Assembly (NCBI GenBank): GCA_964602245.1 | Contig: CAZRPY010000001.1 | Span: 152,246-216,245 of the forward strand | From: an uncultured Methanosarcinales archaeon | GTDB lineage: Archaea > Nanobdellota > Nanobdellia > Woesearchaeales > JACPIF01 | DNA length: 64,000 nucleotides | Direction: 5' to 3' | Shown here: one piece after another, positions 1 to 64,000 of the stretch | Numbering within the stretch: position 1 is the first letter of the stretch | Layout of the letters: every line of letters starts with the position of its first letter | Program-made: the position numbers and the translations under genes | Notes under the pieces: generated by a model | Told to the model about the DNA's origin: nothing | Seen by the model: only the letters and a program-made list of their open reading frames with translations | The model's database searches: none

Positions 1-360
1 TTCACTTCCCCATATCACAATTCTAATCATTCCAGTTTCATCACCTATTAAGAAAGAGCCGACTTTACCTTCTCTATTATTTGTAGTAAATTCTTTTACA
101 TCATAAACTTGAAGGACTTTACCTAGGGTTTCAACACTTCTCATTCCTTGCAATATGTTCTTTATTTTTAGTTGACCTGTGAATTGGTCAAATAGTCTAA
201 TGCCTAGCTCATTTGCAATAATATGAGCTGCACCTTCTTTAGAAATTAAGCCAGAAAGTTGTTTTAGCTTTGCATTAATCCTGTTTTCTATATCTTCTCT
301 GCTAATTGCTTTCTTTTCTTGAATAGTCTTTATGATGTCTTCATAAGAAAGTTTTATCAT
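1..360 (-). CDS. rpa: Replication protein A (RPA) large-subunit homolog, N-terminal part; C-terminus runs off the window edge
   Basis: I translated the minus strand from the ATG at 360..358. It gives MIKLSYEDIIKTIQEKKAISREDIENRINAKLKQLSGLISKEGAAHIIANELGIRLF...GKVGSFLIGDETGMIRIVIWGSE. This resembles the helical N-terminus plus first OB fold of Pyrococcus-type RPA. The ORF is absent from the track because it crosses the window edge. Confidence 0.7.
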   Translation of the reverse strand, partial: MIKLSYEDIIKTIQEKKAISREDIENRINAKLKQLSGLISKEGAAHIIANELGIRLFDQFTGQLKIKNILQGMRSVETLGKVLQVYDVKEFTTNNREGKVGSFLIGDETGMIRIVIWGSE

Positions 361-460
361 TATGAGAAGGGTTTATGAGGAGTTTATATATCTTTTTGTT
401 GTGTGGGGTTAACTATCGGGATTTTTTAACAACAATCTTATATATTTTAATATCCTAAAT

Positions 461-694
461 ATGCTTATGAATTATGTAACTCATTTCATTATCGTTATTC
501 TAGTATTCTCTTTTTTGATAGTCTATCCAATCTATTTATTGAGTGATGACATCTGGATTATCTTTCTCTTTGTCCTTACCTTGCTAGTAATAGTTGTTGT
601 AATACTTTATTTTTTGCAGAAAAAATATCCTAAATCAAAAATTGTAAAGGTCTTAGAAAATATAAAAGAAATTCTGAAGGATACTTTCCCTTAA
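461..694 (+). CDS. Small hypothetical membrane protein, two predicted TM helices
   Basis: The ORF has 77 aa, a strongly hydrophobic composition and a basic C-terminus. There is no homology evidence. Confidence 0.3.
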   Translation: MLMNYVTHFIIVILVFSFLIVYPIYLLSDDIWIIFLFVLTLLVIVVVILYFLQKKYPKSKIVKVLENIKEILKDTFP

Positions 695-702
695 TCCGCT
701 TC

Positions 703-1488
703 CTACGAAAACTCTATAGCAAACTTTATTTTGTGCTCTTTCTCTACTATATTGCTCTTTTCATCTGTTACTATGAGCTTTTTGCCAGTATTATAGCATA
801 ATGCGTAGATTTTTCTTTGATAGGATTTTAGATCGCACTCTTTTCCAAGAGCGCCTTTTCTTACTGATAATATAGCACCGTTTTGATCTCTTGCTAATCT
901 ATGATTTTGAGTGTCTGAGAAGGTTAATTGGCTTGAAAGCTTTGAGTTTTTGATAATGACTGAATATTTGTTTTTGTTAAGCTCTGTATTAACTACAATA
1001 TTAGATCCATCTTGGGATAGCTTATATTCTGCTTGGCTAATATGTTCATGAGCACATTCACAATTATTTTCTGTGCTAGAAGAGCAATTACTTAAATAGT
1101 CAAGGAAATCCATAAAGATTCCTTCATCACCTTCATAACAGCCTATGGCTAATGGAAATCCTGGTTTATTAGAGCCTTCTTTAAGATTAAATTTTAACAT
1201 TTCAGTATTAACACAGGCTTCTTTATCCTTTTCTTGTGAGCAGGAATTAGATATTTGTTTTAAGGCTTCTTCTATCTTGTCATAAACATCTAAATAGTAG
1301 TCTAAATCTATAGAGAAAGAAGGCCTGATGGAATAGGTGCCTATTACGATGTTATGAGGAATATTTTCTATAAATTGTTGTAAAGTTGCTTGACCTGTGA
1401 TTTTATTGCTTGGGTATAACTCAAGTAATATAGCTAGCCCTATTAATAGAAAAACTATTGCAGGTATTATAATAATTCTTTTTTTCAT
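703..1488 (-). CDS. Secreted or membrane-anchored hypothetical protein; last gene of the surface-protein operon
   Basis: The N-terminus is basic then hydrophobic (MKKRIIIIPAIVFLLIGLAILL). The gene is tightly packed on the same strand as its neighbours. Confidence 0.6.
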   Translation of the reverse strand: MKKRIIIIPAIVFLLIGLAILLELYPSNKITGQATLQQFIENIPHNIVIGTYSIRPSFSIDLDYYLDVYDKIEEALKQISNSCSQEKDKEACVNTEMLKFNLKEGSNKPGFPLAIGCYEGDEGIFMDFLDYLSNCSSSTENNCECAHEHISQAEYKLSQDGSNIVVNTELNKNKYSVIIKNSKLSSQLTFSDTQNHRLARDQNGAILSVRKGALGKECDLKSYQRKIYALCYNTGKKLIVTDEKSNIVEKEHKIKFAIEFS

Positions 1489-1491
1489 TTT

Positions 1492-2592
1492 TTAGCCTAT
1501 CATTCCATATAATGGTTTAACTTCTGCTAGCTTTTGTTTTGACATTTCTATTGCCCATAGTTCTGTGCCATATTCCCAGTGCCACCATTCACTAGGAAGA
1601 TTAGTAAAGCCTGCTTTAGTCATGATTTCTTTTAGCTTCTGTCTGCAATTATGTATGTCTATGCCTCTTGGATCTTTGTTATTAGCATAGTCGTCTATTT
1701 GGGACTTATCTAGAATGTTAATTGTGCCACAAGAATTTCTATTGCCATTAATAACTAGCCTTACATCAACTGCACCACCTGTCTGATGGCTTGATTTTCC
1801 TGCAGGAGCTGCATTTCTATTAATGCATTTACCATTTCTTAATTTCCCACATATTTTTTCTTGATCATCGTAGCTTCTGTAAGCATCGTTCACTATTAAT
1901 TCGTAGCCTTGGTCTTGAGCATATTTCTTTGCTAAATTTAATTGTTGCAGGGCTTGGGCTCTTAACTGACATATTGTATTTTTATCACGAGCTGAACAAG
2001 AAAAATCATATAGCTTCTCACTAGGCCCAGTTCCTATAGTTAGTAAAGGAGTTTGATAAGTTTCAATAGGATTTTGAATTTTTGCTAGTTGTGTCTTAAG
2101 AACTAAATCATAATTTACTCCATTAAGAGCTACTCCAAGGAACTTTAGATTTTTATCGTTAATAACAGAATATTCATAATTTTCTGCTTTCATATTTATA
2201 TCTTTATTTTTTTCTAGCCTTGGTTTAAAAGAGTTTTGGAATTCTTTCTTAATAGCTGTATCTATTTCATTTTTACTAGGGAAACAATTGTCATTTGCTT
2301 TATTCCATATAGCATAAGTTCCGTACTTATCGCATTTATTTAAAATACTTGGAATTTTATTAATTGCTTCCTGTAAAGTGTAATAAGCTGCTGACTGAAT
2401 AAATATTAGTTGGGAAAAAACCTCATTTTCATTATTATACATTGAAAGTGCTGATTCACCAATAAAAGTTACGTCTGGTCTGAAGTTTTTTACAGTTGTG
2501 CCAAATAAAGTTGCAACTGCTGCAACAAATCCGATTAATATTATATATATTAATACTGCTGATTTTTTATTTAAAATAGCTATTTTTGTCAT
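1492..2592 (-). CDS. Membrane-anchored peptidase M15 / VanY-like D-alanyl-D-alanine carboxypeptidase domain protein
   Basis: It has an N-terminal TM anchor. The C-terminal domain carries the LAS-metallopeptidase signature SxHxxGxAxD (SSHQTGGAVDV) and ExxH (EWWHWEY), plus a DxxR-like YRSYDDQ segment. Confidence 0.6.
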   Translation of the reverse strand: MTKIAILNKKSAVLIYIILIGFVAAVATLFGTTVKNFRPDVTFIGESALSMYNNENEVFSQLIFIQSAAYYTLQEAINKIPSILNKCDKYGTYAIWNKANDNCFPSKNEIDTAIKKEFQNSFKPRLEKNKDINMKAENYEYSVINDKNLKFLGVALNGVNYDLVLKTQLAKIQNPIETYQTPLLTIGTGPSEKLYDFSCSARDKNTICQLRAQALQQLNLAKKYAQDQGYELIVNDAYRSYDDQEKICGKLRNGKCINRNAAPAGKSSHQTGGAVDVRLVINGNRNSCGTINILDKSQIDDYANNKDPRGIDIHNCRQKLKEIMTKAGFTNLPSEWWHWEYGTELWAIEMSKQKLAEVKPLYGMIG

Positions 2593-3083
2593 TATGTTAC
2601 ACCTATGTCTTTCCCTATATTGAGGCTTATCGTAAGAATTTCTCCATTTGGAGCAGAGAGTTTGACTGAGGCTAACCTGGTTTTTGATCCTGCTGAATCA
2701 AAATTTTTATCTTTTATTTCTAAAGAGTGTATGGGTTCTATTCTTAACATCCATGCTACTTTAGAAGGATCTTTATAATGTGCTTTAAAGAAATTGTTAG
2801 TATAGTCTTCAAAGTATTTATAGTCGTTATTTGCTATTGCTAAAGCTAGTAAGTCTATAGTCTTTTTGCCTTTATCATCTACTGAACTAAGATATTCAAG
2901 TAGAATTCTTGCTCCTTCTGCTCTTTCTAGAGCATCATCTGCATACTGATTTATTTGGTTTGTAATATTGCTCTTTATGCCAAGAAAAAAGGGGATGGAT
3001 ACCCCTATTATAAATATAGCAAATATTACTTGAAGCCAGTCATCCATAATACCTCTTTTATTTAGCATTTTGTATCTCCACAA
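2592..3083 (-). CDS. Type IV pilin-like protein with class III signal peptide
   Basis: The N-terminus is MLNKRG|IMDDWLQVIFAIFIIGV. This is the archaeal prepilin pattern of a short basic n-region, Gly at -1, then a hydrophobic helix. Confidence 0.55.
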   Translation of the reverse strand: MWRYKMLNKRGIMDDWLQVIFAIFIIGVSIPFFLGIKSNITNQINQYADDALERAEGARILLEYLSSVDDKGKKTIDLLALAIANNDYKYFEDYTNNFFKAHYKDPSKVAWMLRIEPIHSLEIKDKNFDSAGSKTRLASVKLSAPNGEILTISLNIGKDIGVT

Positions 3084-3570
3084 TTAAGAAGCCTTTTGAT
3101 ATTTTCCCCTTGTCATAGATGTTAATTTCTTTAGTTTTCTTAGTGATAAGGGCAGAGTCATCAAAATTTTTAGTTGTTAGAATAATTTCCTGATTATTCT
3201 TAATATCTTTAAGAGTTAAACTAAAAGCTTTTACTGTTTTCTCTTTAAATTTTGATTTTTCTTCTACTGCATAGCATTTGTCTAAAGTTTCTTGATTAAA
3301 TTTTTCTATATCTATAGTATTAAAGAAATAATTGAATTCTCTTTGAGAAGCTGAAAAACATAATGGAGAGTTGATAAATCTTTGCAGAAAGATGAATGTA
3401 TCTAAGTTTTTTGGAGTTTCTATTTTTACATTGCCTATCCTTATTATTAGAAAGGTAAAAAGTAATAAGAGAATAGCGATAATAAACAATACTGCTACAT
3501 AAAAAATAACATCGTGTGCAAAAAGCTGGGCTTTTTTCCATCTTTTGGAGATTTTACTTCTTGTATTCAT
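3058..3570 (-). CDS. Hypothetical membrane-anchored protein
   Basis: It has a basic N-terminus followed by one TM helix (VIFYVAVLFIIAILLLLF). It overlaps its neighbours, consistent with an operon. Confidence 0.5.
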   Translation of the reverse strand: MNTRSKISKRWKKAQLFAHDVIFYVAVLFIIAILLLLFTFLIIRIGNVKIETPKNLDTFIFLQRFINSPLCFSASQREFNYFFNTIDIEKFNQETLDKCYAVEEKSKFKEKTVKAFSLTLKDIKNNQEIILTTKNFDDSALITKKTKEINIYDKGKISKGFLIVEIQNAK

Positions 3571-4484
3571 TTGTTGTATTCCTCTATACCTTTTATGATA
3601 GAAATTGAAAAATCTGAGGGTATTTTATGATAATTCTGATTTGCAATATTTCCTAATTCCAAGTAGATTGCAAAATCTTGATCTTTTAGGATATATCTTG
3701 GATCATTTGGCTCTACTCTATTTGTATCTATTGGAATAATTACATAGCTATCAACATTAACTCTTTCCATCATCTCGTTAATAATGAAACAGCTAACAGT
3801 AAGTGCTTCTTTTGTATTTCTGGAATTATGAGAGATATAAGCTTTAATATGATTGCTAGGAAGGTTGATATTGTTAATATTTAAAGCTAATAAGAACTTA
3901 TCAATTTGCAGCTGAGAAGACGGTATGTAATTAACACTTCCTTTAAGTCCATCTGAGATTTTTTCCAATTCTTTATACTCGTCTGAATCTTTTTTAGCCG
4001 CTGAATGGAGAATTATTGGTTGTGTAATTTTCCTAAAATTTTGTTCTTTATCGCATTCAAACTTATTTATAGCAAAAGTGTCATAGTCTATGTAAATATT
4101 CTTACCTTGCTTATTAATTGCAAAATATAATGGATTTTCTAGATTAATATTTTTAGGATTAATGTCATTTTCTTTTTGAGTTACAAAATAATAAATTCCT
4201 GGAGTAAGATCTCTGGCTTTTGTGGAGATTTCTACTTTGTTATTGTTTATGTTTATCCTATAGTTATAGAGGTCATTAAATTCTACATATGCATTTCCTC
4301 TCATTCCAGATAAAGCATCTATTGCTAAACCGATCTCTTTTGCTATTTCTTGTTTATAATGAATCTCATTACTTGCATAATCCTGCGCTTCATTTATAAA
4401 AAGCCAACCTACAAATATAGCTAGCACTATCTCTGCTACAACTATAACAGGATATTCTGTGCCTGTTTCTCCTCTTTTATTCAT
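3567..4484 (-). CDS. Type IV pilin-like protein with class III signal peptide
   Basis: The N-terminus is MNKRG|ETGTEYPVIVVAEIVLAIFVGWLFI. Confidence 0.55.
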   Translation of the reverse strand: MNKRGETGTEYPVIVVAEIVLAIFVGWLFINEAQDYASNEIHYKQEIAKEIGLAIDALSGMRGNAYVEFNDLYNYRININNNKVEISTKARDLTPGIYYFVTQKENDINPKNINLENPLYFAINKQGKNIYIDYDTFAINKFECDKEQNFRKITQPIILHSAAKKDSDEYKELEKISDGLKGSVNYIPSSQLQIDKFLLALNINNINLPSNHIKAYISHNSRNTKEALTVSCFIINEMMERVNVDSYVIIPIDTNRVEPNDPRYILKDQDFAIYLELGNIANQNYHKIPSDFSISIIKGIEEYNK

Positions 4485-4491
4485 TTTAGCA

Positions 4492-5157
4492 TTAAGGATA
4501 TCCTATATAAGAGCTAGGTGAGATTACATTACAATTTCTTTTTGGACATACTCCAACTTTTCCAAAGTCTTTTCTTACATATAATGCATTTAGAGTGTCT
4601 TTTGCATAGATGCCAAATATTTCTTGAAATAGCCTGGGGAAATCACTGCTTCTAATTATACCAAATCCATTTTTCCATGAATATGTAACAGTGTTTAGTC
4701 CTTGCCTAAGGTCGTTGATATGTGTGTAGTCTGTTATTATTACATTGTCCAAAGACCTACAGTTCATTGTTCCTACACATCTAAATTCTTTATCGTCAAT
4801 TAATATTTCTGAACATATACATACACAAGAGCTTTCTTTTTTGCATCCTGTTTCTTGGCTAGGTCTTGTAAGAGGCCTGACTGTACTTTCCTTTGATTGC
4901 AAAGTAAGGACTAATTCTAACTTATCTGCATTAGGAGCAAATCCGAAAACTGCGTTCTTGTCATTATCAAGAAAAAATGCTACTGGATCCTGAGAGCCTT
5001 CTTCTACGCTTTCGATTGCACTAACTAAAGTGTTAAAAGAATTTGAGGTTCTAGTAGTTATTTTAAAAATGTCTATTGCAATTTCAGTAGCAAAAACAAA
5101 AAGGATTATACCAATTACTAATAATATTATTGCTATAGTCACAAAACCTTTGGCCAT
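4492..5157 (-). CDS. Type IV pilin-like protein with class III signal peptide; Cys-containing C-terminal domain
   Basis: The N-terminus is MAKG|FVTIAIILLVIGIILFV. Confidence 0.6.
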   Translation of the reverse strand: MAKGFVTIAIILLVIGIILFVFATEIAIDIFKITTRTSNSFNTLVSAIESVEEGSQDPVAFFLDNDKNAVFGFAPNADKLELVLTLQSKESTVRPLTRPSQETGCKKESSCVCICSEILIDDKEFRCVGTMNCRSLDNVIITDYTHINDLRQGLNTVTYSWKNGFGIIRSSDFPRLFQEIFGIYAKDTLNALYVRKDFGKVGVCPKRNCNVISPSSYIGYP

Positions 5158-5159
5158 TT

Positions 5160-5474
5160 TTATTTAGATGATTTTCTTTTTTCTTCAATTTCTTTTCTAC
5201 AGATATCAGAAGGTGTTGGGCATTTTCCTTCAGAATCTTTTTCTTGGTTAGCATTGCAAGGACATGGATCAATAGTGTCAAAAACTCCATCATTGTCATG
5301 GTCTAGAGATAAGCCTGTTGCCGTATCTCCTATTGGTTTAGAGCTCTTGGAAAAGAGTTGTCCTGGGCCAAAAAAGGTATAGCCAATAACTATTAATGCT
5401 AATAGCCCTAGCATCATACCAACAATTACCCACATCATGCCACCTTCCATTGCTTTCTCATTCATTTGTATCAC
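5160..5474 (-). CDS. Small membrane-anchored protein with a thrombospondin-type-3-like Asp-rich Ca-binding motif
   Basis: It has a hydrophobic N-terminus. The C-terminus reads DHDNDGVFDTIDPCPCNANQEKDSEGKC, which is a DxDxDG Ca-binding-like motif. Confidence 0.5.
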   Translation of the reverse strand: MIQMNEKAMEGGMMWVIVGMMLGLLALIVIGYTFFGPGQLFSKSSKPIGDTATGLSLDHDNDGVFDTIDPCPCNANQEKDSEGKCPTPSDICRKEIEEKRKSSK

Positions 5475-5477
5475 CTT

Positions 5478-6212
5478 TTATGCGCATTTATATTGTTTTT
5501 GCAGATCTAAATTTCTTACATACTGAGGAGGGATACCTCTATCGTATGATGCTCCTAATAAACCTCTATAAGTTGGTAAAAAACAAATATTGTTTTGGTC
5601 AATATTAAACATTAAGTTTGAATCATCTAGCACTCCATTAGTTAGCTTTTGACCTGATTCATATTCCACTATAATTGTATTTTTCCCTTTAACTGTTATT
5701 TTATTGGCTCTTGCATATTTCTGTTGAGTAGTGTCTGGCTGTTTAAGAATGAACTTATTTATGAAATATCTTACTTGGCTTTGTCCAGTTACTACACAAG
5801 GATATTTCTGTTCTATAAACTCTCTCTTAACCTCCTCTCCTTTAGGAGCTTGTATTATTATAAATAAGCCATTATAAGCTTTCTGGCGAGATTTGTCTAA
5901 GACTATTGAATAGCTTTGGAAATCTTGAGGAAACTGAAGATTATAAATAAGGCATTCATTATTGTATTTAACATCTTTTAAGAAAGATACTAATGAGTTA
6001 TAAGCCTGGTTTAATTCTGGTGGTGGTGTTAGAGTTCCTGCTTCTATATCAGGTGTTTTGCCATAACTTACTGAAATCATGTTTATTAGGAAATTAAAAG
6101 CTGTTGTTAGAACACTAAATAACTTACCAGTCCATCCAAGGTAAACTACTAGGAGTAAACCTACTAGTGCTAAAAGAACTACTATTTTCAAAAGAGCTTT
6201 TTTGCCAATCAT
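5478..6212 (-). CDS. Secreted or membrane-anchored hypothetical protein
   Basis: The N-terminus is MIGKKALLKIVVLLALVGLLLVV. Its start overlaps the stop of the upstream small pilin ORF (ATGA overlap). Confidence 0.55.
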   Translation of the reverse strand: MIGKKALLKIVVLLALVGLLLVVYLGWTGKLFSVLTTAFNFLINMISVSYGKTPDIEAGTLTPPPELNQAYNSLVSFLKDVKYNNECLIYNLQFPQDFQSYSIVLDKSRQKAYNGLFIIIQAPKGEEVKREFIEQKYPCVVTGQSQVRYFINKFILKQPDTTQQKYARANKITVKGKNTIIVEYESGQKLTNGVLDDSNLMFNIDQNNICFLPTYRGLLGASYDRGIPPQYVRNLDLQKQYKCA

Positions 6213-6355
6213 CTTGAAAATTTAATAGCTGAAGCGTCTGGGGCTTTGCTAGTAAAATAAATATAAAGTAAGATAACTACAAGTATTAAAGCAGACATTA
6301 GCACTAGATAAACAACTGCATTTGCACCTATTTCAAAACCCTTTTTACTTTTCAT
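6209..6355 (-). CDS. Small (48 aa) archaeal pilin or flagellin-like protein, absent from the ORF track
   Basis: My translation of the minus strand 6355..6209 is MKSKKG|FEIGANAVVYLVLMSALILVVILLYIYFTSKAPDASAIKFSR*. It has a canonical class III signal (KKG|F...). Its stop overlaps the start codon of the next gene. Confidence 0.55.
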   Translation of the reverse strand: MKSKKGFEIGANAVVYLVLMSALILVVILLYIYFTSKAPDASAIKFSR

Positions 6356-6374
6356 GTTTTATTCTGTTTATTTT

Positions 6375-7622
6375 TTATTCTGGTATTATGCTGCATAATG
6401 GACCTTCCTGACCTGTTACTTTCTGGTCAGTTATCTGGCTAACTGTACTTAAATATATTGTGGAAGTTGGTCTTTGTCTCCACCAATCAACAAGTGGCAC
6501 ATATAGGTCTCTTACTCCTTGTTGTCCTATAAGAGCTCCAAAAATACCTCCTCCTATAGTTACTCCTGCTCCAATTACAATTGCTGGAATGCACAAAACT
6601 CCAGTTGCACAAGCTACTCCAGCAACTTTAGCTGCTAATAAGCCTGTTGCAGCAGCTGCGACAAATCCATAGCCACCAACTATTGCATTACAAATAGATG
6701 TAGTGCATTCTTTTGTAGGAGCACCAAAACTTATTGCATAAATCTCATTAGGCTCTATATCAGTAAGAATATATACACCTCCAGGACCAACACCTCTTTG
6801 GAGATAACTTAGATAACTAAGATCATTTTCTTTTTTAATATAGCAAGTCTCATCTCTAGGGCATTTCCAATTTGGATAGACAGTATAGTTTGGGCCAAGA
6901 TAACCTTTACTGCACTCTCCCCCATTATTTAAGCAATCAATATTACTGTAACAGCATCCTTCTCCTTTGCTAGCATGATTTTTCTTGCAGAAAGTATTTT
7001 TCTCATCAAATTCTATATTTCTTAAATCTGTTTTAATATGTTGTGTACATTCCTCTTTTTTATTTGCACAAAAACCACCTCTATCTTTGCCAAAAGTAAA
7101 GCATCTATGGGTTGTATCTTTAGCTTTGTAAGGGGTTGTTGCTAAATATTGGGTGAATTCCTCTGTAGAAATCTTTCCAGTTATCTTTGCGTTTTTCTTA
7201 ACTTTAAATACATAACATGTCTGACAATTATTAATCCAGGGACTTCCTTCCTTAAAAATATCTCCAGCTCTGCCTTCATCGTATCTTTGCCAGCAGTCTT
7301 TCATTAGATCTGCAATTGCTTTCTTTACAAGTTCCTCACTTTCTCCTTTTTTAGGAATTTCTTTCTTATCTACTGTGACACAGCCTTTTAGAGGAGCTCT
7401 TAAAGTTGCTAATCTTAAGTCTACCCCTAAATTTACATTAACTTGAATCTCGTGTCTTCTCAGATCAATATTTATCCTGCAAATTTCATCTTTAATAGCA
7501 TCATCTGCTCCTTGAAGTATTTTTGGAAAGAGTGGAAAGGTAAGGGCTACTCCAATAAATATAAGTATTAAGGCGCCAATTGTTGCTGTTAAAGCTTCTA
7601 CACCTCTTTTATTGGTTGACAT
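6375..7622 (-). CDS. Large type IV pilin-like, Cys-rich protein with a Gly/Ala-rich hydrophobic C-terminus
   Basis: The track ORF 6375..7661 begins at a TTG. The likely start is the internal ATG at 7622, giving MSTNKRG|VEALTATIGALILIFIGVAL, a canonical class III signal. The body has many Cys. The C-terminus is a Gly/Ala/Val-rich hydrophobic stretch. Confidence 0.65.
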   Translation of the reverse strand: MSTNKRGVEALTATIGALILIFIGVALTFPLFPKILQGADDAIKDEICRINIDLRRHEIQVNVNLGVDLRLATLRAPLKGCVTVDKKEIPKKGESEELVKKAIADLMKDCWQRYDEGRAGDIFKEGSPWINNCQTCYVFKVKKNAKITGKISTEEFTQYLATTPYKAKDTTHRCFTFGKDRGGFCANKKEECTQHIKTDLRNIEFDEKNTFCKKNHASKGEGCCYSNIDCLNNGGECSKGYLGPNYTVYPNWKCPRDETCYIKKENDLSYLSYLQRGVGPGGVYILTDIEPNEIYAISFGAPTKECTTSICNAIVGGYGFVAAAATGLLAAKVAGVACATGVLCIPAIVIGAGVTIGGGIFGALIGQQGVRDLYVPLVDWWRQRPTSTIYLSTVSQITDQKVTGQEGPLCSIIPE

Positions 7623-7623
7623 T

Positions 7624-7779
7624 TTATGGAAGTTTAGTTTTAAAGAAGTTTGTAATCGCAAAATATAATAGTATGATTAATAACAAAGAAATGATAAGTA
7701 TAATTGCAAATTGAGCAGCTCTAGCTCCGGATATCTCTGAATCCTGGGCTTTTTTGTTTGATAAAATCTTGTTTTTCAT
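7624..7779 (-). CDS. Small (51 aa) membrane protein, possibly pilin-like, absent from the ORF track
   Basis: My translation is MKNKILSNKKAQDSEISGARAAQFAIILIISLLLIILLYFAITNFFKTKLP*. Its stop lies 1 nt upstream of the start of the 6375..7622 gene. Confidence 0.4.
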   Translation of the reverse strand: MKNKILSNKKAQDSEISGARAAQFAIILIISLLLIILLYFAITNFFKTKLP

Positions 7780-7846
7780 AAGTTTATTACTTAAGAACTT
7801 TGTATATAAGCCTTTCTAAAGCTAGGCTTCAGTAAAAATAAGTTTC

Positions 7847-7965
7847 GTTTTGCCATCGGTTCGCATTTTGCTGTTTCTTATGATGTTGACTTTCCCCGTA
7901 AGGGACTTCCCCCTTGTCAAAGCTAAGTTGCCTTAGAAGAATGCTCGCAAAATTGATGGCAAAAC
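7847..7965 (+). ncRNA. Candidate structured ncRNA or structured repeat element, family copy 1 of 3
   Basis: The terminal inverted repeat is gttttgccatc / gatggcaaaac. The conserved strands are ggttcgcatt and gaatgctcgcaaaatt. The internal hairpin is gttgac-tttcccc-GTAA-ggg-acttccccc-tgtcaa. A TATA-like tgtatataa lies at 7801-7809 and the run ttatttttatc lies downstream. The strand was assigned from the GNRA loop and TATA orientation. Confidence 0.45.
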
Positions 7966-8109
7966 TTATTTTTATCAGAGCTTAAAGCTAAAAAGAGATT
8001 TTATCGCTAAATAAGATAACTAAAGAAATAATAAGTATAAGAATAAAGGAGCTTACTAAAATAACTGATAAAGAAATACCTTGAGCTTTAATGCTACTCA
8101 TATTAGCTA

Positions 8110-8385
8110 TTATGTTGGAATACAACACTTAGTGTTTTGGGTGTCTTTTTGGCCAGCTATAAAGCATGATGCTCCTGGAAGATAGACATTATCCTGTGGA
8201 CAATCTTGACCTGTTGGAACACATTTGCCACCTTTAGCTTGGCAGTCCTCAACGCCAACTCGGAATATAGCAATTCTTCCAGTAAATATAAGCACTAAGA
8301 TAACTAAAACTATTAAGGCTATCGCTGCAACTATAATTACATTTAAAGATAGCTCAGCTCCTCTTTTATTTGATTTTTTAAGCAT
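8110..8385 (-). CDS. Type IV pilin-like protein (91 aa) with class III signal peptide and Cys-rich C-terminus
   Basis: The N-terminus is MLKKSNKRG|AELSLNVIIVAAIALIVLVILVLIF, a textbook archaeal prepilin signal. Confidence 0.7.
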   Translation of the reverse strand: MLKKSNKRGAELSLNVIIVAAIALIVLVILVLIFTGRIAIFRVGVEDCQAKGGKCVPTGQDCPQDNVYLPGASCFIAGQKDTQNTKCCIPT

Positions 8386-8466
8386 GACAATGCCTCTATA
8401 TTTCTTTTAAACCTATTATTTGATGTATATAAAGCTTTCTATGTGATTTAAATTTATATGATTTAT

Positions 8467-8973
8467 TTAGCTACATATATCCATCACTAATGTTAAGGTT
8501 CCTGCATCTGTCTGGATATAGTTTTGTTTTGATTCCTTTTCTCCTGTGCATCTTCCATTTGTATTCTTTAGTATAACTTGGCCTGGTATCCTAGCCTCAA
8601 ATGAGTAGCTTTGATTGCCCCATGCTGTTAAAGTTGAATCAAAGATAAGGCTAATAGTGCTTTTTAAATAGTCACATGACCTTTGGTTATTTTGACATTT
8701 GAGCTGGGTATTAGGAGAGTTATAATTTTCTGCGCAATCCTTAAAGAGGTTATTTACAGAATTTCCAAAACAGTCTATAGTTGTTGTTCTTAAGATAGAA
8801 CTTAAAAGATTGGATGCTAATTGTGTTTGAGTGAATGTTTTTTTAATACTAGAGGGCTCTTTATTTACAGTGAATTGTATTATAAATAATATTCCAAGTG
8901 ATATGAGAATAACTATAACTGCTAACCCCATGATTTCCATTTGTGATTTCTTACTGGTTATTTTGATTTGCAT
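8467..8973 (-). CDS. Pilin-like or membrane-anchored secreted protein
   Basis: The N-terminus is ...SKKSQMEIMGLAVIVILISLGILFII. The start region is tandemly duplicated: atgcaaatcaaaataa occurs twice at 8958-8989. Confidence 0.5.
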   Translation of the reverse strand: MQIKITSKKSQMEIMGLAVIVILISLGILFIIQFTVNKEPSSIKKTFTQTQLASNLLSSILRTTTIDCFGNSVNNLFKDCAENYNSPNTQLKCQNNQRSCDYLKSTISLIFDSTLTAWGNQSYSFEARIPGQVILKNTNGRCTGEKESKQNYIQTDAGTLTLVMDICS

Positions 8974-9126
8974 ATTATTTTGATTTGCATAACTAGTGGA
9001 TTTCTTTGTGTTGGCGTAGTTAATGCAAATTATTTTAATATTTTTTATTGATTAATGCGAGTTATTGCTATATTATCTTTATTAGTTCGATGCAAATTAT
9101 TATTGTTTTGACTGGCTTTACTTTCT

Positions 9127-9606
9127 TTATTGAATCGGATAATAAGTAACCTCTAAAATGCCAAAATTATATTTATTGCTAACAGGATCATATAAGGATA
9201 CAGGTATTGGGGTGAACAGATAACCTGTTCCAGTAACATTCCTATCATAAATAAGCCATTCCTTTTTAATTGGATATATTTGTCTTACAATCAATTTACT
9301 GGATTCAAAATTATCATAATAGTTTACTTGTAAAGTTTGGTCAGCCTTAAGCATATTGCTCATAGCCTCTAATTTTAATATGTCTATACAGTTGTCTGTC
9401 ACAATATTATTGGAGGAGCATTGAAGTTCTGGTAAGGTAAAGGCTCTCTGGGCAACCTCTACTGCTCTTTTCTCATTTTCTTCAATTATTAAGCCTTGGT
9501 AGCTAGTTGCCTGGATTCTTGCATAAAAAACAAAGCCAAATATAACAAGCAAAAAGAAAATAAACATAACGCCTATTGTTTCTGTCATTTTAATCTGAGC
9601 TTTCAT
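9127..9606 (-). CDS. Pilin-like or membrane-anchored protein
   Basis: The N-terminus is MKAQIKMTETIGVMFIFFLLVIFGFVFY. Confidence 0.45.
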   Translation of the reverse strand: MKAQIKMTETIGVMFIFFLLVIFGFVFYARIQATSYQGLIIEENEKRAVEVAQRAFTLPELQCSSNNIVTDNCIDILKLEAMSNMLKADQTLQVNYYDNFESSKLIVRQIYPIKKEWLIYDRNVTGTGYLFTPIPVSLYDPVSNKYNFGILEVTYYPIQ

Positions 9607-9607
9607 T

Positions 9608-10675
9608 TTAATATACCTCTCTACATGACAGTCTTTGAAGTTGTTGATTTCTGGTTTTTAGCTCTGAAGAAGATTGTAAGATTAATGCTGTTTCTTGTTG
9701 AGAAATGGCAGAAGATAATTTTTCTGAATTAGATTTTAAAGATTGTAATGCATCAAGGCTTAAAGATAATTGAGTTGCACAGGTTGTATCTCCTGACTGT
9801 TGGTAAGATTTAATTAAGCTATTAGTCCTATGTATATAGATATCAGAAACAATAGACATCTGCTTAAAAGCTCTTTGCATGTTGCAGTTATATGATTTAT
9901 AATCATCTGCAAATACTGCAGCAAATACAGATTCTTTACCAAGATAGTAGCTAATGCCTGCAGGAACTGGTGACCAATAACCATTTATTTTATTATAGAA
10001 TCTTAACTCACCAAAACTTTCTAGAGAATTTCCTACTATATTAATTGCTGATACATCTTCATTATCTAGAGTAATTATATCTAAAAGACCTTCACTACCA
10101 ACTGGATCATGGTTAAAGAATACTAACCTGATTCTATAATTGCCTTCACTTTTAATATTATTGGTATCTTTTATTACATCTTTATTAAGTAGTAATTGTT
10201 TATTATTTCCTTTGACAAGAAAATTTGGAGGTAAAGACTTGTTCAGTTCTTTGGCTATAGCAGAATCGCCAATTATAACATATTTTATATTTGGGCTTGT
10301 TACCATTAGGAAATTTGAAATCCTATAAGGCATACCCCAATCTTTTGACCATGCAGTAACCTTAAAGCCTTTAATTTTACTTGGAGAGAAAGAGATTCCT
10401 GTTTGTGCAGGATTAAGATTTTCTACAGAATATCCTTCACAATTATAGCTTATTTCTTTGCCGACTAAGTCTATTATAGATGCTGTGCCTGTACTGGACC
10501 TAGCACCAGTGAATATGGTTTTTATATCAGACCTGACTTTTGATGATACTTTTACCTCTGAGATGCTTTTTTGCCTTTCAGCTATACCTATAAAGAACAT
10601 AAGGATAATGCCACCTATTATTAAAATAAATATCCAGTTAAATTGTATCTCAACAAAACCTTTATTACCGAGCAT
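9608..10675 (-). CDS. Type IV pilin-like protein with class III signal peptide
   Basis: The N-terminus is MLGNKG|FVEIQFNWIFILIIGGIILMFFI. Confidence 0.6.
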   Translation of the reverse strand: MLGNKGFVEIQFNWIFILIIGGIILMFFIGIAERQKSISEVKVSSKVRSDIKTIFTGARSSTGTASIIDLVGKEISYNCEGYSVENLNPAQTGISFSPSKIKGFKVTAWSKDWGMPYRISNFLMVTSPNIKYVIIGDSAIAKELNKSLPPNFLVKGNNKQLLLNKDVIKDTNNIKSEGNYRIRLVFFNHDPVGSEGLLDIITLDNEDVSAINIVGNSLESFGELRFYNKINGYWSPVPAGISYYLGKESVFAAVFADDYKSYNCNMQRAFKQMSIVSDIYIHRTNSLIKSYQQSGDTTCATQLSLSLDALQSLKSNSEKLSSAISQQETALILQSSSELKTRNQQLQRLSCREVY

Positions 10676-10680
10676 TTTGA

Positions 10681-11187
10681 TTAGGTCCAGCTAGAGAATT
10701 CTACATAGCTACCCTTACCTTCTAGCTTTAGAGCAATTTTGCCAAAAATAACATTTTGGCAGAAGTAATGCTCTTTTGGTATCCTTATATTTCCTATGTC
10801 TATAGAGATAACGTTTGTGTCCTTTGATATTAAAAACATGTTTTTACTTATTCTATCTTTCCAGCTGTTGCAGATAACTGGATTATAATCCTGATTACCT
10901 AGAGTACAAATATTTGTTGATTCCTGGCCAGTATATGAAAGATCAATAAAACATATCTTGTCATATTTATTTGGGATGCTTACTTCTTCCTTAATGACTG
11001 TGCCATAATCTGAAGTAGTCTTTTTAACAGCTGACGATAATTGTTTACCAAGCTGAAGAATAACTACTGTATCTGCTTTTTCACCCAGATTTCTAATAGA
11101 ATTATACCCATAGACCATTATTAAAGAGAATAATACTATGGCTAAAATGTAGATAAAAACTTCTCCAATTACTTGGGCATTTTTCAT
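10681..11187 (-). CDS. Pilin-like or membrane-anchored protein
   Basis: The N-terminus is MKNAQVIGEVFIYILAIVLFSLIMV. Confidence 0.45.
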   Translation of the reverse strand: MKNAQVIGEVFIYILAIVLFSLIMVYGYNSIRNLGEKADTVVILQLGKQLSSAVKKTTSDYGTVIKEEVSIPNKYDKICFIDLSYTGQESTNICTLGNQDYNPVICNSWKDRISKNMFLISKDTNVISIDIGNIRIPKEHYFCQNVIFGKIALKLEGKGSYVEFSSWT

Positions 11188-11196
11188 CTTTTAATG

Positions 11197-14100
11197 TCAC
11201 TTTTTCCTCTTTTTTATTAAGATGTCTAATTTCTCAAATGAATTCTTGCTGGTTTTTAATTTTGGAACTTCTTTTTGAGCTTCCTTCTTTATCTCTGACT
11301 TCTTTTGCTCAGGCTTCTTAATCTCTGATATTTTCTCTTTACTTATCTCCTCTTCTTTTTTGCCTAGGCCAAAAATATCTAAGATACTACTTTTTGTCTT
11401 AAACTTCTCTTTCATCCTAAGCTCAAATAATTTATGTTTCTCCAGTTCTAACTGTGGTTTTTTAGTTGGCCTTAATTTAATTTCCTCCATTTTTTGATAT
11501 TGAGGCTGTTGAACTTTTGGTTTTGTTATTTGGAATTGGGGCAAACTTATTCTTTGAATTGATTTTAGTTTGTAGCCGTATTTTTTATATCCAAGAATTG
11601 CACCTGCAATAATTAAAATAAAGGCTAAGCTATATATTATATAGGGAAGAATTCTTGAGCTAGGGTGAGAATTCTTGTCTAAAGGATCTGTGCCTGCTAA
11701 TATTTCCACATTATCTCTATAGCCGTCATCGTCTGTGTCTGCTTTGAAAGGACCTGTTTTGGCTCTCTGTTCTTCAATATTATTTAGCTCATCTGTGTCA
11801 GTATCTTCTTCTCCGTCGTTTATACCATTATTATCTGAGTCTGGTAAAAGTTTATTTAAATTATGAAGGTCTTCCCACTCATTTGATAAGCCATCTCCAT
11901 CTATGTCTTCATCACAGATATCTCCAACGCCATCTTTATCCAAATCCTCTTGCTCAGGATTCTCTTCTTCAAGACAATTATCTCTTGAATCTGGAATGCC
12001 GTCTTCATCTTCATCTGGCTCCAGTAATACACACTTATTATGGATACAGTCTGCACCAATTGTGCAATCATCTTTAATATTGCATTGCCTACCTGCTTCA
12101 CACCTTAAAGGACAATAAATGCCACAATCTATGTCACCTTCGCCAGAATCAAGAACGTTATTTGAGCAAGGGCTGGGCTTTTTGCATACACCAAACTCAC
12201 AGTTGCCTGAGGAGCAATCTAAATTTTGGATGCATTTGGCTTCAAGGCTGCATTTATTTTGGCATGCGCTGCCACAATCTATGTCTGTTTCTTGGCCGTT
12301 TTTTATTCCATCATTACATGCTTCTTTTTTGCATTTCTTTGTTGATGGATGGCAAAAGCCAGAGCTACAATCAGAATTTTCTATGCATTTTGCATCTTCT
12401 TGGCAACCCTGGCATGAGCCACCGCAATCTATATCTGTTTCAGTTTGATCTTGTATATTGTTTGTGCAGTGGCTTGGCTTCTTTGAAATATCAATAGTAA
12501 CTCCATTACTTTCAAGTATTTTACTTGTCAAGCCAACTATATTTGTAGAATCTACTTTAAAGACATACTTTGTCTTATCAGTTAGATTGAGAGGCCTATT
12601 TGAGCTGTCTTTAGTAATTACTACAAATTCTCCACCTACTGTACTTTGGGTTTGGTTGATAATTGAGGATCTAGACGGCAGGGTTTCAAGGCTGTATCTG
12701 TAGTATTTAACCAAACTTTCATTTTCCTCTGCAAGCCATTTCACTCTTAGCCTGTCAGTTTCCCAAGTAAATTCTGGATCTTCTACTAGAGTGCTGCTAT
12801 CATTTACATATAACATTGCAGGGGGTGTTGTGTCAATTGTAAAAGCAATAGTAGCTATATTAGAAAAGACTCCTGCTACTATACATCTTGCATAATACGT
12901 ATGTGTTATTCCCTGCTGTAGATTTGCAACTGTTCTTTGATGCCTATAGCCAATTTCCCCAAAAGAATTTGAGATTGAATCTTGAGCTTGGCCATAATAG
13001 CATTGGGCTTTTTTATTTGTAGATATATCTAGGATTACATTTGATGTATTCGAATAACGAGGGGTATTAACCTGGATAGTTAAAGGCTCACTTTCATTGA
13101 TTTTGAAGGTAATAATTGAGGTATTGGATAACAAACCTGCTTCATTCTCACAGGAAACAAAATAAGTATATTCTTGCTTTGCTCTTGTAACAGTTAAATT
13201 TTGGCTATGGACCTTTTGATAATTTTCCTTATCTGGGAAAAAATTAGGCATTTCAGGATAGATTTTCTTTGAATCATCATATCTGCAAATAGTGTTGTCA
13301 TCTGTCTGAACTTTAAGCACTGTTTTTAGATCTGATTCTATTATTATTTCTGGTTGTGCAAAAGCTGCCAGAATAATAGGTGGTGTTTTGTCTATAGCAA
13401 CTTTAAACTCCTTTTCTATAACTCCCCAGACACCATCATCACATTTTACAAATAAAGCATGGTCTTTTTGATCGCCTTCTGGTATATCCTTAAAATTGTT
13501 AATTCTGTGAATTAAGCCTCCTGTTGCAGAGAAGTCTTTCATATTCTCAAAAATTGTTCCAGGCAAATCCATGATATATTTGCATTTGGCATCATTATCA
13601 GTGCCTATTGTTATGTTAAATACAGATTCCTTAGAAACTCCAGTTTTTGGGATTAACATAGTAATAACCGTTGGGACAGCATTTACTATAAAGCTAAAAC
13701 TGCCATTAACAGAATTTCCAGCATAATCAGTTGCCTTGACAAAGACTGATTTTAAGCCATCGCTAAGGTTTAGCTTTATTTGATGAAATCTATTATCAAG
13801 AGTAGTAAAATTGTCCTTTAAGTCAGATGTGAGTCCAGTAACTATAACATTATTCAGGTCAACTTCCTTAGTGAAGTTTAATGTTAAAACAAAGTTTGTA
13901 GATTTTATAGTAATATTATTCGGAGAGCCTGTAAACTTTGGTGGATTATTGTCAATATTAATTGTTATTACCCTTGGAGATTTCATAAATCTTCCAAAAT
14001 TGTTCCTTGCCATAATAGTAAGGTTATATTGGCCATCTGGCAATGGAGAGTTTGGAATAAAAGAATGGATAGTATTATTCTCGAAAACTTGTTGAGTAAG

Positions 14101-16080
14101 AGGTATACTAGTCTTATTTTCACCTATAAAACTAGAGAAGCTAATTATAGAAAAGTCTGAGAAAGTAATATTAATTATTGGTTTTATGTTGTTCGTGTAG
14201 AAAATTCTATTTGCAAATTTATCGCCTTGAACTGAAACCTTTAGTATAACAGGTCCAGTGACATTAGGAGAGGCATTAAAATTTAATGTCTTAATTACCC
14301 CTAAATTATTTGAAGGATCTCTTGTATAGAATTTTAATATATTTTCTCCAGGACTAAGGGTTAGGATTTGTTTAACTCCATCAAAAACCTTTAAGTTATT
14401 AACTATTAAGAAAGTATTAGTAGTTATTATTGGGAATTTTGAGCCATCAGTGCAGCTTTCAGTTAAAGTATTACAGATAAATATTTGATAATTGCTAGTA
14501 ACTCTTCTAGCAGAACCTATTTTTTCTGTTTTGTCTAAGATGTCTATATTGAATTGAGTTGGTATTCCTTCTTCAAATGTTGTTGGCACTATATTGGTAT
14601 CAGGAGGAAAGTAGTCTGCTTCACATTGTAAATTAGTGCAATCCCTATCTTGGCTGTAGTCTGCACTTTTGCTACATTCTCCAAATACTGAAGCGCAAAC
14701 GCCTATCCTACATTTGTCATTACTTCTAGAGGTTATGTTATTGGTAGAAGGATCTATTGAAGCCTTATTGAAGGAAAGGCATTCTTCGTTACTATAGTCC
14801 TTACATGTAACTTTTTCGCAGCTTAGGCTTTCCCCATTCTTAAAGAAGCATGGAAAGTCTTGAGTTGAAAGAGCTTCTGATTTCTCCTGAGTACAAATGT
14901 CAAATACTGAATTATAAGCTTTTAATGTTGGTGAGCTTGGGCTTCCCTTTTCAACACACCATTGGCAATTTTCCTTGTTCTTGTTAATACAAACACCTAT
15001 TCCAAGAGCTTGTATTGTATCTTTCCATAAGCAACCTGAGATTTGGCAGTTATCTGTTTCACATGCTGATTTTGTTTTATAATCATAACAATCCATGTTG
15101 GGATCACAGTTGTAGCATGTGTTGACTATTGTTGAAGATCTGTCAAAGAAGCAATATCTGTAATTTTGCTGAGTACCTTCACATCTTTGCTTATCTGTAA
15201 ACAGCCCAAAAGGATTATTAGTTGTATTTGTGCATTGAGTTTTTATTGCACATCTTGCTACACTTCCATCAGAAATACATGCACAAGATTGTCCTGTAAA
15301 GCAGTCTGCTGTTCCTGAGTTGCAATTTACTACTGGACTACTAAGTATATTTTCTTCATTACAGAAAAATGCTTTATTAAATCTTGAGGAAAAGGTATTT
15401 AATATTTCATTATTAAAGTTACTTGCTGTAAAGCCCTTTTTTGAGATAAGATAGGAAGAGTATTGGTTATAATATCCTTTATTTATGCAGAATTTGTCTT
15501 GGGTATTTCTATTAAAGCATTCAAGGTTACCTATTGAGAAATTAGAGCTAATTAATGAGGATTTGTCTTGAGTCCTGAAATAGCCTGTAACTTTATATGA
15601 ATAGTCCTTATCGAATAATAAGTCATCTGATTGATCAGTAAAGAAGTTGTCAGTAGTTGTGCCAATTAATTTAAAGTTACAAGTTGGCAAGTCACATCTT
15701 GAAATATTATAGAACTCTGCTGGACAATCAGATATCCATGTTAGAGTTACCTGCCTTTTACCTTGAACTGTAATTTTCTCAAGATTTTTAAGCTTTGGAG
15801 AGAAAGAAGGCTCATTGCAAGAAGTAAGATTAAGGCTTAATGTCGGGCTTCCAGAGCCGCAAACACTTGGACAGGTTTGCCTGCTGGAGGGGATTACAAA
15901 CCTAAACTGACAATTTTCTCTGCTTACAAAAGAATTTGGAGTTGCTATATTGCCATTACAACAACAGCCTGCATCTCCTGCTTTAACTAGATTAGATAAA
16001 GAAAGTAAGATAATTAACGATAAGAATATAATAGCTATATAAACTAAACTATTTCCTATAACTTTTATTTTGGCTTTCAT
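11197..16080 (-). CDS. Giant (1627 aa) cell-surface adhesin-like protein with signal peptide, Cys-rich repeats, thrombospondin type-3-like Ca-binding repeats and a C-terminal TM anchor with a Lys-rich tail
   Basis: It has an N-terminal signal. There are three roughly 48-aa repeats, each containing the motif ETDIDCGGxC...DCSSGxC. Asp-rich motifs DKDGVGDICDEDIDGDGLSNEWE and DSDNNGINDGEEDTDTDE are TSP3-like DxDxDG. A C-terminal hydrophobic segment ILPYIIYSLAFILIIAGAILG is followed by a K/E-rich tail. Confidence 0.7.
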   Translation of the reverse strand: MKAKIKVIGNSLVYIAIIFLSLIILLSLSNLVKAGDAGCCCNGNIATPNSFVSRENCQFRFVIPSSRQTCPSVCGSGSPTLSLNLTSCNEPSFSPKLKNLEKITVQGKRQVTLTWISDCPAEFYNISRCDLPTCNFKLIGTTTDNFFTDQSDDLLFDKDYSYKVTGYFRTQDKSSLISSNFSIGNLECFNRNTQDKFCINKGYYNQYSSYLISKKGFTASNFNNEILNTFSSRFNKAFFCNEENILSSPVVNCNSGTADCFTGQSCACISDGSVARCAIKTQCTNTTNNPFGLFTDKQRCEGTQQNYRYCFFDRSSTIVNTCYNCDPNMDCYDYKTKSACETDNCQISGCLWKDTIQALGIGVCINKNKENCQWCVEKGSPSSPTLKAYNSVFDICTQEKSEALSTQDFPCFFKNGESLSCEKVTCKDYSNEECLSFNKASIDPSTNNITSRSNDKCRIGVCASVFGECSKSADYSQDRDCTNLQCEADYFPPDTNIVPTTFEEGIPTQFNIDILDKTEKIGSARRVTSNYQIFICNTLTESCTDGSKFPIITTNTFLIVNNLKVFDGVKQILTLSPGENILKFYTRDPSNNLGVIKTLNFNASPNVTGPVILKVSVQGDKFANRIFYTNNIKPIINITFSDFSIISFSSFIGENKTSIPLTQQVFENNTIHSFIPNSPLPDGQYNLTIMARNNFGRFMKSPRVITINIDNNPPKFTGSPNNITIKSTNFVLTLNFTKEVDLNNVIVTGLTSDLKDNFTTLDNRFHQIKLNLSDGLKSVFVKATDYAGNSVNGSFSFIVNAVPTVITMLIPKTGVSKESVFNITIGTDNDAKCKYIMDLPGTIFENMKDFSATGGLIHRINNFKDIPEGDQKDHALFVKCDDGVWGVIEKEFKVAIDKTPPIILAAFAQPEIIIESDLKTVLKVQTDDNTICRYDDSKKIYPEMPNFFPDKENYQKVHSQNLTVTRAKQEYTYFVSCENEAGLLSNTSIITFKINESEPLTIQVNTPRYSNTSNVILDISTNKKAQCYYGQAQDSISNSFGEIGYRHQRTVANLQQGITHTYYARCIVAGVFSNIATIAFTIDTTPPAMLYVNDSSTLVEDPEFTWETDRLRVKWLAEENESLVKYYRYSLETLPSRSSIINQTQSTVGGEFVVITKDSSNRPLNLTDKTKYVFKVDSTNIVGLTSKILESNGVTIDISKKPSHCTNNIQDQTETDIDCGGSCQGCQEDAKCIENSDCSSGFCHPSTKKCKKEACNDGIKNGQETDIDCGSACQNKCSLEAKCIQNLDCSSGNCEFGVCKKPSPCSNNVLDSGEGDIDCGIYCPLRCEAGRQCNIKDDCTIGADCIHNKCVLLEPDEDEDGIPDSRDNCLEEENPEQEDLDKDGVGDICDEDIDGDGLSNEWEDLHNLNKLLPDSDNNGINDGEEDTDTDELNNIEEQRAKTGPFKADTDDDGYRDNVEILAGTDPLDKNSHPSSRILPYIIYSLAFILIIAGAILGYKKYGYKLKSIQRISLPQFQITKPKVQQPQYQKMEEIKLRPTKKPQLELEKHKLFELRMKEKFKTKSSILDIFGLGKKEEEISKEKISEIKKPEQKKSEIKKEAQKEVPKLKTSKNSFEKLDILIKKRKK

Positions 16081-17327
16081 TTTTTAGGTTTTCCCTCTGT
16101 CTCAAAAACAAAATCTTGATAATCTTCTAGTAGTTCGTCGCTAACTTTTACTGTTAATAACCAATTATTGTTAAATGGTGGAGTGTCTTGCGAGCTAATA
16201 GTGTAAGGAAGGCTTGGATTATAAGAATAACTGAGAGAATCTTCATCAGGGTCATAAGATGACTTTGGATTAGTATTTTGCTGAAATATTTGACTTCCAT
16301 CTCTAATTATAACTAGAGGAGAATTGGCACTGAAAGTAATTTCATCTCCTTCTCTAAGAGTTGGAAGAGCTTGCTCAATTATATAATGAAGGGCAGGATA
16401 CCTGTTTTGAATACTAAACTGGAATGTAAATGGCCTGCCATATAAAGTTGAAGCTGGATCTGTAATGGATAATACATCATCTTTTTTGAATAAATTTCTT
16501 GATAGGCTTACTTCCATTACATCAAAGTTTACCTGGCTTGCATCAAAATTTAATGAATTGGAGTCTGTATCTATTATAGTTCTTGCTAGATTATAAATAA
16601 GTTTAAGCCTAATTTTAAGTGGGACAGAAAAGTCTTCTATTTTTGTTATTTCTTCTCCAGTTACTTTATTAATTATTATTGGAATCTTGGCGTTAGCTAC
16701 TATATGGTTATCTCCAATTATTACTGAACTAGTTACATTTGTATAATTTATATTATAAGTTTTAAATGACTGGAAATTAAGGCATGTGCTGGCATTATTG
16801 TTAATAAAATGCTCTAATTGAGATAAAATAGATATGTTTGAGCCAGAAAGGTCTGGAAGAGAATTTTGACCATAATAACCATTATTAAGGTCTATTGTGG
16901 TGTAAGTTGTGTCAGTATAAGGAAATTCTGGCCATGGATAGCTTGGTGGTTGCCAAAAATATAATTGGCTAATATCTGAGCTTGGGCGTTTAAGGCCATA
17001 GCTAACTTTATAGCCTGAATATAATATGTGGTCATTTCCTAGTTCCTTAGTATCTGGAATAAAGCCACCTTGGGATTTATAGATAAAACTGCCTTGTTTT
17101 CCTATGAAATCTAAGGCTTTAAAAGCTGTTTCTTCAATGCATTTATTTACAAATTCTTTAATACTGGCAATTCCTATAGCTGTTTGCTGGCTTTCTGTAG
17201 ATTGCCTGCCAAGCTTTTTCTCTGTCTTGAAAAGAACTAAATAAAATAGGAATATAAGCATAGCAAAGATAACTATGCCTATTATTATCATTATCGTTAA
17301 TTGAGATTTAGTATAAATCTTTACCAT
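16077..17327 (-). CDS. Membrane-anchored hypothetical protein (416 aa)
   Basis: It has an N-terminal TM helix (LTIMIIIGIVIFAMLIFLFYLVLF). It overlaps the giant gene by 4 nt. Confidence 0.55.
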   Translation of the reverse strand: MVKIYTKSQLTIMIIIGIVIFAMLIFLFYLVLFKTEKKLGRQSTESQQTAIGIASIKEFVNKCIEETAFKALDFIGKQGSFIYKSQGGFIPDTKELGNDHILYSGYKVSYGLKRPSSDISQLYFWQPPSYPWPEFPYTDTTYTTIDLNNGYYGQNSLPDLSGSNISILSQLEHFINNNASTCLNFQSFKTYNINYTNVTSSVIIGDNHIVANAKIPIIINKVTGEEITKIEDFSVPLKIRLKLIYNLARTIIDTDSNSLNFDASQVNFDVMEVSLSRNLFKKDDVLSITDPASTLYGRPFTFQFSIQNRYPALHYIIEQALPTLREGDEITFSANSPLVIIRDGSQIFQQNTNPKSSYDPDEDSLSYSYNPSLPYTISSQDTPPFNNNWLLTVKVSDELLEDYQDFVFETEGKPKK

Positions 17328-17361
17328 TATACCTCCTTTTTTAAGCTATAAGAGTATTTTT

Positions 17362-20052
17362 TTAAGTTGACCTTAACTTAGATGTGAGATCTTGCCATAC
17401 TTCATTGCCTATTTGATATCTGCTAGAGACTGTTACTATGGATTCTGATTGATTACAGAAGAGGATGTTTACTCCTGCTGAAGCTCTTTCCTTGTTTATC
17501 TCCTGGACTAGTGAGCAGACATCAATAGATGGGTTGCTGTATTGTATGCTTAAATAAGGATCATTTCTAATTATCTCTATTACACCTTTAACTGACTTGT
17601 CTCCAGAGCTAGATATATACAATCTGCTAAACTTCTTTGTTGATTGCAAGAAAGATAAGTCAACTTGGACTCCTTCATAAGAGGGCTTTGTCTCTTGGAT
17701 TTTGCCAAAAATCTTGGAAAAAGGACTCTTCAAGAGTAGGATAAATTTATCAAAGAAATTTATTTGTGGATTTAGGTTTATTGATGTTTTGCTAAATACT
17801 ATTGCTTTTATTTTATTATTATACCAAGCCAGTGGGCTTGTGCAAGAATGAAATTGTCCGTCATTTGCTAGTGCATTATTGCAGTAACTTATAGGTAATT
17901 CAAATGCTTCAAGAATTGAAGGATCTTTATTAATAATAGTGTTTATTGTTGTTCCAACTATTATATTGCTCTTAGTTTTTAAAACACAAAAGTTATTAGA
18001 GCAAGGTAATTGAGTAGCGTTTATGGCACAACTAGTTATTAAATCTGTTTTTACATTAAAGCCACTTGGCAAGGAATATTCAAAATTGTTTAGTACATTA
18101 GAAAAGATATCGCAATAAAGTGTATAATTACCTAGACTAGTACTTTCAGCACTGTCAAGCATTGCTAATGCTAGTAACTTAGTTCTAGCACTCCAATTTC
18201 CTTCTTCACAATAATTATCTCCTATATACTGAGTGTCATTAATGCATTGGATATTGTTATTTAAAGCTGCTGAGAAATCTTGGGTAAAGTTCTCAATTAA
18301 GCCATTTTTACTGTTAGAGCTAGTTGGATTAACTAAGCATTGAGTTTTTTTGGGGCAATAGCCTTGAGCACTTTCATCCGAATTGGTTTTTAATGGTGAT
18401 TCTGACCATTCTCCTTTAATGCATCTATTTCCATTAATAGCACTGCTTATGGCTGAAGTAGACTGATCATTTAAGCATTTAGAGCCATCCCAGCATTGAG
18501 TTGCTGTACAGCACTCTTCTTGAGGAACACTAGAATCTGTCCAACCAAGTTTTTTTAGGGAATCTCTAACTTCTGCAGATCTGTTCCATATACCTCTGGA
18601 TGAGCAAAATGAATGTTGGCCCTGCTGAAAGCCATTTAGTATTACTGCGCAAAACTGGTTGTTATGTACTAACTCTTTGGCTGTAATAGAATCTTTTAAT
18701 GCTTTTAAACTTGGCTTTGAATCTGTATTACAGCCTTCAAATGAGCCATTTGCATTAATAACCTCTTTCTGAATAGGATTGGTGTTGCTTGTAACATAAT
18801 TCTTGTTGAATACAGGAATACCATTCCAACAGGCTATGCTTTTATTAGGTTCGTTATAATACTCTTCAGAATCGTCGCCACAGCATCTTGTGCCTGTCCA
18901 TGTATATTGGCCATTAGATGTACAAGCCTGAGCACTTGAATCTCCATCTCTCCACTGACCATTATCACATAGGAAGTTATTGGTTGTATTTGACCACTCG
19001 CCTGCGGAATAGCACTTATTGAGAAAATTACAGTCAGAACTGCTTGAGCAGCAAGATTCTGTATCATCAATCAGGTCTCCTTTGCTTACAGTGATATATT
19101 CTTCAAAATCATCGCCACAGCATTTATCTGGGTTTTGTGAGCCGCCTATTGACCACTCTGTGCCATTACAAGAATTGCACCAATCTTCTCCTGTGTCTAA
19201 GTCAACTGGAGTAAAAGAGCAACTTCCTGAGGAGCAGCCATAATCTCTAGCACTGCAAACACCGCCATTTCCACATTTGCCATCACACTTTGGCTGAGAG
19301 GCTATATTTGGTCTATTAGGAGCTAATGAATCATAGATATTACAGTCTACTGTTTTAGTTTCTGACTTTAAGCCATTACATCTTGAAGTTGTTAGAGTGT
19401 TGCCTGAACAAGAGCTTGTTAAGCTTCTGTCTTCTCCGCATTTACCAGTATCTGAGCCTGAGATAATACAGCCTTCATTGTCTATAATTGTAATTTGGCC
19501 AAAATCGTTATATTGAGTAGGACCTATGCAATTATCTACACCACAGTTTCCTTGATCCTTTCCTTTGTGGCAGCCTCTAGTAGCTACACAATAATTGTCT
19601 GAGAGCTTGTCACAGCATCTCTTTTCAGTGTCCCAGAATGAGTTTGCTATGCAGGAGCATGCTGAGCTTGAATCATCTGGGTTTTTCTGGCCACTAGTTG
19701 AGGTTGTCTGAGGGACTGTACACTTACACTGTGCAGGATTGCTTTCTATGCAGACCTGTTGTGAGTAATAAACTTTAAATTCGTCTATGGTTAATGTGCC
19801 AAAGGATGCGAACTCATCTCTTTGGTCATAACAGCCAGGGCTGTATGTTAAGCATGGAGGTGGTGTCTGGCAAGTTCCTGAAATACATACTAAGCCAGAG
19901 TTACAACTAGAGCCGCCACAGCACATCTGACCATTGCCACCGCATGGAGGGGGAGATGGAGGAGGAGGCTCGCCTTTGCTCATGACTATTGAAGATAAAA
20001 CAAGAATAAATGTGAAAATACAGATTACTTGTAAAACTCTTTTTTTATTCAT
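17362..20052 (-). CDS. Secreted Cys-rich protein (896 aa) with a Pro-rich linker after the signal peptide
   Basis: It has a signal peptide followed by GEPPPPSPPPCGGNGQMCCGGSSC. The motif CCGDDxEEY occurs twice, and W-containing Cys modules (CDNGQWRD, CIKGEWSE, CEEGNWSA) also repeat. Confidence 0.6.
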   Translation of the reverse strand: MNKKRVLQVICIFTFILVLSSIVMSKGEPPPPSPPPCGGNGQMCCGGSSCNSGLVCISGTCQTPPPCLTYSPGCYDQRDEFASFGTLTIDEFKVYYSQQVCIESNPAQCKCTVPQTTSTSGQKNPDDSSSACSCIANSFWDTEKRCCDKLSDNYCVATRGCHKGKDQGNCGVDNCIGPTQYNDFGQITIIDNEGCIISGSDTGKCGEDRSLTSSCSGNTLTTSRCNGLKSETKTVDCNIYDSLAPNRPNIASQPKCDGKCGNGGVCSARDYGCSSGSCSFTPVDLDTGEDWCNSCNGTEWSIGGSQNPDKCCGDDFEEYITVSKGDLIDDTESCCSSSSDCNFLNKCYSAGEWSNTTNNFLCDNGQWRDGDSSAQACTSNGQYTWTGTRCCGDDSEEYYNEPNKSIACWNGIPVFNKNYVTSNTNPIQKEVINANGSFEGCNTDSKPSLKALKDSITAKELVHNNQFCAVILNGFQQGQHSFCSSRGIWNRSAEVRDSLKKLGWTDSSVPQEECCTATQCWDGSKCLNDQSTSAISSAINGNRCIKGEWSESPLKTNSDESAQGYCPKKTQCLVNPTSSNSKNGLIENFTQDFSAALNNNIQCINDTQYIGDNYCEEGNWSARTKLLALAMLDSAESTSLGNYTLYCDIFSNVLNNFEYSLPSGFNVKTDLITSCAINATQLPCSNNFCVLKTKSNIIVGTTINTIINKDPSILEAFELPISYCNNALANDGQFHSCTSPLAWYNNKIKAIVFSKTSINLNPQINFFDKFILLLKSPFSKIFGKIQETKPSYEGVQVDLSFLQSTKKFSRLYISSSGDKSVKGVIEIIRNDPYLSIQYSNPSIDVCSLVQEINKERASAGVNILFCNQSESIVTVSSRYQIGNEVWQDLTSKLRST

Positions 20053-20055
20053 TTT

Positions 20056-20580
20056 TTATTTCACATCTAATATAAAGTTAATAGCAGCATAATTATGGTT
20101 AGGATCTCCGTAAGGGAAATCTGTATTTCTGGCATAAATAGTAAATTCTGCAGTGCCTATAAAATCGTTATTATGATACTCAATAGGAACAAGTTTTATT
20201 TCTTTTGACTCTAAAATAAAAGGTTTATTGTCATATTCAAATACTCCTGATTTTATAATACCAGCTTCATTATCCTGGTATACTTCTTTTATATCTATTT
20301 GCAAATTTAGATTTCTATTTAATTGATTGGATATGCCTATTAAGAATGTAAATTTCTCTTTATCTCTTGCACTTGGTTCTTCATCATCTATCCATATCTT
20401 TTCATTAGAATGTTTTAGCTGTGAAAGGATATATGCTTTTTCAGTTTTGTAATCATCTAGGATACAGTCACAATTTGGATAAAGGCCTGTTGTGCTATAT
20501 GTTAATATTAGAATCAGAACTATAATGAATAATATAGCTATAGATTTATAGAGATTGCTTATCACCGCTTTTTTACTCAT
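20056..20580 (-). CDS. Membrane-anchored hypothetical protein; first gene of the minus-strand surface-protein array
   Basis: It has an N-terminal TM helix (IAILFIIVLILILTY). Confidence 0.5.
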   Translation of the reverse strand: MSKKAVISNLYKSIAILFIIVLILILTYSTTGLYPNCDCILDDYKTEKAYILSQLKHSNEKIWIDDEEPSARDKEKFTFLIGISNQLNRNLNLQIDIKEVYQDNEAGIIKSGVFEYDNKPFILESKEIKLVPIEYHNNDFIGTAEFTIYARNTDFPYGDPNHNYAAINFILDVK

Positions 20581-20654
20581 GGTTTAAAAGATATAATAGA
20601 GCTTATTTAAATATTTCTTATTATAACTGCTTATAACGGCTAAAAGCCTTCTGA

Positions 20655-21023
20655 ATGGGTTTAGTAAGTTTTATAAAAAGCAGTATAATTACTAGATTTA
20701 TGCTAGGGGTTAATATTATTGGCAAAATTAATGGTAAGAAGTTGGATTTATCAAATTTGGAAAAGAAAATAAGCAAGGCTACTAAACTGACTGGGCTTAA
20801 GATTGTCAAGAAGGTTTTTTATAAATTTGGCTCTAAGAAAGAAGCTACTTATTGCTTCGTTTTATCTCAGTCTCACTTAATAATACATACGTGGCCTGAG
20901 AAGAATATAATAGTTTTTGATTTATTCACATGTGGGAATAAAAATAAAGGGTTGAAAGCTATTAAAAATATAGCTAAATACACAAAAGGAACTATAAAAG
21001 ATATAAAAATAATAGAATTATGA
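20655..21023 (+). CDS. speH: S-adenosylmethionine decarboxylase proenzyme (pyruvoyl-dependent, SpeH/SpeD class)
   Basis: It is about 120 aa with the core HLIIHTWPE...FTCG, typical of small archaeal and bacterial AdoMetDC. It is translationally coupled to speE by an ATGA overlap. Confidence 0.7.
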   Translation: MGLVSFIKSSIITRFMLGVNIIGKINGKKLDLSNLEKKISKATKLTGLKIVKKVFYKFGSKKEATYCFVLSQSHLIIHTWPEKNIIVFDLFTCGNKNKGLKAIKNIAKYTKGTIKDIKIIEL

Positions 21024-22621
21024 AATCTAAACCAATTTTAAAGGGTTTTGAAGCAGATTATTGGATAATCTTTCTTGTTATGTTTTTAACTGGATTTTCA
21101 AGTTTGCTTTATGAGATTGTATTATTACTTGTATTCTCTACAATAATTGGAGCTACTGAGATTTCTCTGGCTATAATCTTGTCTTCATTCTTATTGGGTC
21201 TTGCAATTGGTGGCTTGCTTGGGGGGTTTATATCAAAAAAGAATTTTAATCATATTCTCATTTTAATTTTTATAGAAATCATTATAGCTATATTTGCTTT
21301 TAGTGCTATGTTTCTCATGAAAAATATTGCCTTAATACAGTCAAGATCATTTTTACAATTTTTATTTATAATAATTCTTGTTCTAATTCCTACCTTCTCA
21401 ATGGGAATGGAAATTCCAATAGCCGTGAGGATTTTATCTGCTAGAAGGAAAAAACATCCAACTGGTTTTGTTTATTTCAGTGATACTTTGGGAGGTGTTT
21501 TAGGCTCACTATTTTCTGGACTGTTGGTTATTCCTGTGCTTGGTTTTCATGGAGCAATGATTTTTGGAGGGATATTAAATATTATTGCTGCTTTAATGGG
21601 TATGCTGCTAAATATAAAATTGAGGTTAAGAAAGTTATTGTCTATTTTAATTATGATAATTCTGATTATATCAACTATATTTGTTATCAATAGCAGGGAA
21701 AGATTTTATAATCTTGAATTGGATTTTTTTGATACTATTTATAATAAAAAGGATTTCTATTATGCTAAGACTATTTATTCAGTTATAAGCCCTTTTCAGT
21801 CTATTATAATAGCTAACTCACCTTATTATGGGAATCAATTGTATATTAATGGAGAGCTACAAGTCTCTGATTATGATTCTTTAATTTATCATGAATACTT
21901 AGTTTTGCCTTCAATAGCTGCTCATCCTCATCCTAAGAAAGTTTTAGTTATAGGAGGTGGTGATGGAGGGGCTTTATATCAGATACTTAAATATAATTTC
22001 ACTAAGATTGAGCATGTTGAGTTGGATGAGAAGGTAATAGAGGTTTCAAGGAGTTATTTGAAAAATGTGCATAACGGCTCACTAGATAATCCTAGAGTAA
22101 ATACTATAACTGAAGATGGTAGGTATTATTTGGCTAATAATCAGGAAAAATATGATATAATTGTTATAGATTTGCCAGACCCATTAAAATTAGAATTGTC
22201 TGCTTTATACTCACAAGAATTCTATCAGTTGGTCTATAACTCTTTAGAGGAGGATGGCATTATGGTGACTCAGGCAAATTCTCCATATCATTATCTCATA
22301 GCTCATGCTTCTATTTATAAAACTATTAAAAGTGTTTTTCCAAATGTTAAAAGCTATACTATTCCTATTTCTTCGATGAGTAGCATGGGTTATATAATAG
22401 CCTCCAAAAATATAATATTAGAAAATGTTAGCAATAGACAAAAGATAGATGGTAAATGGTATAATAGTAATGACCATGAGAAAATATTTTATGAGCCTGA
22501 ATTTTTAAGAGAATTCTTAGAAAATAATAGCATATTAATTTCTACAGACACTAACCCAATAATACATATCTATAGTCAACCTAATTATTACGTTAAGGGT
22601 ATATTAGATATAGAAAAATGA
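21020..22621 (+). CDS. speE: Spermidine synthase with an N-terminal multi-TM membrane domain
   Basis: The C-terminal half has VLVIGGGDGGALYQIL and DIIVIDLPDP, which are aminopropyltransferase motifs. The N-terminal roughly 230 aa are highly hydrophobic with multiple TM segments. Confidence 0.8.
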   Translation: MKSKPILKGFEADYWIIFLVMFLTGFSSLLYEIVLLLVFSTIIGATEISLAIILSSFLLGLAIGGLLGGFISKKNFNHILILIFIEIIIAIFAFSAMFLMKNIALIQSRSFLQFLFIIILVLIPTFSMGMEIPIAVRILSARRKKHPTGFVYFSDTLGGVLGSLFSGLLVIPVLGFHGAMIFGGILNIIAALMGMLLNIKLRLRKLLSILIMIILIISTIFVINSRERFYNLELDFFDTIYNKKDFYYAKTIYSVISPFQSIIIANSPYYGNQLYINGELQVSDYDSLIYHEYLVLPSIAAHPHPKKVLVIGGGDGGALYQILKYNFTKIEHVELDEKVIEVSRSYLKNVHNGSLDNPRVNTITEDGRYYLANNQEKYDIIVIDLPDPLKLELSALYSQEFYQLVYNSLEEDGIMVTQANSPYHYLIAHASIYKTIKSVFPNVKSYTIPISSMSSMGYIIASKNIILENVSNRQKIDGKWYNSNDHEKIFYEPEFLREFLENNSILISTDTNPIIHIYSQPNYYVKGILDIEK

Positions 22622-23586
22622 GTGTAAATGAAAAAAAATGGCTTATAATAATTCTTGTATTAGTTCTACCTTTAACATATGCTCATAATATAGATTATTT
22701 GCCTTTGAAGGATAATATTATAACTAAAGCAATAGAAGAAAATGTAACTATTCAAAATTATATAGAAAAATGCAATACCTATAATAGGACTCCTTTATTT
22801 AATGTCTGTATGGCTCCTTATTATAAGAATTTGGCAAAAACGATGAAGGCTGAGGAGGTGTTATTTAGAGCTGAGAATGATTTAAATATGTTTCCTAATA
22901 TAACAGATTGTCATTTTATTGCGCATGAGGTGGGATCAGTAAATTTTGAGAAAAATGGATATAATATAGCTAAATCTATTAGTGATTGTGGAACCGTTTG
23001 GCTTTGTGGTGGCGGTTGTCATCATCAAGTTTTTATTGACATTTTAGAGAATAAAAGTGAGGAAGATTTGATAAGTATAAGCAGTAAAGTCTGTTCAAGT
23101 GACGATTCTAATCTGCCTGAAGATTTTGAATATCTGTGCTATCATTCATTAGGGCATGGATTGCTTTTAGTTTCTGAATATAATTTAAATAAATCTGTAA
23201 AATATTGCTATAATAAAGATGAAGATTATTATTATGAATGTCTTGATGGAATTTTTCACCAATATTATTTTCCTAAGCTGGATTATGAATTTGATACTAT
23301 TGCCAGGAATATAGAAGTATTATGTCCTAGATATTTATCTGGATTGGCAAGAAAGACTTGTTTTGAGAGAGCTGGAAAGTTTGCTTTAAGCTATTTTGGG
23401 TACCATGATAGTAAAGCTTTTTCAAACGGGTTTGAATTATGCAATGGGTTAAGATTTGCAGATAAGGTTAAATGCTTGAATGGATTATTTGTTTTTCCTG
23501 AGAATTGTGACATAGGGGAGATGAATTGTAAGTATATGTTTTATAAAGCAAAAGTAATGAATTATGCAATTGAATTATTTAGTTAA
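22618..23586 (+). CDS. Secreted Cys-rich hypothetical protein
   Basis: It has a signal peptide (MSVNEKKWLIIILVLVLPLTYA) and many Cys. Confidence 0.5.
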   Translation: MSVNEKKWLIIILVLVLPLTYAHNIDYLPLKDNIITKAIEENVTIQNYIEKCNTYNRTPLFNVCMAPYYKNLAKTMKAEEVLFRAENDLNMFPNITDCHFIAHEVGSVNFEKNGYNIAKSISDCGTVWLCGGGCHHQVFIDILENKSEEDLISISSKVCSSDDSNLPEDFEYLCYHSLGHGLLLVSEYNLNKSVKYCYNKDEDYYYECLDGIFHQYYFPKLDYEFDTIARNIEVLCPRYLSGLARKTCFERAGKFALSYFGYHDSKAFSNGFELCNGLRFADKVKCLNGLFVFPENCDIGEMNCKYMFYKAKVMNYAIELFS

Positions 23587-24566
23587 ATATTCCAATGAGT
23601 TATGACATATTCCTGCATAAGTTTCGGAATACGTTCATTTACTGTAACAATATTACATCCATAAAACCAGTCTTCACCACCTCCCCAACGTGATATTAGA
23701 GGTTGTTTGTCCAAATCGTGATAAGATTCTTCAAACTTTTTAAAAAGAATATTTCTAGATTTCTCTGTTAAAATTTTTGGCCCTAGGTCATCATAAAACA
23801 AAAGTAGGAAATAGCCAGTAACTTTAGGTTCAAAATATTTAAAATAATTATCAATATTATCATTCTGTATAATGAAATTAATTAATTGTTGATTAGTGTC
23901 AAAAACATTTTTTGCAAGAGAAGAGTTCAGATTTAGCATTGTAATAAAATTAGAAATAATTATAGCATCGATGTCCTCATGCCAGTCTACACTACTCCAT
24001 ACACGAACAATATTTTTCCTATTACAGTTAATTTTTGTACATACCTCATTAAAAGGATATGATAAAGGTTCATTAGAAAGAAAATTAGTTAATACATCTT
24101 CTGAAATTTTATCTTCATAGTAACGATGACCCCATCCTGTATCATCAGCATCATAATATAATTTAATATTTTCTTTTCCTAAAAAGTAGTTTTTACCATC
24201 TGTAAGGATTTTTTCTGGCCACCAACCAATTAACTTATCTTTACCAAAAGATATTATTATGTTATTTAAATCCGGATTCATAGTTCCAGTTAAGGAGTTT
24301 TCTAACATGGCTTCCAAAAGTAGCCAGCCATTAGTCTCAACTAGTTTGCCATGAGATTTATTATTTTTGTCTAGAAAGAGAATATAATTGTGTTTTAATA
24401 TAGATTCATTCTCATTTAAATTATAATTAACTTGTATATTGCAATTTTCTTCTTTGGATAAATATTTAGTTAAAAATAGTATAAAAAATAAAATAAAGAA
24501 GATTATGGGTAAAGAAAGTTGTTTGAAGTGTAATTTAAATAAATTATTCTTATGGTATTTCTTCAT
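23583..24566 (-). CDS. Secreted or membrane-anchored hypothetical protein
   Basis: The N-terminal region is hydrophobic (LPIIFFILFFILFL). Confidence 0.45.
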   Translation of the reverse strand: MKKYHKNNLFKLHFKQLSLPIIFFILFFILFLTKYLSKEENCNIQVNYNLNENESILKHNYILFLDKNNKSHGKLVETNGWLLLEAMLENSLTGTMNPDLNNIIISFGKDKLIGWWPEKILTDGKNYFLGKENIKLYYDADDTGWGHRYYEDKISEDVLTNFLSNEPLSYPFNEVCTKINCNRKNIVRVWSSVDWHEDIDAIIISNFITMLNLNSSLAKNVFDTNQQLINFIIQNDNIDNYFKYFEPKVTGYFLLLFYDDLGPKILTEKSRNILFKKFEESYHDLDKQPLISRWGGGEDWFYGCNIVTVNERIPKLMQEYVITHWNI

Positions 24567-24572
24567 TTTTTC

Positions 24573-26042
24573 CTAAAAATAATACAACATAATAAAAGTA
24601 TATATGCCTAACAAAGATGAAATAAAATATACTATTCTTTCATCACCTTTTTTATAATAAAGATAACTAGTAATTATAGATAAAATTAATGCTATAGTTA
24701 AGAATGTGATCTCTCTAATGAAGAATGTTGGTAGATTTAATACTAAGAACAATAAAGCGGTAACTATATTTTTCCCTTTTTCTTTTCCAAATAAAGTATA
24801 AAAGTTAATCACTTTATTTCTTGAATCTCCTTTAATATCTTTAAAATCTTTTGTAAAAGAGGTTACTAGTCCAAAAAAGAAAAGTATAGTACAAAATTGT
24901 ATATTTTTTATATTTAATATGTATGCTAAATCATTAACAACTAAGAATCCTACAGCAAAACATAGAATTAAGCTAATTCCTATTATTATTTGACCCAAAA
25001 AACTCTTCCTTAGCCTAAAAGGTGGAACTGAATATAAAAATCCTAATATTAAGCCTAGTACTATTAAAAATAAAACTTTCAAATTTATTATAGCTGAGAA
25101 AGATATAGCTAAACCTGTAAATATTAATGCTAAATTTTTATGCTCTTCTTTATTTAATATTTTTTTAACTAGTGGCCTTTCTTTATTACTGATTTTATCT
25201 ATATTATAATCATAAATATCATTCAAGACTACAGAGAATTGTCTGACAAAGAATATAGCTATTATTGCATAAGCTACATAATAAAAATTTAGGCTATATC
25301 CTAAAGATTTAGCTGCTAAAGAACCTATAAAAGTGGCAAGTATAAAAATTATTGCTAATAAAGGTCTAAAGCCAAATAAAATTGATTTAAGCTTTTCTTT
25401 AGAATGAAAATAATATAACATACTAGATAATACAATTAAAGGAAAGAAATAATATATCGGAAGAAAATAGTCATAATAAAAATCCCCTTTGCTTTCTCCA
25501 AAAAATATGTCTGGAGTTGAAATTAGAGCTATAATGAATGTTGTTAAGAAGATTGAGATTAAAGCTAATAATAAAGACTTCCTACTATAATAAGTATATA
25601 ATCCAATAGCTATTACTGCTATTAATAACTCAATTATAATGCCATTACTTGCGTCTCCCTTTAATAAGGAAATTGTTAAAAAATTGTAAATGAAATTACC
25701 TTTAGTAGCATAGTCATACCCTTTGGTTTGATTATAAATAAAATAGTCTATTAAAGGGGGAAGAAGAATTACTGGATAAAGTCTAATGCCAAAATTTGTA
25801 ATTTCTAAAAAACTCTTTTTAGCTATTTTAAATAAAATTATAGATATAAGTAAAAATGCGATAATAAAATAATATAAATTTTCCAAATAAAATCTTATAT
25901 AATCTTGAGTGCCATCTAGTTCAATAGGATATTCTAATAATGCCCATTCTATGAGAACTCTTAGAGTAGCTAGGATAAAAATAAAAATAATAATTTCTTT
26001 AATACTAAATTTTCTTCTTATAAATTGCTTAATTGATTCCAT
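24573..26042 (-). CDS. UbiA-family prenyltransferase with an N-terminal membrane extension
   Basis: It is polytopic. The Asp-rich motif NDIYDYNIDKISNKERP (NDxxDxxxD) is typical of UbiA-family prenyltransferases, including the archaeal lipid family DGGGP synthase. Confidence 0.65.
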   Translation of the reverse strand: MESIKQFIRRKFSIKEIIIFIFILATLRVLIEWALLEYPIELDGTQDYIRFYLENLYYFIIAFLLISIILFKIAKKSFLEITNFGIRLYPVILLPPLIDYFIYNQTKGYDYATKGNFIYNFLTISLLKGDASNGIIIELLIAVIAIGLYTYYSRKSLLLALISIFLTTFIIALISTPDIFFGESKGDFYYDYFLPIYYFFPLIVLSSMLYYFHSKEKLKSILFGFRPLLAIIFILATFIGSLAAKSLGYSLNFYYVAYAIIAIFFVRQFSVVLNDIYDYNIDKISNKERPLVKKILNKEEHKNLALIFTGLAISFSAIINLKVLFLIVLGLILGFLYSVPPFRLRKSFLGQIIIGISLILCFAVGFLVVNDLAYILNIKNIQFCTILFFFGLVTSFTKDFKDIKGDSRNKVINFYTLFGKEKGKNIVTALLFLVLNLPTFFIREITFLTIALILSIITSYLYYKKGDERIVYFISSLLGIYTFIMLYYF

Positions 26043-26399
26043 GTTTTAAAATACTAATATATTAAATTGGATAAAGGAGTTATGTCTTTTTTACTTTTTC
26101 CTTACTAAAGGTCTTAAAATCGGAATATCTCTATTTATGTTATTAAGATTTTGTATATTAGATAATTTTTTGTGTATATTTCATTATACCTAACAATACG
26201 GCAATATTATATTTTAGATGAGTAGGAATATAACTCGTTGATAAAGATTATTATAAGTTTATTAACGCTATATAATTGCTTTATAAGCCTTAATACATAG
26301 GAAGAGAAGGGGGTATATAAATCTGGATATATGTATTTAAAAACAAAAGTATTTATAAAGGATTTATAAATACCATTTAAATTATGCTGGGGTGGGTAG

Positions 26400-26960
26400 A
26401 TGGCTAAAAAGCAGCAAAGGACTCAGAAAGAGATTAAAGTGGTAAATATTGTGGTTTCTACTTCTTTAAAGCATGATATTCCATTAGAAAAGATGGCTGC
26501 AACATTAAGCAATACAGAATACAATCCTGAGCAATTCCCAGGGCTTGTAATAAGGATAAAGGAGCCAAAGACTTCTGCTTTAATCTTTAGCTCTGGCAAG
26601 ATAGTATGCACAGGAGCTAGGTCAATGGATAAGGTTCATGAGTCTATAAACAAGATAATTAAAAGCCTTGAGAAAATAAAGGTAAAAATAACTATAAAGC
26701 CTGAGGTTAAAATCCAGAATATTGTTGCTTCTGGCAGTGTTGGAATGGATTTAAACCTTAACACTTTGGCTATGAAACTAGATAACACTGAATATGAGCC
26801 TGAGCAGTTTCCAGGACTAGTTTATAAGCTTGATGAGGCTAAGGCAACATTCCTTCTATTCAGCAATGGTAAGGTTGTTTGCACTGGAACTAAGAGCGAG
26901 AAAGAGGTTAGCCAGGCTTTAGATAAGTTAATTATTAATCTAAAGAAAGTTGGAGCTTAG
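26400..26960 (+). CDS. tbp: TATA-box binding protein
   Basis: Two direct repeats of the TBP fold are present (PGLVIRIKEPKTSALIFSSGKIVCTGA and PGLVYKLDEAKATFLLFSNGKVVCTG). It is 186 aa. Confidence 0.95.
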   Translation: MAKKQQRTQKEIKVVNIVVSTSLKHDIPLEKMAATLSNTEYNPEQFPGLVIRIKEPKTSALIFSSGKIVCTGARSMDKVHESINKIIKSLEKIKVKITIKPEVKIQNIVASGSVGMDLNLNTLAMKLDNTEYEPEQFPGLVYKLDEAKATFLLFSNGKVVCTGTKSEKEVSQALDKLIINLKKVGA

Positions 26961-26973
26961 GGCTTAGATATAG

Positions 26974-27002
26974 CACTGGTCACTGGACATGTTCACGTGA
27001 GG
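26974..27002 (+). promoter_or_regulatory. Conserved motif cactggtcactggaca-N4-cacgtgagg immediately upstream of a TATA-like box for mcm
   Basis: A near-identical copy lies at 51553-51581 upstream of the cas4-like gene. It is followed by ttttatac. Confidence 0.4.
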
Positions 27003-27056
27003 CTTTTATACTAGAGAGTATTAGTTATTTAGGATTATTATGATTACAGATAAAGT

Positions 27057-29090
27057 TTGGTGGTTAAAATGGAAGGAGTGCAATATACTAGGCAATTTTA
27101 TCAGTTCTTTGAGGATAATTATCATGCTGAAATATTAGAAAGGGCTAGAAAAGGAGAGAATTTCTTACAGGTTGATTTTACAAAGCTTGTTGAGTTTGAA
27201 CCTGAGATTGCTGAGGATCTTCTAGAAAATCCTGAAGAGGTGATAAGAAATGCTGAGCTAGCTCTTCAAGAATTTGACATAGAAAATAAGCCTAAGTTTA
27301 GGATTAGGTTTTTTAATCTTCCTGCAAGCCAGAAAATCATGATTGGAAATATTAGAAGTGAGCACATAGGAAAGTTTCTCATTATGGAGGGGATTGTAAG
27401 GCAGAAGTCTGATGTAAGGCCACAGGTAATAGCTGCTAGATTTGAATGTCCTTCTTGTGGCAATGTGATACCTATGTTACAGCTGGAAAATGCTTTAAGA
27501 GAGCCGTCAAAATGCAGTTGTGGCAGAAAAGGGAAGTTTGTATTGATAGATAAAGAGCTTGTGGATGCGCAGAAAATTGTTATGGAAGAGGCTCATGAAA
27601 GCTTAGAAGGAGGAGAGCAGCCTAGGAGGATAAGTATATTCCTAAAAGATGATTTAGTAAGCCCAATAAGCGAGAAAAAGACTGCTCCAGGGAATAAAGT
27701 TAGAGTAATAGGGATAATAAAAGAGGTGCCTATAACTCTTAACAGTGCTGGAACAAAATCTGTTAGATTTGATTTGCAGATGGAGGCAAATAATTGTGAG
27801 CCTATTGATGAAACATTCTACGATTTAGTTATAACAGAGGAAGAAGAGGAAATTATTAAGAAACTGGCTGAAGATCCAAGAATATTAAGCAAGCTTTCTG
27901 CTAGTATTGCTCCATCTGTTTTTGGGTATGAGAAGATTAAAGAGGCTTTGGTATTGCAAATGATGGGAGGAGTGCATAAAACAAGCAAAGATGGTACTTT
28001 GAAAAGAGGGGACATACATATGCTTTTAGTTGGAGATCCTGGAGCTGGAAAATCAATGATGCTTAAAAGAGTTAACCAGGTTGCTCCTAAAAGCAGGTAT
28101 ATAAGTGGCAAGGGGGTTTCTGCTGCTGGACTGACAGCTTCTGTTGTTAAAGACGAGTTCTTAAGAGGATGGAGCTTAGAGGCAGGAGCTATGGTTTTAG
28201 CTTCTAATGGCCTATGCTGCATCGATGAGCTAGATAAGATGAGTAGGGAAGATACTAGTGCAATGCATGAAGCTCTTGAAAACCAGACCGTTAGTATAAG
28301 CAAGGCAAATATTCAAGCTACTTTAGTTGCTAAGACTACTGTATTAGCTGCAGCTAACCCTAAGCTTGGGAGGTTTGATCAATATGGAATAATTGCTGAC
28401 CAGATTGACCTGTCTCCTGCTTTAATTAACAGATTTGATCTAATATTTCCTATTAAAGATCTTCCAAATAAAGATGCTGATGAGCAAATGGCTACTCATA
28501 TACTTAATCTGCACCATTCGCCAGAAAAGGTTGAACAAGAAATATCTACTAAGCTTTTAAAGAAATATTTTGCATATGCAAAGCAAAAAATTAATCCTAG
28601 GCTGACTGAAGGGGCAATGGAAGAAATGAAATCTTATTACTTAAAAATGAGATTAAGTGGAGGTGGTGAAGAGGGGATTAGAACTATACCTATATCTGCA
28701 AGACAGCTTGATGCACTTATCAGGCTTGCTGAGGCTTCAGCCAGAGTAAGGCTTTCTGATAAAGTAACGAGGAGGGATTCGAAAAAGGCAATAGAATTAT
28801 TAGAATATTGCTTGATGCAGGTTGGATTTGATAGAGAAACTGGAAAAATAGATATTGATAGGATTGCTACGGGTGTTGGGGCATCCCAAAGAAGCAATAT
28901 AATAACAATAAAAGAGATTATGGATGAGCTGGAAACTAGGTTTGGAAAGCAAATACCTATAAACGAGATTATGGATTATGCAAAAGATAAAGGATTAGAT
29001 GATTCTAAGACTGAAGAGATTATTGATAAATTAAAAAGATCCGGAGATGTTTTTGAGCCGAAAAGAGGCTATTTACAGAAAATAGGTTGA
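27057..29090 (+). CDS. mcm: MCM replicative helicase
   Basis: It has a zinc finger (CPSCGN...CSCG), Walker A (GDPGAGKS), Walker B (CIDELDKM) and an Arg finger (SARQ). Confidence 0.95.
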   Translation: MVVKMEGVQYTRQFYQFFEDNYHAEILERARKGENFLQVDFTKLVEFEPEIAEDLLENPEEVIRNAELALQEFDIENKPKFRIRFFNLPASQKIMIGNIRSEHIGKFLIMEGIVRQKSDVRPQVIAARFECPSCGNVIPMLQLENALREPSKCSCGRKGKFVLIDKELVDAQKIVMEEAHESLEGGEQPRRISIFLKDDLVSPISEKKTAPGNKVRVIGIIKEVPITLNSAGTKSVRFDLQMEANNCEPIDETFYDLVITEEEEEIIKKLAEDPRILSKLSASIAPSVFGYEKIKEALVLQMMGGVHKTSKDGTLKRGDIHMLLVGDPGAGKSMMLKRVNQVAPKSRYISGKGVSAAGLTASVVKDEFLRGWSLEAGAMVLASNGLCCIDELDKMSREDTSAMHEALENQTVSISKANIQATLVAKTTVLAAANPKLGRFDQYGIIADQIDLSPALINRFDLIFPIKDLPNKDADEQMATHILNLHHSPEKVEQEISTKLLKKYFAYAKQKINPRLTEGAMEEMKSYYLKMRLSGGGEEGIRTIPISARQLDALIRLAEASARVRLSDKVTRRDSKKAIELLEYCLMQVGFDRETGKIDIDRIATGVGASQRSNIITIKEIMDELETRFGKQIPINEIMDYAKDKGLDDSKTEEIIDKLKRSGDVFEPKRGYLQKIG

Positions 29091-29091
29091 A

Positions 29092-29691
29092 ATGGCAAAT
29101 AGCTTGAAAAGAGCAACTGCTTATAAGCTTTGTATTAAAGATATAATTGATGGCTCTTATGTAAGATCTGAGCAGAATCCTAGTTATTTGCTGACAAAGG
29201 ATGGCAGGAAAGTTTCTAGAGTGAATTTAATAGCAGTGCTATTGGAAAAGGTTGAAGATAGCTTATGGATTTTAGAAGATGAAAGCGGAAGGGTAACTGT
29301 CAGATCGTTTAATGAGATGCCTTCTGAGTTTATTAATGGTGATGTTGTATTAGTAATTGGAAATCCTAGAGAATTTGGTGGAGAAAAATATTTAATTCCT
29401 GAGATTATAAAGAGATTAAGTTATAGTTGGCTTAAGCTAAGGAGCATAGAGATTGGACAAAATATTAGGGAGGTTTATCAGGAAGAAGCTGCTAGCATAG
29501 TAAATGATGAAAAATTAAGTTTTTCTAATGAGGTTTATGATATGATAAAGAGCTATGATAAAGGTGAAGGTGTTGATTTTTCTATTTTAGTTGAAAAGTT
29601 TGGCAATAAAAGCGAGAATATTATTTCTAAGTTACTAGAGCAAGGAGAGATATTTGAGGTAAAGCCTGGAAGGTTGAAGGTGCTGGAGTAG
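29092..29691 (+). CDS. OB-fold nucleic-acid-binding protein (RPA-like or ssDNA-binding); function uncertain
   Basis: It has an OB-fold-like segment (VNLIAVLLEK...LWILEDESGRVTVRSF). It abuts mcm with a 1-nt gap. Confidence 0.45.
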   Translation: MANSLKRATAYKLCIKDIIDGSYVRSEQNPSYLLTKDGRKVSRVNLIAVLLEKVEDSLWILEDESGRVTVRSFNEMPSEFINGDVVLVIGNPREFGGEKYLIPEIIKRLSYSWLKLRSIEIGQNIREVYQEEAASIVNDEKLSFSNEVYDMIKSYDKGEGVDFSILVEKFGNKSENIISKLLEQGEIFEVKPGRLKVLE

Positions 29692-29892
29692 AGATGTAAA
29701 GTTTATTATGGTCAAAATTCTCTGCCAGGGAGTATATGCCGACCTTCGTCTGCTAGAAAATCTTCATAGAAATTTCTTCCTGTTTTATACTACAACTTGA
29801 TAAAGAGCATGAACTCACTATGCGAACTTGTGCCATCTGTTCACTAATCATACACATGGTATTCTATTATTAAAAATTGCTTTATTATTCAA

Positions 29893-30756
29893 TCAAAACA
29901 ACTTAGGAGTTATATAAACCTCAACAAAGGCTGCTATTACTAGGATGGCAAAGGCTATTACTAATAAGTCTAATGTGTCTATTAATATTTTTTCAAAGTT
30001 CTTAGAGTAGATGTCTTTTCGGATAATTGCCATGGAAACTATACCTCCAGCTAAGCCAGCAATAAAATATGCTGCTATTTCTAATAAGCCATGAGTGAAG
30101 TAGCGCATGATGCCAAAAGAGGCAGCTTGCATGTAGGCAGATAAAGAGACCATGCCAATTGTTGAGGCTGCATGTGAGATTTGGTTTTTGATAAGATTGC
30201 CAATAGCAACACCTATAACTGAGGCATTCCATGTTAAGATGAAGATTGCTCCTATGCCATAGATTAGTGCAAAGATTAAGGTAAATATCAGCACCTTGAT
30301 ATTATTAGAAAGAATTTTCATCATTATTCCAAAATGAGAAACTACATTGCCTGTTGCTTTTGCAGCTATTTGTGAATTTATATCTGTTATTGTTTGTTGT
30401 TGTATGCCAAATAAGCTTTGATTGTATTTTTCTGGCATTACTATATACCAAAATGTAATGGCTAAGCTTATTCCTATGAAAAGAAATATTAAGAAATTAA
30501 TGGCTTTCCAATGCTCTTTTAGAAGGCTAAGCTCACTGCTTATTAAAATGTCTTTTTTTTCTTCATATTTTATTGTGAAGTAAAACAGAGGTGATAAAGC
30601 TAAAACTGTTAGGAATACGGTCACTAAGCTTGCATACCTCTCAAAAACCCATAAAGATAATAGTAAGGCTACAGAACAATAAAAGAAGCCTATAAATAAT
30701 AGCTCCCATGGCTTTTTCTCTGCCTTAACAGGATTTATTAGAGATTCTATAACCAT
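29893..30756 (-). CDS. Polytopic membrane protein (DUF95/SpoIIM-like, tentative)
   Basis: It has six or more TM segments. The family assignment is from memory only. Confidence 0.4.
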   Translation of the reverse strand: MVIESLINPVKAEKKPWELLFIGFFYCSVALLLSLWVFERYASLVTVFLTVLALSPLFYFTIKYEEKKDILISSELSLLKEHWKAINFLIFLFIGISLAITFWYIVMPEKYNQSLFGIQQQTITDINSQIAAKATGNVVSHFGIMMKILSNNIKVLIFTLIFALIYGIGAIFILTWNASVIGVAIGNLIKNQISHAASTIGMVSLSAYMQAASFGIMRYFTHGLLEIAAYFIAGLAGGIVSMAIIRKDIYSKNFEKILIDTLDLLVIAFAILVIAAFVEVYITPKLF

Positions 30757-30847
30757 AATGGTATTTTTTAGATTTATATTTATATACTTTGTTAAAATTA
30801 ATGTTTAGTTAGTAACTTTCATTAGGTTTATATACTGCTATAAATTT

Positions 30848-31264
30848 TTGGCTTCTATGGATTATGAGGAAATGCTAGATATTGGAAAGAATCAATTGCC
30901 TGAGGGAATATTAGCTAAAGAAAGGTTTGAAGTACCTAAAGTTATAGGGCATATACAGGGAAATAAGACTATGATAAGCAATTTTAACCAAATTGCTGCC
31001 ACACTAAATAGAGAGATAGAGCATCTTTTAAAATTTATCTTGAGGGAATTAGCTACTCCTGGAGAGATTGTAAATAACTTATTGATATTAGGAACTAAGA
31101 TAAGTGCTTCTAGAATAAATGAAAAGATTAGAGAGTATGCAGAGAACTATGTGATATGCCAAGAATGTGGCAAGCCAGATACTAGGATTTTAAAAGAGGG
31201 AAATGTTATTTTCCTTAGATGCCAGGCATGTGGCAGCAAGCATCATATTAAAAAGGCTATTTAA
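30848..31264 (+). CDS. eif2b: Translation initiation factor 2 beta subunit
   Basis: It has the C-terminal zinc ribbon CQECGKPDT...CQACGS and is 138 aa. Confidence 0.85.
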   Translation: MASMDYEEMLDIGKNQLPEGILAKERFEVPKVIGHIQGNKTMISNFNQIAATLNREIEHLLKFILRELATPGEIVNNLLILGTKISASRINEKIREYAENYVICQECGKPDTRILKEGNVIFLRCQACGSKHHIKKAI

Positions 31265-31269
31265 TACAA

Positions 31270-31566
31270 ATGAGTGTAAAAATACATAATGTAAGTGGTA
31301 AGAAAATACTAGCTATATGCAATAAAAAAATTTTGGGAAAGGTATATATGGATAAGGGTTTGCAACTAGACCTTTCCTCATCCTTTTATAGTGGAACTGA
31401 AATTTCTGAGAATGAAATAATTCAACTAATGAAGGGAATCTATACTATAAATGCTGTAGGAAGCAAATCAATAGATTTTTTAATTAGAATTAGAGCAATT
31501 TCTAAAGAAAATGTTAGAATTATAAAAAAAAACACCTTATGCCTTTGCTATTCTAGAATAAATTAG
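31270..31566 (+). CDS. Conserved hypothetical small protein (possibly DUF424-like)
   Basis: It is 98 aa and co-directional with eif2b, 5 nt after it. Confidence 0.4.
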   Translation: MSVKIHNVSGKKILAICNKKILGKVYMDKGLQLDLSSSFYSGTEISENEIIQLMKGIYTINAVGSKSIDFLIRIRAISKENVRIIKKNTLCLCYSRIN

Positions 31567-34500
31567 TTTATCCATGCTTTTAGAGCTGCCTGCTTATCAC
31601 CAAACCTGCCAAAAACTCCTTCTATCCTTCTTTTTGTAACCTCGAGGCTTCTCTTTAAGTATAGAGGTGCATCATACTTATTCGCCAGATTAATAGAAGA
31701 TTCTAAGTATTTTATTACAGAGCCTTCTGAAACTGTGAAAGTAATCTTGCCACCGCATTCGTCGCATTTTCCATGAAGGCTTGGCCTCCTAAATTTTGTA
31801 TTGCATTTTGTGCACCTAAATTCCTGAGTTGAAAATTTCCTTAGATTACCTTTAATATCTTTTAGAAAATGCTTTTCTATAACTAATTTTGCAACATCTG
31901 ATGCATCAACAGCTCTTATCTTTTCTGCTAACTCCATCTGACCACGAAGCTTTTCTTCCATAGAAGGGATTGTCTTATAAGCAGAGCATAATACTCCAGA
32001 ATTAATATCAGTAGTTTCGTGAGTGTAGCCAAGCCCTTCATATTGCTTTTGAGTGTTTATTCTATCTCCTAGTTTTTCAATTGTGAAATCTTGCTTTTCT
32101 AAGAAAGATTTATAGAATTCTAGAGGGTATTGCCAGACAACATCTAAGTCAAACACCATATCATCAACTTCTGCTGGATTTAGCATTGAAGTCATTACTA
32201 AGCAGGCATCTTGAGCTGAGCCTCTATGATTAGGCAAATATTGTCTTGAAAAGTTTAATAATGCGTCCATAAGCAAGATAATTGAACTCTCATCCCCGTC
32301 TAAGTCTCTCCTCATTGCAGCGTGAAACATTGGATGAGCAAAAAATCCTTGGGTCTTACTAAATCCGATTATTCTGCCGATGATTGCTGCTGATGTGTGA
32401 GGGGCTATGCCTAAAACTAAATGTCCTATAATGTCATCTTCTTTTTTAAAGTTATAGAATTTAGGCATAGAGTATAAGGTTTCTAGTAAATCATCTATAA
32501 AGTTGGCTATCCTCATCAAGACTTTGCCAGCGCCTTCATTAGTTGATTCATAGCCAGAAGGGAGAATAATATCTTGAGGCTTTATCTCTACTATTTGGCT
32601 ATCAGAAACTAATTCTTTGTTATGGATATCTTTAGTATAGCCTAACTCTTTTGTTTTCCCAACTGTCAAGCCTATTTCTCTTGGCTTGAAATGTGTTATA
32701 CCAAGTTGAGTCATGTCATATCTTATTGTGCCATCTTTATTTACACTAAGATCATATTTGGCTCTCAGGATTCCTTTGACTAAATTTTCTGCTATATGAT
32801 CTTTATTAGATGTTCCTCTAACGCCTCGCAAGTTTTCTGGCACTATTTTAATGTTGGCTTTTGGAGCAAATGAATTATAGATAGCTTTAATATCAACTTT
32901 CCTATTAATGAAAGAGCTTGCTTTTCCATGGGAACATTCTTGACTATTAATATAGCCACAAATTTTGCAATAATACCTTAATATGCATTTGTCTTTACAT
33001 TGATAGCATAAATTGTATACATTGTCTAAAGAGCATTTTATACAATAAAAGTTCGGGAAATCGGATTTTACATGACCTATTTCTAAAGCTTGCTGGAAGC
33101 TTCTAAGCCTGCCGCCTTCCACACCTATAGGGAATAAAACAGAAGGAGAGCCTGTCAGCTTTCTTAGCTTTGCTTTCTCGGGCCTACCCATTCTTGCACC
33201 TATAAAGATTCCTGCTTTATCCTTTATTTTTATATTGGTTACTCTTTCTAGGATAGATAGGATATCCTCTTTATCTTCTAAATTTGTTTGCACATTATTA
33301 TCTAGAAAAACAAAATCTAAGCATTTTGCTACTTCTCCTTCTATAACTACAAATTCATTTTGAGCAAGTAAGTTGGGTATTCCCAATATTTCTAGGAGTC
33401 TTTTCTTTCCTTGGCTATTTGGAAGAATTATTTTTTTAACAACGCCTTGCTCTTCTTTAATAGTTACTGCTTCGTCAAACCATTCTTTTAAAGACAAAAG
33501 TTCAGCTGGTGTAATAGAGGTCCAATAAAAGGTATATTCTGGATGTAAAGGAATATTTAATTTTTGACTAATGACTAAAGATTCGTTAAAAGAAGGAGTA
33601 AAATTAAATGGTTGTTGGAAGAGAGTTTTTAATCTACTTTCATTTATACTAACATAATTTGCACATTTTGGATAATCATTATTAAAATTCAGTTTTATGG
33701 ATTCTTCAAGCTCAAGAGCCCACCATTCCTCACAATAACCTGGTTGAACTAAAGGATGACCTCTATTAACAAAATCTCCATAATTGATAAGGATGTCTCC
33801 TAAATAGAGAATTTCTTTTACATCTTTTGCAATTCTTTTTGCCTCTTGCTCTTCTTTGATTTTAATCACATTACCGTTATTTAATAATACGATTGGGCCT
33901 TCAATATAGTCACATGGCGTTAGTGTTGTGGCTTTCCCTGGTCTTTCAAGTTTAAGTTGGGTTCCAGTTGCTAGATACTTGTCTGATATATACATTGTTG
34001 CTGGATGAATTGTATATGAAGAAAAACCTGAGGTTCTTGTTCTACCATATCTAAGTCTAAAGCCTCCATATCTCATTGGATAAGTTAGAATTGGTCTGCC
34101 AGCTATTAAATCACTCATATATGTATAATCTGGACCTATTTTCTTTTCATCTTGGGTGACCTTGCCTTTTGATTTTATCTCTCTTTGTAAAGAAATAAAT
34201 TTTTCAAGAAATTCCCAATGATCTAACCCATAATCCTTTGCCCATTTGGAGAGCTGTTTCCATAACTTAACAGCTTTTTGGGCAATGCATTCTCCAATAA
34301 CTAGGCAAGGACCATTTCTAATTTTATTAGTTTCAATCCTATCTAAAAATTTATAATTAGAAACTTCTAAATCTTCAGATGGCTCCCCATCAATTTGAAG
34401 AGGAATATTCTTTACTAAGAATTCAATCTCTTTTTCGCTGGGAAGATATTGTAAGTTGGTAACTTTTTCATGATAATCAAACATTTCAATTACGGTTCTT

Positions 34501-35069
34501 TTTATTTCTTCTGTTGAAGCGTCATAAGTGTCATATCCCATTTTTTTCCTTACATAATCTGCAATTAAGACAGAGACAGAGGCGCCGGTACCTCCCGCAC
34601 TTCTTATAGGTCCTGAGTACAATATTGCTAAGTATTCTTTTCCATCTTTTCTTTTTCTAACTTTTAAATTTGTAAAACCTTCTAGAGGAGAAGACACTGT
34701 CCCTAATGTATGATACGCAAAACCAACTCTTATACCAGTTTCAATTGCTTCTATTTTATTGCTAAACTTGCAAAACTTTTCTTGAGCTATTTCAAGAGCT
34801 ATAATTAGCGAAATTCTCCAATCTAAGACACCGTAATTTTTTTCAAGTTCTCTTAGCCTTTTTGGGATACCTACACCTTTTATTTGAGGGCTTATGGCTG
34901 AAACAAGTCCTTCTACTCTTTCTGCCATGTCTATTGCTAGCGGTATATCTACATGATCATCTGGATCGTATCCTTTCTTTCTGGCTTGCTCAGCTATGTC
35001 ATAAACTTGTTTTGTCTTTTTCCCTATTTCTTCAAGATATTTCTTAATTTCTTGGCTTGCTTCTACCAT
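31563..35069 (-). CDS. polC: DNA polymerase II (PolD) large subunit DP2
   Basis: It is 1168 aa with an N-terminus typical of DP2. Several Cys clusters are present. No intein is evident. Confidence 0.9.
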   Translation of the reverse strand: MVEASQEIKKYLEEIGKKTKQVYDIAEQARKKGYDPDDHVDIPLAIDMAERVEGLVSAISPQIKGVGIPKRLRELEKNYGVLDWRISLIIALEIAQEKFCKFSNKIEAIETGIRVGFAYHTLGTVSSPLEGFTNLKVRKRKDGKEYLAILYSGPIRSAGGTGASVSVLIADYVRKKMGYDTYDASTEEIKRTVIEMFDYHEKVTNLQYLPSEKEIEFLVKNIPLQIDGEPSEDLEVSNYKFLDRIETNKIRNGPCLVIGECIAQKAVKLWKQLSKWAKDYGLDHWEFLEKFISLQREIKSKGKVTQDEKKIGPDYTYMSDLIAGRPILTYPMRYGGFRLRYGRTRTSGFSSYTIHPATMYISDKYLATGTQLKLERPGKATTLTPCDYIEGPIVLLNNGNVIKIKEEQEAKRIAKDVKEILYLGDILINYGDFVNRGHPLVQPGYCEEWWALELEESIKLNFNNDYPKCANYVSINESRLKTLFQQPFNFTPSFNESLVISQKLNIPLHPEYTFYWTSITPAELLSLKEWFDEAVTIKEEQGVVKKIILPNSQGKKRLLEILGIPNLLAQNEFVVIEGEVAKCLDFVFLDNNVQTNLEDKEDILSILERVTNIKIKDKAGIFIGARMGRPEKAKLRKLTGSPSVLFPIGVEGGRLRSFQQALEIGHVKSDFPNFYCIKCSLDNVYNLCYQCKDKCILRYYCKICGYINSQECSHGKASSFINRKVDIKAIYNSFAPKANIKIVPENLRGVRGTSNKDHIAENLVKGILRAKYDLSVNKDGTIRYDMTQLGITHFKPREIGLTVGKTKELGYTKDIHNKELVSDSQIVEIKPQDIILPSGYESTNEGAGKVLMRIANFIDDLLETLYSMPKFYNFKKEDDIIGHLVLGIAPHTSAAIIGRIIGFSKTQGFFAHPMFHAAMRRDLDGDESSIILLMDALLNFSRQYLPNHRGSAQDACLVMTSMLNPAEVDDMVFDLDVVWQYPLEFYKSFLEKQDFTIEKLGDRINTQKQYEGLGYTHETTDINSGVLCSAYKTIPSMEEKLRGQMELAEKIRAVDASDVAKLVIEKHFLKDIKGNLRKFSTQEFRCTKCNTKFRRPSLHGKCDECGGKITFTVSEGSVIKYLESSINLANKYDAPLYLKRSLEVTKRRIEGVFGRFGDKQAALKAWIN

Positions 35070-35072
35070 TTT

Positions 35073-36650
35073 TTAAAACCTCAAAATCTTAATTTCTCTG
35101 GTTTGAAGATTAAGCATTGGAACTCTGCAAGGTTCAGGATTATGGCCAAGTTTTTCTTGGAATGGTGTCATATCCTGCCAGCATGAGCCACATATCATAG
35201 TTACATGCCTATAATTTTTTGCTGATACCCTGTGCAAATGGCCAGTAACAAAAATGTCAGGAACTTTTTCAATTACCAAGTAATCTTTTTCTGGATCTGG
35301 AAGAGATAATGTTGAGGAATATGTGGGGGCAAGGTGCCTTTTTTGAAGAATAAATTTCATTATAAGGTCTGGTCTATCATAGCCTCCATTATTTCTTATA
35401 GACTCAACATTTGCAATATAGTAGTCAAATGAGTATCCATGATAAATTAGGACATCAAATCCTGAAAAATTATTATTGGCTTCTATGTTGACTACTCCTG
35501 GGTTTGAGATTATTGTGATATTAGACAATTTCCATAAATCTTCTGCAAAATCTTTGTAGAACTCTGGCTGTGGCTCTGATATCCTCATAGCATCATGGTT
35601 GCCTGGAGAAATTATAATATTAATATGCTTTGGAATTCTAGCCAGTAATTTTGCGCATTCTTTGTATTGCTCATAGATATCTAGTATCTCTAACTCTCTT
35701 TCTTGGCCTGGATAGATACTACAACCATCAACAAGGTCACCTGCAATAAAGAGATACCTGATTTTTGAGATCAATTCGCGATGCTTTTCACTTTCTCCGT
35801 TGAGCCAATTTAAGAATTTCTCAAATTTGTCTCTTAGAAAAAGTGTTGAGCCTATATGTAAATCTGAAAGGAATAAGGAATAAACTTCATCTTGAGATTT
35901 CCTTAATTCTTTATTAATGGGTATGTCTGGCTCTATAATATTATTTGCAAAGACTATATTGGTACCTGTTACACCAACTACTCCTAAAACCTGGTCTAGT
36001 ACCGTGTCTTTTGCAACATCAAATATCTCTTTTCTATTTTTATTGACAAAAACTTTAATTGAGCCTGTAAGGTCTTCTATGATAAAACTTATACCTCCGC
36101 TCTTTGTGGTTTCTTTTAATTTAACCATGCCTATTATAGATACTTGTTCTTTATCCTTTTTACTGAATATTCTATTAATGGATACTGGATTTTGAAGCTC
36201 TTGTCTATTTTGTAAGATTTTTTTAATAGAGTTAAATCTGTTCGTAAAATATGAAACAAAATCTTGGGGTTCAATTGGTTTTAATTTTTTATTGTAGGAA
36301 AATACGATTTTAACTTTGTTTTCTATCTCTTGGTATTGCGGCTCTTGTAAAGGCTCTGTCAAGTGTATTAGAAATTTGTCATAAATATTTTTTCCTTTTC
36401 TTTTTTCTGCAAGTGCTCTTATCCTTTCTAAATCAAGCCAATTTAATTCTTCTAATTTCTCTTTATTTTTGGTAAGTATTTTTTCGAAATCTTTGTTGAG
36501 AACTAGTAAGGTGCTTGATTCTTTGTTTTCAATAATTTCTTTCATAGAAGTTAAATCTATTTCGTTTTCTAGTATTTCTGGATTTATTAATATGTTTTTA
36601 TTGAGAAAATAGTTAATTAGCTCTTTTTTCCTTGATTTTTTGTCTTCCAT
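35073..36650 (-). CDS. polB: DNA polymerase II (PolD) small subunit DP1, a calcineurin-like phosphoesterase
   Basis: Phosphoesterase motifs are present (GDLVDG, ISPGNHDA, GHLH). Confidence 0.9.
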   Translation of the reverse strand: MEDKKSRKKELINYFLNKNILINPEILENEIDLTSMKEIIENKESSTLLVLNKDFEKILTKNKEKLEELNWLDLERIRALAEKRKGKNIYDKFLIHLTEPLQEPQYQEIENKVKIVFSYNKKLKPIEPQDFVSYFTNRFNSIKKILQNRQELQNPVSINRIFSKKDKEQVSIIGMVKLKETTKSGGISFIIEDLTGSIKVFVNKNRKEIFDVAKDTVLDQVLGVVGVTGTNIVFANNIIEPDIPINKELRKSQDEVYSLFLSDLHIGSTLFLRDKFEKFLNWLNGESEKHRELISKIRYLFIAGDLVDGCSIYPGQERELEILDIYEQYKECAKLLARIPKHINIIISPGNHDAMRISEPQPEFYKDFAEDLWKLSNITIISNPGVVNIEANNNFSGFDVLIYHGYSFDYYIANVESIRNNGGYDRPDLIMKFILQKRHLAPTYSSTLSLPDPEKDYLVIEKVPDIFVTGHLHRVSAKNYRHVTMICGSCWQDMTPFQEKLGHNPEPCRVPMLNLQTREIKILRF

Positions 36651-36679
36651 TTTAGATAAGAAAGATTATTCTTGTTTTA

Positions 36680-37891
36680 TCAAGTTAAGTCTAACCCTTC
36701 CTCTAATATTTGTTTTATCTTTATGTTTAAATGTTCTTGTGTGGTGAGTTGGATTTCTCTTGTCCTACCGTGCCTGCCTTTTGATATTACTTTGCCATTT
36801 ATAATTCCTTGCATGTCCAGTTCTGCAAGTATATCTGAAATTCTTCTTTGGGTTAGGGGCCTTAGACCTATCTGACTGCATAATTTCTTGTAAAACTCAT
36901 AAACCTCCCCAGTTAAAATTGCTTCATTTTGTGACTTTAATAGCCTAAATATTGAGTAAATAACACATTGATATTGCTTAGGCTGAGTTGAAATTATTTC
37001 TATTATATAGTCTCTTTCTATCTTTTCCTCTGCATTATCTATATGTTCAATTTTTACAGTGGTATTACCATTTCTATCTGCAATCTCCCCTGCAACCCTT
37101 AATAGCTCTATAGCTCTTCTTGCATCACCATGGTCACGAGCAGCATAGGCTGAACATTTTTCTATTACACCGTAATCTAAAGCCCCTTCCCTAAAGGATT
37201 GCTTAACTCTTTGCTCTAGAATATCCTTAATTTGTAAGGCGTTGTAAGGGGGGAATATTAGGCCCTCTTCTGATAAAGAGCTTCTAACTCTTGGGTCTAT
37301 ATTGTCTAGGAATTTTGTGTCATTGGAAATACCGATTAAGGCTACCTGAGCTTTTTTTAACTCTTCGTTGATCCTTGTTAAATTATAGAGTATATCATCT
37401 TCTGTTCTTTTAATAAGATAATCTATCTCGTCAAGGATAATTATTACTATTTGTTCCTTTTCTTCAATTCCAGAATAAAATATCTTGTAAACCTCTTCTG
37501 TTGGCAGCCCTGTAGAAGGAACAGCTTTGTTCAAGTCTCTTGCCAATTGGGCAATTAGCCTGTACTGTGTATCAGCTACCCTTTTAAGCTTACAGTTAAT
37601 GTAAAGTACTTTTAATGGTATTTTGTTGTTTAAAGATGCTTTTATAAGATGGTTTGTTACATGTTTTATGGTTACTGTTTTGCCAGTTCCTGTTTTACCA
37701 TATAAAAGAAGATTAGAAGGTTTTTCGAGTTTTAGGCTTGGGGCCAATATCTTACTGATTTGTTCTATTTGCTCATCTCGATGAAATATTTGTTCAGGAA
37801 TGTAGTTAAATTGTAGTACTCTTTTGTTAGTAAAAACGGATTGTATATTTATAAAATTCTCAAAAAATGTAGCTAAACCCCACTGAGTCAT
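36680..37891 (-). CDS. cdc6: Orc1/Cdc6 replication initiator
   Basis: It has AAA+ Walker A (LLLYGKTGTGKT) and a C-terminal winged helix. It is the first gene of the cdc6-DP1-DP2 operon. Confidence 0.95.
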   Translation of the reverse strand: MTQWGLATFFENFINIQSVFTNKRVLQFNYIPEQIFHRDEQIEQISKILAPSLKLEKPSNLLLYGKTGTGKTVTIKHVTNHLIKASLNNKIPLKVLYINCKLKRVADTQYRLIAQLARDLNKAVPSTGLPTEEVYKIFYSGIEEKEQIVIIILDEIDYLIKRTEDDILYNLTRINEELKKAQVALIGISNDTKFLDNIDPRVRSSLSEEGLIFPPYNALQIKDILEQRVKQSFREGALDYGVIEKCSAYAARDHGDARRAIELLRVAGEIADRNGNTTVKIEHIDNAEEKIERDYIIEIISTQPKQYQCVIYSIFRLLKSQNEAILTGEVYEFYKKLCSQIGLRPLTQRRISDILAELDMQGIINGKVISKGRHGRTREIQLTTQEHLNIKIKQILEEGLDLT

Positions 37892-38198
37892 AAATTTTCC
37901 AGAGGAAGGAACGGTATTTAAATATTTATATTATGAAGAAGACAATACCCCGTGGTTTCTTATGGAGTATTGGCTATTATCTTTGTAGACATATTATATA
38001 TATTTTATATTTATTTTCTATATGGATAATATATATCAGTAATAATAAACAGAAACGTGTTAAAGTATATTAACTAATAGTTAGAATTTCCACAAGAAGA
38101 GACCGTCTAAGTAGGTATTCAGATACGAGTTGTTACTTTTAAATAATAACAACGTAGAAAGATTTAAATACTCTTGGTACAATCCACAATAAGAGAAA
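37892..38198. other. Candidate replication origin (oriC): ORB-like repeats flanking an AT-rich unwinding element
   Basis: The ORB-like repeats are tTTCCAgAgGAAGgAAC (37893-37910) and aTTTCCAcAaGAAGagAcC (38084-38102). They flank a roughly 60-bp tract that is about 90% AT (37985-38045). The region lies immediately upstream of cdc6, as in Pyrococcus. Confidence 0.5.
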
Positions 38199-38999
38199 AT
38201 GATAGTTCAAAAGGAATTTTTAAACAAACTGAAGGATTTCGGGCTTAACTCTTATGAGAGTAGGCTTTGGACCGCTTTGCTTTCAAGAGGTGTTAGTACA
38301 GCTGGCGAGCTAAGCGATATAGCTAATGTTCCAAGGTCAAGAAGCTACGATGTTTTGGAAAGCCTTGAAAAGAAGGGTTTTGTGGTAATGAAGCTTGGTA
38401 AGCCTATTAAGTATATTGCTGTTCAGCCAGAAGAGGTATTTGAAAGGGTTAAGAGAAGGATAAAACAGAACACAGAGGAAAGGCTCGTAATAATAGAGAA
38501 TCTTAAAAACAGTACAGTATTAGATGAGCTGAAGTTAATACATTCACAAGGAATTAATCTTGTTGAGCCAAGTGATTTGTCTGGATCAATTAAGGGCAGA
38601 GAAAACTTATATTCGCATATAGAATCAAGACTTAAGAATGCTAAAAGCTCTATTATAATATCAACAACTTCACAAGGGCTAGTGAGAAAAGCTGCTAATT
38701 TCAAGAAAGCTTTAATGAAAGCAAGCCAAAGAGGAGTTAAGATTAAGATATTAACATCTATCAATAAAGAAAGTCAAGAAGCTATTAAAGAACTGGCAGA
38801 AATTGCAGATATTAGGAATAAGGCTAGTCCTGCCAGATATGTAATAATTGACGGTAAGGAAATAATCTTTATGCTAATAGATGATAAGCAAGTTCATTCA
38901 GATTATGACACAGGCATATGGGTTAGTACACCTTTCTTTACGTCTGCAATAGAAGCTATGTTTAATAGGGAGTGGGAGAGCTGTAAGGTTTATAAATAA
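38199..38999 (+). CDS. TrmB-family transcriptional regulator
   Basis: It has an N-terminal HTH (YESRLWTALLSRGVSTAGELSDIANVPRSRSYDVLESLEKKGFV). Confidence 0.8.
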   Translation: MIVQKEFLNKLKDFGLNSYESRLWTALLSRGVSTAGELSDIANVPRSRSYDVLESLEKKGFVVMKLGKPIKYIAVQPEEVFERVKRRIKQNTEERLVIIENLKNSTVLDELKLIHSQGINLVEPSDLSGSIKGRENLYSHIESRLKNAKSSIIISTTSQGLVRKAANFKKALMKASQRGVKIKILTSINKESQEAIKELAEIADIRNKASPARYVIIDGKEIIFMLIDDKQVHSDYDTGIWVSTPFFTSAIEAMFNREWESCKVYK

Positions 39000-39032
39000 G
39001 CACTATTACATACAAATATAAGAAGGTTTAAA

Positions 39033-39395
39033 ATGAAAAAAATGGTAACATATATGCAAGGCAATCTAGGAGAAATACTAGTTGATTTAGAAGTAAAAAC
39101 AGAAGAATGGGGGATAGGCACACGTTTGGAACGTTTTCCTTTTGTAACTAAAGCTGATTTAGTAGTCGAAGATGGTAGAAAAAGAATCTACGATGACGCC
39201 GGAGCTAGTCCATATTCAATGCATATTAAAGCTGTTTCGTATCTAGAACAACAGGGTTTCAGAAGAGTAGGGACAGAATTATTAAGGCATGGTGTTCCTG
39301 AAGAGGAAGTTTGGAGTACTGGAAGAAGAAAAGCTGTCTTGCAAGAACAAGGAAGAGAATTGTATGCTCACCCTTCTCGATTAGCCAAAAAATAA
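39033..39395 (+). CDS. Hypothetical protein with atypical composition for this window (Gly/Arg/Glu-rich, locally higher GC)
   Basis: It is a 120-aa ORF. Its codon choices (cgt, gcc, ggc, cga) are rare elsewhere in the window. Confidence 0.4.
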   Translation: MKKMVTYMQGNLGEILVDLEVKTEEWGIGTRLERFPFVTKADLVVEDGRKRIYDDAGASPYSMHIKAVSYLEQQGFRRVGTELLRHGVPEEEVWSTGRRKAVLQEQGRELYAHPSRLAKK

Positions 39396-39529
39396 TTTAA
39401 GTGCATATATTAAGCTTACTATCAATAAAAGTTTCTATATTACAAATTAGCTATCCCATCTTTCCAAAACTTTTATATACTAAAACACTTATATTCAAAT
39501 AAGTCTGTTGTTTAAAAAGGAGGGATAGG

Positions 39530-39736
39530 ATGGCTTTAGATGTGCAAGGGGTTACACTTTCTGTTATTATTGGCACTTTAGCTGCAATTGTTTATTCATT
39601 AAGAATTCTAGTGTTAATGGAAAGAAGAGTTGCAAGAGTTGAAGAGCATCTTGAGAATATAGCAAAAAAGATATTGCGAGAAGAATTGAGAATAGAGAAA
39701 TCTTTAGGGAGAAGAGCTAGGAAATCAAGAAGATGA
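39530..39736 (+). CDS. Small TM protein with a basic coiled C-terminus
   Basis: It is 68 aa. A strong SD-like aggaggg lies 6-12 nt upstream of the ATG. Confidence 0.4.
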   Translation: MALDVQGVTLSVIIGTLAAIVYSLRILVLMERRVARVEEHLENIAKKILREELRIEKSLGRRARKSRR

Positions 39737-40123
39737 CTTCTCTATTAGCTCATCAATAAGCAAACCTCTTCTCTGTGCAATTTTATAATCAATAACATAG
39801 CCATTCTCCGTTTTCTCTATATCTTCTGGGCTTAAGAACAACCAATCTTTTCTTGTAAACCTAACTGCGAACCATGGCTCTGCTCCAAAAGCATTGCAAA
39901 ATTCTACTAACTGGTTAATATCTTCCTTACTCAGGTATTTCTTTTTCTTCTTTGTTGACTTACATTCAATTGCTAATACCCTTGCTTTATTACTAACAAT
40001 TAAATCTGGGCCAGGATACTTCATAGAGCCAGAGCCAGCTGAGCGCAAGGTAGCAAAACCTCTCTGCCAAAACATATGCAATAATTCCCTTTCAGCATTA
40101 GAGCCTTTAGCTTTATTAGCCAT
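39725..40123 (-). CDS. hjc: Holliday junction resolvase Hjc
   Basis: The sequence GSNAERELLHMFWQRGFATLRSAGSG...LAIECKSTKKKK...YLSKEDINQLVEF...PWFAVRF matches the archaeal Hjc nuclease fold. Confidence 0.85.
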   Translation of the reverse strand: MANKAKGSNAERELLHMFWQRGFATLRSAGSGSMKYPGPDLIVSNKARVLAIECKSTKKKKKYLSKEDINQLVEFCNAFGAEPWFAVRFTRKDWLFLSPEDIEKTENGYVIDYKIAQRRGLLIDELIEKSSS

Positions 40124-40130
40124 ATCACAC

Positions 40131-41021
40131 CTAGCTTCTAATTTCCATAAAATCCTCAGCAGATATTACATTATCAAAATAATCTCTGGCATCTTTTTCA
40201 ATATCATAAGTGTTTTTATATCTAGTACTAAAATGTGCTAAAACTAATTTCTTAGCACTACTTTTACTTGCAATTAATGCTGCATCTTTTGCAGTTAGAT
40301 GCATATATTTCTCAGCTTTGTCATCTAAGTTAGAAGCATAAACGGCTTCACATACTAAGATATCTACATTGTTAGCAATTTTATAGCAATTCTCGTTAAG
40401 ACTTGTATCTAGGATTATACCGATTTTTTGTCCAGGACTAATTTTTCCAGTATCCCTTGGTTTTATTTTCCTACCTTTATAAGTTAAAGATTCTCCTTTT
40501 TGTAATTTACCTACTAAAAGGCTCGGAAGCTTTAGGGCTTTTATTTTACTGGGGTCTATTTTCCATTTATCTTTTTCTTTAATTGAATAAGCAACACAAG
40601 TAATGCTATGTTTCATTGGATAAGACTCTATAATCAAAGATTCATCCTCATAATTAATGCCTTCTACTACTTCTATTACTTTAATATCAAGCTTATTATC
40701 AAATTCAAAAGCCCTAAATGCTAAATCCAACCTTTCCTTAGTGCCTTTAGGGCCGTAAATTTCCAACTTTTCATTATAATCACTTGCACTCATTGTTTGC
40801 AATAACCCAGGAATGCCTAGAACATGGTCACCATGCCAATGAGTTATTAGTATTTTATTTATCTTAGACAGCTTTATTCCAGCAATTTTTAGTTGCCTTT
40901 GAGTACCTTCACCACAATCAACTAGAAAACCTTTATCCTTATAAGTAATAAAAAGGGAGAAATGATTTCTATCCTTAGTAGGCTTCATACAAGATGTACC
41001 TAAAAATTTCAAAATAAACAT
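40131..41021 (-). CDS. rnz: Ribonuclease Z (tRNA 3-prime endonuclease), metallo-beta-lactamase fold
   Basis: It has the ITHWHGDHVLG motif. Confidence 0.85.
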   Translation of the reverse strand: MFILKFLGTSCMKPTKDRNHFSLFITYKDKGFLVDCGEGTQRQLKIAGIKLSKINKILITHWHGDHVLGIPGLLQTMSASDYNEKLEIYGPKGTKERLDLAFRAFEFDNKLDIKVIEVVEGINYEDESLIIESYPMKHSITCVAYSIKEKDKWKIDPSKIKALKLPSLLVGKLQKGESLTYKGRKIKPRDTGKISPGQKIGIILDTSLNENCYKIANNVDILVCEAVYASNLDDKAEKYMHLTAKDAALIASKSSAKKLVLAHFSTRYKNTYDIEKDARDYFDNVISAEDFMEIRS

Positions 41022-41145
41022 AACAAATGCTAATCAAGCTTTATTTATAATTTTATACCCACCAAAAGAACACAATATTATTTACAATATTGAAAATAAA
41101 ATATATGTAAAAACATTTTAATATAGAGCAAAACTACTTTTAATT

Positions 41146-41715
41146 ATGAGCAAAAAGAAAGAAGAAATGATGGAAGAAAAGAAAGATAAAAAACAGATAA
41201 AAGCTGTGCTTTCAAGAGAGAAAGTTATAACTGAAGCATCAAGCGAGGCAAAAGAGCTTTATGAACAGGGCAGGTATGGCATACTTTTAGAGGAAGGCAG
41301 AATGCAGCTATCTTTAATAGAGGCTCTTTACCTTCTAGAAAAAAAGAGGCTAATTGTTTTTGATAACAGGAATAAGGAAATTATAGTTGAGAAATTCATT
41401 AAGAAGGCAGAAAAAATTGACAAGAATTTCTGGGTTAAATTTTGTGTTTACAAAGATATAAGAAATCGTGGCTATATTGTCAAGACAGCTTTGAAATTTG
41501 GAGCAGATTTTAGGGTATATGACAGGGGAGTTAAACCAGGAGAGGATCACGCTAGATGGATATTATACCCTGTGCATGAGAGCGAGCATCTGACTTGGTA
41601 TGATTTTGCAGCTAAAAATAGAGTTGCACATTCTACTAAAAAAAGACTGCTGGTAGGAATAGTTGATGATGAAGGGGATGTTACTTACTATGAGATTAAA
41701 TGGATGAGGCCATGA
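41146..41715 (+). CDS. endA: tRNA-splicing endonuclease
   Basis: The C-terminal catalytic domain reads KFGADFRVYDRG...HARWILYPV. Confidence 0.8.
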   Translation: MSKKKEEMMEEKKDKKQIKAVLSREKVITEASSEAKELYEQGRYGILLEEGRMQLSLIEALYLLEKKRLIVFDNRNKEIIVEKFIKKAEKIDKNFWVKFCVYKDIRNRGYIVKTALKFGADFRVYDRGVKPGEDHARWILYPVHESEHLTWYDFAAKNRVAHSTKKRLLVGIVDDEGDVTYYEIKWMRP

Positions 41716-42581
41716 GCAGAGAAAAGATATTACAGATAATAAAAGATAGAGGGCCTGTGCTGCCAGTACAAATATCAAAAGAGATAGGAACAAACATACT
41801 TTTTGCATCCGCGATGTTATCAGAGTTAGTTGCAAGAAAAGAGTTAAAAGTCTCTAACTTAAAGATAGGAAGTAGTCCATTATACTTTATTCCTGGGCAA
41901 GAGCACATGCTAGAAAATTTTATTGATAAATTAAATGAGAAAGACAAGGTATCTTATACATTAATTAAAGAGGAAAAATTAGTAAGAGATAATGAGGAAA
42001 CTCCACTAACAAGAGTAGCTTTAAGATCTATTAAAGATTTTGCAATACCTCTAGAGGTAACTCATAATAATAGAAAGGAAATATTCTGGAAGTGGTATAA
42101 ATTAGATAATAAAGATGCAGAAGGTTATATAAAAAAGATATTAGACTCAAATAAATTAATAGCAGTTAAAAAAGATGAAAAAATAGAGCAAAAGAAAGAA
42201 AAAGTAAAACTAGAAAAAGAACAAAAGCAGAAAAGAGAAGAGGTAAAGGTAAAATTAAAAGATACTAAAAAAGATAGCTTTTATTTGAAGTTAGAGGATT
42301 TTTTAAAGAAAGCACATTTCACCTTTAAAGATTCTAATACTAAGAAACACGAGGGTTTATTGGGAATGGAAAGTTCTATTGGAGATATTATATTCTATTA
42401 TATTACAAAAAATAAGAAAAATATCACTGAAAAAGATATAGGCGAGGCAGTTGCGCAAAGCCAGTTACAAAATTTACCAGTTATCATACTTTCTAGCGGA
42501 AATTTGAATAGGAAGGCCAGCATTATGCTTGAAAAATTTAAAAACATATATTTTAGAAAAATAGATGAAAATGGGAGTTAA
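41700..42581 (+). CDS. Hypothetical protein with an N-terminal winged-helix-like domain and a Lys/Glu-rich middle
   Basis: It is 293 aa. The start may be the ATG at 41712 (MSREKILQ...). Confidence 0.45.
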   Translation: MDEAMSREKILQIIKDRGPVLPVQISKEIGTNILFASAMLSELVARKELKVSNLKIGSSPLYFIPGQEHMLENFIDKLNEKDKVSYTLIKEEKLVRDNEETPLTRVALRSIKDFAIPLEVTHNNRKEIFWKWYKLDNKDAEGYIKKILDSNKLIAVKKDEKIEQKKEKVKLEKEQKQKREEVKVKLKDTKKDSFYLKLEDFLKKAHFTFKDSNTKKHEGLLGMESSIGDIIFYYITKNKKNITEKDIGEAVAQSQLQNLPVIILSSGNLNRKASIMLEKFKNIYFRKIDENGS

Positions 42582-43602
42582 TCTTGCAGAAATTCTAATT
42601 TCAAGAGAAATTAAGGCTGAAGATTTAAAAGGCAAGGTAATAGCGGTTGATGCATCTAACTGGATTTATCAGTTCTTATCAGTAATAAGACAGCCTGATG
42701 GAAGTTTATTGACAGATAGAAAAGGAAGAGTGACATCACATTTAATGGGGTTATTTACAAGGAACATAAAGCTTATACAATTAGGAATTAGTGTTGTTTA
42801 TGTCTTTGATGGAAAGCCGCCAGATTTAAAAATAGTAACACAGCAAAAAAGGCAAGAAACCAAGGCTAATGCAGAGAAAGAATATAAGAAAGCTTTAGCA
42901 AAGCAAGATATTGAAGAGATGAGAAAATATGCAGCAATGACATCTAGGCTTACTGAGGAGATGGTGGCAGAATCAAAAGAGCTGCTCCAAGCCTTAGGAA
43001 TAGCTATTTTACAAGCACCTTCTGAAGGAGAGGCGCAAGCCGCATTCTTAGTTAAAAATAAAGATGCTTATGCTGTTGGAAGTCAAGATACAGACTCAAT
43101 GCTTTTTGGTGCAATAAGAGCAGTAAGAAATCTAGGATTTTCAAGCAAACGAAGAATAGGTAAAGCAAGATATGTTAGTATTTCTCCAGAATTATTTGAC
43201 TTGAAAGAAAACTTAAAGCACCAGGATATTACTTATGAACAATTAATAGTTTTAGCAATACTTGTAGGGACAGACTATAATTATGGAGGCATTCCAGGCA
43301 TAGGACCGAAAAAGGCACTAGGTTTAGTTAAAAAATACGGAAAGAATTTTGATAAGATATTCTCAGAGGTTAGATGGAAGCAATATTTTAACTATTCATG
43401 GAAGGAAGTATTTGACCTGTTTTTAAAAATGGATGTTACTGATAAATATAAAATAAAACAAATTCTTCCAAATAGAGATAAAATATTAAAGATACTAATT
43501 GAGGACCATGATTTTTCTGAGGGAAGGGTTAATAGCCTGCTAGAACCTTTTTTAGAATACTGTAAAAAAAAACAGAAAGGTCTTGGTGAGTTCTTTGACT
43601 AA
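42565..43602 (+). CDS. fen: Flap endonuclease FEN-1
   Basis: The N-terminus MGVNLAEIL...VIAVDASNWIYQFLSVIR carries the XPG N/I domains. Confidence 0.95.
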   Translation: MKMGVNLAEILISREIKAEDLKGKVIAVDASNWIYQFLSVIRQPDGSLLTDRKGRVTSHLMGLFTRNIKLIQLGISVVYVFDGKPPDLKIVTQQKRQETKANAEKEYKKALAKQDIEEMRKYAAMTSRLTEEMVAESKELLQALGIAILQAPSEGEAQAAFLVKNKDAYAVGSQDTDSMLFGAIRAVRNLGFSSKRRIGKARYVSISPELFDLKENLKHQDITYEQLIVLAILVGTDYNYGGIPGIGPKKALGLVKKYGKNFDKIFSEVRWKQYFNYSWKEVFDLFLKMDVTDKYKIKQILPNRDKILKILIEDHDFSEGRVNSLLEPFLEYCKKKQKGLGEFFD

Positions 43603-44425
43603 AACTTTAAAAGATATGCTAAAATCATACCTAAGTAAAGATGAGATAGATTATGTTAGGACTAGTTATGACATTATAGGAGACATAGCCTTAATTGAGA
43701 TTCCTCTAGAACTTAGGAAAAAAGAAAAGATTATAGCACAAGCTATAATTGAAAGACATAAAAATGTTAAAACAGTTGCAAAAAAAGCAGGAATACATTC
43801 AGGAGAGTTTAGAACACAAAAAATTAAAGTAATTCTTGGGAGAAAAAAAACAGAAACAATGCACAAAGAAAGCTTAGTTAGAATAATGTTAGATGTCGGA
43901 AAAGTTTATTTCTCTCCACGGCTAGCTTCAGAAAGATTAAGAATAGCTAAGCTTGTGAAACCAAATGAGATTATATTAGTTATGTTTTCCGGATGTGGGC
44001 CATACCCTTTAGTTATAGCTAAGAATTCTCAAGCTAAAGTTATTCACGGAATAGAAAAGAATCCTATAGCGCATGAATACGCGGTTAAAAATGTTAAATT
44101 GAATAAATTAGAAAAGAAAATAATTCTAATAAAAGGAGATGTTAAAAAAGTTATTAAAAATTTATCACAGAAATTTGATAGGATAGTAATGCCTTTGCCA
44201 AAGGATTCTGAGAGTTTTCTTAAAGAGGCTTTAAGTGTTGCAAAAAGTGTTAGCTACCTTCATTATTATACATTCTCTTCATTAGAAGACTCTAAGCAAA
44301 CAGCACTAAATATTAAAGATGCAATAAAGATTTTAGGCAGGAATTGTGAGATACTTAATATAGTAAAATGCGGGCAATACTCTCCTAGAGTTTATAGGAT
44401 TTGTATTGATTTTTTGCTGAGTTGA
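43583..44425 (+). CDS. Class I SAM-dependent methyltransferase of the Trm5/Taw2 (Met-10+) family
   Basis: It has IIGDIALIEIPLELRKKEKIIAQAIIERHKNVKTVAKK. The track ORF starts at a GTG, and the ATG at 43616 is a plausible alternative start. Confidence 0.7.
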   Translation: MVSSLTKTLKDMLKSYLSKDEIDYVRTSYDIIGDIALIEIPLELRKKEKIIAQAIIERHKNVKTVAKKAGIHSGEFRTQKIKVILGRKKTETMHKESLVRIMLDVGKVYFSPRLASERLRIAKLVKPNEIILVMFSGCGPYPLVIAKNSQAKVIHGIEKNPIAHEYAVKNVKLNKLEKKIILIKGDVKKVIKNLSQKFDRIVMPLPKDSESFLKEALSVAKSVSYLHYYTFSSLEDSKQTALNIKDAIKILGRNCEILNIVKCGQYSPRVYRICIDFLLS

Positions 44426-45069
44426 TTATTATGGTAATTAATAACATCATATTTGATTGGTCTGGAACAATTAGTAATGATTTATTACCAGTTTGGAAGG
44501 CTTCAAGTTATACATTTAAGTATTTTGGAATAAAACCTTTAACTCTTAAAGAGTTTAGAACAGAATTTATACTACCTTATATGAACTTTTATTCGAAATT
44601 TAAAAAAGACATTAGCAAAAAGGAATGTGATGAAGTATTCTTTAAGAAATTTAAGTTACTAAGAGAGCCAAAACCTTTTCCAAAAGTTAAGCTAATTCTT
44701 AGATATTTGAAATTAAAAGGCATAAAGTTAATTATTCTAAGCTCTCATCCACAGAAAGAGATAGAAAAAGAATTAAAAAGATATAAGTTGGGTGATTATT
44801 TTAGATGTATTTATGGAGGAATTCATGATAAAACAAGTGGGATAGTGAGAGTTATAAAAGATAATAAACTTAAACGAAGAGAAACTGCATTTGTTGGAGA
44901 TATGACTTCAGATATAAAAGCAGGAAAGAAAACAAAAGTAATAACTATTGCTGTCACATGGGGATACCACTTGAAAGATAAATTATTAGAAGCAAAACCA
45001 GACTACATAATTAATAATTTTTATGAGCTGAAAAGAATCATTTCTGATACAGAAAATAACAAAATATAA
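44422..45069 (+). CDS. HAD-superfamily hydrolase
   Basis: Motif I is IIFDWSGT and motif IV is VGDMTSDIKAG. Confidence 0.7.
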   Translation: MIIMVINNIIFDWSGTISNDLLPVWKASSYTFKYFGIKPLTLKEFRTEFILPYMNFYSKFKKDISKKECDEVFFKKFKLLREPKPFPKVKLILRYLKLKGIKLIILSSHPQKEIEKELKRYKLGDYFRCIYGGIHDKTSGIVRVIKDNKLKRRETAFVGDMTSDIKAGKKTKVITIAVTWGYHLKDKLLEAKPDYIINNFYELKRIISDTENNKI

Positions 45070-45250
45070 AAGAATAAGCTAATTAGCAAAATTAAATTGG
45101 TGCAATATGCTCGAGGAAGAAGTGAACACCATGAGAGCTTAGGCTATGATCAATAGGAGTAACTGCTGAGAGCATGCAAAACCAATATTCCGATAGAAAA
45201 TGCACTTAGCCAAACATACTAAAAAATCATAGATTTTTTGTCGTTCGGCT

Positions 45251-46411
45251 TTAACCGAACATGTTAAGATAATCTTTTCCTTCTAGCTCTTCTTCTCTCT
45301 TAACTTTTTCAAAAGCCCTTTTGAAGTCTTCAAATGTTACTTTCGCTCTAAAATCCCTTATAGCAAAATAACCTGCTTCTGTGCAAACGGCTTTTATCTC
45401 TGCTCCTGAAAAACTCTCCATAAGATCTATTATCTTATCGAAGTTGATGCCTTTATCATAGTTCATATTTGCTGTGTGGATTTTTAGAATTTGGCTTCTG
45501 CCATCCTTATCCGGCAGATCTATTTTTATTAGCCTATCTAATCTTCCAGGTCTAGTTATTGCAGGATCTAGGATATCTCTTCTGTTACTGCAACCAACTA
45601 TTTTTACATTACCTAAAGGCTTAAAACCATCTATTTCTGCAAGGAGCTGCATAAATGTCCTTTGGACTTCTCTCTCACCAGAAGTACCAATGTCAATCCT
45701 AGTTGCTGCTAATGCATCCAACTCGTCAATAAATATTATTGAAGGAGCTTTTTCCTTTGCAAGCTGAAAAATCTCTTTAACTAACTTTGCTCCTTCTCCT
45801 ATAAACTTCTGTACTAACTCTGAGCCAACAATTTCTATAAAAGTGGAGTTTGTTGAAGAGGCAACAGCCTTTGCCAATAAAGTTTTTCCAGTGCCAGGAG
45901 GACCATAAAGTAAAATTCCTTTAGGAGGCTGTATCCCAACTTTCTTAAATAACTCAGGGGATTTTAAAGGAAGCTCTATAACCTCTTTAATTTCCTCTAT
46001 CTGCCTGCTCAAACCACCTACCTTATTCCAACTAACCTTTGGATTTTCAATAATAACAAATTTCTCAACATTAAATTTCTTTGTGCTGTTAATCTTCTTC
46101 ACAAGAGTTAAGTTCTTCTGCTCTGCAAGTACAGTGTCACCAACATTAATCTGCCGGCAGTCATTTGAAATTTCTACAAGAAACTCATTGCCATTCTGCA
46201 GCCTTACTATAGCGTTGTTGTCTATAATATCCTGGATTTCACATACTATTAGTGGGGTTTTCTTGAATCTTTCAAGCTCAAGCTTTAGATTTTCAACAGT
46301 GTCCCTTAACAGCCTGTTCTCTTCTTCTAGTTTAGGGATATGCATAGCATAATTATAAATAACACTATCCAATAATTCCCTGTCTTTTTCTTTTGACTCA
46401 GAATTTTCCAT
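45251..46411 (-). CDS. pan: Proteasome-activating nucleotidase PAN (AAA+ ATPase)
   Basis: It has an N-terminal coiled coil, an OB domain and GPPGTGKT. The track ORF extends to 46468. The internal Met at 46411 avoids overlap with the upstream gene. Confidence 0.85.
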   Translation of the reverse strand: MENSESKEKDRELLDSVIYNYAMHIPKLEEENRLLRDTVENLKLELERFKKTPLIVCEIQDIIDNNAIVRLQNGNEFLVEISNDCRQINVGDTVLAEQKNLTLVKKINSTKKFNVEKFVIIENPKVSWNKVGGLSRQIEEIKEVIELPLKSPELFKKVGIQPPKGILLYGPPGTGKTLLAKAVASSTNSTFIEIVGSELVQKFIGEGAKLVKEIFQLAKEKAPSIIFIDELDALAATRIDIGTSGEREVQRTFMQLLAEIDGFKPLGNVKIVGCSNRRDILDPAITRPGRLDRLIKIDLPDKDGRSQILKIHTANMNYDKGINFDKIIDLMESFSGAEIKAVCTEAGYFAIRDFRAKVTFEDFKRAFEKVKREEELEGKDYLNMFG

Positions 46412-46413
46412 AT

Positions 46414-47745
46414 TTATAGCTCTAAAGGCATTGTTATATTTAAACCTTTCACCAAAATACTTGGACAAGTAACAGGCTTTTCAGCCTCCCAGCCTTTAAT
46501 CTGCTCACTATTATTAGCAATACTAATTATATTTTGCAAGATATTTAGCATATTATCACTTATCCTTATATTTTTAATTGGATATTTAATTTTTCCGTTT
46601 TCTATATAAAATATACCATCTCTCGGTATTGTAGAGAAATCCCCAGTCATTACATTTGTTGCTCTTGTATACCAAACATTTGTGACATATATTCCTTTTT
46701 TTATGCTTTCTAGGAGCTTGCTAAATTTATTCTTACCCTGCTTCAGAATTATATTTCTAGGCTCTGGAGCTATAATACCAGCATTTCCTGTACTTTTAAC
46801 TTTGTATTTTTTTGCTGTGAAAGTATTATGAAGATAATTCTTAAATATCCCATTTTCAATAATTACAGTATCTTGGCTCGGATAGCCTTCAGCATCACAT
46901 TTGCTTGAGCCTAGTCCATTCTTTAGTAGACCATTATCGTAAATATTAATAATATCAGATGCAACTTTCTTGTTTAGAGAGTTTTGGAAAAATGAAAGAC
47001 CTGATTCCATATTAAATATTGAGGCTGAATTTCCAACCAACTCCAATAAATTAGCAAAAGGTAAAGGATCAAAAAGAATGTCAAACTTTCCAACATTACC
47101 ATTAATAGGATTTTTTGCCATTATAGCAGTTTGTGCAGCCTTTTTGGCAGCTTTCTCAGCATTAAATTTGTTTAAGACTCTTGAAACAGAAATATTATGG
47201 CCAGAAGCATCCTTATCTGTAAAAGCCCTTATTGAGAAATAAATATAAGTTCCTTTTTCTCTTGCCTCTATTTTGCCAGAGGTTAAAAGTAAAGATTCAT
47301 TCTCACAGGATTCTGTAACACCAGCTACTCTTCTAGCACCATTTGCCAAAGCACAATTAATACCTCTTTCAGTAATGTCAAATATTTTATTTCCTAGGTT
47401 CGCTATTTTCTTATCATAAGACTCAGATATTTCCTTATATTTAAAAGGTCCTTGGGCTATACCATTATAATCGCGATTCTCTGCCGAGGATCTAGCAAAA
47501 TTAACTAAACTCTTTGCTAATTTTATTTTATCAGTATCTATATTCTTTATATCACTGAAAACTAATTTTTTGCCAATAGAACCAAAAATAGCTAGATCAT
47601 AATTTTCCAAGTTTTTAACAATGCTTATCTTATTATTATTAAATTTTATATGATTAATGTTGCTTCTAGTTAAGGCTACTATAACATCATTCATTTCTTG
47701 CTGTAAATCTTTAAATAATATTCTACTGTCCTGCTCAAACTTCAT
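46414..47745 (-). CDS. TldD/PmbA family (peptidase U62) protein, PmbA-like
   Basis: It is 443 aa and paired with an upstream TldD-like gene. Confidence 0.75.
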   Translation of the reverse strand: MKFEQDSRILFKDLQQEMNDVIVALTRSNINHIKFNNNKISIVKNLENYDLAIFGSIGKKLVFSDIKNIDTDKIKLAKSLVNFARSSAENRDYNGIAQGPFKYKEISESYDKKIANLGNKIFDITERGINCALANGARRVAGVTESCENESLLLTSGKIEAREKGTYIYFSIRAFTDKDASGHNISVSRVLNKFNAEKAAKKAAQTAIMAKNPINGNVGKFDILFDPLPFANLLELVGNSASIFNMESGLSFFQNSLNKKVASDIINIYDNGLLKNGLGSSKCDAEGYPSQDTVIIENGIFKNYLHNTFTAKKYKVKSTGNAGIIAPEPRNIILKQGKNKFSKLLESIKKGIYVTNVWYTRATNVMTGDFSTIPRDGIFYIENGKIKYPIKNIRISDNMLNILQNIISIANNSEQIKGWEAEKPVTCPSILVKGLNITMPLEL

Positions 47746-47746
47746 T

Positions 47747-49177
47747 TTACCTCATCCTTACTTTTCTAAGCCTAATTGAAGGGCCGCCAAACCACACAGG
47801 CAGGGCCTGCATTGGTTCACCTTTGCCGCAGCTGCCAGCATGTAGCTCAAAATTGTTGGCAGCAGCATCAATAGATTTCCACAAAACGGGAGTAATTATC
47901 TCAAGAACTGGCTGGAATATAGGATATTTTATCTCACCATTCTTGATTAAATAAGCTTCAGCTCCAACATATTTTTGGTTATATCTCTTATCGTCAATGT
48001 TCCACTCTGTAAAATTTTTAATGTATACTCCTTCTCTAATCTCCTCAATTAATTCTTCTTCTTTAAAGCTACCTGTAGCAAAGAAAGTGTTAGACATTCT
48101 TACAATAGGCTCTTTATCATAATCACTAGATCTAGAGCTACCATTACTCTTTAAGCCTAAATTTGCTGCAGTTTGTCTATTATGAAGAAATTCGTTAATA
48201 ATTCCTTTTTTAATCAGAAACTTTTCTTTTGCTCTAACACCTTCACTGTCAAAGAGATAAAATCCATTACTATTAGCTATGGATGGATTATCAATAACAT
48301 TAACAGCCTCACTACCAATTCTAGTTCCTAACATATCTACACTTATAAAAGATTCTCCTGCCTGAGCAGCCTCTCTTCCAAGAATCCTGTCAGCTTCATA
48401 AGGATGGCCAACACTCTCATGAACCATAATACCGGTTATCTCAGGACAACAGATAACATCCATAACCCCTTTTTGGGCTCTAATAGAGTTATTAATATTT
48501 TTACCTAGAGCTTTAACTTCATTACTCAATTTCTCTGTAAGCTTCCAATTATTGATGGATTCCCAACCACCTGTCTGGCCATATTGCCAGTATCTTTGTA
48601 AACTTCTCTTGCCAGTAATTGTTAAGAAATAATAAAAATTAACTCTAGGAATATTTGCTATTATTCTACTTCCCTCAGATGTTACCAAGTATTCTGTTGT
48701 TTCACTGTCTGATAAAGATAAAAATCTTCCAGGTACATTAATTTTAGTATTTAATATACTCTTGTCAATATCTTTTAGTAGCCTTATTTTAGTTTCTGGT
48801 GAAACGTTTTCTAGCTTAATTTTTTGGCTCACAGAATATTTTTGCTTATGTATTTCTTCCTCAGAAAATCTTATTTCTTCTTTTAAATGAAGAAAGGTTT
48901 TAGTAGATTTACAAGATTTATCTATTATGCTCTTTACTGAATCTTTTGTTAATAAATTAGTTGATACAAAGTTAAGCTTATTTTTAACTAAAAACCTAAT
49001 TCCCAGACCATTTTTATCTTCTAGGCCACCTCCTTGAAGGACACCGTTCTTAAAGACATAGGAAGAGCCCTTGGTTAGCTCTAGTCTGGCTTCAACATAA
49101 CTTGCTCCTAACTTAAGAAGGTAATTTAGTACATAGTCTGCTATTTCAAATTTAGAATCCATAACTTTAAAAATCAA
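47747..49177 (-). CDS. tldD: TldD/PmbA family metalloprotease, TldD-like
   Basis: It has the HESVGHPYEADR motif and is 476 aa. Confidence 0.8.
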   Translation of the reverse strand: MIFKVMDSKFEIADYVLNYLLKLGASYVEARLELTKGSSYVFKNGVLQGGGLEDKNGLGIRFLVKNKLNFVSTNLLTKDSVKSIIDKSCKSTKTFLHLKEEIRFSEEEIHKQKYSVSQKIKLENVSPETKIRLLKDIDKSILNTKINVPGRFLSLSDSETTEYLVTSEGSRIIANIPRVNFYYFLTITGKRSLQRYWQYGQTGGWESINNWKLTEKLSNEVKALGKNINNSIRAQKGVMDVICCPEITGIMVHESVGHPYEADRILGREAAQAGESFISVDMLGTRIGSEAVNVIDNPSIANSNGFYLFDSEGVRAKEKFLIKKGIINEFLHNRQTAANLGLKSNGSSRSSDYDKEPIVRMSNTFFATGSFKEEELIEEIREGVYIKNFTEWNIDDKRYNQKYVGAEAYLIKNGEIKYPIFQPVLEIITPVLWKSIDAAANNFELHAGSCGKGEPMQALPVWFGGPSIRLRKVRMR

Positions 49178-49185
49178 ATCTGTAT

Positions 49186-50253
49186 TTATAAATTTATTGT
49201 AATAAGTTCTTTAGTAAATTTAGTTAAGGGAATACAGATATTTTCCAGAAGTACCGTATCTTCAATCCTAATGCCTAATTTATCATTAATATAAATTCCA
49301 GGCTCGATAGTAAATACCATACATTTTTGTAAGATATCATTAGACTTACTAGATAATCTAAAAGTACCTTCATGAACATCTATACCTATTTGATGGCCTA
49401 GGCTATGGATAAAATATTTCTCATATTTTCCAAGAATTTTTCTACAGGCTATTTCTACATCAGAGACTTTAACACCTATTTTTGAATTTTTAATAGACTT
49501 TAATTGGGCTTTTAGAACTAAGTTATAGAGACCTTTTTCCTTTTCGCTAGGCTTGCCAATAAATAGAGTCCTAGTCATGTCAGAGCAGTAATTCTCAAAT
49601 TTTATACCAAAGTCTATTACGCAAAATCCTCTTTTCAATTTTTTCTTAGATGTAATATGGTGTGGCAATGCAGCATTTCTGCCAGAAGCTACAATTGTTT
49701 GAAAAGAATTTAACAAACCTAATTTTTTAGTCTGGCTTTCTATATATTCCATTACAGCAGCTTCTGTTTTGAATTTCTTAAAATTATCAATACATTTCTC
49801 AATTATTTCATCAGTTATTTTGCAAGCCTCTCTAATTTTATTAATTTCTATTTGAGTTTTTATTTTTCTTAAATTAATTAAATAAGTGGATATGTCAACT
49901 ATCTTAGAATTAGGAAAAGTGTTTTTAAATTTCTGATATTCTTTAATTGAAATGCAGTCAAAGTTAATTCCTATTTTTCTAGCCTTGATATAACTGTTTA
50001 ATTGTTCCCAAAGATTGTCTAAAGTAATTATATTCTTAATATAAGACATTCTCTTAGCCTTAGCAAATTCTAATTTAGGGACAATAACTATTGGAGGTTT
50101 ATCTTGATATATTATTAAGCAACAGAAATCACTTAAATCTAAGTTACTAAAATAAGTAATATTACTATCATTTTTGTTTAGATTTGATTTTAATAAAACA
50201 CAAGCATCAATACTTTCTTTAGCTAGAATTTCCTGGAATTCTTTAAGTCTCAT
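49186..50253 (-). CDS. M24-family Xaa-Pro aminopeptidase or prolidase
   Basis: It has the pita-bread fold motif HSLGHQIGIDVHE. Confidence 0.8.
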   Translation of the reverse strand: MRLKEFQEILAKESIDACVLLKSNLNKNDSNITYFSNLDLSDFCCLIIYQDKPPIVIVPKLEFAKAKRMSYIKNIITLDNLWEQLNSYIKARKIGINFDCISIKEYQKFKNTFPNSKIVDISTYLINLRKIKTQIEINKIREACKITDEIIEKCIDNFKKFKTEAAVMEYIESQTKKLGLLNSFQTIVASGRNAALPHHITSKKKLKRGFCVIDFGIKFENYCSDMTRTLFIGKPSEKEKGLYNLVLKAQLKSIKNSKIGVKVSDVEIACRKILGKYEKYFIHSLGHQIGIDVHEGTFRLSSKSNDILQKCMVFTIEPGIYINDKLGIRIEDTVLLENICIPLTKFTKELITINL

Positions 50254-50255
50254 AT

Positions 50256-51332
50256 TTATCTTGTTACTTCAAAGCTTTTAACCCTAGCAAGAAGCTCTTT
50301 AGCCTTTTTATTTTTTTCAAAGTGTTTTCTTACTGGTTCAATTAACTGGTTAATATAGAATGCTACAGTATTCTTTAAATCAATTGGATGCAAGTTACCT
50401 TTAGAATAAACTCTGACAAGATCATTATAGTTATGAAACTCTAAGTTTCCACCAAATTTTTCAGCTCTTTCTATCGTAATTGAGTTGAATTTTTCAAAAA
50501 GTATGTATTTGCAATATTCCAAGATAGGGTTGTCCTCTACTTGTTTTTCTGGACAATAGGCTTTAGCGATCTTTTCCTTGACCTCTTTCTCGGAATCTGT
50601 CATAAAAATGGCAGTTTCTGGCTTGGATTTAGACATTTTGAGGTCAATTGTTCTTTCAATAGCACTCTTTTCTTTACTAGCAGGCTTGCCAAGGCCCATT
50701 AACATATGGTGGCTGACTATCACAGGTTTCCAATATCCAAGTTTTTCTCCAAGTTCCCTAGCTAAAACATTAACTTTCCTTTGATCCATGCCTAGCTGGC
50801 AAATATCAGCTTTTAGATGGAATATGTCAGCTGCTTGCATACAAGGATACAATATTTGAGAGGCTTGCTGTACTTCAGACTCTTGTCTGCCCATTATCTG
50901 CCCAGTTCTTATTATCCTCTGTATAGTAGAATTTCTTGCTATCTGCATTACTTTCTTCCAATAATCCATACTGTTTACTACATCACTTGCCCTTACAAAT
51001 TCTACCTTATCAACATTCATTCCAGACACTTTCCAAACCTCAACAAGATAATCGCTGCATATTTGTATTTTTTCTAGATCACCGCCTAACTTGTTATTGG
51101 CCCAAGCGTGCCAGTCAGCTGCATACATCTTGAAATGGATGCCTGCTTTTACTAGTTTATTGATATTTATAGCCCTAAGAATGCCTTGAGCAATATGAAT
51201 ATTACCAGAAGGCTCAAAACCATCATATGCTATTGGATGAGATTTAGTCTCTATTAAAGTTTTTAGCTCATCTTCTGTAATTATCTCTTCACCTACCTGC
51301 TTTATCAGCTCTAATTTTGTATTTATATCCAT
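50256..51332 (-). CDS. tyrS: Tyrosyl-tRNA synthetase (archaeal type)
   Basis: It has a HIGH-region variant (EPSGNIHIAQ), KMSKS, and a C-terminus (KAYCP...NPILE...EKFGGNLEF...LHPIDLKNTVA) that matches archaeal TyrRS. Confidence 0.85.
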   Translation of the reverse strand: MDINTKLELIKQVGEEIITEDELKTLIETKSHPIAYDGFEPSGNIHIAQGILRAININKLVKAGIHFKMYAADWHAWANNKLGGDLEKIQICSDYLVEVWKVSGMNVDKVEFVRASDVVNSMDYWKKVMQIARNSTIQRIIRTGQIMGRQESEVQQASQILYPCMQAADIFHLKADICQLGMDQRKVNVLARELGEKLGYWKPVIVSHHMLMGLGKPASKEKSAIERTIDLKMSKSKPETAIFMTDSEKEVKEKIAKAYCPEKQVEDNPILEYCKYILFEKFNSITIERAEKFGGNLEFHNYNDLVRVYSKGNLHPIDLKNTVAFYINQLIEPVRKHFEKNKKAKELLARVKSFEVTR

Positions 51333-51405
51333 AAAACTAAGCTTAATTTATTCTTTTAAAAAGGTATCGTAAATTTAGGCTCTGTCATAAATCTCGATTT
51401 GCTCG

Positions 51406-51525
51406 GGGTTAGGTCGGTTCGCATTTTGATGTGAAAACTGTTAAGTTGACATCCCCGTAAGGGACTTCCCCCTGTCAACTGTAATTTTTGTATATTGGAG
51501 AATGCTCACAAAAATGACCTAACCC
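51406..51525 (+). ncRNA. Candidate structured ncRNA or structured repeat element, family copy 2 of 3
   Basis: The closing helix is gggttaggtc / gacctaaccc. The conserved strands are ggttcgcatt and gaatgctcacaaaaat. The internal helix gttgaca/tgtcaac encloses cccGTAAggg. A TATA-like ttttaaaaa lies about 45 nt upstream and the run ctttattta lies downstream. Confidence 0.5.
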
Positions 51526-51552
51526 TTTATTTAGGACAGAGCCGTAAAAGAA

Positions 51553-51581
51553 CACTGGTCACTGGACAGACGCACGTAAGG
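51553..51581 (+). promoter_or_regulatory. Second copy of the motif cactggtcactggaca-N4-cacgtaagg, followed by tatataaag upstream of the cas4-like gene
   Basis: It matches 26974-27002 at 16 of 16 positions, and the following cacgtRagg also matches. Confidence 0.4.
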
Positions 51582-51611
51582 TATATAAAGTAAATTGTTT
51601 TAATTTATGAT

Positions 51612-52472
51612 ATGATAACTGTATCTATGCTCTCTACATATCTATATTGCTCTAGAAAGCTGTACTTACAAGAAGTGCTTAAGCTAGAGGAACCTGAAAG
51701 AGAAGATGCAGTCATAGGCAGTATTAGGCATGAAACCTATGATCTAATAAATAAAAATGAAATGAAAATTGTTACAAGCATACAAAGAAAGGTGCCAAGA
51801 GAAGAATTGCAAGATTTATATAAGGAATATTATTCAGAGCATTTAAGAAATGCTATTAGAGCTAATAAAGATAGGTTAAGGACTTTAGTAATTAATTCTG
51901 GAGAGATTTTTAAGAGGCTATGGCCTTTAGTATTGGAGGAAAGCATTACAAGAGCTAATAGTATTTTTGACTTTATTGAGACACACCTTATTTTTGGAGA
52001 TAAACTTTGGGAAATGCTCACTCCAAAAATAGTTTCTGAGTTTAAGATAATATCTGCTAAACTTGAGCTTAAGGGCATAATAGATCAAGTAGAGCACTGG
52101 CAAACTGGTTTAGTTCCTATTGAGATTAAGACAGGAAACGCCCCATTAGAAGGAATATGGTCTGGGCATAAAATCCAATTAATAGCCTATGCAATGCTAC
52201 TTGAGGATTATTATAGCAAGCCAGTAAAAGAGGGATTTGTTGTTTACCTTGGATCAAAAGAGAAAAGGCATTTAGCCATAAATCCTTTTATGAGATATGA
52301 ATTGAAAGAGCTTATAGGCCAAGTAAAGACAGTCTTGACAAGCAAGGAGCTTCCAGATTTTACAACATCTAAAAAGAAGTGTGAGAAATGTGGGCTTAGA
52401 GATAGATGTTATAATAAAGAATTTATGGATAATACCATGAATAATCTCATAGAACTGTCACAAACTATATAG
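51612..52472 (+). CDS. Cas4-like / RecB-family PD-(D/E)xK nuclease with a 4-Cys Fe-S cluster signature; no CRISPR array or other cas genes nearby
   Basis: It has an N-terminal Cys (YLYCSRKLYLQ), the nuclease motifs IIDQVEH...VPIEIKTGN and QLIAYAML, and a C-terminal CEKCGLRDRC. Confidence 0.65.
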   Translation: MITVSMLSTYLYCSRKLYLQEVLKLEEPEREDAVIGSIRHETYDLINKNEMKIVTSIQRKVPREELQDLYKEYYSEHLRNAIRANKDRLRTLVINSGEIFKRLWPLVLEESITRANSIFDFIETHLIFGDKLWEMLTPKIVSEFKIISAKLELKGIIDQVEHWQTGLVPIEIKTGNAPLEGIWSGHKIQLIAYAMLLEDYYSKPVKEGFVVYLGSKEKRHLAINPFMRYELKELIGQVKTVLTSKELPDFTTSKKKCEKCGLRDRCYNKEFMDNTMNNLIELSQTI

Positions 52473-52552
52473 TGGTATATTTTTAAACCAGTTTATACAT
52501 TCTTTATAGAAACATTTAAATAAAGAAAATCATAGATTTTCTAATTTAAATG

Positions 52553-52671
52553 TCCGAAAATGCTTACATTTTCGATACAAAGGGACTTTGTCCCTAGTCT
52601 GGGAAATTAAAATTTCCGATACAACGAAAACCATTGGTTTTCGAGTCTCGAATTACGTTGTAATTCGATAC
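52553..52671. repeat. Array of five different perfect palindromes with alternating conserved 3-prime flanks (GATAC / AGTCT)
   Basis: The palindromes in order are: ccgaaaatg-ctta-cattttcg; ggga-ctttg-tccc; ggaaatt-aa-aatttcc; cgaaaacca-ttggttttcg; cgaattac-gtt-gtaattcg. They are followed alternately by (c)gatac and agtct. Confidence 0.6.
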
Positions 52672-52729
52672 ATTTAAATATTACTTACTACTAGATTTAG
52701 AATAGACTTTTGAATTAAGGAGTGATAAA

Positions 52730-53035
52730 ATGCCAACAACTAAAGAAGAAATGCCAAAAATGATGCAGGAAGGCCAAGAGGCTGACAAGAAGTTCTCTAA
52801 GCAATTAATAGGCAAGACAGTTGTTTCCAAGGCTGGAAAAAGGTTTGGGGAGGTAGGAGATATAATTTTTGAGGCTAAATCTGGAGAGCTAATACATATG
52901 GTATTAAGCAATCCCACTTCTTATACAGAAAAGCTAGAACTGGAGAAAGACAAGGATGGACATATTCTGATACCATTTAGTTCTGTAATAGCTATGGGAG
53001 ATTTTATGGTTATATCTGAAGAGGATATTATTTAA
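52730..53035 (+). CDS. PRC-barrel domain protein
   Basis: It is 101 aa with a GKRFGEVGDIIFEAKSGELIHMVL core. An aaggagtga RBS lies upstream. Confidence 0.6.
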   Translation: MPTTKEEMPKMMQEGQEADKKFSKQLIGKTVVSKAGKRFGEVGDIIFEAKSGELIHMVLSNPTSYTEKLELEKDKDGHILIPFSSVIAMGDFMVISEEDII

Positions 53036-53107
53036 TTGGCATTATTTTGATTGTTCTCTTTATATACTGCGCAAAACTATTTAAAGCAATATAAATTCTT
53101 TCAATCT

Positions 53108-54064
53108 ATGGAAAGTGCTTTGTGGACAGAGAAATATAGGCCTAAAGAATTTAATGAAATAAAGGGGCAAGTAGAAATAATTAAGAGAGTGAAGGCCTTT
53201 GTTGAAAAGAAAAATATGCCTCACCTGCTATTTACCGGACCTGCTGGAACAGGTAAGACCAGCCTTTCTATTGTAATAGCAAAAAAATTGTTTGAAGAGC
53301 AGTGGAGGCAGAACTTTTTAGAGCTTAACGCGTCAGACGAGAGAGGCATAGATGTTATTAGAAATAAAGTTAAAGATTTTGCAAGAACTAAGCCAATAGG
53401 TAATGTGCCTTTTAAGATAATTTATCTGGATGAATGCGATGCATTAACAAGAGATGCACAACAGGCTTTAAGAAGGACGATGGAAAATTATACAGCTACT
53501 ACTAGATTTATTCTTTCTGCAAATTATTCTTCAAAGATAATTGAACCAATACAGAGCAGATGCGCAGTGTTCAGGTTTAAGCATCTAGATAAGAAAGATG
53601 TTTACGAGATTATAGATAAGATAGCAATTAACGAGGATTTTCATATAACAGAAACTGCAAAAGAGGCTTTATTTGAGGTGACAGAAGGTGATCTGAGGAA
53701 ATTAGAGAATATACTTCAGAGCTCAGCATCTATATCAAATAAAATTGACGAAAATATGATTTATGCGATTGCAAATACAGCTAAGCCTAAGGATATAATT
53801 GAGATATTAAAATTAGCATTAAAAAATGATTTTATGGCCGCTAAGACAAAATTGCTCGATGTTATGCTGACTAATGGACTTTCAGGGGCTGATATTATTA
53901 AACAAATACAGAAAGAAATCTTAAATTTGCCAATAGAGACAAAAGATAAAATGTCTTTAATAGACAAATGCGGGGAGATAGAATTTAGGATGTCAGAGGG
54001 TGCAGACGAGTTTATACAACTAGAAGCTCTTTTAAGCCAATTTGCACTAATAGGAAGCAAATAG
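53108..54064 (+). CDS. rfcS: Replication factor C small subunit
   Basis: It has Walker A (LLFTGPAGTGKTS), DECD and the SRC motif. The track ORF starts at 53051, and the start is likely the internal MESALWTEKYRP. Confidence 0.9.
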   Translation: MESALWTEKYRPKEFNEIKGQVEIIKRVKAFVEKKNMPHLLFTGPAGTGKTSLSIVIAKKLFEEQWRQNFLELNASDERGIDVIRNKVKDFARTKPIGNVPFKIIYLDECDALTRDAQQALRRTMENYTATTRFILSANYSSKIIEPIQSRCAVFRFKHLDKKDVYEIIDKIAINEDFHITETAKEALFEVTEGDLRKLENILQSSASISNKIDENMIYAIANTAKPKDIIEILKLALKNDFMAAKTKLLDVMLTNGLSGADIIKQIQKEILNLPIETKDKMSLIDKCGEIEFRMSEGADEFIQLEALLSQFALIGSK

Positions 54065-54093
54065 GTAAATAGATATAATGAGTTTACCTATTA

Positions 54094-55050
54094 TTAATCT
54101 TCTTCTTTCTTTATTCTTAACTGTTTATGTATAGAATCCTTATAATCATAATCTAGAGTAATAGCAACTTCTTTTGTAAACAAGTCATCTTTAGATAATT
54201 TGGCATTGTCTTTTAACCTGCAGATAATAGAACCCTTGCCTGTTGTGTCAAGCCTTAGCTCACCTGATTTGCCCCTGCCACTGCAATCCCATTTATCGCT
54301 ATCAGATATTTCAAACTCTAAAACTGGTATTCTTATGTCAAAAGCAGTTCCCTGCTTGGTCACTCTGCCCTGGCCAACATTTTCTACCTCAAACTCTAGG
54401 CTTATTAGGCCTGTTCCTGACGGCCTTTCCCTTACACCCCTGACTTGAATTGGAGCAGAAGAAGAGAAAACTGTCTTTTCCTCATCAACCTCGCAAAATG
54501 TCTTGTCTTTTAAATCACCTTTAAAACAGACTTTTGTAACAGTTGCAAATGTCTTGTAATGATAAACAACATTGCCTACAACAGTGATATCAACACTATT
54601 GCCTAGGATTTTTGGTTGGTATCTAGCATTATCATCACCCGGAGTAAAGTCAAGGACCTCTTCATCACCTTCTTCATTTACATCAGAAACCTTTTCTATT
54701 TTATCTGAATTTTGAAGTTCTCTATTTGGTATGCCTGAAAAATCAGCAAGATTAATACCTGATAAGCTAACTCTCACATCACCTGGCTCTACATCTTGCT
54801 CCCCTTTGTTCTTTAAAACTACTTCTATTGGGAAACTTTCTGAGGAAAAGATTTCTTCTATATCTGCTTTATCTAATATTCCAAATTCCCTGAACTCAGC
54901 TACAATACCCTTTTGGCCTCCTATGAAAGGAGATTTTCCAGATTTTGGCTCTTGTTGATCAGTTGGAGTGCAAGCAGCAATAGCAAATATAGAGATTATT
55001 AGGTTAATTAACAAGTACTGGTTAAATTTTATTAATTTTATTTTTACCAT
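54094..55050 (-). CDS. Lipoprotein-like secreted protein, paralog 3 of 3
   Basis: It has a signal plus Cys (IAACTPTD). It shares the motifs CEVDEEK...SSAPIQVRGVRE, EFEVENVGQGRV and ITLDYDYKDSIHKQLRIK with the two upstream paralogs. Confidence 0.6.
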   Translation of the reverse strand: MVKIKLIKFNQYLLINLIISIFAIAACTPTDQQEPKSGKSPFIGGQKGIVAEFREFGILDKADIEEIFSSESFPIEVVLKNKGEQDVEPGDVRVSLSGINLADFSGIPNRELQNSDKIEKVSDVNEEGDEEVLDFTPGDDNARYQPKILGNSVDITVVGNVVYHYKTFATVTKVCFKGDLKDKTFCEVDEEKTVFSSSAPIQVRGVRERPSGTGLISLEFEVENVGQGRVTKQGTAFDIRIPVLEFEISDSDKWDCSGRGKSGELRLDTTGKGSIICRLKDNAKLSKDDLFTKEVAITLDYDYKDSIHKQLRIKKEED

Positions 55051-55126
55051 CCGGTCACTTATCTAATACTTAGTAGAGCATTATTTAAACTTTTCTTATT
55101 ATAAATGCTATTTATTTATCTTTGAT

Positions 55127-56071
55127 TTATTTTAGATTAATAATTTCGAACTGTTTCTGAACAGAGCTAGAATAGCCATAGCTTAGCTCAATATTAAGAG
55201 GAGTTGTATAAGATGTCTGTTGTTTGTCAATTGGAAGGTTAAAGCTGCAGAATATAAAACCTTGTCCATTTATTAGTATAACATCCTTGTCTAAACTTGG
55301 CTCACATCTATCTAGAGTTAGGCTAGGTATTGAAACAGAATTTACATGGACTTTGTTTATGTCTAGGATGTCAATGCCAAATGGGCATTTGTCCAAAACA
55401 GCATCTGGCTTCATAACCTTTCCATCTCCAACATTTCTTATAAATATCCTGAAAAACACTTTATTATTGCCAACTTCTTCCTCAACTCTAGTAACAGCAA
55501 TAGGAGCTCCTTGGCTGGTTAAACTAACATCTCTTACCTCACAAACCTTATCTTTTTTGACTACAGAAAATGGGTCAGGGTCAATGCATACTATAGGATT
55601 GGCTTGTGTTTTGTAGCTATAACAAGAGGTAACTAGGATATTAGCCACATATTTATCAGCAGATGATATAGGAACACTGGCTTTAGCTATATAGCTTTTA
55701 ATGTCAATAGAGCCTTCAGGGCTTGTTTGACTTTTGCCCCTGAAAAGACCACTTAGAGTTAGATCTACGCTAGTTTCACTGCCATCCTGCCAATTGCCTT
55801 GCAAGGCAGCTTTTTCAAAACCAGAAATAAATAACCTTGCAAATTCTGAATCATGAGCACCTTTGTTCTCTGCATGGACATTAATAATTATATCCTGATC
55901 TTGGAAAACTCTTGGAGGAGGAGAGTTTTGAAGAAACTTAATTACTATGCCTTCTATACCCTTATGAAAATCGATATCTTTTGTGGTTAAGGTTCTTGTG
56001 TCCTTTTTAGAGCAACTTGATAACACTACAAGGAGTATTATGGCTAGAGTAATAACAGTAATTTTTTTCAT
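55127..56071 (-). CDS. Lipoprotein-like secreted protein, paralog 2 of 3
   Basis: It has a signal plus Cys (VLSSCSKKD). It shares TSCYSYKTQANPIVCIDPDPF, KVCEVRDVSLTSQGAPIAVTRVEEEV and FIRNVGDGKV with the other paralogs. Confidence 0.6.
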   Translation of the reverse strand: MKKITVITLAIILLVVLSSCSKKDTRTLTTKDIDFHKGIEGIVIKFLQNSPPPRVFQDQDIIINVHAENKGAHDSEFARLFISGFEKAALQGNWQDGSETSVDLTLSGLFRGKSQTSPEGSIDIKSYIAKASVPISSADKYVANILVTSCYSYKTQANPIVCIDPDPFSVVKKDKVCEVRDVSLTSQGAPIAVTRVEEEVGNNKVFFRIFIRNVGDGKVMKPDAVLDKCPFGIDILDINKVHVNSVSIPSLTLDRCEPSLDKDVILINGQGFIFCSFNLPIDKQQTSYTTPLNIELSYGYSSSVQKQFEIINLK

Positions 56072-56187
56072 TTTGATTAATGTAGGTAACTCTTTTATAT
56101 CATATATAAAAGTTTCTACTCTGCTGTAGTTTTGATTATAGTATATTGACTATATTATATAAAATCTAGGTCCTTTGTTTCTTTCAT

Positions 56188-57228
56188 TTATTTCTTTGGA
56201 ACAGGCACTTTAATTAAAACTTCTTTTGATATAGACTCTGTGTAGCCGTATTCAGCAAGTATCCTTAGTTTTGTAACATAATTGCCAGCATTAGCAGGAA
56301 TTTCTCCTAGATATCTGCAAGTTACTGTTGCAACCTTGTCCTTAAATCTTGCATAGCCAAACAAGCCTTCTTCTTCGAAAGGATCTTTAATTAGCTCGCT
56401 TCTCTTTGGCAAGCAGTCTAAACGATTAATTTCTTTACCTGCAATGAAAGCGCTTACCCTTACAATATTAAAATTGTTTAAATCAGAAGATGATTTTTGG
56501 GAGCAAACCTCTTGATATTTTTGATATCTTATCACTTCTCCCTTGCCAACGTTCCTTAAGGTAATAACAAAATATGGAGAAATGCCTTTTCCACTAGGCA
56601 GCATCTGTACTTCTACTTTTTCTATAGAAACAGGGGCACCTTGACCACTGCTAGATGCTATATCTTTTACTTTGCAAACTTTTGCTATTGGCTTTGTATT
56701 AAATATGTCTGTGTCAATGCAGACTTCTGGAGTAAATTCTGTTTGGTAGTCATAGCAAGCAGTTGCTATAATAGCACTTTTAAATTGCTCTGCCTGGGGG
56801 TTTAATAGGGATGGTTCTGCAAGTACGCTAAAGGTCATTATATCACCATTAGGGTTTTTTGCACTTTTACCTTCTAAAAAAGAGTTTTCACTACTAGCTA
56901 TTCTGAAGAGATCTTCACCATAATATATAGTAGAATCTAAATTTTCCTTAACAATACCTTTATAACCATCAAAATTAAAAGCAATTACACCGTAAGCCTT
57001 TTCTGCACCCTTATTTCTCATCTCTAAACCTATTGGAACTCTTGTTTTTTCAGTATAATAAATCTCTTTTGGAGGTGCATTTTCTAGAAATTTGAATTCT
57101 AAGCCTTGTACTCCTGTCTTGAAATTAGTAATTACTTTTGTTTGGACATCTGCTCTTTTACAGCTAATTAATAGTAAAGAGATTATAATAAGAAAAATGT
57201 ACATTCGTTTAGTTTTAGTCTTTTGCAT
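56188..57228 (-). CDS. Lipoprotein-like secreted protein, paralog 1 of 3
   Basis: It has a signal plus Cys (LLISCKRAD). It shares TACYDYQTEFTPEVCIDTDIF, KVCKVKDIASSSGQGAPVSIEKVEVQ and LRNVGKGEV with the other paralogs. Confidence 0.6.
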   Translation of the reverse strand: MQKTKTKRMYIFLIIISLLLISCKRADVQTKVITNFKTGVQGLEFKFLENAPPKEIYYTEKTRVPIGLEMRNKGAEKAYGVIAFNFDGYKGIVKENLDSTIYYGEDLFRIASSENSFLEGKSAKNPNGDIMTFSVLAEPSLLNPQAEQFKSAIIATACYDYQTEFTPEVCIDTDIFNTKPIAKVCKVKDIASSSGQGAPVSIEKVEVQMLPSGKGISPYFVITLRNVGKGEVIRYQKYQEVCSQKSSSDLNNFNIVRVSAFIAGKEINRLDCLPKRSELIKDPFEEEGLFGYARFKDKVATVTCRYLGEIPANAGNYVTKLRILAEYGYTESISKEVLIKVPVPKK

Positions 57229-57229
57229 T

Positions 57230-59773
57230 TTAAGGTGTTAATTTAGCTACACTAATTAAAGTATTATACCTATCCCAAATTTCATCTGCATAATTTATGT
57301 TTGTCTTGCCCCATCCATTGTAGGCTCTTAGACCTGCTTTATCAATAGTGTAATATATCAGAGTTGTTGTTGGTGCATAGGTATACTCACAAAACCTATC
57401 TTTATTGCATTTTCCATCGCATTTAAAGCCAAGACAAGAATCCGGATAGGGATGAACGCACTCTGAGGGTGAGGAGCAAGAATCTTTGAATTTCCCATAT
57501 TCCTGATTAAATATTTTTAATCCACAATCTATGTTTGATAAAGGATTTTTCTCCCTGTCAGCTGGGCATGTTGCTATTGTTGCTGTATTTTTCTTTGAGA
57601 CTTTCATAAGCCCAAACCATTCATCACCAGGGTCTAGGCTGTAAGCATTTTCATTGCATCCAGATTCCTGCACTATAATTGAAAGAGTAAATAAAGGATC
57701 TATACCATTTTTTTTTGATGACTGAATAATACTTTCTGCATGTTTTTTGCATGGCTCTTTTAGAGAACTTTGTATTGCAGTAGTAGCATCTATTATCTTT
57801 CTTAATCTCTCATGGCTTATTTCTCCAACGCTTTTTGTAGAGTCAATAGCAATAGGCTGCGCTTTTCTGCTAATATAACCAGATGGTAGTCTATTAACAG
57901 TAATGCTTATCTGCTCTGTTATTTTATACTTATAATTAATTTTTGCTCTAAAATATTTAATTGCAATGGGAGTTGCTCCAAGGAATTCCTCTGAGTTGTC
58001 TACGTTTAAATTACATAATATTGTAGTAGGAGTTTTAGCTTCTTTTACCCTTGCAGGATCTCTTTCTAGTTTATATGTCTTATAATTATCATCTTTGGCA
58101 ACCTCTTCACTAAAATCCTTATTCTCTACTAATTTAACATTATAATTTGGGCCACAAGCACTTTTACCTTCTGTTATTGACATTTGCTTTGGCACTTGCA
58201 AATAAATCTCTTTTATTTCAATTACTTGGCCTTTCCAGTTATTGTCTAAAGTAATGCCAAGCCTGGGGGTTATTGTTTCTATGCCTTTTCCAATGCCTAC
58301 TATCTCACTTGAAGTTCCCATGCCAATCATTATTGGACCGTTAGTGTAAACAGCCACAGGCTTCTTTTCAGTAATTCCAAACCTGTCTAAAGGATCAATG
58401 TTTTCTCTTAATAGTTCTCTTAATCTCTGTCTGTCCATAAAATAAGCTTTGACATAACCATATGTAGGAAAGTTCTCAAACTCAGATGAGAGCTTTATAA
58501 CATGGCTGCCTTCTTTTAACTCTTTCATATTACATTCTAGGTCAAAAACATCAAAGCTTTCAACAGTAAACTTATTTCTAGCTACTGTGCCTATTTTATC
58601 AGGGCTATTATCATCTCCTTCATAACAACTAACTGCTATAGTAATTGGAATACTTGGATCAATAGTTCTAGCCCTTAAAACTCCATATACAACAATAGTA
58701 TCGCCTGAATAATATTTAGGATCAGCAGCCTTAACTTTTTCTATATAAACACCTAAAGGCTCTTTTACGTTTCTGTCAACATTGCCTGTGTAATAGTCTC
58801 CTCCAACTGTATAAAGTACTGCTCTATCAAAGCTTTTCTTAACTTGCCCCGGGATGCTTTTGATTGTTGTAACAACATTGCTTAAACCTTTTGTAAAAGA
58901 ATTTCCAAGTTTTGACATTCCATCTATAACATCAATCTTTACTGGCAGGTTTTCAAGGCCACTAAAAGCTTCAGCTGCTGTATCCCAACCTATGACAGCC
59001 CAAAAAATAATTAATGCTGCAAGACCAAGTTTTAATACCCTAGTTCCACCAACACCAAATGTTAGGTAAATTATCCATAACGGTCCAAAAACTGCAATTA
59101 GGATTACTTGAAATATAATATTGTTTGCTAGAAAACTTAAGCCAGGTATATTAGGTAAGTATGGGAAGCCAAAAGCTATAGCAGAAATAATAAAAGGTAT
59201 CCTTAAATCTTCTATATGGAATCGTCCTATCTCGCTTTTAAAAACACCAAATCCTGCCCATAATGTTATAATTGTATAAAATAGCATCCTTATTCTAACA
59301 GGTAGTTGGAAAAAAGTGGAGAGATCTAATAAATAAACAACGATAGTCATGAAAAAAAACGCATTCAAACCAGTTAATGCTCTGGCACCAGCCCTTACTC
59401 CTGAGGCAGTTGCACCAGCAGCAGCACTGCCTATTGTAAGACCGGTCATTAAGCCTCTTCCAGTGCCTCTGGCAGCTCTTAAAGCTTTACTGCCAACATT
59501 TTGCCATCTTCTAGCTTTTTCTTGAGATGCTTGCAAATTTCCCATGCCTGCCATCTGCCTTTGAAGACTGGCTTCATATTGTTGCTCAAATAAATTCATT
59601 TGACTCATTCGCATTTGCTGTTCTCTCTGAGCCTGTGCCATAGCTGCGTTTTGCTGGCTAGAGGATTTCCTTAAATTCTTTACAGAATTAGCCATATTTC
59701 TACTGTATTTAGCAACTATACTTCCAGCACTAGCAAGCCCTCTTCCAATACCAGCAATTATAGGAACTACCAT
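57230..59773 (-). CDS. Large polytopic membrane protein (847 aa) with a Gly/Gln-rich N-terminal region and a C-terminal lytic transglycosylase (SLT, lysozyme-like) domain
   Basis: The C-terminus has IVQESGCNENAYS...FGLMKV, which matches the SLT family-1 motifs ES-x-F-x-P-x-A-x-S and GLMQ. There are about 5-6 TM helices after a Gly/Ala/Gln-rich N-terminal stretch. Confidence 0.65.
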   Translation of the reverse strand: MVVPIIAGIGRGLASAGSIVAKYSRNMANSVKNLRKSSSQQNAAMAQAQREQQMRMSQMNLFEQQYEASLQRQMAGMGNLQASQEKARRWQNVGSKALRAARGTGRGLMTGLTIGSAAAGATASGVRAGARALTGLNAFFFMTIVVYLLDLSTFFQLPVRIRMLFYTIITLWAGFGVFKSEIGRFHIEDLRIPFIISAIAFGFPYLPNIPGLSFLANNIIFQVILIAVFGPLWIIYLTFGVGGTRVLKLGLAALIIFWAVIGWDTAAEAFSGLENLPVKIDVIDGMSKLGNSFTKGLSNVVTTIKSIPGQVKKSFDRAVLYTVGGDYYTGNVDRNVKEPLGVYIEKVKAADPKYYSGDTIVVYGVLRARTIDPSIPITIAVSCYEGDDNSPDKIGTVARNKFTVESFDVFDLECNMKELKEGSHVIKLSSEFENFPTYGYVKAYFMDRQRLRELLRENIDPLDRFGITEKKPVAVYTNGPIMIGMGTSSEIVGIGKGIETITPRLGITLDNNWKGQVIEIKEIYLQVPKQMSITEGKSACGPNYNVKLVENKDFSEEVAKDDNYKTYKLERDPARVKEAKTPTTILCNLNVDNSEEFLGATPIAIKYFRAKINYKYKITEQISITVNRLPSGYISRKAQPIAIDSTKSVGEISHERLRKIIDATTAIQSSLKEPCKKHAESIIQSSKKNGIDPLFTLSIIVQESGCNENAYSLDPGDEWFGLMKVSKKNTATIATCPADREKNPLSNIDCGLKIFNQEYGKFKDSCSSPSECVHPYPDSCLGFKCDGKCNKDRFCEYTYAPTTTLIYYTIDKAGLRAYNGWGKTNINYADEIWDRYNTLISVAKLTP

Positions 59774-59860
59774 TTGACCTCTTTTATTAAATAATTAAGA
59801 AAATAGCATTTAAACCTTACTAATTCTCGGGCTCATTGAAAAGTTCCTCGCATTTGCTCG

Positions 59861-59978
59861 GTTGCCATCGGTTCGCATTGTCATGTTGCTACAGGTAACA
59901 GGAATTCCTACTTGCAATCTCCCTTCCTGTCTATGTTTAATTTGAAGATGCTCACAAATTGATGGCAACTACAAACTT
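59861..59978 (+). ncRNA. Candidate structured ncRNA or structured repeat element, family copy 3 of 3 (most diverged)
   Basis: The closing helix is gttgccatc / gatggcaac. The conserved strands are ggttcgcatt and gatgctcacaaatt. A TATA-like atttaaa lies about 50 nt upstream and the run acttttc lies downstream. The GNRA hairpin module of copies 1 and 2 is replaced by other sequence. Confidence 0.4.
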
Positions 59979-59996
59979 TTCAATAACGCCTAATTC

Positions 59997-61166
59997 CTAG
60001 TTACTTTTCAGGCTTACATTCAATTCAACAATATTTAATGTTTCTTTTGGAGTTACTTCAATGAAGTTATTGCCCTCTTCAACAAAACTGTCAATATTCT
60101 TAGTAAATACTGCCCTTGTCTGCTCTACCCTAAACTTATGGCCATTTACACTGATATCAGCGGATTTGCTAGATTTATCATCAATGAAATGCATAGCTAA
60201 AATTACGTCTTTCTTATTATTTTCTACATTGGAGAAATCAGCAGCAGTTATTTCAAAGTAATAGATTATAGATTTAGTTTCTTTTAAGTCAAGATCGAGC
60301 TTTATCTGCTCAATACTATAACTGCCCTTGCTTGACCTGAATACTATGGTATTAGTTCCCTCATTTAAAAGCTCAGGGTTAATATCTAAGGCAACAGTCT
60401 CTTCGCATATAGGAACTGAGGAATAGACATTCTTATTATTTATAGCTAATTCTAAATTTCCAATCTCTTGTTTGCCACAGAATGGAATGAACTTTAGCTG
60501 AGGTCTTTCTATATTCTGAGCCTCAGAGCTGGTAAGGACAAAAGAGTTCTGGCTTTTCTGCCTGCTTAAGTCAGTTATCTCTCCAATAATCTTTACATCC
60601 TCTAAACTATATTCATTTGTTCTCCAGAACTGCCATCCAACACTGCCAACTGAGAATTCTAATGTGTTAGAATCTTTGAGTAAACTTTTCTTGAATTCAA
60701 TTGGCTCAATGTTTTGAGATGTTATTTCATATTGGTAAATAAGTTGACCATTTAGCTTAATTATTAATTCCCCTTTATATTTCTGTACTGTAAATGAGAG
60801 GAAAACATTGTCTGTGTTCTCAAGATTAGGGATATTAAACTCTACTGTTTTATCTCTTTTGTCAAACACACCATTTCTTATGCTGAAAGGAGAGAATTTT
60901 GCTAAAACTTTTGATTCAACTGCTTCAATTAAGTTTACATTTGATATATCGATACTTTTTTTATCTTCAAGCTGGAAGGATAATGTTCCAGGAAATTCTT
61001 CCAATAATACTGAAACATCTACTTTCTTCACGGATTTGCTAGGAGTAGAAGGCTTACCACTATCTTCAAGAAGAGCTTCTCTTTCCTCAGGAGGCAATAT
61101 AACAATGTAAAGTATGATTATTAAAAGTATAATTAAGACTAATGTATTGGCTTGTCCTTTCCTCAT
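59997..61166 (-). CDS. Membrane-anchored extracellular hypothetical protein (389 aa)
   Basis: It has an N-terminal TM helix (LVLIILLIIILYIVIL). Confidence 0.5.
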   Translation of the reverse strand: MRKGQANTLVLIILLIIILYIVILPPEEREALLEDSGKPSTPSKSVKKVDVSVLLEEFPGTLSFQLEDKKSIDISNVNLIEAVESKVLAKFSPFSIRNGVFDKRDKTVEFNIPNLENTDNVFLSFTVQKYKGELIIKLNGQLIYQYEITSQNIEPIEFKKSLLKDSNTLEFSVGSVGWQFWRTNEYSLEDVKIIGEITDLSRQKSQNSFVLTSSEAQNIERPQLKFIPFCGKQEIGNLELAINNKNVYSSVPICEETVALDINPELLNEGTNTIVFRSSKGSYSIEQIKLDLDLKETKSIIYYFEITAADFSNVENNKKDVILAMHFIDDKSSKSADISVNGHKFRVEQTRAVFTKNIDSFVEEGNNFIEVTPKETLNIVELNVSLKSN

Positions 61167-61301
61167 TTTGACACCAGTTTTTTAATCCTAATGCTATAAA
61201 AAATTAATTATTGGCTATATAAATGTTATTGTTATAGTTATATTAACTTCAGAGTTGTTTTTAGCAATATGCTTATATACACTTCTAATTCTAAAAATTA
61301 T

Positions 61302-62366
61302 ATGAGAAAGATTTATAGCAATCTGAAGAAAGGAGAAATTAAAGCGCAAGTAACAAATAATGATGACTTGTGGTGCTTATCACAGGTAATAGATGAAGGG
61401 GATTTAATTAAAGGGCATACCGTTAGGAAGATTAAGCTTAAAGATAGCGAAGAAAGAGGCTCAGAAGCAATTAAAAAAACTGTTTTCATATCCATAAAAG
61501 TTGAAAAAGTGGAATTTCATGAATATCAAAATTCTTTAAGAGTTTCTGGTAAGGTTTTAGAAGCCCCAGAAGATATACCAAAAGGAAGCTATCATACCTT
61601 TAATGTTGAACAAAATTCAGTTATAACAATAATTAAAGAAAAATGGCTAAAGTACCAATTGGCCAGGCTGAAAGAAGCCATAGAAGAGCCTAGCAATGCC
61701 TTGATTTGTGTTTTTGACAGAGAAGAGGCTTATTTTGCTTTGCTTAAAAAGTATAAATACGAACTCTTACTTGAGCTAAAAGGGAATGTGCAGAAGAAAA
61801 ATGATGAAAGTAAAGTAACTTCTAATTTTTATTCACAAATCATATCTCATCTGAAAGAATATAGTGATAGATATCACTTAGATACAATAATATTAGCAAG
61901 CCCTGCTTTTTGGAAAGAGTATTTACTTGAAGAGCTTAAAGACGACTCTTTAAGGAAGAAAATAACTTTAGCTACCTGCTCATCTGCTACTATTAATGCT
62001 ATTGATGAAGTAATTAAAAGGGACGAGGTTAAACAAATACTAAAAAAAGATAGGATAGCTAAAGAAACTAGGCTAGTAGAGGAACTTTTTAAAGAAATAG
62101 CAAAAGATAATTTAGCAGCTTATGGCTTTAATGAAGTTGAAGAAGCAGTTAATTTAGGAGCAGTAAAGACATTGCTAGTAGCAGATTCTATTATATTAAA
62201 ATACAGACAAGAAAATAAGTATAATACATTAGAAAAAGTTATGAAAAGAGCTGAGGAAACTGGAGCAGAGGTCGTAATTATTAGTTCTGAACACGAGGCT
62301 GGTAAAAGGTTAATTGGATTAGGAGGGGTTGCAGCACTGTTGAGGTATAAGTTAAGTTATGGTTAA
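61302..62366 (+). CDS. pelA: Pelota (Dom34) mRNA surveillance factor
   Basis: The N-terminus reads MRKIY..LKKGEIKAQVTNNDDLW and the central and C-terminal domains are eRF1-like. The track ORF starts at 61269. Confidence 0.85.
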   Translation: MRKIYSNLKKGEIKAQVTNNDDLWCLSQVIDEGDLIKGHTVRKIKLKDSEERGSEAIKKTVFISIKVEKVEFHEYQNSLRVSGKVLEAPEDIPKGSYHTFNVEQNSVITIIKEKWLKYQLARLKEAIEEPSNALICVFDREEAYFALLKKYKYELLLELKGNVQKKNDESKVTSNFYSQIISHLKEYSDRYHLDTIILASPAFWKEYLLEELKDDSLRKKITLATCSSATINAIDEVIKRDEVKQILKKDRIAKETRLVEELFKEIAKDNLAAYGFNEVEEAVNLGAVKTLLVADSIILKYRQENKYNTLEKVMKRAEETGAEVVIISSEHEAGKRLIGLGGVAALLRYKLSYG

Positions 62367-62440
62367 TTAATTTCAATCACATCCAAGACGTGATTTAAAA
62401 ATAATTCTGAATTAGAAGTTTATTTAAGGGCTTTGACCCT

Positions 62441-62716
62441 TTATTTCTGTACTAAGTCACTCAACTCAGCACTAACTATAAACTGCTGAGCACCTTGTAA
62501 ATTATTTCTTAGTTGGTGCTTTGCCTGAGGGAATGGCATCTCATCTTTCTTTAATGAAATTAAATACGCAGTCATAGCATCTTTCGCCATAATTCTTGCT
62601 TCACCAAGTGACTCTGCTTCTGTAATGCATCCCGAGAGATCTGGAAACTTAACAATATAACCACCTTCTTCAGCAGGTTCTGCTTTTGCTACATAACTTA
62701 TTGTTTGGCTAGTCAT
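62441..62716 (-). CDS. HicB-family (UPF0150) antitoxin-like protein, with no adjacent HicA
   Basis: From the internal Met it reads MTSQTISYVAKAEPAEEGGYIVKFPDLSGCITEAESLGEARIMAKDAMTAYL, which matches the HicB N-terminal domain. Confidence 0.55.
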   Translation of the reverse strand: MTSQTISYVAKAEPAEEGGYIVKFPDLSGCITEAESLGEARIMAKDAMTAYLISLKKDEMPFPQAKHQLRNNLQGAQQFIVSAELSDLVQK

Positions 62717-62821
62717 ATTAATCCTCTTATAATAACTAAAAATACAAAGTGGAGACTTATATTTAAAACTTTTTATTTTATTAATAAAAAGCAACAACTG
62801 TATTTTGGTAAACGAAAATTA

Positions 62822-64000
62822 TTATTTCTTTATCCTGCTAACCAATGCAGCCATAGCTCTTGCAGATTTTCTTACATCATTGTAATCAGGAATGTTGTTT
62901 TCCTCTAGATATTTTACACTTGATTTAGTAAATTTACCTCCCATATATGTGCAAATTATTGGCTTTGATGGATATTTTTTATGAGCATCTATAACAATCT
63001 TGGCATCTTCAATAGTATCTGTCATTGTCTGTAGGGTTTGGATAACTATTAATCCAGAAATATAATCTTTTGACAGCAAAGTTTCTATTGCAACCTTATA
63101 TCTTTCAGGTAGAGCATCTCCTACAATGTCAAGAGGATTACTTCTTGAATATGCGTGATGCATTACACCTGAGCTGTCAAGCTCTTCAATTGTTTTTTTA
63201 TCTAACTCAGCTAGATTAATGCCAAATTCAGAGCAATAGTCTGCGCATAAAACACCTGCACCACCGCCATTAGTTACAATAGCAATAGAATTCTTCTTTG
63301 GAATAGGCTGGGTGGCAATGGCTTTTGCAATATCAAACATCTCCTCAACACTTTCTGCTAATATTACTCCACTTTGCTTAAAGGCAGCATTATAAATTTC
63401 ATAGCTGCCAGCTAAGCTTCCTGTGTGAGAGCTAACAGCCTTTATGCCTTGAGCAGTTTTACCAGCCTTTACAGCTATAATTAGCTTATTTTGTGATACT
63501 TTGCTAGCTATTTTAAGGAATTTCCGGCCATCTTTAATTCCTTCTATATAAAGAGTTATTACCTTAGTTTCTTTGTCTTTGCCAAAATATTCAATAAAAT
63601 CTGAAATATCCAAGTGAGCAGAATTTCCTAGACTGACTATGCTACTAAAGCCATATCTTTCCTCAATTGCCCAATCAATTATTGAGTCTGCTAAAGCCCC
63701 TGATTGAGAGATAAAAGCTATGTTGCCTTTTGGAGGCATGCTTGGAGCAAAACTTGCATTAAGATGATTACTAGTTCTTATGATGCCTAAACAATTTGGG
63801 CCTATTAACAGGATTTTTGCTTTTCTCAGTTTTTTAACAATCCTTTCCTGCAACTTCTTTCCTTCTCTGCCAGACTCGGAAAATCCTGAAGAAATAATTA
63901 TTAAACCTTTAACCTTTTTTTTAATGCAAAGTTCAACTTGTTTTTCAACAAGGTTTGCAGGAACTGCTATGATTGCTAAGTCAACATTATCTTTAATGCT
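62822..64000 (-). CDS. Acetyl-CoA synthetase (ADP-forming) alpha or succinyl-CoA-ligase-alpha-like CoA-binding protein; N-terminus runs off the window end
   Basis: It has LLIGPNCLGI and IAFISQSGAL. The reading frame continues upstream to the window end (...AIIAVPANLVEKQVELCIKKKVKGLIIISSGFSESGREGKKLQERIVKK...). Confidence 0.75.
   Translation of the reverse strand, partial: SIKDNVDLAIIAVPANLVEKQVELCIKKKVKGLIIISSGFSESGREGKKLQERIVKKLRKAKILLIGPNCLGIIRTSNHLNASFAPSMPPKGNIAFISQSGALADSIIDWAIEERYGFSSIVSLGNSAHLDISDFIEYFGKDKETKVITLYIEGIKDGRKFLKIASKVSQNKLIIAVKAGKTAQGIKAVSSHTGSLAGSYEIYNAAFKQSGVILAESVEEMFDIAKAIATQPIPKKNSIAIVTNGGGAGVLCADYCSEFGINLAELDKKTIEELDSSGVMHHAYSRSNPLDIVGDALPERYKVAIETLLSKDYISGLIVIQTLQTMTDTIEDAKIVIDAHKKYPSKPIICTYMGGKFTKSSVKYLEENNIPDYNDVRKSARAMAALVSRIKK

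Follow-up and report, generated by a model that had tools for sequence, protein, structure and literature searches.

Among archaeal type IV filaments, the clade 1 pilus loci combine small major pilins in several paralogues with at least five minor pilins and large adhesins (PMC4858521; bioRxiv 10.64898/2026.04.22.720090). Homologues of flaI, flaJ and flaK have been reported, at the level of the lineage, in most Woesearchaeota MAGs (PMC11606122; PMC5994134), and genes for a “large lytic murein transglycosylase” in Woesearchaeota have been read as predatory (“vampiristic”) equipment (PMC9723730). The 64,000-nucleotide stretch of DNA analysed here, hereafter the window, comes from a DPANN archaeon of the Woesearchaeota and carries, at 703-20580 on the minus strand, 21 co-directional ORFs, 3 of them shorter than 60 aa. 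The closest known organisation is that of the clade 1 or “system 1” pili (Epd of Methanococcus maripaludis; Thermococcales, Methanobacteriales), in which many class III-signal proteins are likewise encoded in one locus. On balance, we judge it probable that the locus supplies the structural and accessory half of a Woesearchaeota-specific, Epd-like (clade 1) type IV filament for partner attachment, the motor of which is encoded elsewhere.

Each of the 21 ORFs has one N-terminal hydrophobic segment, and all of their products are predicted from sequence to be exported or membrane-inserted. The array had previously been described as about 20 co-directional genes overlapping by 1 to 4 nt; it is indeed tight, but its packing is not uniform, with overlaps of 1-19 nt, gaps of 1-34 nt and three larger gaps (81, 153 and 208 nt), all around small pilin genes. 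Two small pilin-like ORFs were said to be missing from the ORF track. Such ORFs do exist, but their number is three (6209-6355, 7624-7779 and 7988-8128). The members, in order of transcription and with an arrow at the proposed cleavage site, are:

20056..20580, minus strand: g01, 174 aa, MSKKA↓VIS followed by a TM helix; first gene of the array
17362..20052, minus strand: g02, 896 aa, Sec-type signal peptide, poly-Pro linker and 63 Cys; secreted Cys-rich protein
16077..17327, minus strand: g03, 416 aa, class III-like N-terminus KS↓QLTIM; conserved motifs GKQGG, NRxPAL and DPDED
11197..16080, minus strand: g04, 1627 aa, giant type I membrane protein
10681..11187, minus strand: g05, 168 aa, NA↓QVIGE with a conserved E/Q at +5; opens the conserved tetrad g05-g08
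9608..10675, minus strand: g06, 355 aa, NKG↓FVEIQFNWIF; marker gene of the cluster
9127..9606, minus strand: g07, 159 aa, KA↓QIKMTET; in 45/54 loci
8467..8973, minus strand: g08, 168 aa, KKS↓QMEIMGL; 6 conserved Cys
8110..8385, minus strand: g09, 91 aa, KRG↓AELSLNVIIVAAIAL and a 6-Cys head; candidate major pilin
7988..8128, minus strand: g10, 37-46 aa, IKA↓QGISLSVILV; signal peptide and helix only
7624..7779, minus strand: g11, 51 aa, NKKA↓QDSEIS, then a helix
6375..7622, minus strand: g12, 415 aa, NKRG↓VEAL; about 14 Cys in the ectodomain
6209..6355, minus strand: g13, 48 aa, KKG↓FEIG, then a helix
5478..6212, minus strand: g14, 244 aa, GKKA↓LLK; [KR][GA]↓ in orthologues
5160..5465, minus strand: g15, 101 aa, NEKA↓MEGG; weak TSP3 repeat
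4492..5157, minus strand: g16, 221 aa, AKG↓FVTI
3567..4484, minus strand: g17, 305 aa, NKRG↓ETGTEYP
3058..3570, minus strand: g18, 170 aa, WKKA↓QLFAH
2592..3068, minus strand: g19, 158 aa, NKRG↓IMDDW
1492..2592, minus strand: g20, 366 aa, M15/VanY-type zinc peptidase after a class III-like NKKS↓AVL (KK[GSA]↓Q in orthologues)
703..1488, minus strand: g21, 261 aa, Sec-type signal or anchor; conserved [IV]TGxA motif and 8 Cys

Eighteen of these N-termini comprise a short basic stretch, K or R at -2, A, G or S at -1 and mostly Q at +1, followed by a hydrophobic helix of about 20 residues that often has a conserved residue, polar or acidic, between +3 and +6. When the class III rule is relaxed to [K/R][G/A/S]↓x right before the hydrophobic segment, it matches 18/21 locus ORFs versus 3/40 other ORFs of the window (Fisher p = 1.1e-9), while g02, g04 and g21 are Sec-type in appearance; a strict FlaFind-like pattern is passed by 9/21, with g12 passing at a site other than its proposed KRG↓V cleavage. 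The motif comes in two flavours, [KR]G↓x and K[A/S]↓Q. All seven N-termini quoted in the sequence-only reading are present (g09 KRG↓AELSL, g12 NKRG↓VEAL, g13 KKG↓FEIG, g16 AKG↓FVTI, g06 NKG↓FVEI, g17 NKRG↓ETGT and g19 NKRG↓IMDD), and the further pilin-like ones that it suspected amount to 11 more ORFs with the second flavour, K[A/S/G]↓Q or KK[A/S]↓x. Across 80 related loci, [KR][GAS] stands directly before the helix in 623/654 N-termini (shuffles, 293±12), and among the orthologues [KR][GAS]Q precedes it 358 times, against 25±5 in shuffles of the same residues. The aligned consensus of the relatives reads N/S-K-K-[A43 G35 S22 %]↓Q57%, its K/R at -2 being fixed by how the sites were aligned; the Ser at -1 (22%) lies outside the classical FlaFind rule and counts against a filament. 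Within families the cleavage-site motif is invariant and the length of the upstream leader varies, and the distance from motif to helix is fixed in more than 15 unrelated families. Comparison between families with hhalign finds them unrelated once the N-terminal helix is removed, save for a Cys module common to g09 and g12, so that the N-terminal module is the sole feature common to some 17 otherwise unrelated families. Unrelated heads behind a shared N-terminal helix are usual among type IV pilins. Motif statistics and conservation across orthologues thus back the prepilin-type character first proposed for these N-termini.

Synteny of the cluster, with its gene order kept, extends over 80 fetched genomes and persists where the marker gene g06 has fallen to 27% identity. 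A relative of g06 is encoded in 198 species genomes, and its profile matches 2136 clusters at 50% identity. Class III-like N-termini are found in a median of 11/13 downstream ORFs per locus. The cluster often adjoins an RPA gene, an adjacency that is kept in diverged genomes. Presence counts out of 54 refer to loci having a complete upstream flank; for the small families, first-round matches and best-scoring assignments were used, because iterated HMM searches drifted through the shared N-terminal helix. With relatives in only 2 fetched loci, g01 appears to be a peripheral, poorly conserved member. Overlaps of 4 nt join g03 to g04 in 15/22 genomes and g04 to g05 in 31/58, and they also couple g18 to g17 and g19 in relatives; the block g03-g04-g05-g06-g07-g08 is translationally coupled, and a gap separates it from the small pilin genes that come next. 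The earlier label of a “cargo locus” is misleading: the module belongs to the chromosome of Woesearchaeota and has been conserved by vertical descent, with synteny in 80 genomes and no relatives on viral contigs. Nor is the locus likely to be confined to minor pilins, as it probably includes major pilin candidates.

In g06 the N-terminus and 4 Cys are invariant (alignment A1), and E+3 and the QFNW motif nearly so; in g08, Q+1, E+3 and G+6 are invariant among the locus orthologues (alignment A5). AF2 models of g06 and g08 show N-terminal helices reaching residues 60 and 62, respectively, and then disulfide-rich globular heads, that of g06 (pLDDT 88.7; helix 5-60) consisting of a beta domain and three C-terminal helices. 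Neither of these two confident models retrieved a pilin fold in structure comparison, and the modelled head of g08 is less like a pilin than like a Cache/PDC ligand-binding domain. Profiles of g06, g08, g12 and g03 had no match among PDB sequences.

Downstream of the tetrad, a conserved intergenic gap precedes g09, which occurs as 1-4 tandem paralogues in relatives and gives weak defensin-like Pfam matches. The helix-only g10, g11 and g13 persist as ORFs in diverged relatives, that of g10 being conserved in two of them (L006 and L003). Two elements seen in this window precede genes of this group:

8425..8438, minus strand: BRE/TATA-like element AAAGCTTTATATAC, about 45 nt upstream of the g09 ATG, read from the sequence
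7803-7810: TATA-like element CTTATATA, 24-31 nt upstream of the g11 ATG

Of these, AAAGCTTTATATAC is a putative internal promoter. Found in 40/54 loci and often in two copies, g12 has a Cys module related to the g09 head (hhalign probability 80%) and a second hydrophobic, Gly/Ala-rich segment near its C-terminus (residues ~320-357).

The largest product, g04, comprises in order a Sec signal, a GCC motif, a Cys-rich region, an Ig-like (Big_13) domain, three DxDCGG Cys repeats, TSP3 Ca-binding repeats, a TM helix (1476-1494) and a Lys/Glu-rich cytoplasmic tail of about 130 aa. Its earlier description as a Ca-binding surface protein agrees with the TSP3 and Big_13 domains, but the protein is not simply secreted, given the C-terminal TM helix and tail, which recur in 48/55 orthologues. 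Orthologues of g04 (1000-3100 aa) lie directly upstream of g05 in 50/54 loci. Because of its own C-terminal anchor, g04 cannot simply sit at a pilus tip, and this too counts against a filament. The count of 63 Cys in g02 accords with its previous description as an 896-aa Cys-rich secreted protein; it is present in 18/54 loci and has no Pfam, NCBIfam or PHROG match. The adhesin family DUF2341 was not matched by g02 or g04 in Pfam, and a profile search with g03 found no sequence relative in the PDB.

The VanY/M15-like peptidase noted from sequence alone is g20, which scores above the Pfam cut-offs for Peptidase_M15 (42.8 bits, cut-off 27) and VanY (38.7 bits, cut-off 25) and keeps SSHQTGGAVD and EWWH, that is, the catalytic and Zn-binding SxHxxGxAxD and ExxH of family M15. 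Its nearest solved relatives in the PDB are YodJ and VanX, it matches PHROG endolysin families, and in some genomes g21 is fused to it. To our knowledge, Woesearchaeota themselves have no murein. A bacterial-type wall peptidase behind a prepilin-type signal points to bacteria as the partners. Elsewhere the window also encodes an 847-aa SLT protein (57230-59773), adjoining another class III-like protein; the secreted, lipoprotein-like ORFs at 54094-57228 have no class III motif.

As the sequence-only reading had stated, the assembly core is absent from the window: Pfam searches of all window ORFs of at least 90 aa gave no T2SSE, T2SSF or A24 family match, and no T2SSE-type Walker A motif occurs in any frame. 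The surroundings of the marker (±10 kb) in 80 genomes likewise lack an assembly ATPase, a platform protein and a prepilin peptidase; Walker-A regular expressions on 82 loci found no motor gene, nor did Pfam searches of 134 unassigned flank ORFs among the best 25 of 111 families. Known pilin families were equally elusive. No locus protein matches Class_IIIsignal (PF04021, QXSXEXXXL) or Pilin_N (PF07790) at E <= 0.01, or any NCBIfam pilin model, and 144 small pilin-like relatives, including those of g09 type, matched no Pfam pilin family at E <= 0.1, giving only TM-driven and weak defensin-like matches. When all locus proteins were compared with Pfam, NCBIfam and PHROG, only the M15/VanY, Big_13/TSP3 and endolysin-like matches emerged, and tRNA and Rfam scans were empty.

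How might such a set of proteins work together? In the filament model, a class III signal peptidase of EppA/FlaK/PibD type, encoded elsewhere, would cleave after the small residue, and a FlaI-like ATPase with a FlaJ/TadC-like platform, also encoded elsewhere, would build the small subunits into a pilus or short pseudopilus. The polymerising subunits may be those of g09 type, perhaps with g10, g11 and g13, whereas the larger pilin-like proteins with Cys-stabilised heads (the tetrad g05-g08 and g12-g19) could act as minor, priming or decorating subunits. Adhesion would be supplied by the giant Ca-binding transmembrane protein g04 together with the Cys-rich g02, and, where the cells touch, the pilin-anchored peptidase g20 may trim the peptidoglycan of a bacterial partner. 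As a whole, the apparatus would serve to attach the archaeon to partner or host cells and to remodel their wall locally.

The second alternative of the sequence-only reading, an uncharacterised surface appendage or attachment apparatus, is also conceivable. As the main rival to a filament, it is possible, if unlikely, that no long pilus is made and that the class III N-termini only process and tether ectodomains (ligand-binding heads, the M15 enzyme and Cys-rich modules) in a non-filamentous, bindosome- or cell-envelope-like anchored complex around g04, which would be an S-layer-like or spike protein. Such a complex would explain why g04 has its own anchor and cytoplasmic tail in 48/55 orthologues and is coupled to g03 and g05, why the g08 head is like Cache/PDC, why an enzyme bears the same N-terminus, as do Sulfolobus sugar-binding proteins with class III signals (PMC4858521; bioRxiv 10.64898/2026.04.22.720090), and why motor genes are missing nearby. 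It sits less well with the tandem 80-90-aa g09-type genes and the helix-only g10, g11 and g13 behind a conserved gap and, in this window, TATA-like elements, which are typical of polymerising major pilins, and with the conserved acidic or polar helix residues at +3 to +6, which fit pilin-pilin packing and not plain anchors. Moreover, the Sulfolobus bindosome too depends on its own ATPase and platform protein, BasEF. More doubtful is a device by which an archaeal epibiont or predator would penetrate bacterial hosts on contact, in which a pilus-like stalk, held by g04 as a giant Ca-dependent adhesin and bearing the g20 peptidase, defensin-like Cys-knot g09 heads and the Gly/Ala-rich, membrane-inserting segment of g12, would act with the SLT cluster (54-61 kb) to breach the bacterial wall and membrane for metabolites.

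A type II secretion-like pseudopilus, with the tetrad and small subunits as a piston exporting the Sec-dependent g02 and g21 and the hydrolase, seems to us improbable: the tight coupling of the tetrad and its sizes (168, 355, 159 and 168 aa), beside large exported proteins, do recall GspH-K, but neither sequence nor fold resembles that of pseudopilins, the cluster is without secretin, ATPase or platform protein, single-membrane cells release Sec substrates without a piston, and we know of no archaeal T2SS. Quite improbable, too, is a run of unrelated secreted proteins with ordinary Sec signals or signal anchors, in which K-[GAS]-Q is a compositional or lineage habit. The Sec-type look of g02, g04 and g21 and the failure of pilin family HMMs speak for it; the 358 occurrences of [KR][GAS]Q against 25±5 in shuffles, the fixed helix distance in more than 15 unrelated families, the lack of the motif in the other secreted proteins of the window (lipoprotein-like, 54094-57228) and the gene order kept in 80 genomes speak against it. 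An integrated virus or mobile element encoding envelope or adsorption proteins and an endolysin was considered because g20 matches PHROG endolysin families and nearly all locus genes are orphans, and is extremely improbable: G+C content equals that of the flanks, leaving no compositional island, the hallmark genes (integrase, capsid, terminase) and tRNA are absent, the RPA adjacency is kept in diverged genomes, and a relative of the marker is found in 0 of 2.9 million viral contigs. This negative viral-contig scan led us to reject a prophage.

The tiny Woesearchaeota are among the most widespread uncultivated archaea. The cluster offers a concrete gene set, almost wholly outside Pfam and NCBIfam, that is testable as their attachment apparatus and enlarges the inventory of archaeal type IV filaments by about 17 new pilin-like families. 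The arrangement of g20 suggests how a type IV filament scaffold could be made to display enzymes, and it appears that the structural and motor genes of a filament can be completely separated throughout an order (±10 kb, 80 genomes).

Compared with the known systems, the locus shares with the clade 1 loci large adhesin-like or S-layer-like proteins (PMC4858521), and its helix-only small pilins are like the Epd major pilin, which is without a globular domain (bioRxiv 10.64898/2026.04.22.720090). Epd loci, however, hold an ATPase, two platform (TadC-like) genes and often EppA, of which there is none here within ±10 kb in 80 genomes, and they have about 5-8 pilin-like genes versus 18 here. Gln at +1 of the predicted cleavage site is common to both. 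EppA substrates with Gln at +1 are said to have been described by Szabo et al. in 2007. The pilin families of arCOG and Pfam and the DUF2341 adhesins have no detectable sequence similarity to the proteins here, and the locus is further set apart from Epd by its M15 peptidase of pilin type and by a giant protein with a C-terminal anchor.

With the bacterial fimU-pilVWXY1E and GspH-K sets, the locus has in common four coupled pilin-like genes, one much larger, beside a very large Ca-binding adhesin gene and, as in minor-pilin/PilY1 operons, encoded apart from the motor genes. The cleavage motif is nevertheless of archaeal type, no sequence or fold homology was detected between them, and the large protein is an integral type I membrane protein rather than a beta-propeller tip adhesin of PilY1 type. 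Like the Sulfolobus bindosome, the locus places non-pilin ectodomains (here the M15 peptidase and possibly Cache-like heads) behind a prepilin-type N-terminus, but with other ectodomains, no ABC transporter context, a much larger gene set and in a DPANN lineage. Finally, g20 resembles M15B/VanY-type D,D-carboxypeptidases and phage M15 endolysins in motifs and Pfam match, and differs from M15B/VanY enzymes in its N-terminal class III-like signal or anchor, its 200-aa unknown domain and its archaeal host. The literature on the predatory transglycosylase describes neither a pilin-like cluster nor an M15 enzyme with a prepilin-type signal (PMC9723730); beside that transglycosylase, g20 is a second peptidoglycan-directed enzyme in the same lineage.

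The minus-strand cluster is tightly packed: neighbouring genes overlap by 1-19 nt or lie 1-34 nt apart, except at three larger gaps of 81, 153 and 208 nt, all around the small pilin genes. Its features, and two further regions of the window, are listed by window position.

703-20580, minus strand: unbroken series of 21 ORFs, g01-g21, numbered in transcription order
6209-6355, 7624-7779 and 7988-8128, minus strand: the three ORFs of this series shorter than 60 aa
7780-7987: 208-nt non-coding gap between g10 and g11
11197-16080, minus strand: g04
22618-24566, both strands: two orphan ORFs beside spermidine synthase genes
54094-61166, minus strand: second secreted cluster

Every product of the series (21/21) has exactly one N-terminal hydrophobic segment, and second hydrophobic regions occur as a TM helix near the g04 C-terminus and a Gly/Ala-rich stretch in g12. 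About 45 nt upstream of g09 lies AAAGCTTTATATAC, and directly upstream of g11 lies the similar AAAGGCTTATATAC, whose TATA core is located 24-31 nt ahead of the ATG; both are plausible archaeal promoters. The g10-g11 gap also holds a GC-rich hairpin-like stretch, gacaagggggaagtcccttacggggaaagtc, amid AT-rich DNA, with no Rfam match.

The sequence-only reading had described an operon-like array of pilin-like genes, and all seven of the N-terminal motifs that it quoted were found in the locus. A second flavour of the motif, K[A/S]|Q (the bar marks the predicted cleavage site), is present in g03, g05 (as NA|Q), g07, g08, g10, g11 and g18, and KK[A/S]|x in g01, g14, g15 and g20, while g02, g04 and g21 are Sec-type in appearance. 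Under a relaxed class III rule, 18/21 locus ORFs qualify versus 3/40 elsewhere in the window (Fisher p = 1.1e-9), two of these three being polytopic membrane proteins. The signal was quantified on 654 family-assigned ORFs with an N-terminal helix, drawn from 80 fetched loci: [KR][GAS] stands immediately ahead of the helix in 623/654, as compared with 293±12 in same-residue shuffles, and [KR][GAS]Q occurs in 358 versus 25±5 (maximum 39). Alignment on the [KR][GAS] site gives the consensus N/S-K-K-(A 43%, G 35%, S 22%)|Q 57%. The predicted site is kept within every family, including the M15 peptidase family of g20 (KK[GSA]|Q); in g05 it reads Q-V/I-x-G-E/Q, and in the alignment of g08 locus orthologues Q+1, E+3 and G+6 are invariant. 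As judged from sequence, the N-termini are built like archaeal class III signal peptides. Gln at +1 was reportedly identified by Szabo et al. in 2007 as the signature of Methanococcus EppA substrates.

Known families explain almost none of the locus proteins, none of which matched Class_IIIsignal, Pilin_N, DUF2341 or an NCBIfam pilin model. One that is explained, g20, is a Peptidase_M15/VanY protein above Pfam cut-offs, with the motifs SSHQTGGAVD and EWWH and with YodJ and VanX as its nearest solved relatives. Another, g04, matches Big_13 and thrombospondin type 3 (TSP3) Ca-binding repeats in Pfam and is predicted to be a type I membrane protein, in which a Sec signal, a GCC motif, a Cys-rich region and an Ig-like domain are followed by three Cys repeats, the TSP3 repeats, the TM helix and a K/E-rich tail. 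Its orthologues span 1000-3100 aa, and 48/55 retain the C-terminal helix and tail. The repeats ahead of the TSP3 region in g04 and its orthologues have the form DxDCGGxCxxC, and a conserved GCC[T/S/I]NPG motif directly follows the Sec signal in 18/55 orthologues. Among the remaining products, g02 is secreted and has 63 Cys; g12 pairs its late Gly/Ala-rich segment with a class III-like N-terminus and ~14 conserved Cys; and the g09-type proteins (~90 aa) comprise a signal peptide, a helix and a 4-6-Cys head that is weakly defensin-like and related to a module of g12. Apart from this shared module, the family ectodomains show no relationship to one another when the helix is left out. The modelled helix-plus-head ("lollipop") layout is compatible with pilins, as a candidate pilin fold only.

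Conservation was assessed by a species scan with one genome per GTDB species, in which 198 genomes carried a relative of the 355-aa marker g06; 80 loci were retrieved together with 10 kb of flanking DNA on each side, and their ORFs were called and assigned to the 21 families. Gene order is kept down to a g06 identity of 27%. Downstream of g06 there is a median of 13 same-strand ORFs, 11 with a class III-like N-terminus. Overlaps of 4 nt join g03/g04 in 15/22 genomes, g04/g05 in 31/58 and g07/g08 in 32/60, and g08 is regularly followed by a gap of 70-136 nt and then 1-4 tandem small pilin genes.

Table. Families present in the 54 loci whose upstream flank is complete.
g02: 18/54 loci
g03: 22/54 loci
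g04: 50/54 loci
g05: 42/54 loci
g07: 45/54 loci
g08: 46/54 loci
g12: 40/54 loci
g14: 38/54 loci
g16-g19: 24-28/54 loci

Some genomes carry two genes, absent from the window, that separate g08 from the small pilin genes (L051 12101-14676, L066 12092-14876, L073, L078): an opposite-strand AbrB/MazE-like gene (PF04014, ~290 aa), which may encode a local regulator, and a 570-630-aa ORF. For g06 itself, 34 relatives were found in the clustered protein database, and their profile retrieves 2136 clusters at 50% identity, 1065 of them with E <= 1e-30. In the g06 alignment a leader of variable length precedes a nearly invariant N-terminus, [KR][GA]-x-[IV]-E-[IV]-Q-F-N-W-I-F-I-L, and four Cys are invariant. 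One homologue, P0026 of locus L026, has the signal motif RKKAQMSIQFNW three times in tandem at its N-terminus, which may reflect either an error of assembly or a genuinely duplicated cleavage site.

The window (G+C ~32%) is archaeal chromosome, with genes outside the cluster for TBP, MCM, both PolD subunits, Cdc6, Hjc, tRNA-intron endonuclease, FEN1, RFC and aRF1; neither a tRNA gene nor an Rfam match was found in the 64 kb. Sequence similarity assigns the host to the DPANN Woesearchaeota, because the locus proteins have their closest relatives in Woesearchaeota / Nanoarchaeia MAGs. Cluster-bearing MAGs are often titled "uncultured Methanosarcinales archaeon" (L006, L009, L010 and many more), with one Dehalococcoidales and one Aminicenantes title; the bins concerned probably carry wrong labels or contamination, since all else places the locus in Woesearchaeota / Nanoarchaeia. 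An identical 19-kb contig is present in ENA assembly ERZ27284378. The cluster has the same G+C as its flanks, and an RPA gene adjoins it here and in several other genomes. The orphan ORFs beside the spermidine synthase genes encode a Cys/His-rich 322-aa protein with a signal peptide (plus strand) and a 327-aa protein with a single TM (minus strand), both without a Pfam hit. A mobile element was considered and rejected, since none of 2.9 million viral contigs carried a g06 relative.

The sequence-only reading had also stated that the window lacks an assembly ATPase, platform protein and prepilin peptidase. Window ORFs of at least 90 aa include no member of the T2SSE, T2SSF or A24 families, no T2SSE-type Walker A motif occurs in the window or any of 82 loci, and the flanks of related loci hold unrelated housekeeping genes among the matches listed; together, these searches confirm the statement. 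Across the whole lineage, as covered by the window and the fetched loci, no copy of the cluster is linked to its presumed motor. Genes for flaI, flaJ and flaK have been reported in most Woesearchaeota MAGs (PMC11606122, PMC5994134), and DPANN archaea have been reported with TFF system 1 and subsystem 4A (bioRxiv 10.64898/2026.04.22.720090).

Both the M15 enzyme g20 and an 847-aa SLT protein elsewhere in the window point to bacterial partners, in line with earlier suggestions that Woesearchaeota are "vampiristic" peptidoglycan degraders (PMC9723730) and that archaea have peptidoglycan hydrolases acting on bacteria (PMC12352652). In several genomes g20 and g21 are fused into a single 650-816-aa protein (L026 17859-19808, L072 18266-20350, L031 18158-20269, L068 17380-19830), suggesting joint action of the two separate proteins encoded in the window. 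The second secreted cluster comprises the 847-aa protein, which is multi-TM with an SLT lytic transglycosylase domain, a 389-aa protein with the class III-like start MRKG|QANTLVLI, and three paralogous lipoprotein-like ORFs in which a short signal peptide is followed by Cys. This second cluster may correspond to the "large lytic murein transglycosylase" noted in Woesearchaeota (PMC9723730).

Unrecognisable pilins in DPANN islands have been mentioned in general terms (PMC6393860), but our literature searches found no description of this cluster. We consider it probable, on balance, that the cluster forms one half, structural and accessory, of an attachment apparatus that resembles a type IV filament and is specific to the lineage. 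Its main rival, a bindosome-like, non-filamentous complex built around g04, draws on the C-terminal anchor of that protein and on the head of g08, which appears Cache-like when modelled; we regard such a complex as rather unlikely. The filament-like attachment apparatus is preferred because of the ways in which the cluster both resembles and departs from the nearest described organisation, the complex clade 1 / Epd-type archaeal pilus locus. There, several small major pilins are encoded together with five or more minor pilins, and large adhesins and S-layer-like proteins also belong to these loci (PMC4858521, which also describes EppA specificity). The Woesearchaeal cluster shares with them the gene-set logic and the Q+1 signature, but lacks the ATPase, platform genes and peptidase as well as detectable homology to known pilin or adhesin families; in contrast to clade 1 / Epd loci, it holds 18 pilin-like genes and adds a peptidoglycan peptidase of pilin type and a giant protein with an anchor of its own.

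Follow-up and report, generated by a model that had tools for sequence, protein, structure and literature searches.

The gene at 1492..2592 on the minus strand of the DNA analysed here (a stretch of 64,000 nucleotides, hereafter the window) encodes a 366-aa protein in which a predicted zinc peptidase of the LAS/M15 group follows an N-terminal carrier module that, in related lineages, bears other wall hydrolases. The reading that we favour, with a probability of roughly 55%, is that of an extracytoplasmic peptidase tethered to the archaeal surface on an exchangeable carrier, lying within a conserved cluster of surface genes and cutting bacterial walls. For its catalytic activity, the bond cut (D-Ala-D-Ala or another stem-peptide bond involving a D-amino acid), its incorporation into a filament or complex and its action on living bacteria, we infer what follows from the features described below.

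The catalytic domain is encoded by 1525..2025 (-), which covers residues ~190-356 and includes R239, S267, H269, D276, E335 and H338. In Pfam searches, residues 206-346 matched Peptidase_M15 (PF01427) with 42.8 bits against a curated cut-off of 27, and residues 209-284 matched VanY (PF02557) with 38.7 bits against a cut-off of 25; the four other full-length family members also scored above the LAS/M15 cut-offs. The two motifs quoted in the sequence-only reading of this DNA, SSHQTGGAVDV and EWWHWEY, are present within GKSSHQTGGAVDV at residues 265-277 and SEWWHWEY at residues 334-341. When aligned to VanX (PDB 1r44), R239, H269, D276, E335 and H338 correspond to VanX R71, H116, D123, E181 and H184; the zinc ligands are thus aligned with the His-x6-Asp pair of SxHxxGxAxD (H269, D276) and the C-terminal His (H338), the Glu of ExxH with E335 and the transition-state Arg with R239. 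All five residues are invariant in the five full-length family members, which are 48-78% identical, as well as in 76 of 76 aligned M15 sequences. A phmmer search of PDB sequences returned LAS enzymes only. In the AlphaFold model, residues ~190-355 have pLDDT values of 85-98 and adopt the LAS fold, and each of the best 21 Foldseek matches in the PDB was either a peptidase of LAS/M15 type or a protein with the related Hedgehog fold. Matches included VanX, LdcB, VanY, VanXY and Ply500, each with a probability of 1.00, as well as LysB4 and ChiX. Both the profile searches and the modelled structure agree with the M15 assignment first made from the motifs, and the domain is predicted to be an intact LAS/M15 zinc peptidase.

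The domain had initially been described as a VanY/M15-type D-Ala-D-Ala carboxypeptidase. The M15/LAS part of that description holds, but the domain is best described from its sequence as a hybrid, with a VanX-like C-terminal half and an N-terminal half that is VanY/LdcB-like in spacing, for which D-Ala-D-Ala carboxypeptidase activity is one possible specificity. With VanX/DdpX (MEROPS M15D, PF01427, PDB 1r44) it shares its best Pfam score and best Foldseek match, the catalytic set together with the SxHxxGxAxD and EWWH motifs, and the Asp-to-Glu spacing (58 here versus a median of 59). VanX/DdpX enzymes, however, are soluble single-domain proteins of ~200-260 aa that carry no signal peptide and have a long Arg-His segment of ~45-50 residues, whereas the window protein has 366 aa, is predicted to be membrane-anchored and extracytoplasmic, and carries a foreign N-module. 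Its segment between the Arg and the first zinc His has 29 residues, compared to 48-50 in 71 VanX-like sequences, and the protein as a whole falls outside a strict VanX-type (M15D) definition. This loss of ~20 residues may open the active site to larger substrates.

VanY is anchored to the membrane through its N-terminus, is extracytoplasmic and acts on stem peptides. The window domain resembles VanY/LdcB (MEROPS M15B, PF02557, PDB 4ox3, 4mph and 5hnm) in its above-cut-off Pfam match, its fold and a similar Arg-to-His spacing of ~30 residues, but only positions 3-81 of the 132 in the VanY profile are covered, and the C-terminal half matches PF01427 instead. Other proteins with the same carrier module, such as P0085, do carry a full VanY-type domain, to which the window domain is ~30% identical; it therefore represents a different subtype. 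By sequence, the catalytic domain is closest to VanX/DdpX-type dipeptidases of ~230 aa without signal peptides; these act on free D-Ala-D-Ala and not on the sacculus, which counts against a wall-cutting role.

The protein, read from an ATG start, is organized in three parts: a class-III-like signal or anchor (residues 1-33, NKKS followed by AVLIYIILIGFVAAV), the N-module (residues ~7-160, encoded by 2113..2574 (-) as delimited by profile search and model) and the LAS/M15 peptidase (residues ~190-355). Class III signals are defined by a short basic N-terminus, a small residue (G/A/S) at the cleavage site and a hydrophobic helix of ~20 residues, and this arrangement is recognizable here at the motif level (NKKS, then AVLIYIILIGFVAAVATLF). 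Hydropathy and structure models place a single hydrophobic helix after the basic stretch, in line with the membrane anchor proposed earlier. These characteristics, together with eight cysteines that are invariant in the full-length family (n = 5), indicate that the protein sits outside the cytoplasm. Its Pfam matches are confined to the catalytic domain, and no LysM, SH3, PG_binding or similar peptidoglycan-binding domain was detected. The closest full-length relatives come from Candidatus Woesearchaeota. We rejected a recent horizontal transfer of the entire gene, as the rise in GC content is modest and confined to the catalytic half (36.6%, compared to 27.0% in the half that encodes the module); taken alone, this difference is a weak indication. 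An origin as a provirus gene or endolysin was rejected as well: the locus is syntenic across lineages, adjoins RPA, RadA and ribosomal protein S2, and is devoid of phage genes.

The N-module consists of a transmembrane helix, a long helix, a beta-hairpin, a further helix and a second beta-hairpin (model pLDDT 90.2), with G45, C87, C103 and P105 invariant or nearly so. A structure search against the PDB produced no convincing relative, and the fold is not clearly that of a pilin. A profile search with the module recovered 88 cluster representatives, each matched at its own N-terminus, and the [KR][KR][G/A/S] motif is present in 78 of 84 module proteins. Queried with the 88 N-modules, a word index of 5.8 billion proteins yielded no match. 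What follows the module varies. Among the 88 proteins, Pfam recognized SLT in 10, VanY in 9, M15 in 8, M23 in 8 and 3D in 4, with Glucosaminidase and Lysozyme_like in 3 each and Amidase_2 and NlpC/P60 in one each. No hydrolase was recognizable by Pfam in ~50 of the 88, and the apparatus to which the carrier would belong therefore does not strictly need one. Where present, the hydrolase lies between the N-module and a second conserved region, 'domain 2', whose homology is found in an internal region of 40 of the 88 proteins. Murein cutting is, judging by these domain assignments, the only property common to the catalytic domains on the carrier, and the most likely role of the protein is therefore that of a surface-tethered, exchangeable peptidoglycan-cutting part.

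In the lineage of the window, the domain-2 equivalent is a separate gene. It starts 3 nt after the M15 gene (703..1488, (-)) and encodes a Cys-rich, membrane-anchored protein of 261 aa, whereas in other lineages domain 2 and the N-module form one polypeptide. The 261-aa product shares 60% identity with the first 261 aa of the protein encoded by 11129-12568 of related locus L004; in one sister lineage (L004 and L005), the domain-2 gene carries an additional C-terminal Amidase_2 domain (95 bits in L004:11129-12568).

Upstream of the M15 gene, whose start codon overlaps the preceding stop codon by 1 nt, ~16 small co-oriented genes with N-termini resembling class III/type IV pilin signals occupy 2592..11187 (-). 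These lie at 2592-3083, 3058-3570, 3567-4484, 4492-5157, 5160-5474, 5478-6212, 6375-7661, 7624-7779, 7988-8128, 8110-8385, 8467-8973, 9127-9606, 9608-10675 and 10681-11187 (-). Intergenic spacing ranges from -26 to +208 nt. The N-terminal pattern, [KR][KR][G/A/S] followed by 1-6 residues, an acidic residue and a hydrophobic helix, occurs in ~14 of the 16 neighbouring genes and is kept in their orthologues. Pfam gave no match among these small genes, and an NCBIfam search of ten neighbours yielded neither a pilin nor any other family. Further upstream, 11197..16080 (-) encodes a presumed adhesin, a giant protein of 1627 aa that contains 74 cysteines, calcium-binding TSP3 repeats and a Big_13 domain. 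The operon probably ends upstream with three additional co-oriented genes at 16077..20580 (-); their products, of 416 aa, 896 aa (with 63 cysteines and a proline-rich stretch) and 174 aa, all have a hydrophobic helix at the N-terminus.

This organization is conserved. Gene order is colinear in L002, L004, L012 and L013, where orthologues of the giant protein occupy the same position; conservation of the colinear cluster begins with the giant gene, with the limit that the compared flanks of the relatives end inside it. In every locus with enough sequence to judge, a module protein stands at the end of this ~20-gene cluster, in a slot directly upstream of the RPA-like/RadA/TRAM/LigT/S2 genes. 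The slot holds an M15 protein in the window and in L001-L005 and L009, an SLT protein in L012 and L013, an M23 protein in L015, and a module protein without a Pfam domain in L010 and L014. The target on bacterial walls that had been suggested from the window sequence is now much better supported, since the same N-module, at the same position, bears SLT or M23 domains in other lineages and, across the family, also Amidase_2, glucosaminidase, 3D and NlpC/P60 domains. The description of the surroundings as an archaeal pilin-like operon fared less evenly: a tightly packed operon with class III-like N-termini kept in orthologues is confirmed, but 'pilin-like' derives from the motifs, and beyond them there is no NCBIfam pilin, no assembly gene in the 64 kb and no clear pilin fold in the module. 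No assembly ATPase, platform protein or prepilin peptidase was found among ORFs of at least 120 aa in the window, nor did the flanks of related loci contain type IV filament assembly genes; one study states that DPANN genomes as a rule lack such assembly components (10.1101/2020.05.14.094862).

As had been assumed, the host is archaeal, with genes that include TBP, MCM, PolD DP1/DP2, Orc1/Cdc6, Hjc, a tRNA-splicing endonuclease, FEN1, RFC, aIF2-beta and aRF1. Named relatives belong to Candidatus Woesearchaeota, and the organism is a tiny archaeon of DPANN/Woesearchaeota type. A scan of species-representative genomes returned one good Woesearchaeota locus along with a 2.4-kb contig labelled Methanosarcinales that is probably mis-binned. 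Scans of the window for tRNAs and Rfam families found nothing, and the 64 kb contain no murein synthesis genes. The second murein-type hydrolase reported earlier is real: the 847-aa protein encoded by 57230..59773 (-) carries an SLT domain at residues 681-764 (PF01464, 36 bits against a cut-off of 21.3) with the catalytic ES motif kept. The carrier N-module was looked for in this protein and is absent, so that the two hydrolases are indeed independent.

In the mechanism that we propose, an active zinc LAS/M15 peptidase outside the cytoplasm would cut the peptide part of bacterial peptidoglycan, and a lineage-specific carrier, made of a prepilin-type signal/anchor helix and an alpha/beta module of ~130 aa, would hold it at the archaeal surface. 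This carrier would be part of a conserved structural protein, formed by the N-module and domain 2, with which a Woesearchaeota cluster of ~20 genes ends; the cluster also comprises the giant Cys-rich adhesin-like protein and ~16 proteins with pilin-like signals. During evolution, murein hydrolase domains would have been inserted directly after the carrier, M15 here and SLT, M23, Amidase_2, glucosaminidase, 3D or NlpC/P60 elsewhere. Considering that the archaeon presumably has no murein of its own, the apparatus most likely binds a bacterial cell. Where the two cells touch, the tethered hydrolase would then make local openings in the wall or trim it, allowing the archaeon to attach to, penetrate or feed on a bacterium that serves as host or prey. 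Counting against this reading, no Woesearchaeota is known to have a bacterial host, no peptidoglycan-binding domain was recognized in the protein, many module proteins have no recognizable hydrolase, no filament assembly genes were found in the 64 kb, and the module is not clearly a pilin fold. SLT proteins of Woesearchaeota and Pacearchaeota have been proposed to target bacterial walls (PMC8204110, PMC9723730), and archaeal peptidoglycan hydrolases have been shown to kill bacteria (PMC12352652).

Other roles can be envisaged for the same protein. The tethered peptidase and the enzymes on related carriers could digest free peptidoglycan debris, muropeptides and D-Ala-D-Ala from dead bacteria, so that an archaeon of reduced metabolism would obtain amino acids and sugars and need not touch living bacteria. 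E. coli DdpX is linked to the use of D-Ala-D-Ala during starvation, and the VanX/DdpX-type dipeptidases that are closest to the catalytic domain speak for such scavenging, as does the lack of a peptidoglycan-binding domain detectable by Pfam. It has also been proposed that peptidoglycan of dead bacteria feeds Pacearchaeota via an LD-carboxypeptidase (PMC11537232). We nevertheless consider this role unlikely, given that the enzyme forms an insertion within a structural protein of the conserved surface cluster, which is rich in adhesins, and does not lie beside transporters, that the swapped domains include endo-acting cutters (SLT, M23, glucosaminidase) typical of wall breaching, and that the shortened Arg-His segment may admit substrates larger than those of the dipeptidases. 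The protein could also be released, by signal cleavage or proteolysis, to kill competing bacteria at a distance, a use in keeping with the diversity of fused domains, which resembles bacteriocin-like arms-race turnover. Cleavage of class III-type signals, as in prepilin processing, leaves the hydrophobic helix on the mature protein, which would therefore stay anchored; moreover, the locus lies on the chromosome, in conserved synteny and together with structural genes, rather than being patchy or plasmid-borne, and the protein has no cell-wall-binding domain to keep a free enzyme on its target. Thus, even if haloarchaeal peptidoglycan hydrolases have been shown to kill Halalkalibacterium (PMC12352652), a diffusible weapon seems quite improbable here.

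A self-directed role, in which the hydrolase would remodel a polymer of its own envelope (murein-like, pseudomurein-like or another with D-amino acids) for assembly of the apparatus, has in its favour the location of the gene inside a surface-structure operon and the precedent of bacterial trans-envelope machines that carry their own wall hydrolases (VirB1, EtgA, FlgJ). The organism, however, is archaeal and shows no murein synthesis genes in the 64 kb. Pseudomurein, which the sequence-only reading had kept as an alternative substrate, contains only L-amino acids and neither MurNAc nor D-amino acids; it therefore offers no substrate for SLT, Amidase_2 or D-Ala-specific LAS peptidases, and was rejected on chemical grounds, the SLT and Amidase_2 domains on the carrier being dependent on MurNAc-containing murein. 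In addition, the frequent exchange among at least seven enzyme families looks like adaptation to varied foreign targets and not like housekeeping, and a hydrolase is missing from about half of the module proteins, all of which makes a self-directed role very improbable. Equally hard to credit is a domain that serves as a lectin-like grip on D-Ala-D-Ala termini or as a peptidase acting on some other D-amino-acid peptide. Such functions would be compatible with a specificity that is not readable from a sequence mixing VanX-like and VanY-like features, but all five catalytic and metal residues are invariant across members at 48-78% identity, and the enzymes that share the slot all hydrolyse murein by unrelated chemistries, which indicates that selection acted on murein cleavage.

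Woesearchaeota are among the most abundant uncultured archaea. Until now, the main basis for supposing that they interact with bacteria was a scatter of genes with SLT domains; here, murein cutting appears to be an integral part of a conserved surface apparatus, in which a dedicated carrier takes up wall hydrolases from at least seven unrelated families. Such a carrier in a conserved locus makes the genomic case for selection on bacterial wall cutting much stronger. Tentatively, and with more doubt than conviction, one may go further and view the ~20-gene cluster as an undescribed host-contact organelle of Woesearchaeota, with type IV-filament-like subunits, giant adhesins and a terminal carrier whose hydrolases are swapped to match the wall of each lineage's bacterial host. 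If true, molecular machinery of an archaeal parasite or predator of bacteria would be described here for the first time, and the wall type of the host could be predicted from the hydrolase type encoded in each genome. Experiments could target the carrier module, domain 2, the giant adhesin or the pilin-like set, be it with antibodies, by imaging, by enzymology or by using the hydrolase type to predict the host, and the module enzymes might yield new antibacterial lysins.

Peptidoglycan hydrolases in DPANN archaea, especially SLT proteins, have already been published (PMC8204110, PMC9723730); the shared carrier, the domain swapping and the fixed position in the locus were not found in the literature searched. 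The same organisms carry the large extracellular SLT (GH23) proteins that were described from Woesearchaeota and Pacearchaeota (Castelle 2021, fam00969; Vigneron 2022) and for which binding or degradation of bacterial walls was proposed. One such protein lies in the window at 57230-59773, and some carrier-module proteins bear SLT domains as well. Those reports, however, concern one enzyme class and mention no shared carrier, other hydrolase classes or conserved locus (PMC8204110, PMC9723730), and the window's own SLT protein differs from the module proteins in having no carrier. The modular archaeal peptidoglycan hydrolases of Strock et al. (2025, PLoS Biol) are likewise bacteria-directed murein hydrolases and are prominent in Nanoarchaeota, but they are secreted, patchy and often plasmid-borne, whereas the M15 protein is predicted to be anchored and lies in a syntenic chromosomal cluster (PMC12352652). 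They were defined by the combination of a catalytic domain and a Pfam cell-wall-binding domain (PMC12352652), and the M15 protein, with its catalytic-domain matches only, falls outside this definition.

VirB1, EtgA, FlgJ and the peptidoglycan-hydrolase effectors of the T6SS are murein hydrolases that work with multi-protein surface machines. They resemble the system described here in that the hydrolase is encoded within a surface machine and in the effector-like diversity on a conserved delivery part. Those bacterial machines, however, cut the wall of their producer or inject by means of a contractile device, whereas the archaeal producer presumably lacks murein and shows no evident injection machinery. 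Grafting exchangeable functional modules onto an N-terminal carrier, to display them on a surface structure, is also the logic of the modular type IV pilins PilB and PilC of Streptococcus sanguinis and of the class III-signal 'bindosome' proteins of Sulfolobales (PMC8179133; 10.64898/2026.04.22.720090). Their carriers consist of a prepilin-type signal, a hydrophobic helix and a small module, a pattern that the N-terminal motif of the window protein fits, although its carrier is not demonstrably of pilin fold and has no assembly machinery nearby. What sets the Woesearchaeota carrier apart from both is its cargo of murein hydrolases, reported by neither source (PMC8179133; 10.64898/2026.04.22.720090).

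The ORF at 1492-2592 (-) is real and encodes 366 residues, in whose translation both GKSSHQTGGAVDV and SEWWHWEY are present. The sequence-only reading had placed this protein in the M15/LAS metallopeptidase family, and its C-terminal half indeed matches Pfam profiles above their curated cut-offs, with 42.8 bits for Peptidase_M15 (PF01427; residues 206-346, cut-off 27) and 38.7 bits for VanY (PF02557; residues 209-284, cut-off 25). A PDB sequence search retrieved LAS enzymes only (YodJ/LdcB, VanX, two VanY-like carboxypeptidases and the Ply500 endolysin). In the alignment to VanX (1r44), R239, H269, D276, E335 and H338 correspond to R71, H116, D123, E181 and H184. In VanX, R71 is the catalytic arginine, H116, D123 and H184 bind the zinc, and E181 is the catalytic glutamate. 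An AlphaFold2 model calculated from a 76-sequence alignment displayed pLDDT values of 85-98 over residues ~190-355, and its best 21 Foldseek matches in the PDB were all VanX, LdcB, VanY, VanXY, Ply500, LysB4 or ChiX. Lack of an M15/LAS profile match or of the Zn ligands would have spoken against the assignment; the match is significant, and the predicted ligands align with those of VanX.

The first ~160 residues of the protein form a module that recurs in other proteins. A profile built from residues 1-200 of three family members, searched against 1.84 billion representative proteins (E <= 1e-3), matched 88 proteins of about 100 to 1100 residues, each at its own N-terminus (roughly residues 1-160). 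A [KR][KR] pair supplies the last basic residue ahead of the hydrophobic helix in 78 of 84 module proteins. Next comes G (in 35), A (in 29) or S (in 14), again in 78 of 84, with Q the commonest residue thereafter; judged by its sequence, this N-terminus follows a class III, prepilin-peptidase-type pattern. Scanning the 88 against Pfam identified SLT in 10, VanY in nine, Peptidase_M15 and Peptidase_M23 in eight each, 3D in four, Glucosaminidase and Lysozyme_like in three each, and Amidase_2 and NlpC/P60 in one each, with fn3 or Big_13 additionally present in a few. VanY matches coincide with M15 matches, and SLT matches with Lysozyme_like ones; we estimate that a predicted murein hydrolase is present in roughly 36-38 of the 88. 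In the proteins checked singly (P0085, VanY; P0090, M15; P0091, Amidase_2; P0098, M23; P0110, SLT) the catalytic domain lies directly C-terminal to the module, at roughly residues 190-345. These families, which include glycosidases, amidases, and metallo- and cysteine peptidases, are unrelated in fold and chemistry, and cleavage of bacterial peptidoglycan is the only property they have in common. No other observation argues as strongly for murein as the selected substrate.

A second, Cys-rich domain (domain 2) helps to place the hydrolases. In the window it is encoded by a separate gene at 703-1488 (-), the last of its run, whose product (261 residues, eight cysteines, an anchor helix of its own) shares 60% identity with residues 1-261 of its counterpart in L004 and L005, the loci of the P0003 lineage. 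The latter protein (L004:11129-12568, same position in L005) combines domain 2 with a C-terminal Amidase_2 domain (95 bits), a MurNAc-L-Ala amidase, and the P0003-lineage locus is thus predicted to encode two different adjacent murein hydrolases, M15 and Amidase_2. An HMM of the 261-residue family matched an internal region in 40 of the 88 module proteins, starting either at residues ~160-190, directly after the N-terminal module, or at ~340-400, after an inserted hydrolase. The ancestral protein therefore appears, from these arrangements, to have consisted of module plus domain 2, with hydrolases inserted between them. The hydrolase thus sits within one of the cluster's structural components and is not a chance neighbour. 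In the window's lineage module and domain 2 are separate adjacent genes; an assembly error as the cause of this split was ruled out, since it is kept in all M15-bearing loci.

The M15 gene is the penultimate one in a co-oriented run extending from 20580 to 703, with intergenic distances of -26 to +208 nt; its start codon shares one base with the upstream stop codon, and the next gene follows 3 nt on. All products of the run have a basic N-terminal stretch and then a hydrophobic helix. Many are Cys-rich, including a giant protein (11197-16080, -; 1627 residues, 74 cysteines) with a Big_13 domain and TSP3 calcium-binding repeats in Pfam, and an 896-residue protein (17362-20052, -) with 63 cysteines and a PPPPSPPP stretch. 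A small protein at 5160-5474 shows a TSP3-like repeat with a score under the cut-off. The P0005 and P0003 lineages share the window's gene order: giant protein, ~14 small proteins of like sizes, module protein, RPA-like, RadA, TRAM, LigT and ribosomal protein S2. The same order is seen at the more distant loci L012 and L013, where the module protein carries SLT, in L015 (M23), and in L010 (Candidatus Woesearchaeota GCA_030651135.1) and L014, whose module protein has no recognisable domain; phmmer comparisons gave orthologues, in order, for nearly every gene between 11197 and 703. In L012, a 388-residue TEN_YD-shell (Rhs/teneurin-type) protein (13628-14794, -) separates the RPA-like gene from the remainder of the conserved downstream block, and may be a polymorphic-toxin element adjoining the apparatus.

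The cluster had also been described as a pilin-like operon. Of the 16 genes lying from 11187 to 1492, approximately 14 have products whose N-terminus consists of [KR][KR][G/A/S], one to six residues, an acidic residue and a hydrophobic helix (for example KG/FVEIQFNWIF, NA/QVIGE, RG/AELSLNVII and KS/QMEIMG), and this motif is kept in orthologues from loci otherwise <=50% identical, which supports the label at the level of motifs. Three observations speak against a literal pilus: NCBIfam recognised no family in ten cluster proteins tested; no ATPase, platform protein or prepilin peptidase was found in the window or in the flanks of the related loci; and type IV pilus components were stated to be missing from DPANN genomes in a groundwater study (10.1101/2020.05.14.094862), although a 2026 preprint describes some type IV filament systems in DPANN. 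One neighbour, at 6375-7661 (-), has 428 residues, 20 cysteines, a class-III-like N-terminus (NKRG/VEALTAT) and a Gly/Ala-rich hydrophobic C-terminal segment at about residues 326-375 (GGYGFVAAAATGLLAAKVAGVACATGVLCIPAIVIGAGVTIGGGIFGALIG); the latter resembles glycine-zipper membrane-insertion segments and might, on this likeness, insert into a target membrane.

Besides the M15 protein itself, just four full-length family members were found (78, 63, 51 and 48% identity). The last, MBI2546272.1, comes from a Candidatus Woesearchaeota MAG obtained from groundwater. Eight cysteines, like the catalytic residues, are shared by all five proteins; these cysteines, and an N-terminus that is first basic and then hydrophobic and helical, fit a predicted location outside the cytoplasm. 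The remaining relatives are of the VanX/DdpX type (215-260 residues, without signal peptides); their alignment with the query, at 30-38% identity, is confined to its C-terminal ~40%. R, H, D, E and H are present in all 76 aligned sequences, but the distance from Arg to the first His is 29-30 residues in the five archaeal proteins versus 48-50 in the 71 VanX-like ones, and is similar to that of VanY/LdcB (~33 in the YodJ alignment); the Asp-to-Glu spacing, in contrast, is VanX-like (57-58 residues versus a median of 59). This combination explains why the VanY profile match ends at position 81 of 132. According to a review, dipeptide versus pentapeptide hydrolysis in VanXY is governed by a mobile active-site cap, which VanY enzymes would lack (PMC6403190). 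The segment missing from the archaeal proteins might correspond to this cap, and their activity may be that of a DD-carboxypeptidase, an LD-carboxypeptidase, an endopeptidase or a dipeptidase. Within 1492-2592 (-), GC content is 36.6% in the M15-encoding half and 27.0% in the module half (cluster mean 33.1%), a contrast compatible with, and weak evidence for, a foreign origin of the catalytic domain.

The window (GC ~32%) is archaeal, since it encodes TBP, MCM, both PolD subunits, Orc1/Cdc6, Hjc, a tRNA-splicing endonuclease, FEN1, RFC, aIF2-beta, a PAN-like ATPase and aRF1. All module-family members that bear a name are Candidatus Woesearchaeota. A 62%-identical M15 gene occurs on L006 (CAZBGH010000213.1, 2389 bp), in a co-assembled MAG labelled 'uncultured Methanosarcinales archaeon', and is most likely a binning error and not a true occurrence outside Woesearchaeota. 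Elsewhere in the window, three tandem paralogous genes at 54094-57228 (-), immediately following the gene for the SLT protein (57230-59773), encode proteins 25-29% identical to each other with lipoprotein-type signals ending in Cys; Pfam gave no match in any of the three, and they may represent a second surface gene set. Divergent from the surface cluster, an AdoMet decarboxylase gene (20655-21023, +) precedes a 533-residue spermidine synthase with an N-terminal MFS-like membrane domain (21020-22621, +). The lowest GC (24%) is at 24001-26000, covering genes for a 489-residue UbiA-family prenyltransferase and a 327-residue ORF without Pfam match, and a Cas4/PD-(D/E)XK-type nuclease gene lies at 51612-52472 (+), with other cas genes not evident nearby.

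Taken together, the best-supported reading of these sequence comparisons is that the M15 protein would be a surface-tethered murein peptidase, providing a conserved, bacteria-directed apparatus on the surface of Woesearchaeota cells with an exchangeable part that cuts walls. The most serious rival to this reading is that the protein scavenges debris of peptidoglycan; the other explanations to be weighed against it are that the protein remodels the envelope of the archaeon itself, is released as a bacteriocin-like toxin or has a non-catalytic binding role.

Murein-type lytic transglycosylases in Woesearchaeota and Pacearchaeota have been proposed to act against bacterial walls (PMC8204110, PMC9723730, PMC10936187), an LD-carboxypeptidase is reported in Pacearchaeota (PMC11537232), and a survey with experiments demonstrated the killing of bacteria by some of the peptidoglycan hydrolases of archaea (PMC12352652). 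The latter study made a Pfam wall-binding domain obligatory and would thus have missed the M15 protein; its text mentions neither M15/VanY nor pilins. Our limited literature search found no paper on the carrier module, its range of hydrolases, their insertion between two domains or the fixed locus. The general idea is therefore already known, while the architecture described here, and the evidence that it provides, appear to be new.

Follow-up and report, generated by a model that had tools for sequence, protein, structure and literature searches.

The locus raised the question of whether three short, structured segments are genes for a novel small RNA or copies of a mobile element. They lie in a stretch of 64,000 nucleotides, referred to here as the window, whose gene content was archaeal (eRF1, TBP, Orc1/Cdc6, PolD, EndA and Hjc) at about 32% G+C. 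The nearest homologues of its TyrRS bore Woesearchaeota or Nanoarchaeota names. The initial annotation had preferred an independent archaeal small-RNA gene and had named a MITE-like mobile element as the alternative. Our results favoured the alternative. We put the probability at about 85% that all three belong to one non-autonomous, MITE-like family of DNA transposons in Woesearchaeota (DPANN archaea), because they were associated with 9-bp duplications and because the occupancy of orthologous sites varied between genomes.

The copies were defined by two motifs. The 12-mer TCGGTTCGCATT had exactly three matches in the window, at 7856, 51414 and 59868. ATGCTCRCAAA also had exactly three, at 7941, 51502 and 59948, and its spacing to TCGGTTCGCATT agreed. 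Alignment of the three regions (c1, c2 and c3) made the common strands and a complementary closing helix visible. The folds were far more stable than those of dinucleotide shuffles, with z = −4.2 for c1, −6.1 for c2 and −4.9 for c3. The motif matches, the alignment and the z-scores thus agreed with the three structured plus-strand copies first reported. The unit of about 119 nt proposed for them held as the inner part of each window copy. It did not hold as the whole, since an outer helix of 15–17 bp (P0) enclosed it and made the full unit a rod-like inverted repeat of 158–166 nt, with all three copies on the plus strand. P0 and the closing helix (P1) were set apart by an asymmetric internal loop of 5–14 nt on the 5' side and 0–3 nt on the 3' side. 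None of the three copies was overlapped by an ORF of 80 aa or more.

P1 was perfectly paired in every window copy, as GTTTTGCCATC/GATGGCAAAAC in c1, GGGGTTAGGTC/GACCTAACCCT in c2 and GGTTGCCATC/GATGGCAACT in c3, so its perfect complementarity and compensatory changes were confirmed. The helix of c2 was compensated as a whole relative to those of c1 and c3. However, the core TTGCCATC/GATGGCAA was common to c1 and c3, and the compensation between copies therefore amounted to a single P1 swap within the window. The internal helix reported for c1 and c2 was present in both as TTGAC(A)/(T)GTCAA around CCCCGTAAGGGACTTCCCCC, whereas the apex of c3 was different (ACAGGAA/TTCCTGT).

The fold and the inverted repeat placed the full c1 element at 7825–7982 (plus strand, 158 nt). 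Its P0 arms lay at 7825–7841 and 7966–7982, followed inward by a 5-nt bulge at 7842–7846 and P1 at 7847–7857/7955–7965. GGTTC stood at 7858–7862, P2 (GCATT/AATGC) at 7863–7867/7940–7944 and P3 (TTGAC/GTCAA) at 7886–7890/7916–7920, with a type-A apex at 7891–7915 that contained a CCCC-GTAA-GGG mini-hairpin. The c2 element, the copy singled out by the initial annotation, covered 51378–51543 (plus strand, 166 nt). It consisted of P0 at 51378–51392/51529–51543, a 5' internal loop CTCGATTTGCTC at 51393–51404, P1 at 51405–51415/51516–51526, GGTTC at 51416–51420, P2 at 51421–51425/51501–51505, P3 (GTTGACA/TGTCAAC) at 51445–51451/51473–51479, a type-A apex at 51452–51472 and TCACAAAAAT at 51506–51515. 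The c3 element covered 59830–59990 (plus strand, 161 nt), and its P0 (59830–59845/59974–59990) was imperfect at the outer end. It continued with the 5' loop CCTCGCATTTGCTC at 59846–59859, P1 at 59860–59869/59961–59970, GGTTC at 59870–59874, P2 (GCATT/GATGC) at 59875–59879/59947–59951, P3 (ACAGGAA/TTCCTGT) at 59898–59904/59924–59930 and a type-B apex at 59905–59923.

Relatives were sought by a scan for the two conserved motifs at the expected spacing, and the loci collected are given below by L numbers. In a collection with one genome per species, 7 of the 10 matches were true homologues, which came from three Woesearchaeota MAGs and two MAGs labelled Methanosarcinales. The loci with the latter label had 32–34% G+C, like the Woesearchaeota loci, and the label is doubtful for them. 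In the JGI metagenomes, true homologues made up 13 of 26 matches. The remaining matches of the scan were G+C-rich, lacked the fold and were taken as chance. The two-motif pattern biased the sample towards motifs that then appeared invariant. Copies reached by other routes had GGCTC in place of GGTTC and a fully compensated P2 (AAGCU/GGCUU in L019b, AGGUU/AACCU in L163 and GGCU/AGCC in L167), and the family is therefore wider than the motifs suggest. No further copy was found in the 4 kb walked beyond one window end on the source contig of 297,834 bp. Among viral contigs no copy was found (a 14-mer gave chance matches only and a 19-mer none), and blastn against plasmids and phages gave neither a copy nor a parent.

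The general architecture was common to the family. Across copies the element was 149–212 nt long and non-coding. P0 was a terminal inverted repeat with arms of 9–17 bp in nearly all copies and with many different sequences, and most copies ended in 5'-GG...CC-3'. P1 was a subterminal inverted repeat, followed by the conserved asymmetric junction GGYUC / P2 / UCRCAAA. Two copies (L003 and L033) had a 35-nt insertion in the 5' loop. The termini were less conserved than the interior, and the internal single-stranded motifs were the most conserved part. Besides the three copies in the 64-kb window, about 20 distinct copies stood beside unrelated housekeeping genes in other contigs. The same P0/P1 subfamily recurred in unrelated contexts (c2 and L006; L007 and L008), which indicated that P0 belongs to the element and not to the target.

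The sequences that flank the element were then compared. Flanking 9-mers were identical at 9/9 positions in 6 of 21 scored copies, at 8/9 in two (c1 and L008) and at 7/9 in four. When about 2000 placements were drawn at random in these loci, 9/9 identity never occurred and 8/9 occurred in 0.6%. The identical flanks were TACTCTTTA in L007, CTTTAATCA in L026, TTTTCTTTA in L029, CTTAAATTA in L033 and TAATTCTTA in L163, with L032 as the sixth copy; an additional copy, in L167, had GGTTGATAG on either side. The direct repeats lay outside P0 and their length was fixed at 9 bp. They are the signature of a 9-bp target-site duplication. In the window, the duplication of c1 consisted of CTAAAGCTA at 7816–7824 and TTAAAGCTA at 7982–7990, which were identical at 8/9 positions; the first T of the right copy was shared with the element end, and a small minus-strand ORF upstream had its stop codon in this copy. 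The duplication of c2 was degenerate (GTAAATTTA at 51369–51377 and GTAAAAGAA at 51544–51552), and relatives without c2 had one CGTAAAATT at that site. For c3 the two copies were TAATTCTCG at 59821–59829 and TAATTCCTA at 59991–59999, and the right copy held the stop codon of the minus-strand gene at 59997–61166. The orthologous copy of c3 in L163 had a perfect TAATTCTTA on either side.

Comparison of orthologous sites gave results consistent with insertion. The c2 element was missing in L158, where TyrRS was 87% identical and the gene order PRC / Cas4-like / TyrRS / M24 / TldD was the same, and in L159, where TyrRS was 81% identical. Both promoter blocks that flank the c2 site were conserved in these two relatives. 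The empty site in L158 was not a base-perfect excision footprint. The c1 element was missing in L167 and L169, and those relatives had copies in the adjacent spacer. In the window, this spacer of 81 nt (8386–8466, between the genes for 91 aa and 168 aa) contained no element, and its orthologue was filled in L167, between the two GGTTGATAG repeats, and in L169/L002. The empty sites contained no hairpin. The duplications and the filled and empty orthologous sites bore out the MITE-like alternative. For a MITE, the initial annotation had expected identical termini without compensatory variation, together with duplications. The duplications were present; the termini differed and compensatory variation was found.

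The TATA boxes near the copies belonged to neighbouring genes. The box 16 nt from the 5' end of c1 (TTATATAC, 7802–7809, minus strand) was that of a small minus-strand ORF with its start codon at 7777–7779, and this TATA block was kept in L167 and L169, both of which lack c1. The box 16 nt from the 5' end of c2 (TTTTTAAAA, 51354–51362, minus strand) was that of the TyrRS gene (50256–51332). It lay in the block CTTTAAAAAGGTATCGTAAA, which was conserved in L158 and L159, both without the element. The box 16 nt from the 5' end of c3 (TTTAAAT, 59808–59814, minus strand) was that of a gene for an 847-aa SLT-domain protein (57230–59773), and it was conserved in L163 and L165. TATA-like octamers, defined as TTTAWAWA with at most one mismatch, were counted up to 48 nt outward from the element ends. 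They peaked at positions 15–18 (22 of 42 matches) on both element sides, more strongly at the 5' side. The spacing of about 15 nt corresponded to the 9-bp duplication and a BRE-sized stretch of about 6 nt, and then came the TATA box of the neighbour. This phasing of the insertions explained the TATA box that had been placed 40–50 bp upstream and assigned to the element itself, an assignment that did not hold because the boxes are promoters of the neighbours and the c2 block was kept without the element. The T-run read as a downstream terminator was the 3' arm of P0, whose partner in the 5' arm is an A-run.

The surviving insertions lay in very compact intergenic regions with minimal free space, in which the spacers before insertion were extremely short. 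The stop codon of the upstream gene lay inside the duplicated 9 bp in c1, c3 and L026. In L008, where two promoters stand back to back, only the 9-bp target lay between their BRE-sized spacers. Some copies were only 10–13 nt from the upstream gene, and in L017 this gene ended 10 nt away. The neighbours were varied housekeeping genes (TyrRS, a class-I aaRS, PCNA, RNase J and glycosyltransferases), and no partner gene recurred among them. The orientation to neighbouring genes was mixed, with contexts that were antisense in 7 cases, sense in 4 and divergent in 4, which ruled out a fixed divergent orientation to a gene start. The phasing to the TATA box may reflect survivorship in very compact genomes, or it may reflect true targeting of promoter-proximal DNA.

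Covariation was examined in a structural alignment of 20 copies. It was made by hand, N-padded and left unchanged by MAFFT. In this alignment 97.7% of 767 cells were standard pairs and 35 of 43 pairs showed a double-sided change, compared with 36–46% paired in slid controls; the alignment was fitted to the structure and inverted termini pair inherently, which overstated the covariation of P0 and not that of P1, P3 and the mini-stem. The covariation of the helices was thus upheld across the family. Unsupervised MAFFT with RNAalifold recovered P1 and P2, with double-sided changes in 7 of 11 P1 columns. Covariation extended even to a mini-stem of 2 bp within the 5' loop (GC/GC, AC/GU, AU/AU and CU/AG). 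Folding energy favoured the plus strand in 13 of 21 copies (p = 0.18) and so gave no strand preference. G–U mismatches outnumbered A–C mismatches over the rod by 47 to 25, an excess that rested largely on two inherited positions. The preservation of the fold, by selection or by some mechanism, is real. The covariation of P1, P2, P3 and the mini-stem is not required by a cut-and-paste mechanism alone.

The central hairpin module was exchangeable, and three apex types were distinguished. In type A, P3 surrounds CCCC-GNRA-GGG...CCCCC; in type B, it surrounds TTCC...TTGCAA...CC; type C is that of L163. At the c3 site, L163/L164 also carried a copy. It had the duplication TAATTCTTA in common with c3, the outer arms of the two were about 95% identical and the neighbouring protein was 77% identical. 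The central 60–115 nt of the two copies were unrelated, and the centre of L163 consisted of three perfect hairpins. L002 and L018 were orthologous, yet their central modules differed. Judged by these sequence comparisons, recombination between copies evidently took place. It can move both helix arms together and can thereby produce part of the apparent covariation. The retention of some copies, such as that of c3/L163, at one site across substantial divergence hints at constraint or exaptation.

These observations were weighed against other explanations. The mobile element might also keep its fold as a functional RNA of about 160 nt, transcribed divergently or by read-through from the adjacent promoter. 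Such an RNA might serve the host in regulation or stabilisation, or be needed for the propagation of the element itself. Such a role adds to the MITE reading and is not exclusive of it, and we regard it as possible but unlikely. It would account for the pairing and double-sided changes that exceeded the slid controls, for the seven covarying P1 columns recovered even without supervision, for the conserved single strands GGYUC and UCRCAAA and for a GNRA loop kept as GUAA or GUGA. The P1 of L006 differed from that of c2 by four transitions, all to G–U and none to A–C, which points the same way as the general excess of G–U over A–C and the TATA box 15–18 nt outside the ends. However, both strands folded equally well, the G–U excess was dominated by the two inherited positions and the alignment behind the covariation (A4) was fitted to the structure by hand. 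Orientation in tandem contexts was mixed (7 antisense and 4 sense), copies such as L017 left no room for a promoter, the GNRA loop was lost in L019b (GUAU) and P1 was broken in L032. Ordinary, immobile paralogous genes for small RNAs, driven individually by an archaeal promoter and ended by an oligo-T terminator, were very improbable. Stable folds, covarying helices and a TATA-like box upstream of each window copy would be expected of them, but the 9-bp duplications, the sites filled or empty depending on the genome, the c2 TATA block conserved in relatives without the element and the identity of the T-run with the P0 3' arm all argued against them, as did TATA boxes on either element side and the lack of conserved synteny and of an Rfam match. 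An independent small-RNA gene was not supported, because both strands fold equally and the TATA boxes belong to neighbours; the unrelated contexts and both orientations of the copies also went against this proposal.

The remark that the segments match no recognisable tRNA, 5S, SRP, RNase P or C/D box pattern was borne out. At the gathering threshold, Rfam gave 0 matches in the window and, across 7 loci, a single tRNA that was unrelated. Relaxing the E-value limit to 10 for c2 and L008 brought up nothing above chance level, and ARAGORN found 0 tRNAs in the window. A tRNA T-arm mimic (GGTTCGCAT) was considered and rejected, since the alternative hairpin CAUCGG/UUGAUG occurred in few copies only and competes with P1. 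By inspection, C/D box, H/ACA, kink-turn and BHB stem were rejected, as the internal loops measured 12–15 × 2–4 nt and not 3-4-3, UGAUG lay within a perfect helix and ACA lay within the closing stem, not after it. Integron attC sites, CRISPR and replication-origin ORB repeats were unsuitable in context and spacing.

The remaining explanations concerned the way in which the element moved. A SINE-like retroelement, in which a structured RNA is reverse-transcribed and inserted by target-primed reverse transcription, would fit a structure conserved more than sequence and the presence of target-site duplications, and DPANN archaea are known to have reverse transcriptases of diversity-generating retroelements. 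We consider it extremely unlikely, for the duplication length was fixed at 9 bp and not variable, the termini were true inverted repeats with GG...CC ends, an A-rich tail and a 5' truncation series were absent, and the Pfam scan found no reverse transcriptase in the window and neighbouring ORFs. The outer helix could in principle be target DNA, with a 119-nt core inserting into pre-existing palindromes such as terminator hairpins, and its sequence did differ among the three window copies. This is almost certainly not the case: GGCTCTGTC(A/C)TAAAT formed the outer helix at the unrelated loci of both c2 and L006, GGCTGCGTTCAAAAT recurred in L003, L007 and L008 and GTGGCATTGAAAAGT in L026, L033 and L036, the direct repeats lay outside P0 and the empty sites were without a hairpin. 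A promoter-seeking mobile module, with integration directed to the 9 bp upstream of BRE/TATA and a fold that acts in single-stranded form, is a speculative reading to which we give little weight. Integration could then involve, for example, recognition of the promoter bent by TBP/TFB. In its active form it could be a structured RNA of about 160 nt that the captured promoter drives divergently, or else DNA in a fold-back intermediate. With the module, an RNA or DNA structure of regulatory or insulating effect would spread among DPANN genomes, which are extremely compact.

We returned to the MITE reading and compared the family with known systems. All defining features of a MITE were observed, with the identification of an autonomous partner as the one exception. 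Like other prokaryotic MITEs (SM1–SM4 of Sulfolobus, Correia elements of Neisseria and the enterobacterial ERIC/IRU), the elements were short, non-coding, multi-copy and intergenic, with terminal inverted repeats, a duplication of fixed length, fold-back hairpin potential and presence or absence at orthologous sites. In contrast to those, the termini varied within one genome and the internal single-stranded motifs were conserved best, several internal helices covaried, the central module was exchangeable and the insertions kept a distance of about 15 nt to the TATA boxes of neighbours. The family is a new one of a known kind, the prokaryotic MITE, and we found no description of the family itself. 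Its unusual traits (conserved interior, covarying helices, exchangeable modules and promoter phasing) make no new category. In a published census, a Woesearchaea genome was reported among those with the highest archaeal MITE densities, at 105 per Mb (PMC11602168). The PATEs (palindrome-associated transposable elements) derived from IS200/IS605, which are common in archaea, are likewise short, non-coding, hairpin-rich mobile elements, and a Y1 transposase gene was present in the close relative L158. However, terminal inverted repeats and target-site duplications are both lacking in IS200/IS605 elements. As the element studied here has both, a PATE of this type was ruled out. Insertion just upstream of promoters is also a property of Ty3/Ty1 (at Pol III genes), Tf1 and the plant mPing, and the near-fixed distance from the TATA box resembled it. 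Those elements belong to another domain of life and use another mechanism, and the phasing found here may reflect the roughly 9–25 nt of non-essential DNA between stop codon and BRE/TATA.

A parent element was sought by several routes. The Pfam scan of about 50 window ORFs contained no transposase domain, and phmmer with the IS903 transposase gave no match among the 957 ORFs of all collected loci. Neither the window ORFs nor the collected loci, plasmids, phages or viral contigs yielded an autonomous IS with such ends. IS903 makes a 9-bp duplication. In the public record it measures 1057 bp, has an 18-bp IR GGCTTTGTTGAATAAATC and is annotated with a transposase of the IS5-like IS903 family. The family shared with it the 9-bp duplication and ends starting with GGCT. 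The P0 arms GGCTCTGTC(A/C)TAAATC of c2 and L006 bore a tentative resemblance to GGCTTTGTTGAATAAATC over only about 15 nt. The P0 of c2 agreed with the IS903 IR at 13 of 18 positions when a 2-nt gap was allowed, and the reverse complement of the L032 3' arm was AGCTTTGTCCTAAAT. Phmmer and Pfam found no IS5-type transposase in the window or the collected loci. An IS5/IS903-like parent is only a lead from these resemblances, and other families that make 8–9-bp duplications (IS4/IS10, IS1, IS256 and ISM1) are possible parents.

For the type of transposase, the cause of the structural conservation and any role of an RNA, we infer the following. A transposase supplied in trans would bind the two ends and excise or copy the element. 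Insertion into a 9-bp staggered cut, with subsequent repair, would create the 9-bp target-site duplication. The fixed 9-bp duplication and the GG...CC ends suggest a DDE transposase, most likely of a family that makes 9-bp duplications, with a parent like the IS5/IS903 group as one candidate. Three P0 variants in one 64-kb window would be unusual if one transposase recognised all of them. The fold may be kept because both ends must match the same transposase and because whole modules are swapped by recombination between copies. Hairpin-templated correction of quasi-palindromes, an established mutational mechanism, may contribute, and selection on a single-stranded DNA or RNA form is also possible.

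These results re-filed a tempting novel ncRNA as a mobile element and thereby avoided a false annotation of an RNA family. They showed recent mobility in otherwise tiny, streamlined genomes, and the family is a usable marker of genome dynamics in uncultured Woesearchaeota. The swapping of modules documented recombination between copies. Insertions stood precisely at the upstream border of BRE/TATA promoters, where they are either tolerated or targeted. If the fold were used as RNA, the family would be a mobile structured RNA. If the phasing reflected targeting and not survivorship, it would represent a new kind of interaction between an archaeal transposon and promoters.

The exchange of modules between element copies was indicated by a comparison of c3, the third element copy in the window, with its ortholog in L163, a locus occupied at the same site. 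The L163 copy was located at 2976-3187 on the minus strand. The two copies had the 9-bp target-site duplication and the outer arms in common. However, the central module of the L163 copy was longer than that of c3 and unrelated to it, and contained three perfect hairpins (GCACGTTTC/GAAACGTGC, CAAAAATC/GATTTTTG and CGAAAACT/AGTTTTCG). Since the duplication and outer arms were shared while the central modules were unrelated, these results indicated that modules were exchanged between copies.

The element ends were positioned close to neighbouring promoters. On either flank, TATA-like boxes of the neighbouring genes began 15-18 nt beyond the end of the element. This spacing corresponded to the 9-bp duplication plus 6 nt, the size of a BRE. 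Such boxes near the element were located at 7802-7809, 51354-51362 and 59808-59814 in the window, and at other loci including L003, L006, L008, L010, L029 and L032. In c1, c3 and the copy of locus L026, the stop codon of the upstream gene lay within the duplicated 9 bp. The spacing of the TATA-like boxes could mean that promoter-proximal DNA was targeted, or it could reflect survivorship in very compact spacers.

The first copy, c1, was located within a block of approximately 18 minus-strand ORFs (700-20050), which encoded proteins of 1627 and 896 aa, the two largest, among others. A Pfam scan of most of the smaller ORFs of this block gave no match for almost all of them. Parts of the block were syntenic in other Woesearchaeota (L167 and L169), and its genes may form a cluster for the cell surface or an appendage. 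Elsewhere in the window, the gene for the small PolD subunit (35073-36650) was adjoined by an Orc1/Cdc6 gene (36680-37891) and by an ORF of 1168 aa (31563-35069), presumably the large PolD subunit. The Orc1/Cdc6 gene was followed by a non-coding spacer of 307 nt (37892-38198), and the region 31563-38198 was probably a chromosomal replication origin region.

A second conserved non-coding motif, GCAYTACGAGGCACGAACTACGTGCCTAT...AGTCCGCT...AGCGGACAGGTATA, was G+C-richer and intergenic in two Woesearchaeota-like contigs (L006, 1440-1650; L165, 4260-4360). In L165 it filled the spacer that carries c3 in the window. It was not found in the window and gave no Rfam match in a scan of L006. It could represent a further family of structured RNAs or repeats. 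A Y1 (IS200/IS605 TnpA) transposase gene (6066-6494) was located after TldD in L158, a close relative without c2, at the place where the window has a second TldD-like gene. The transposase gene showed that further mobile elements exist in the lineage, and was unrelated to the element with the 9-bp duplication.

In a separately made assembly of the source organism (L001; ENA contig k139_395378, 9858 bp), the contig broke at the outer edge of c2, an effect expected from a repeated element. The element was also present on contigs L003, L005, L006 and L008, which were GTDB records labelled 'uncultured Methanosarcinales' from binchicken co-assemblies. Their G+C content was 32-34%, similar to that of the Woesearchaeota loci, and mis-binning may explain the taxonomic label. 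Should the label be right, the element would occur in both DPANN archaea and possible methanogen hosts.
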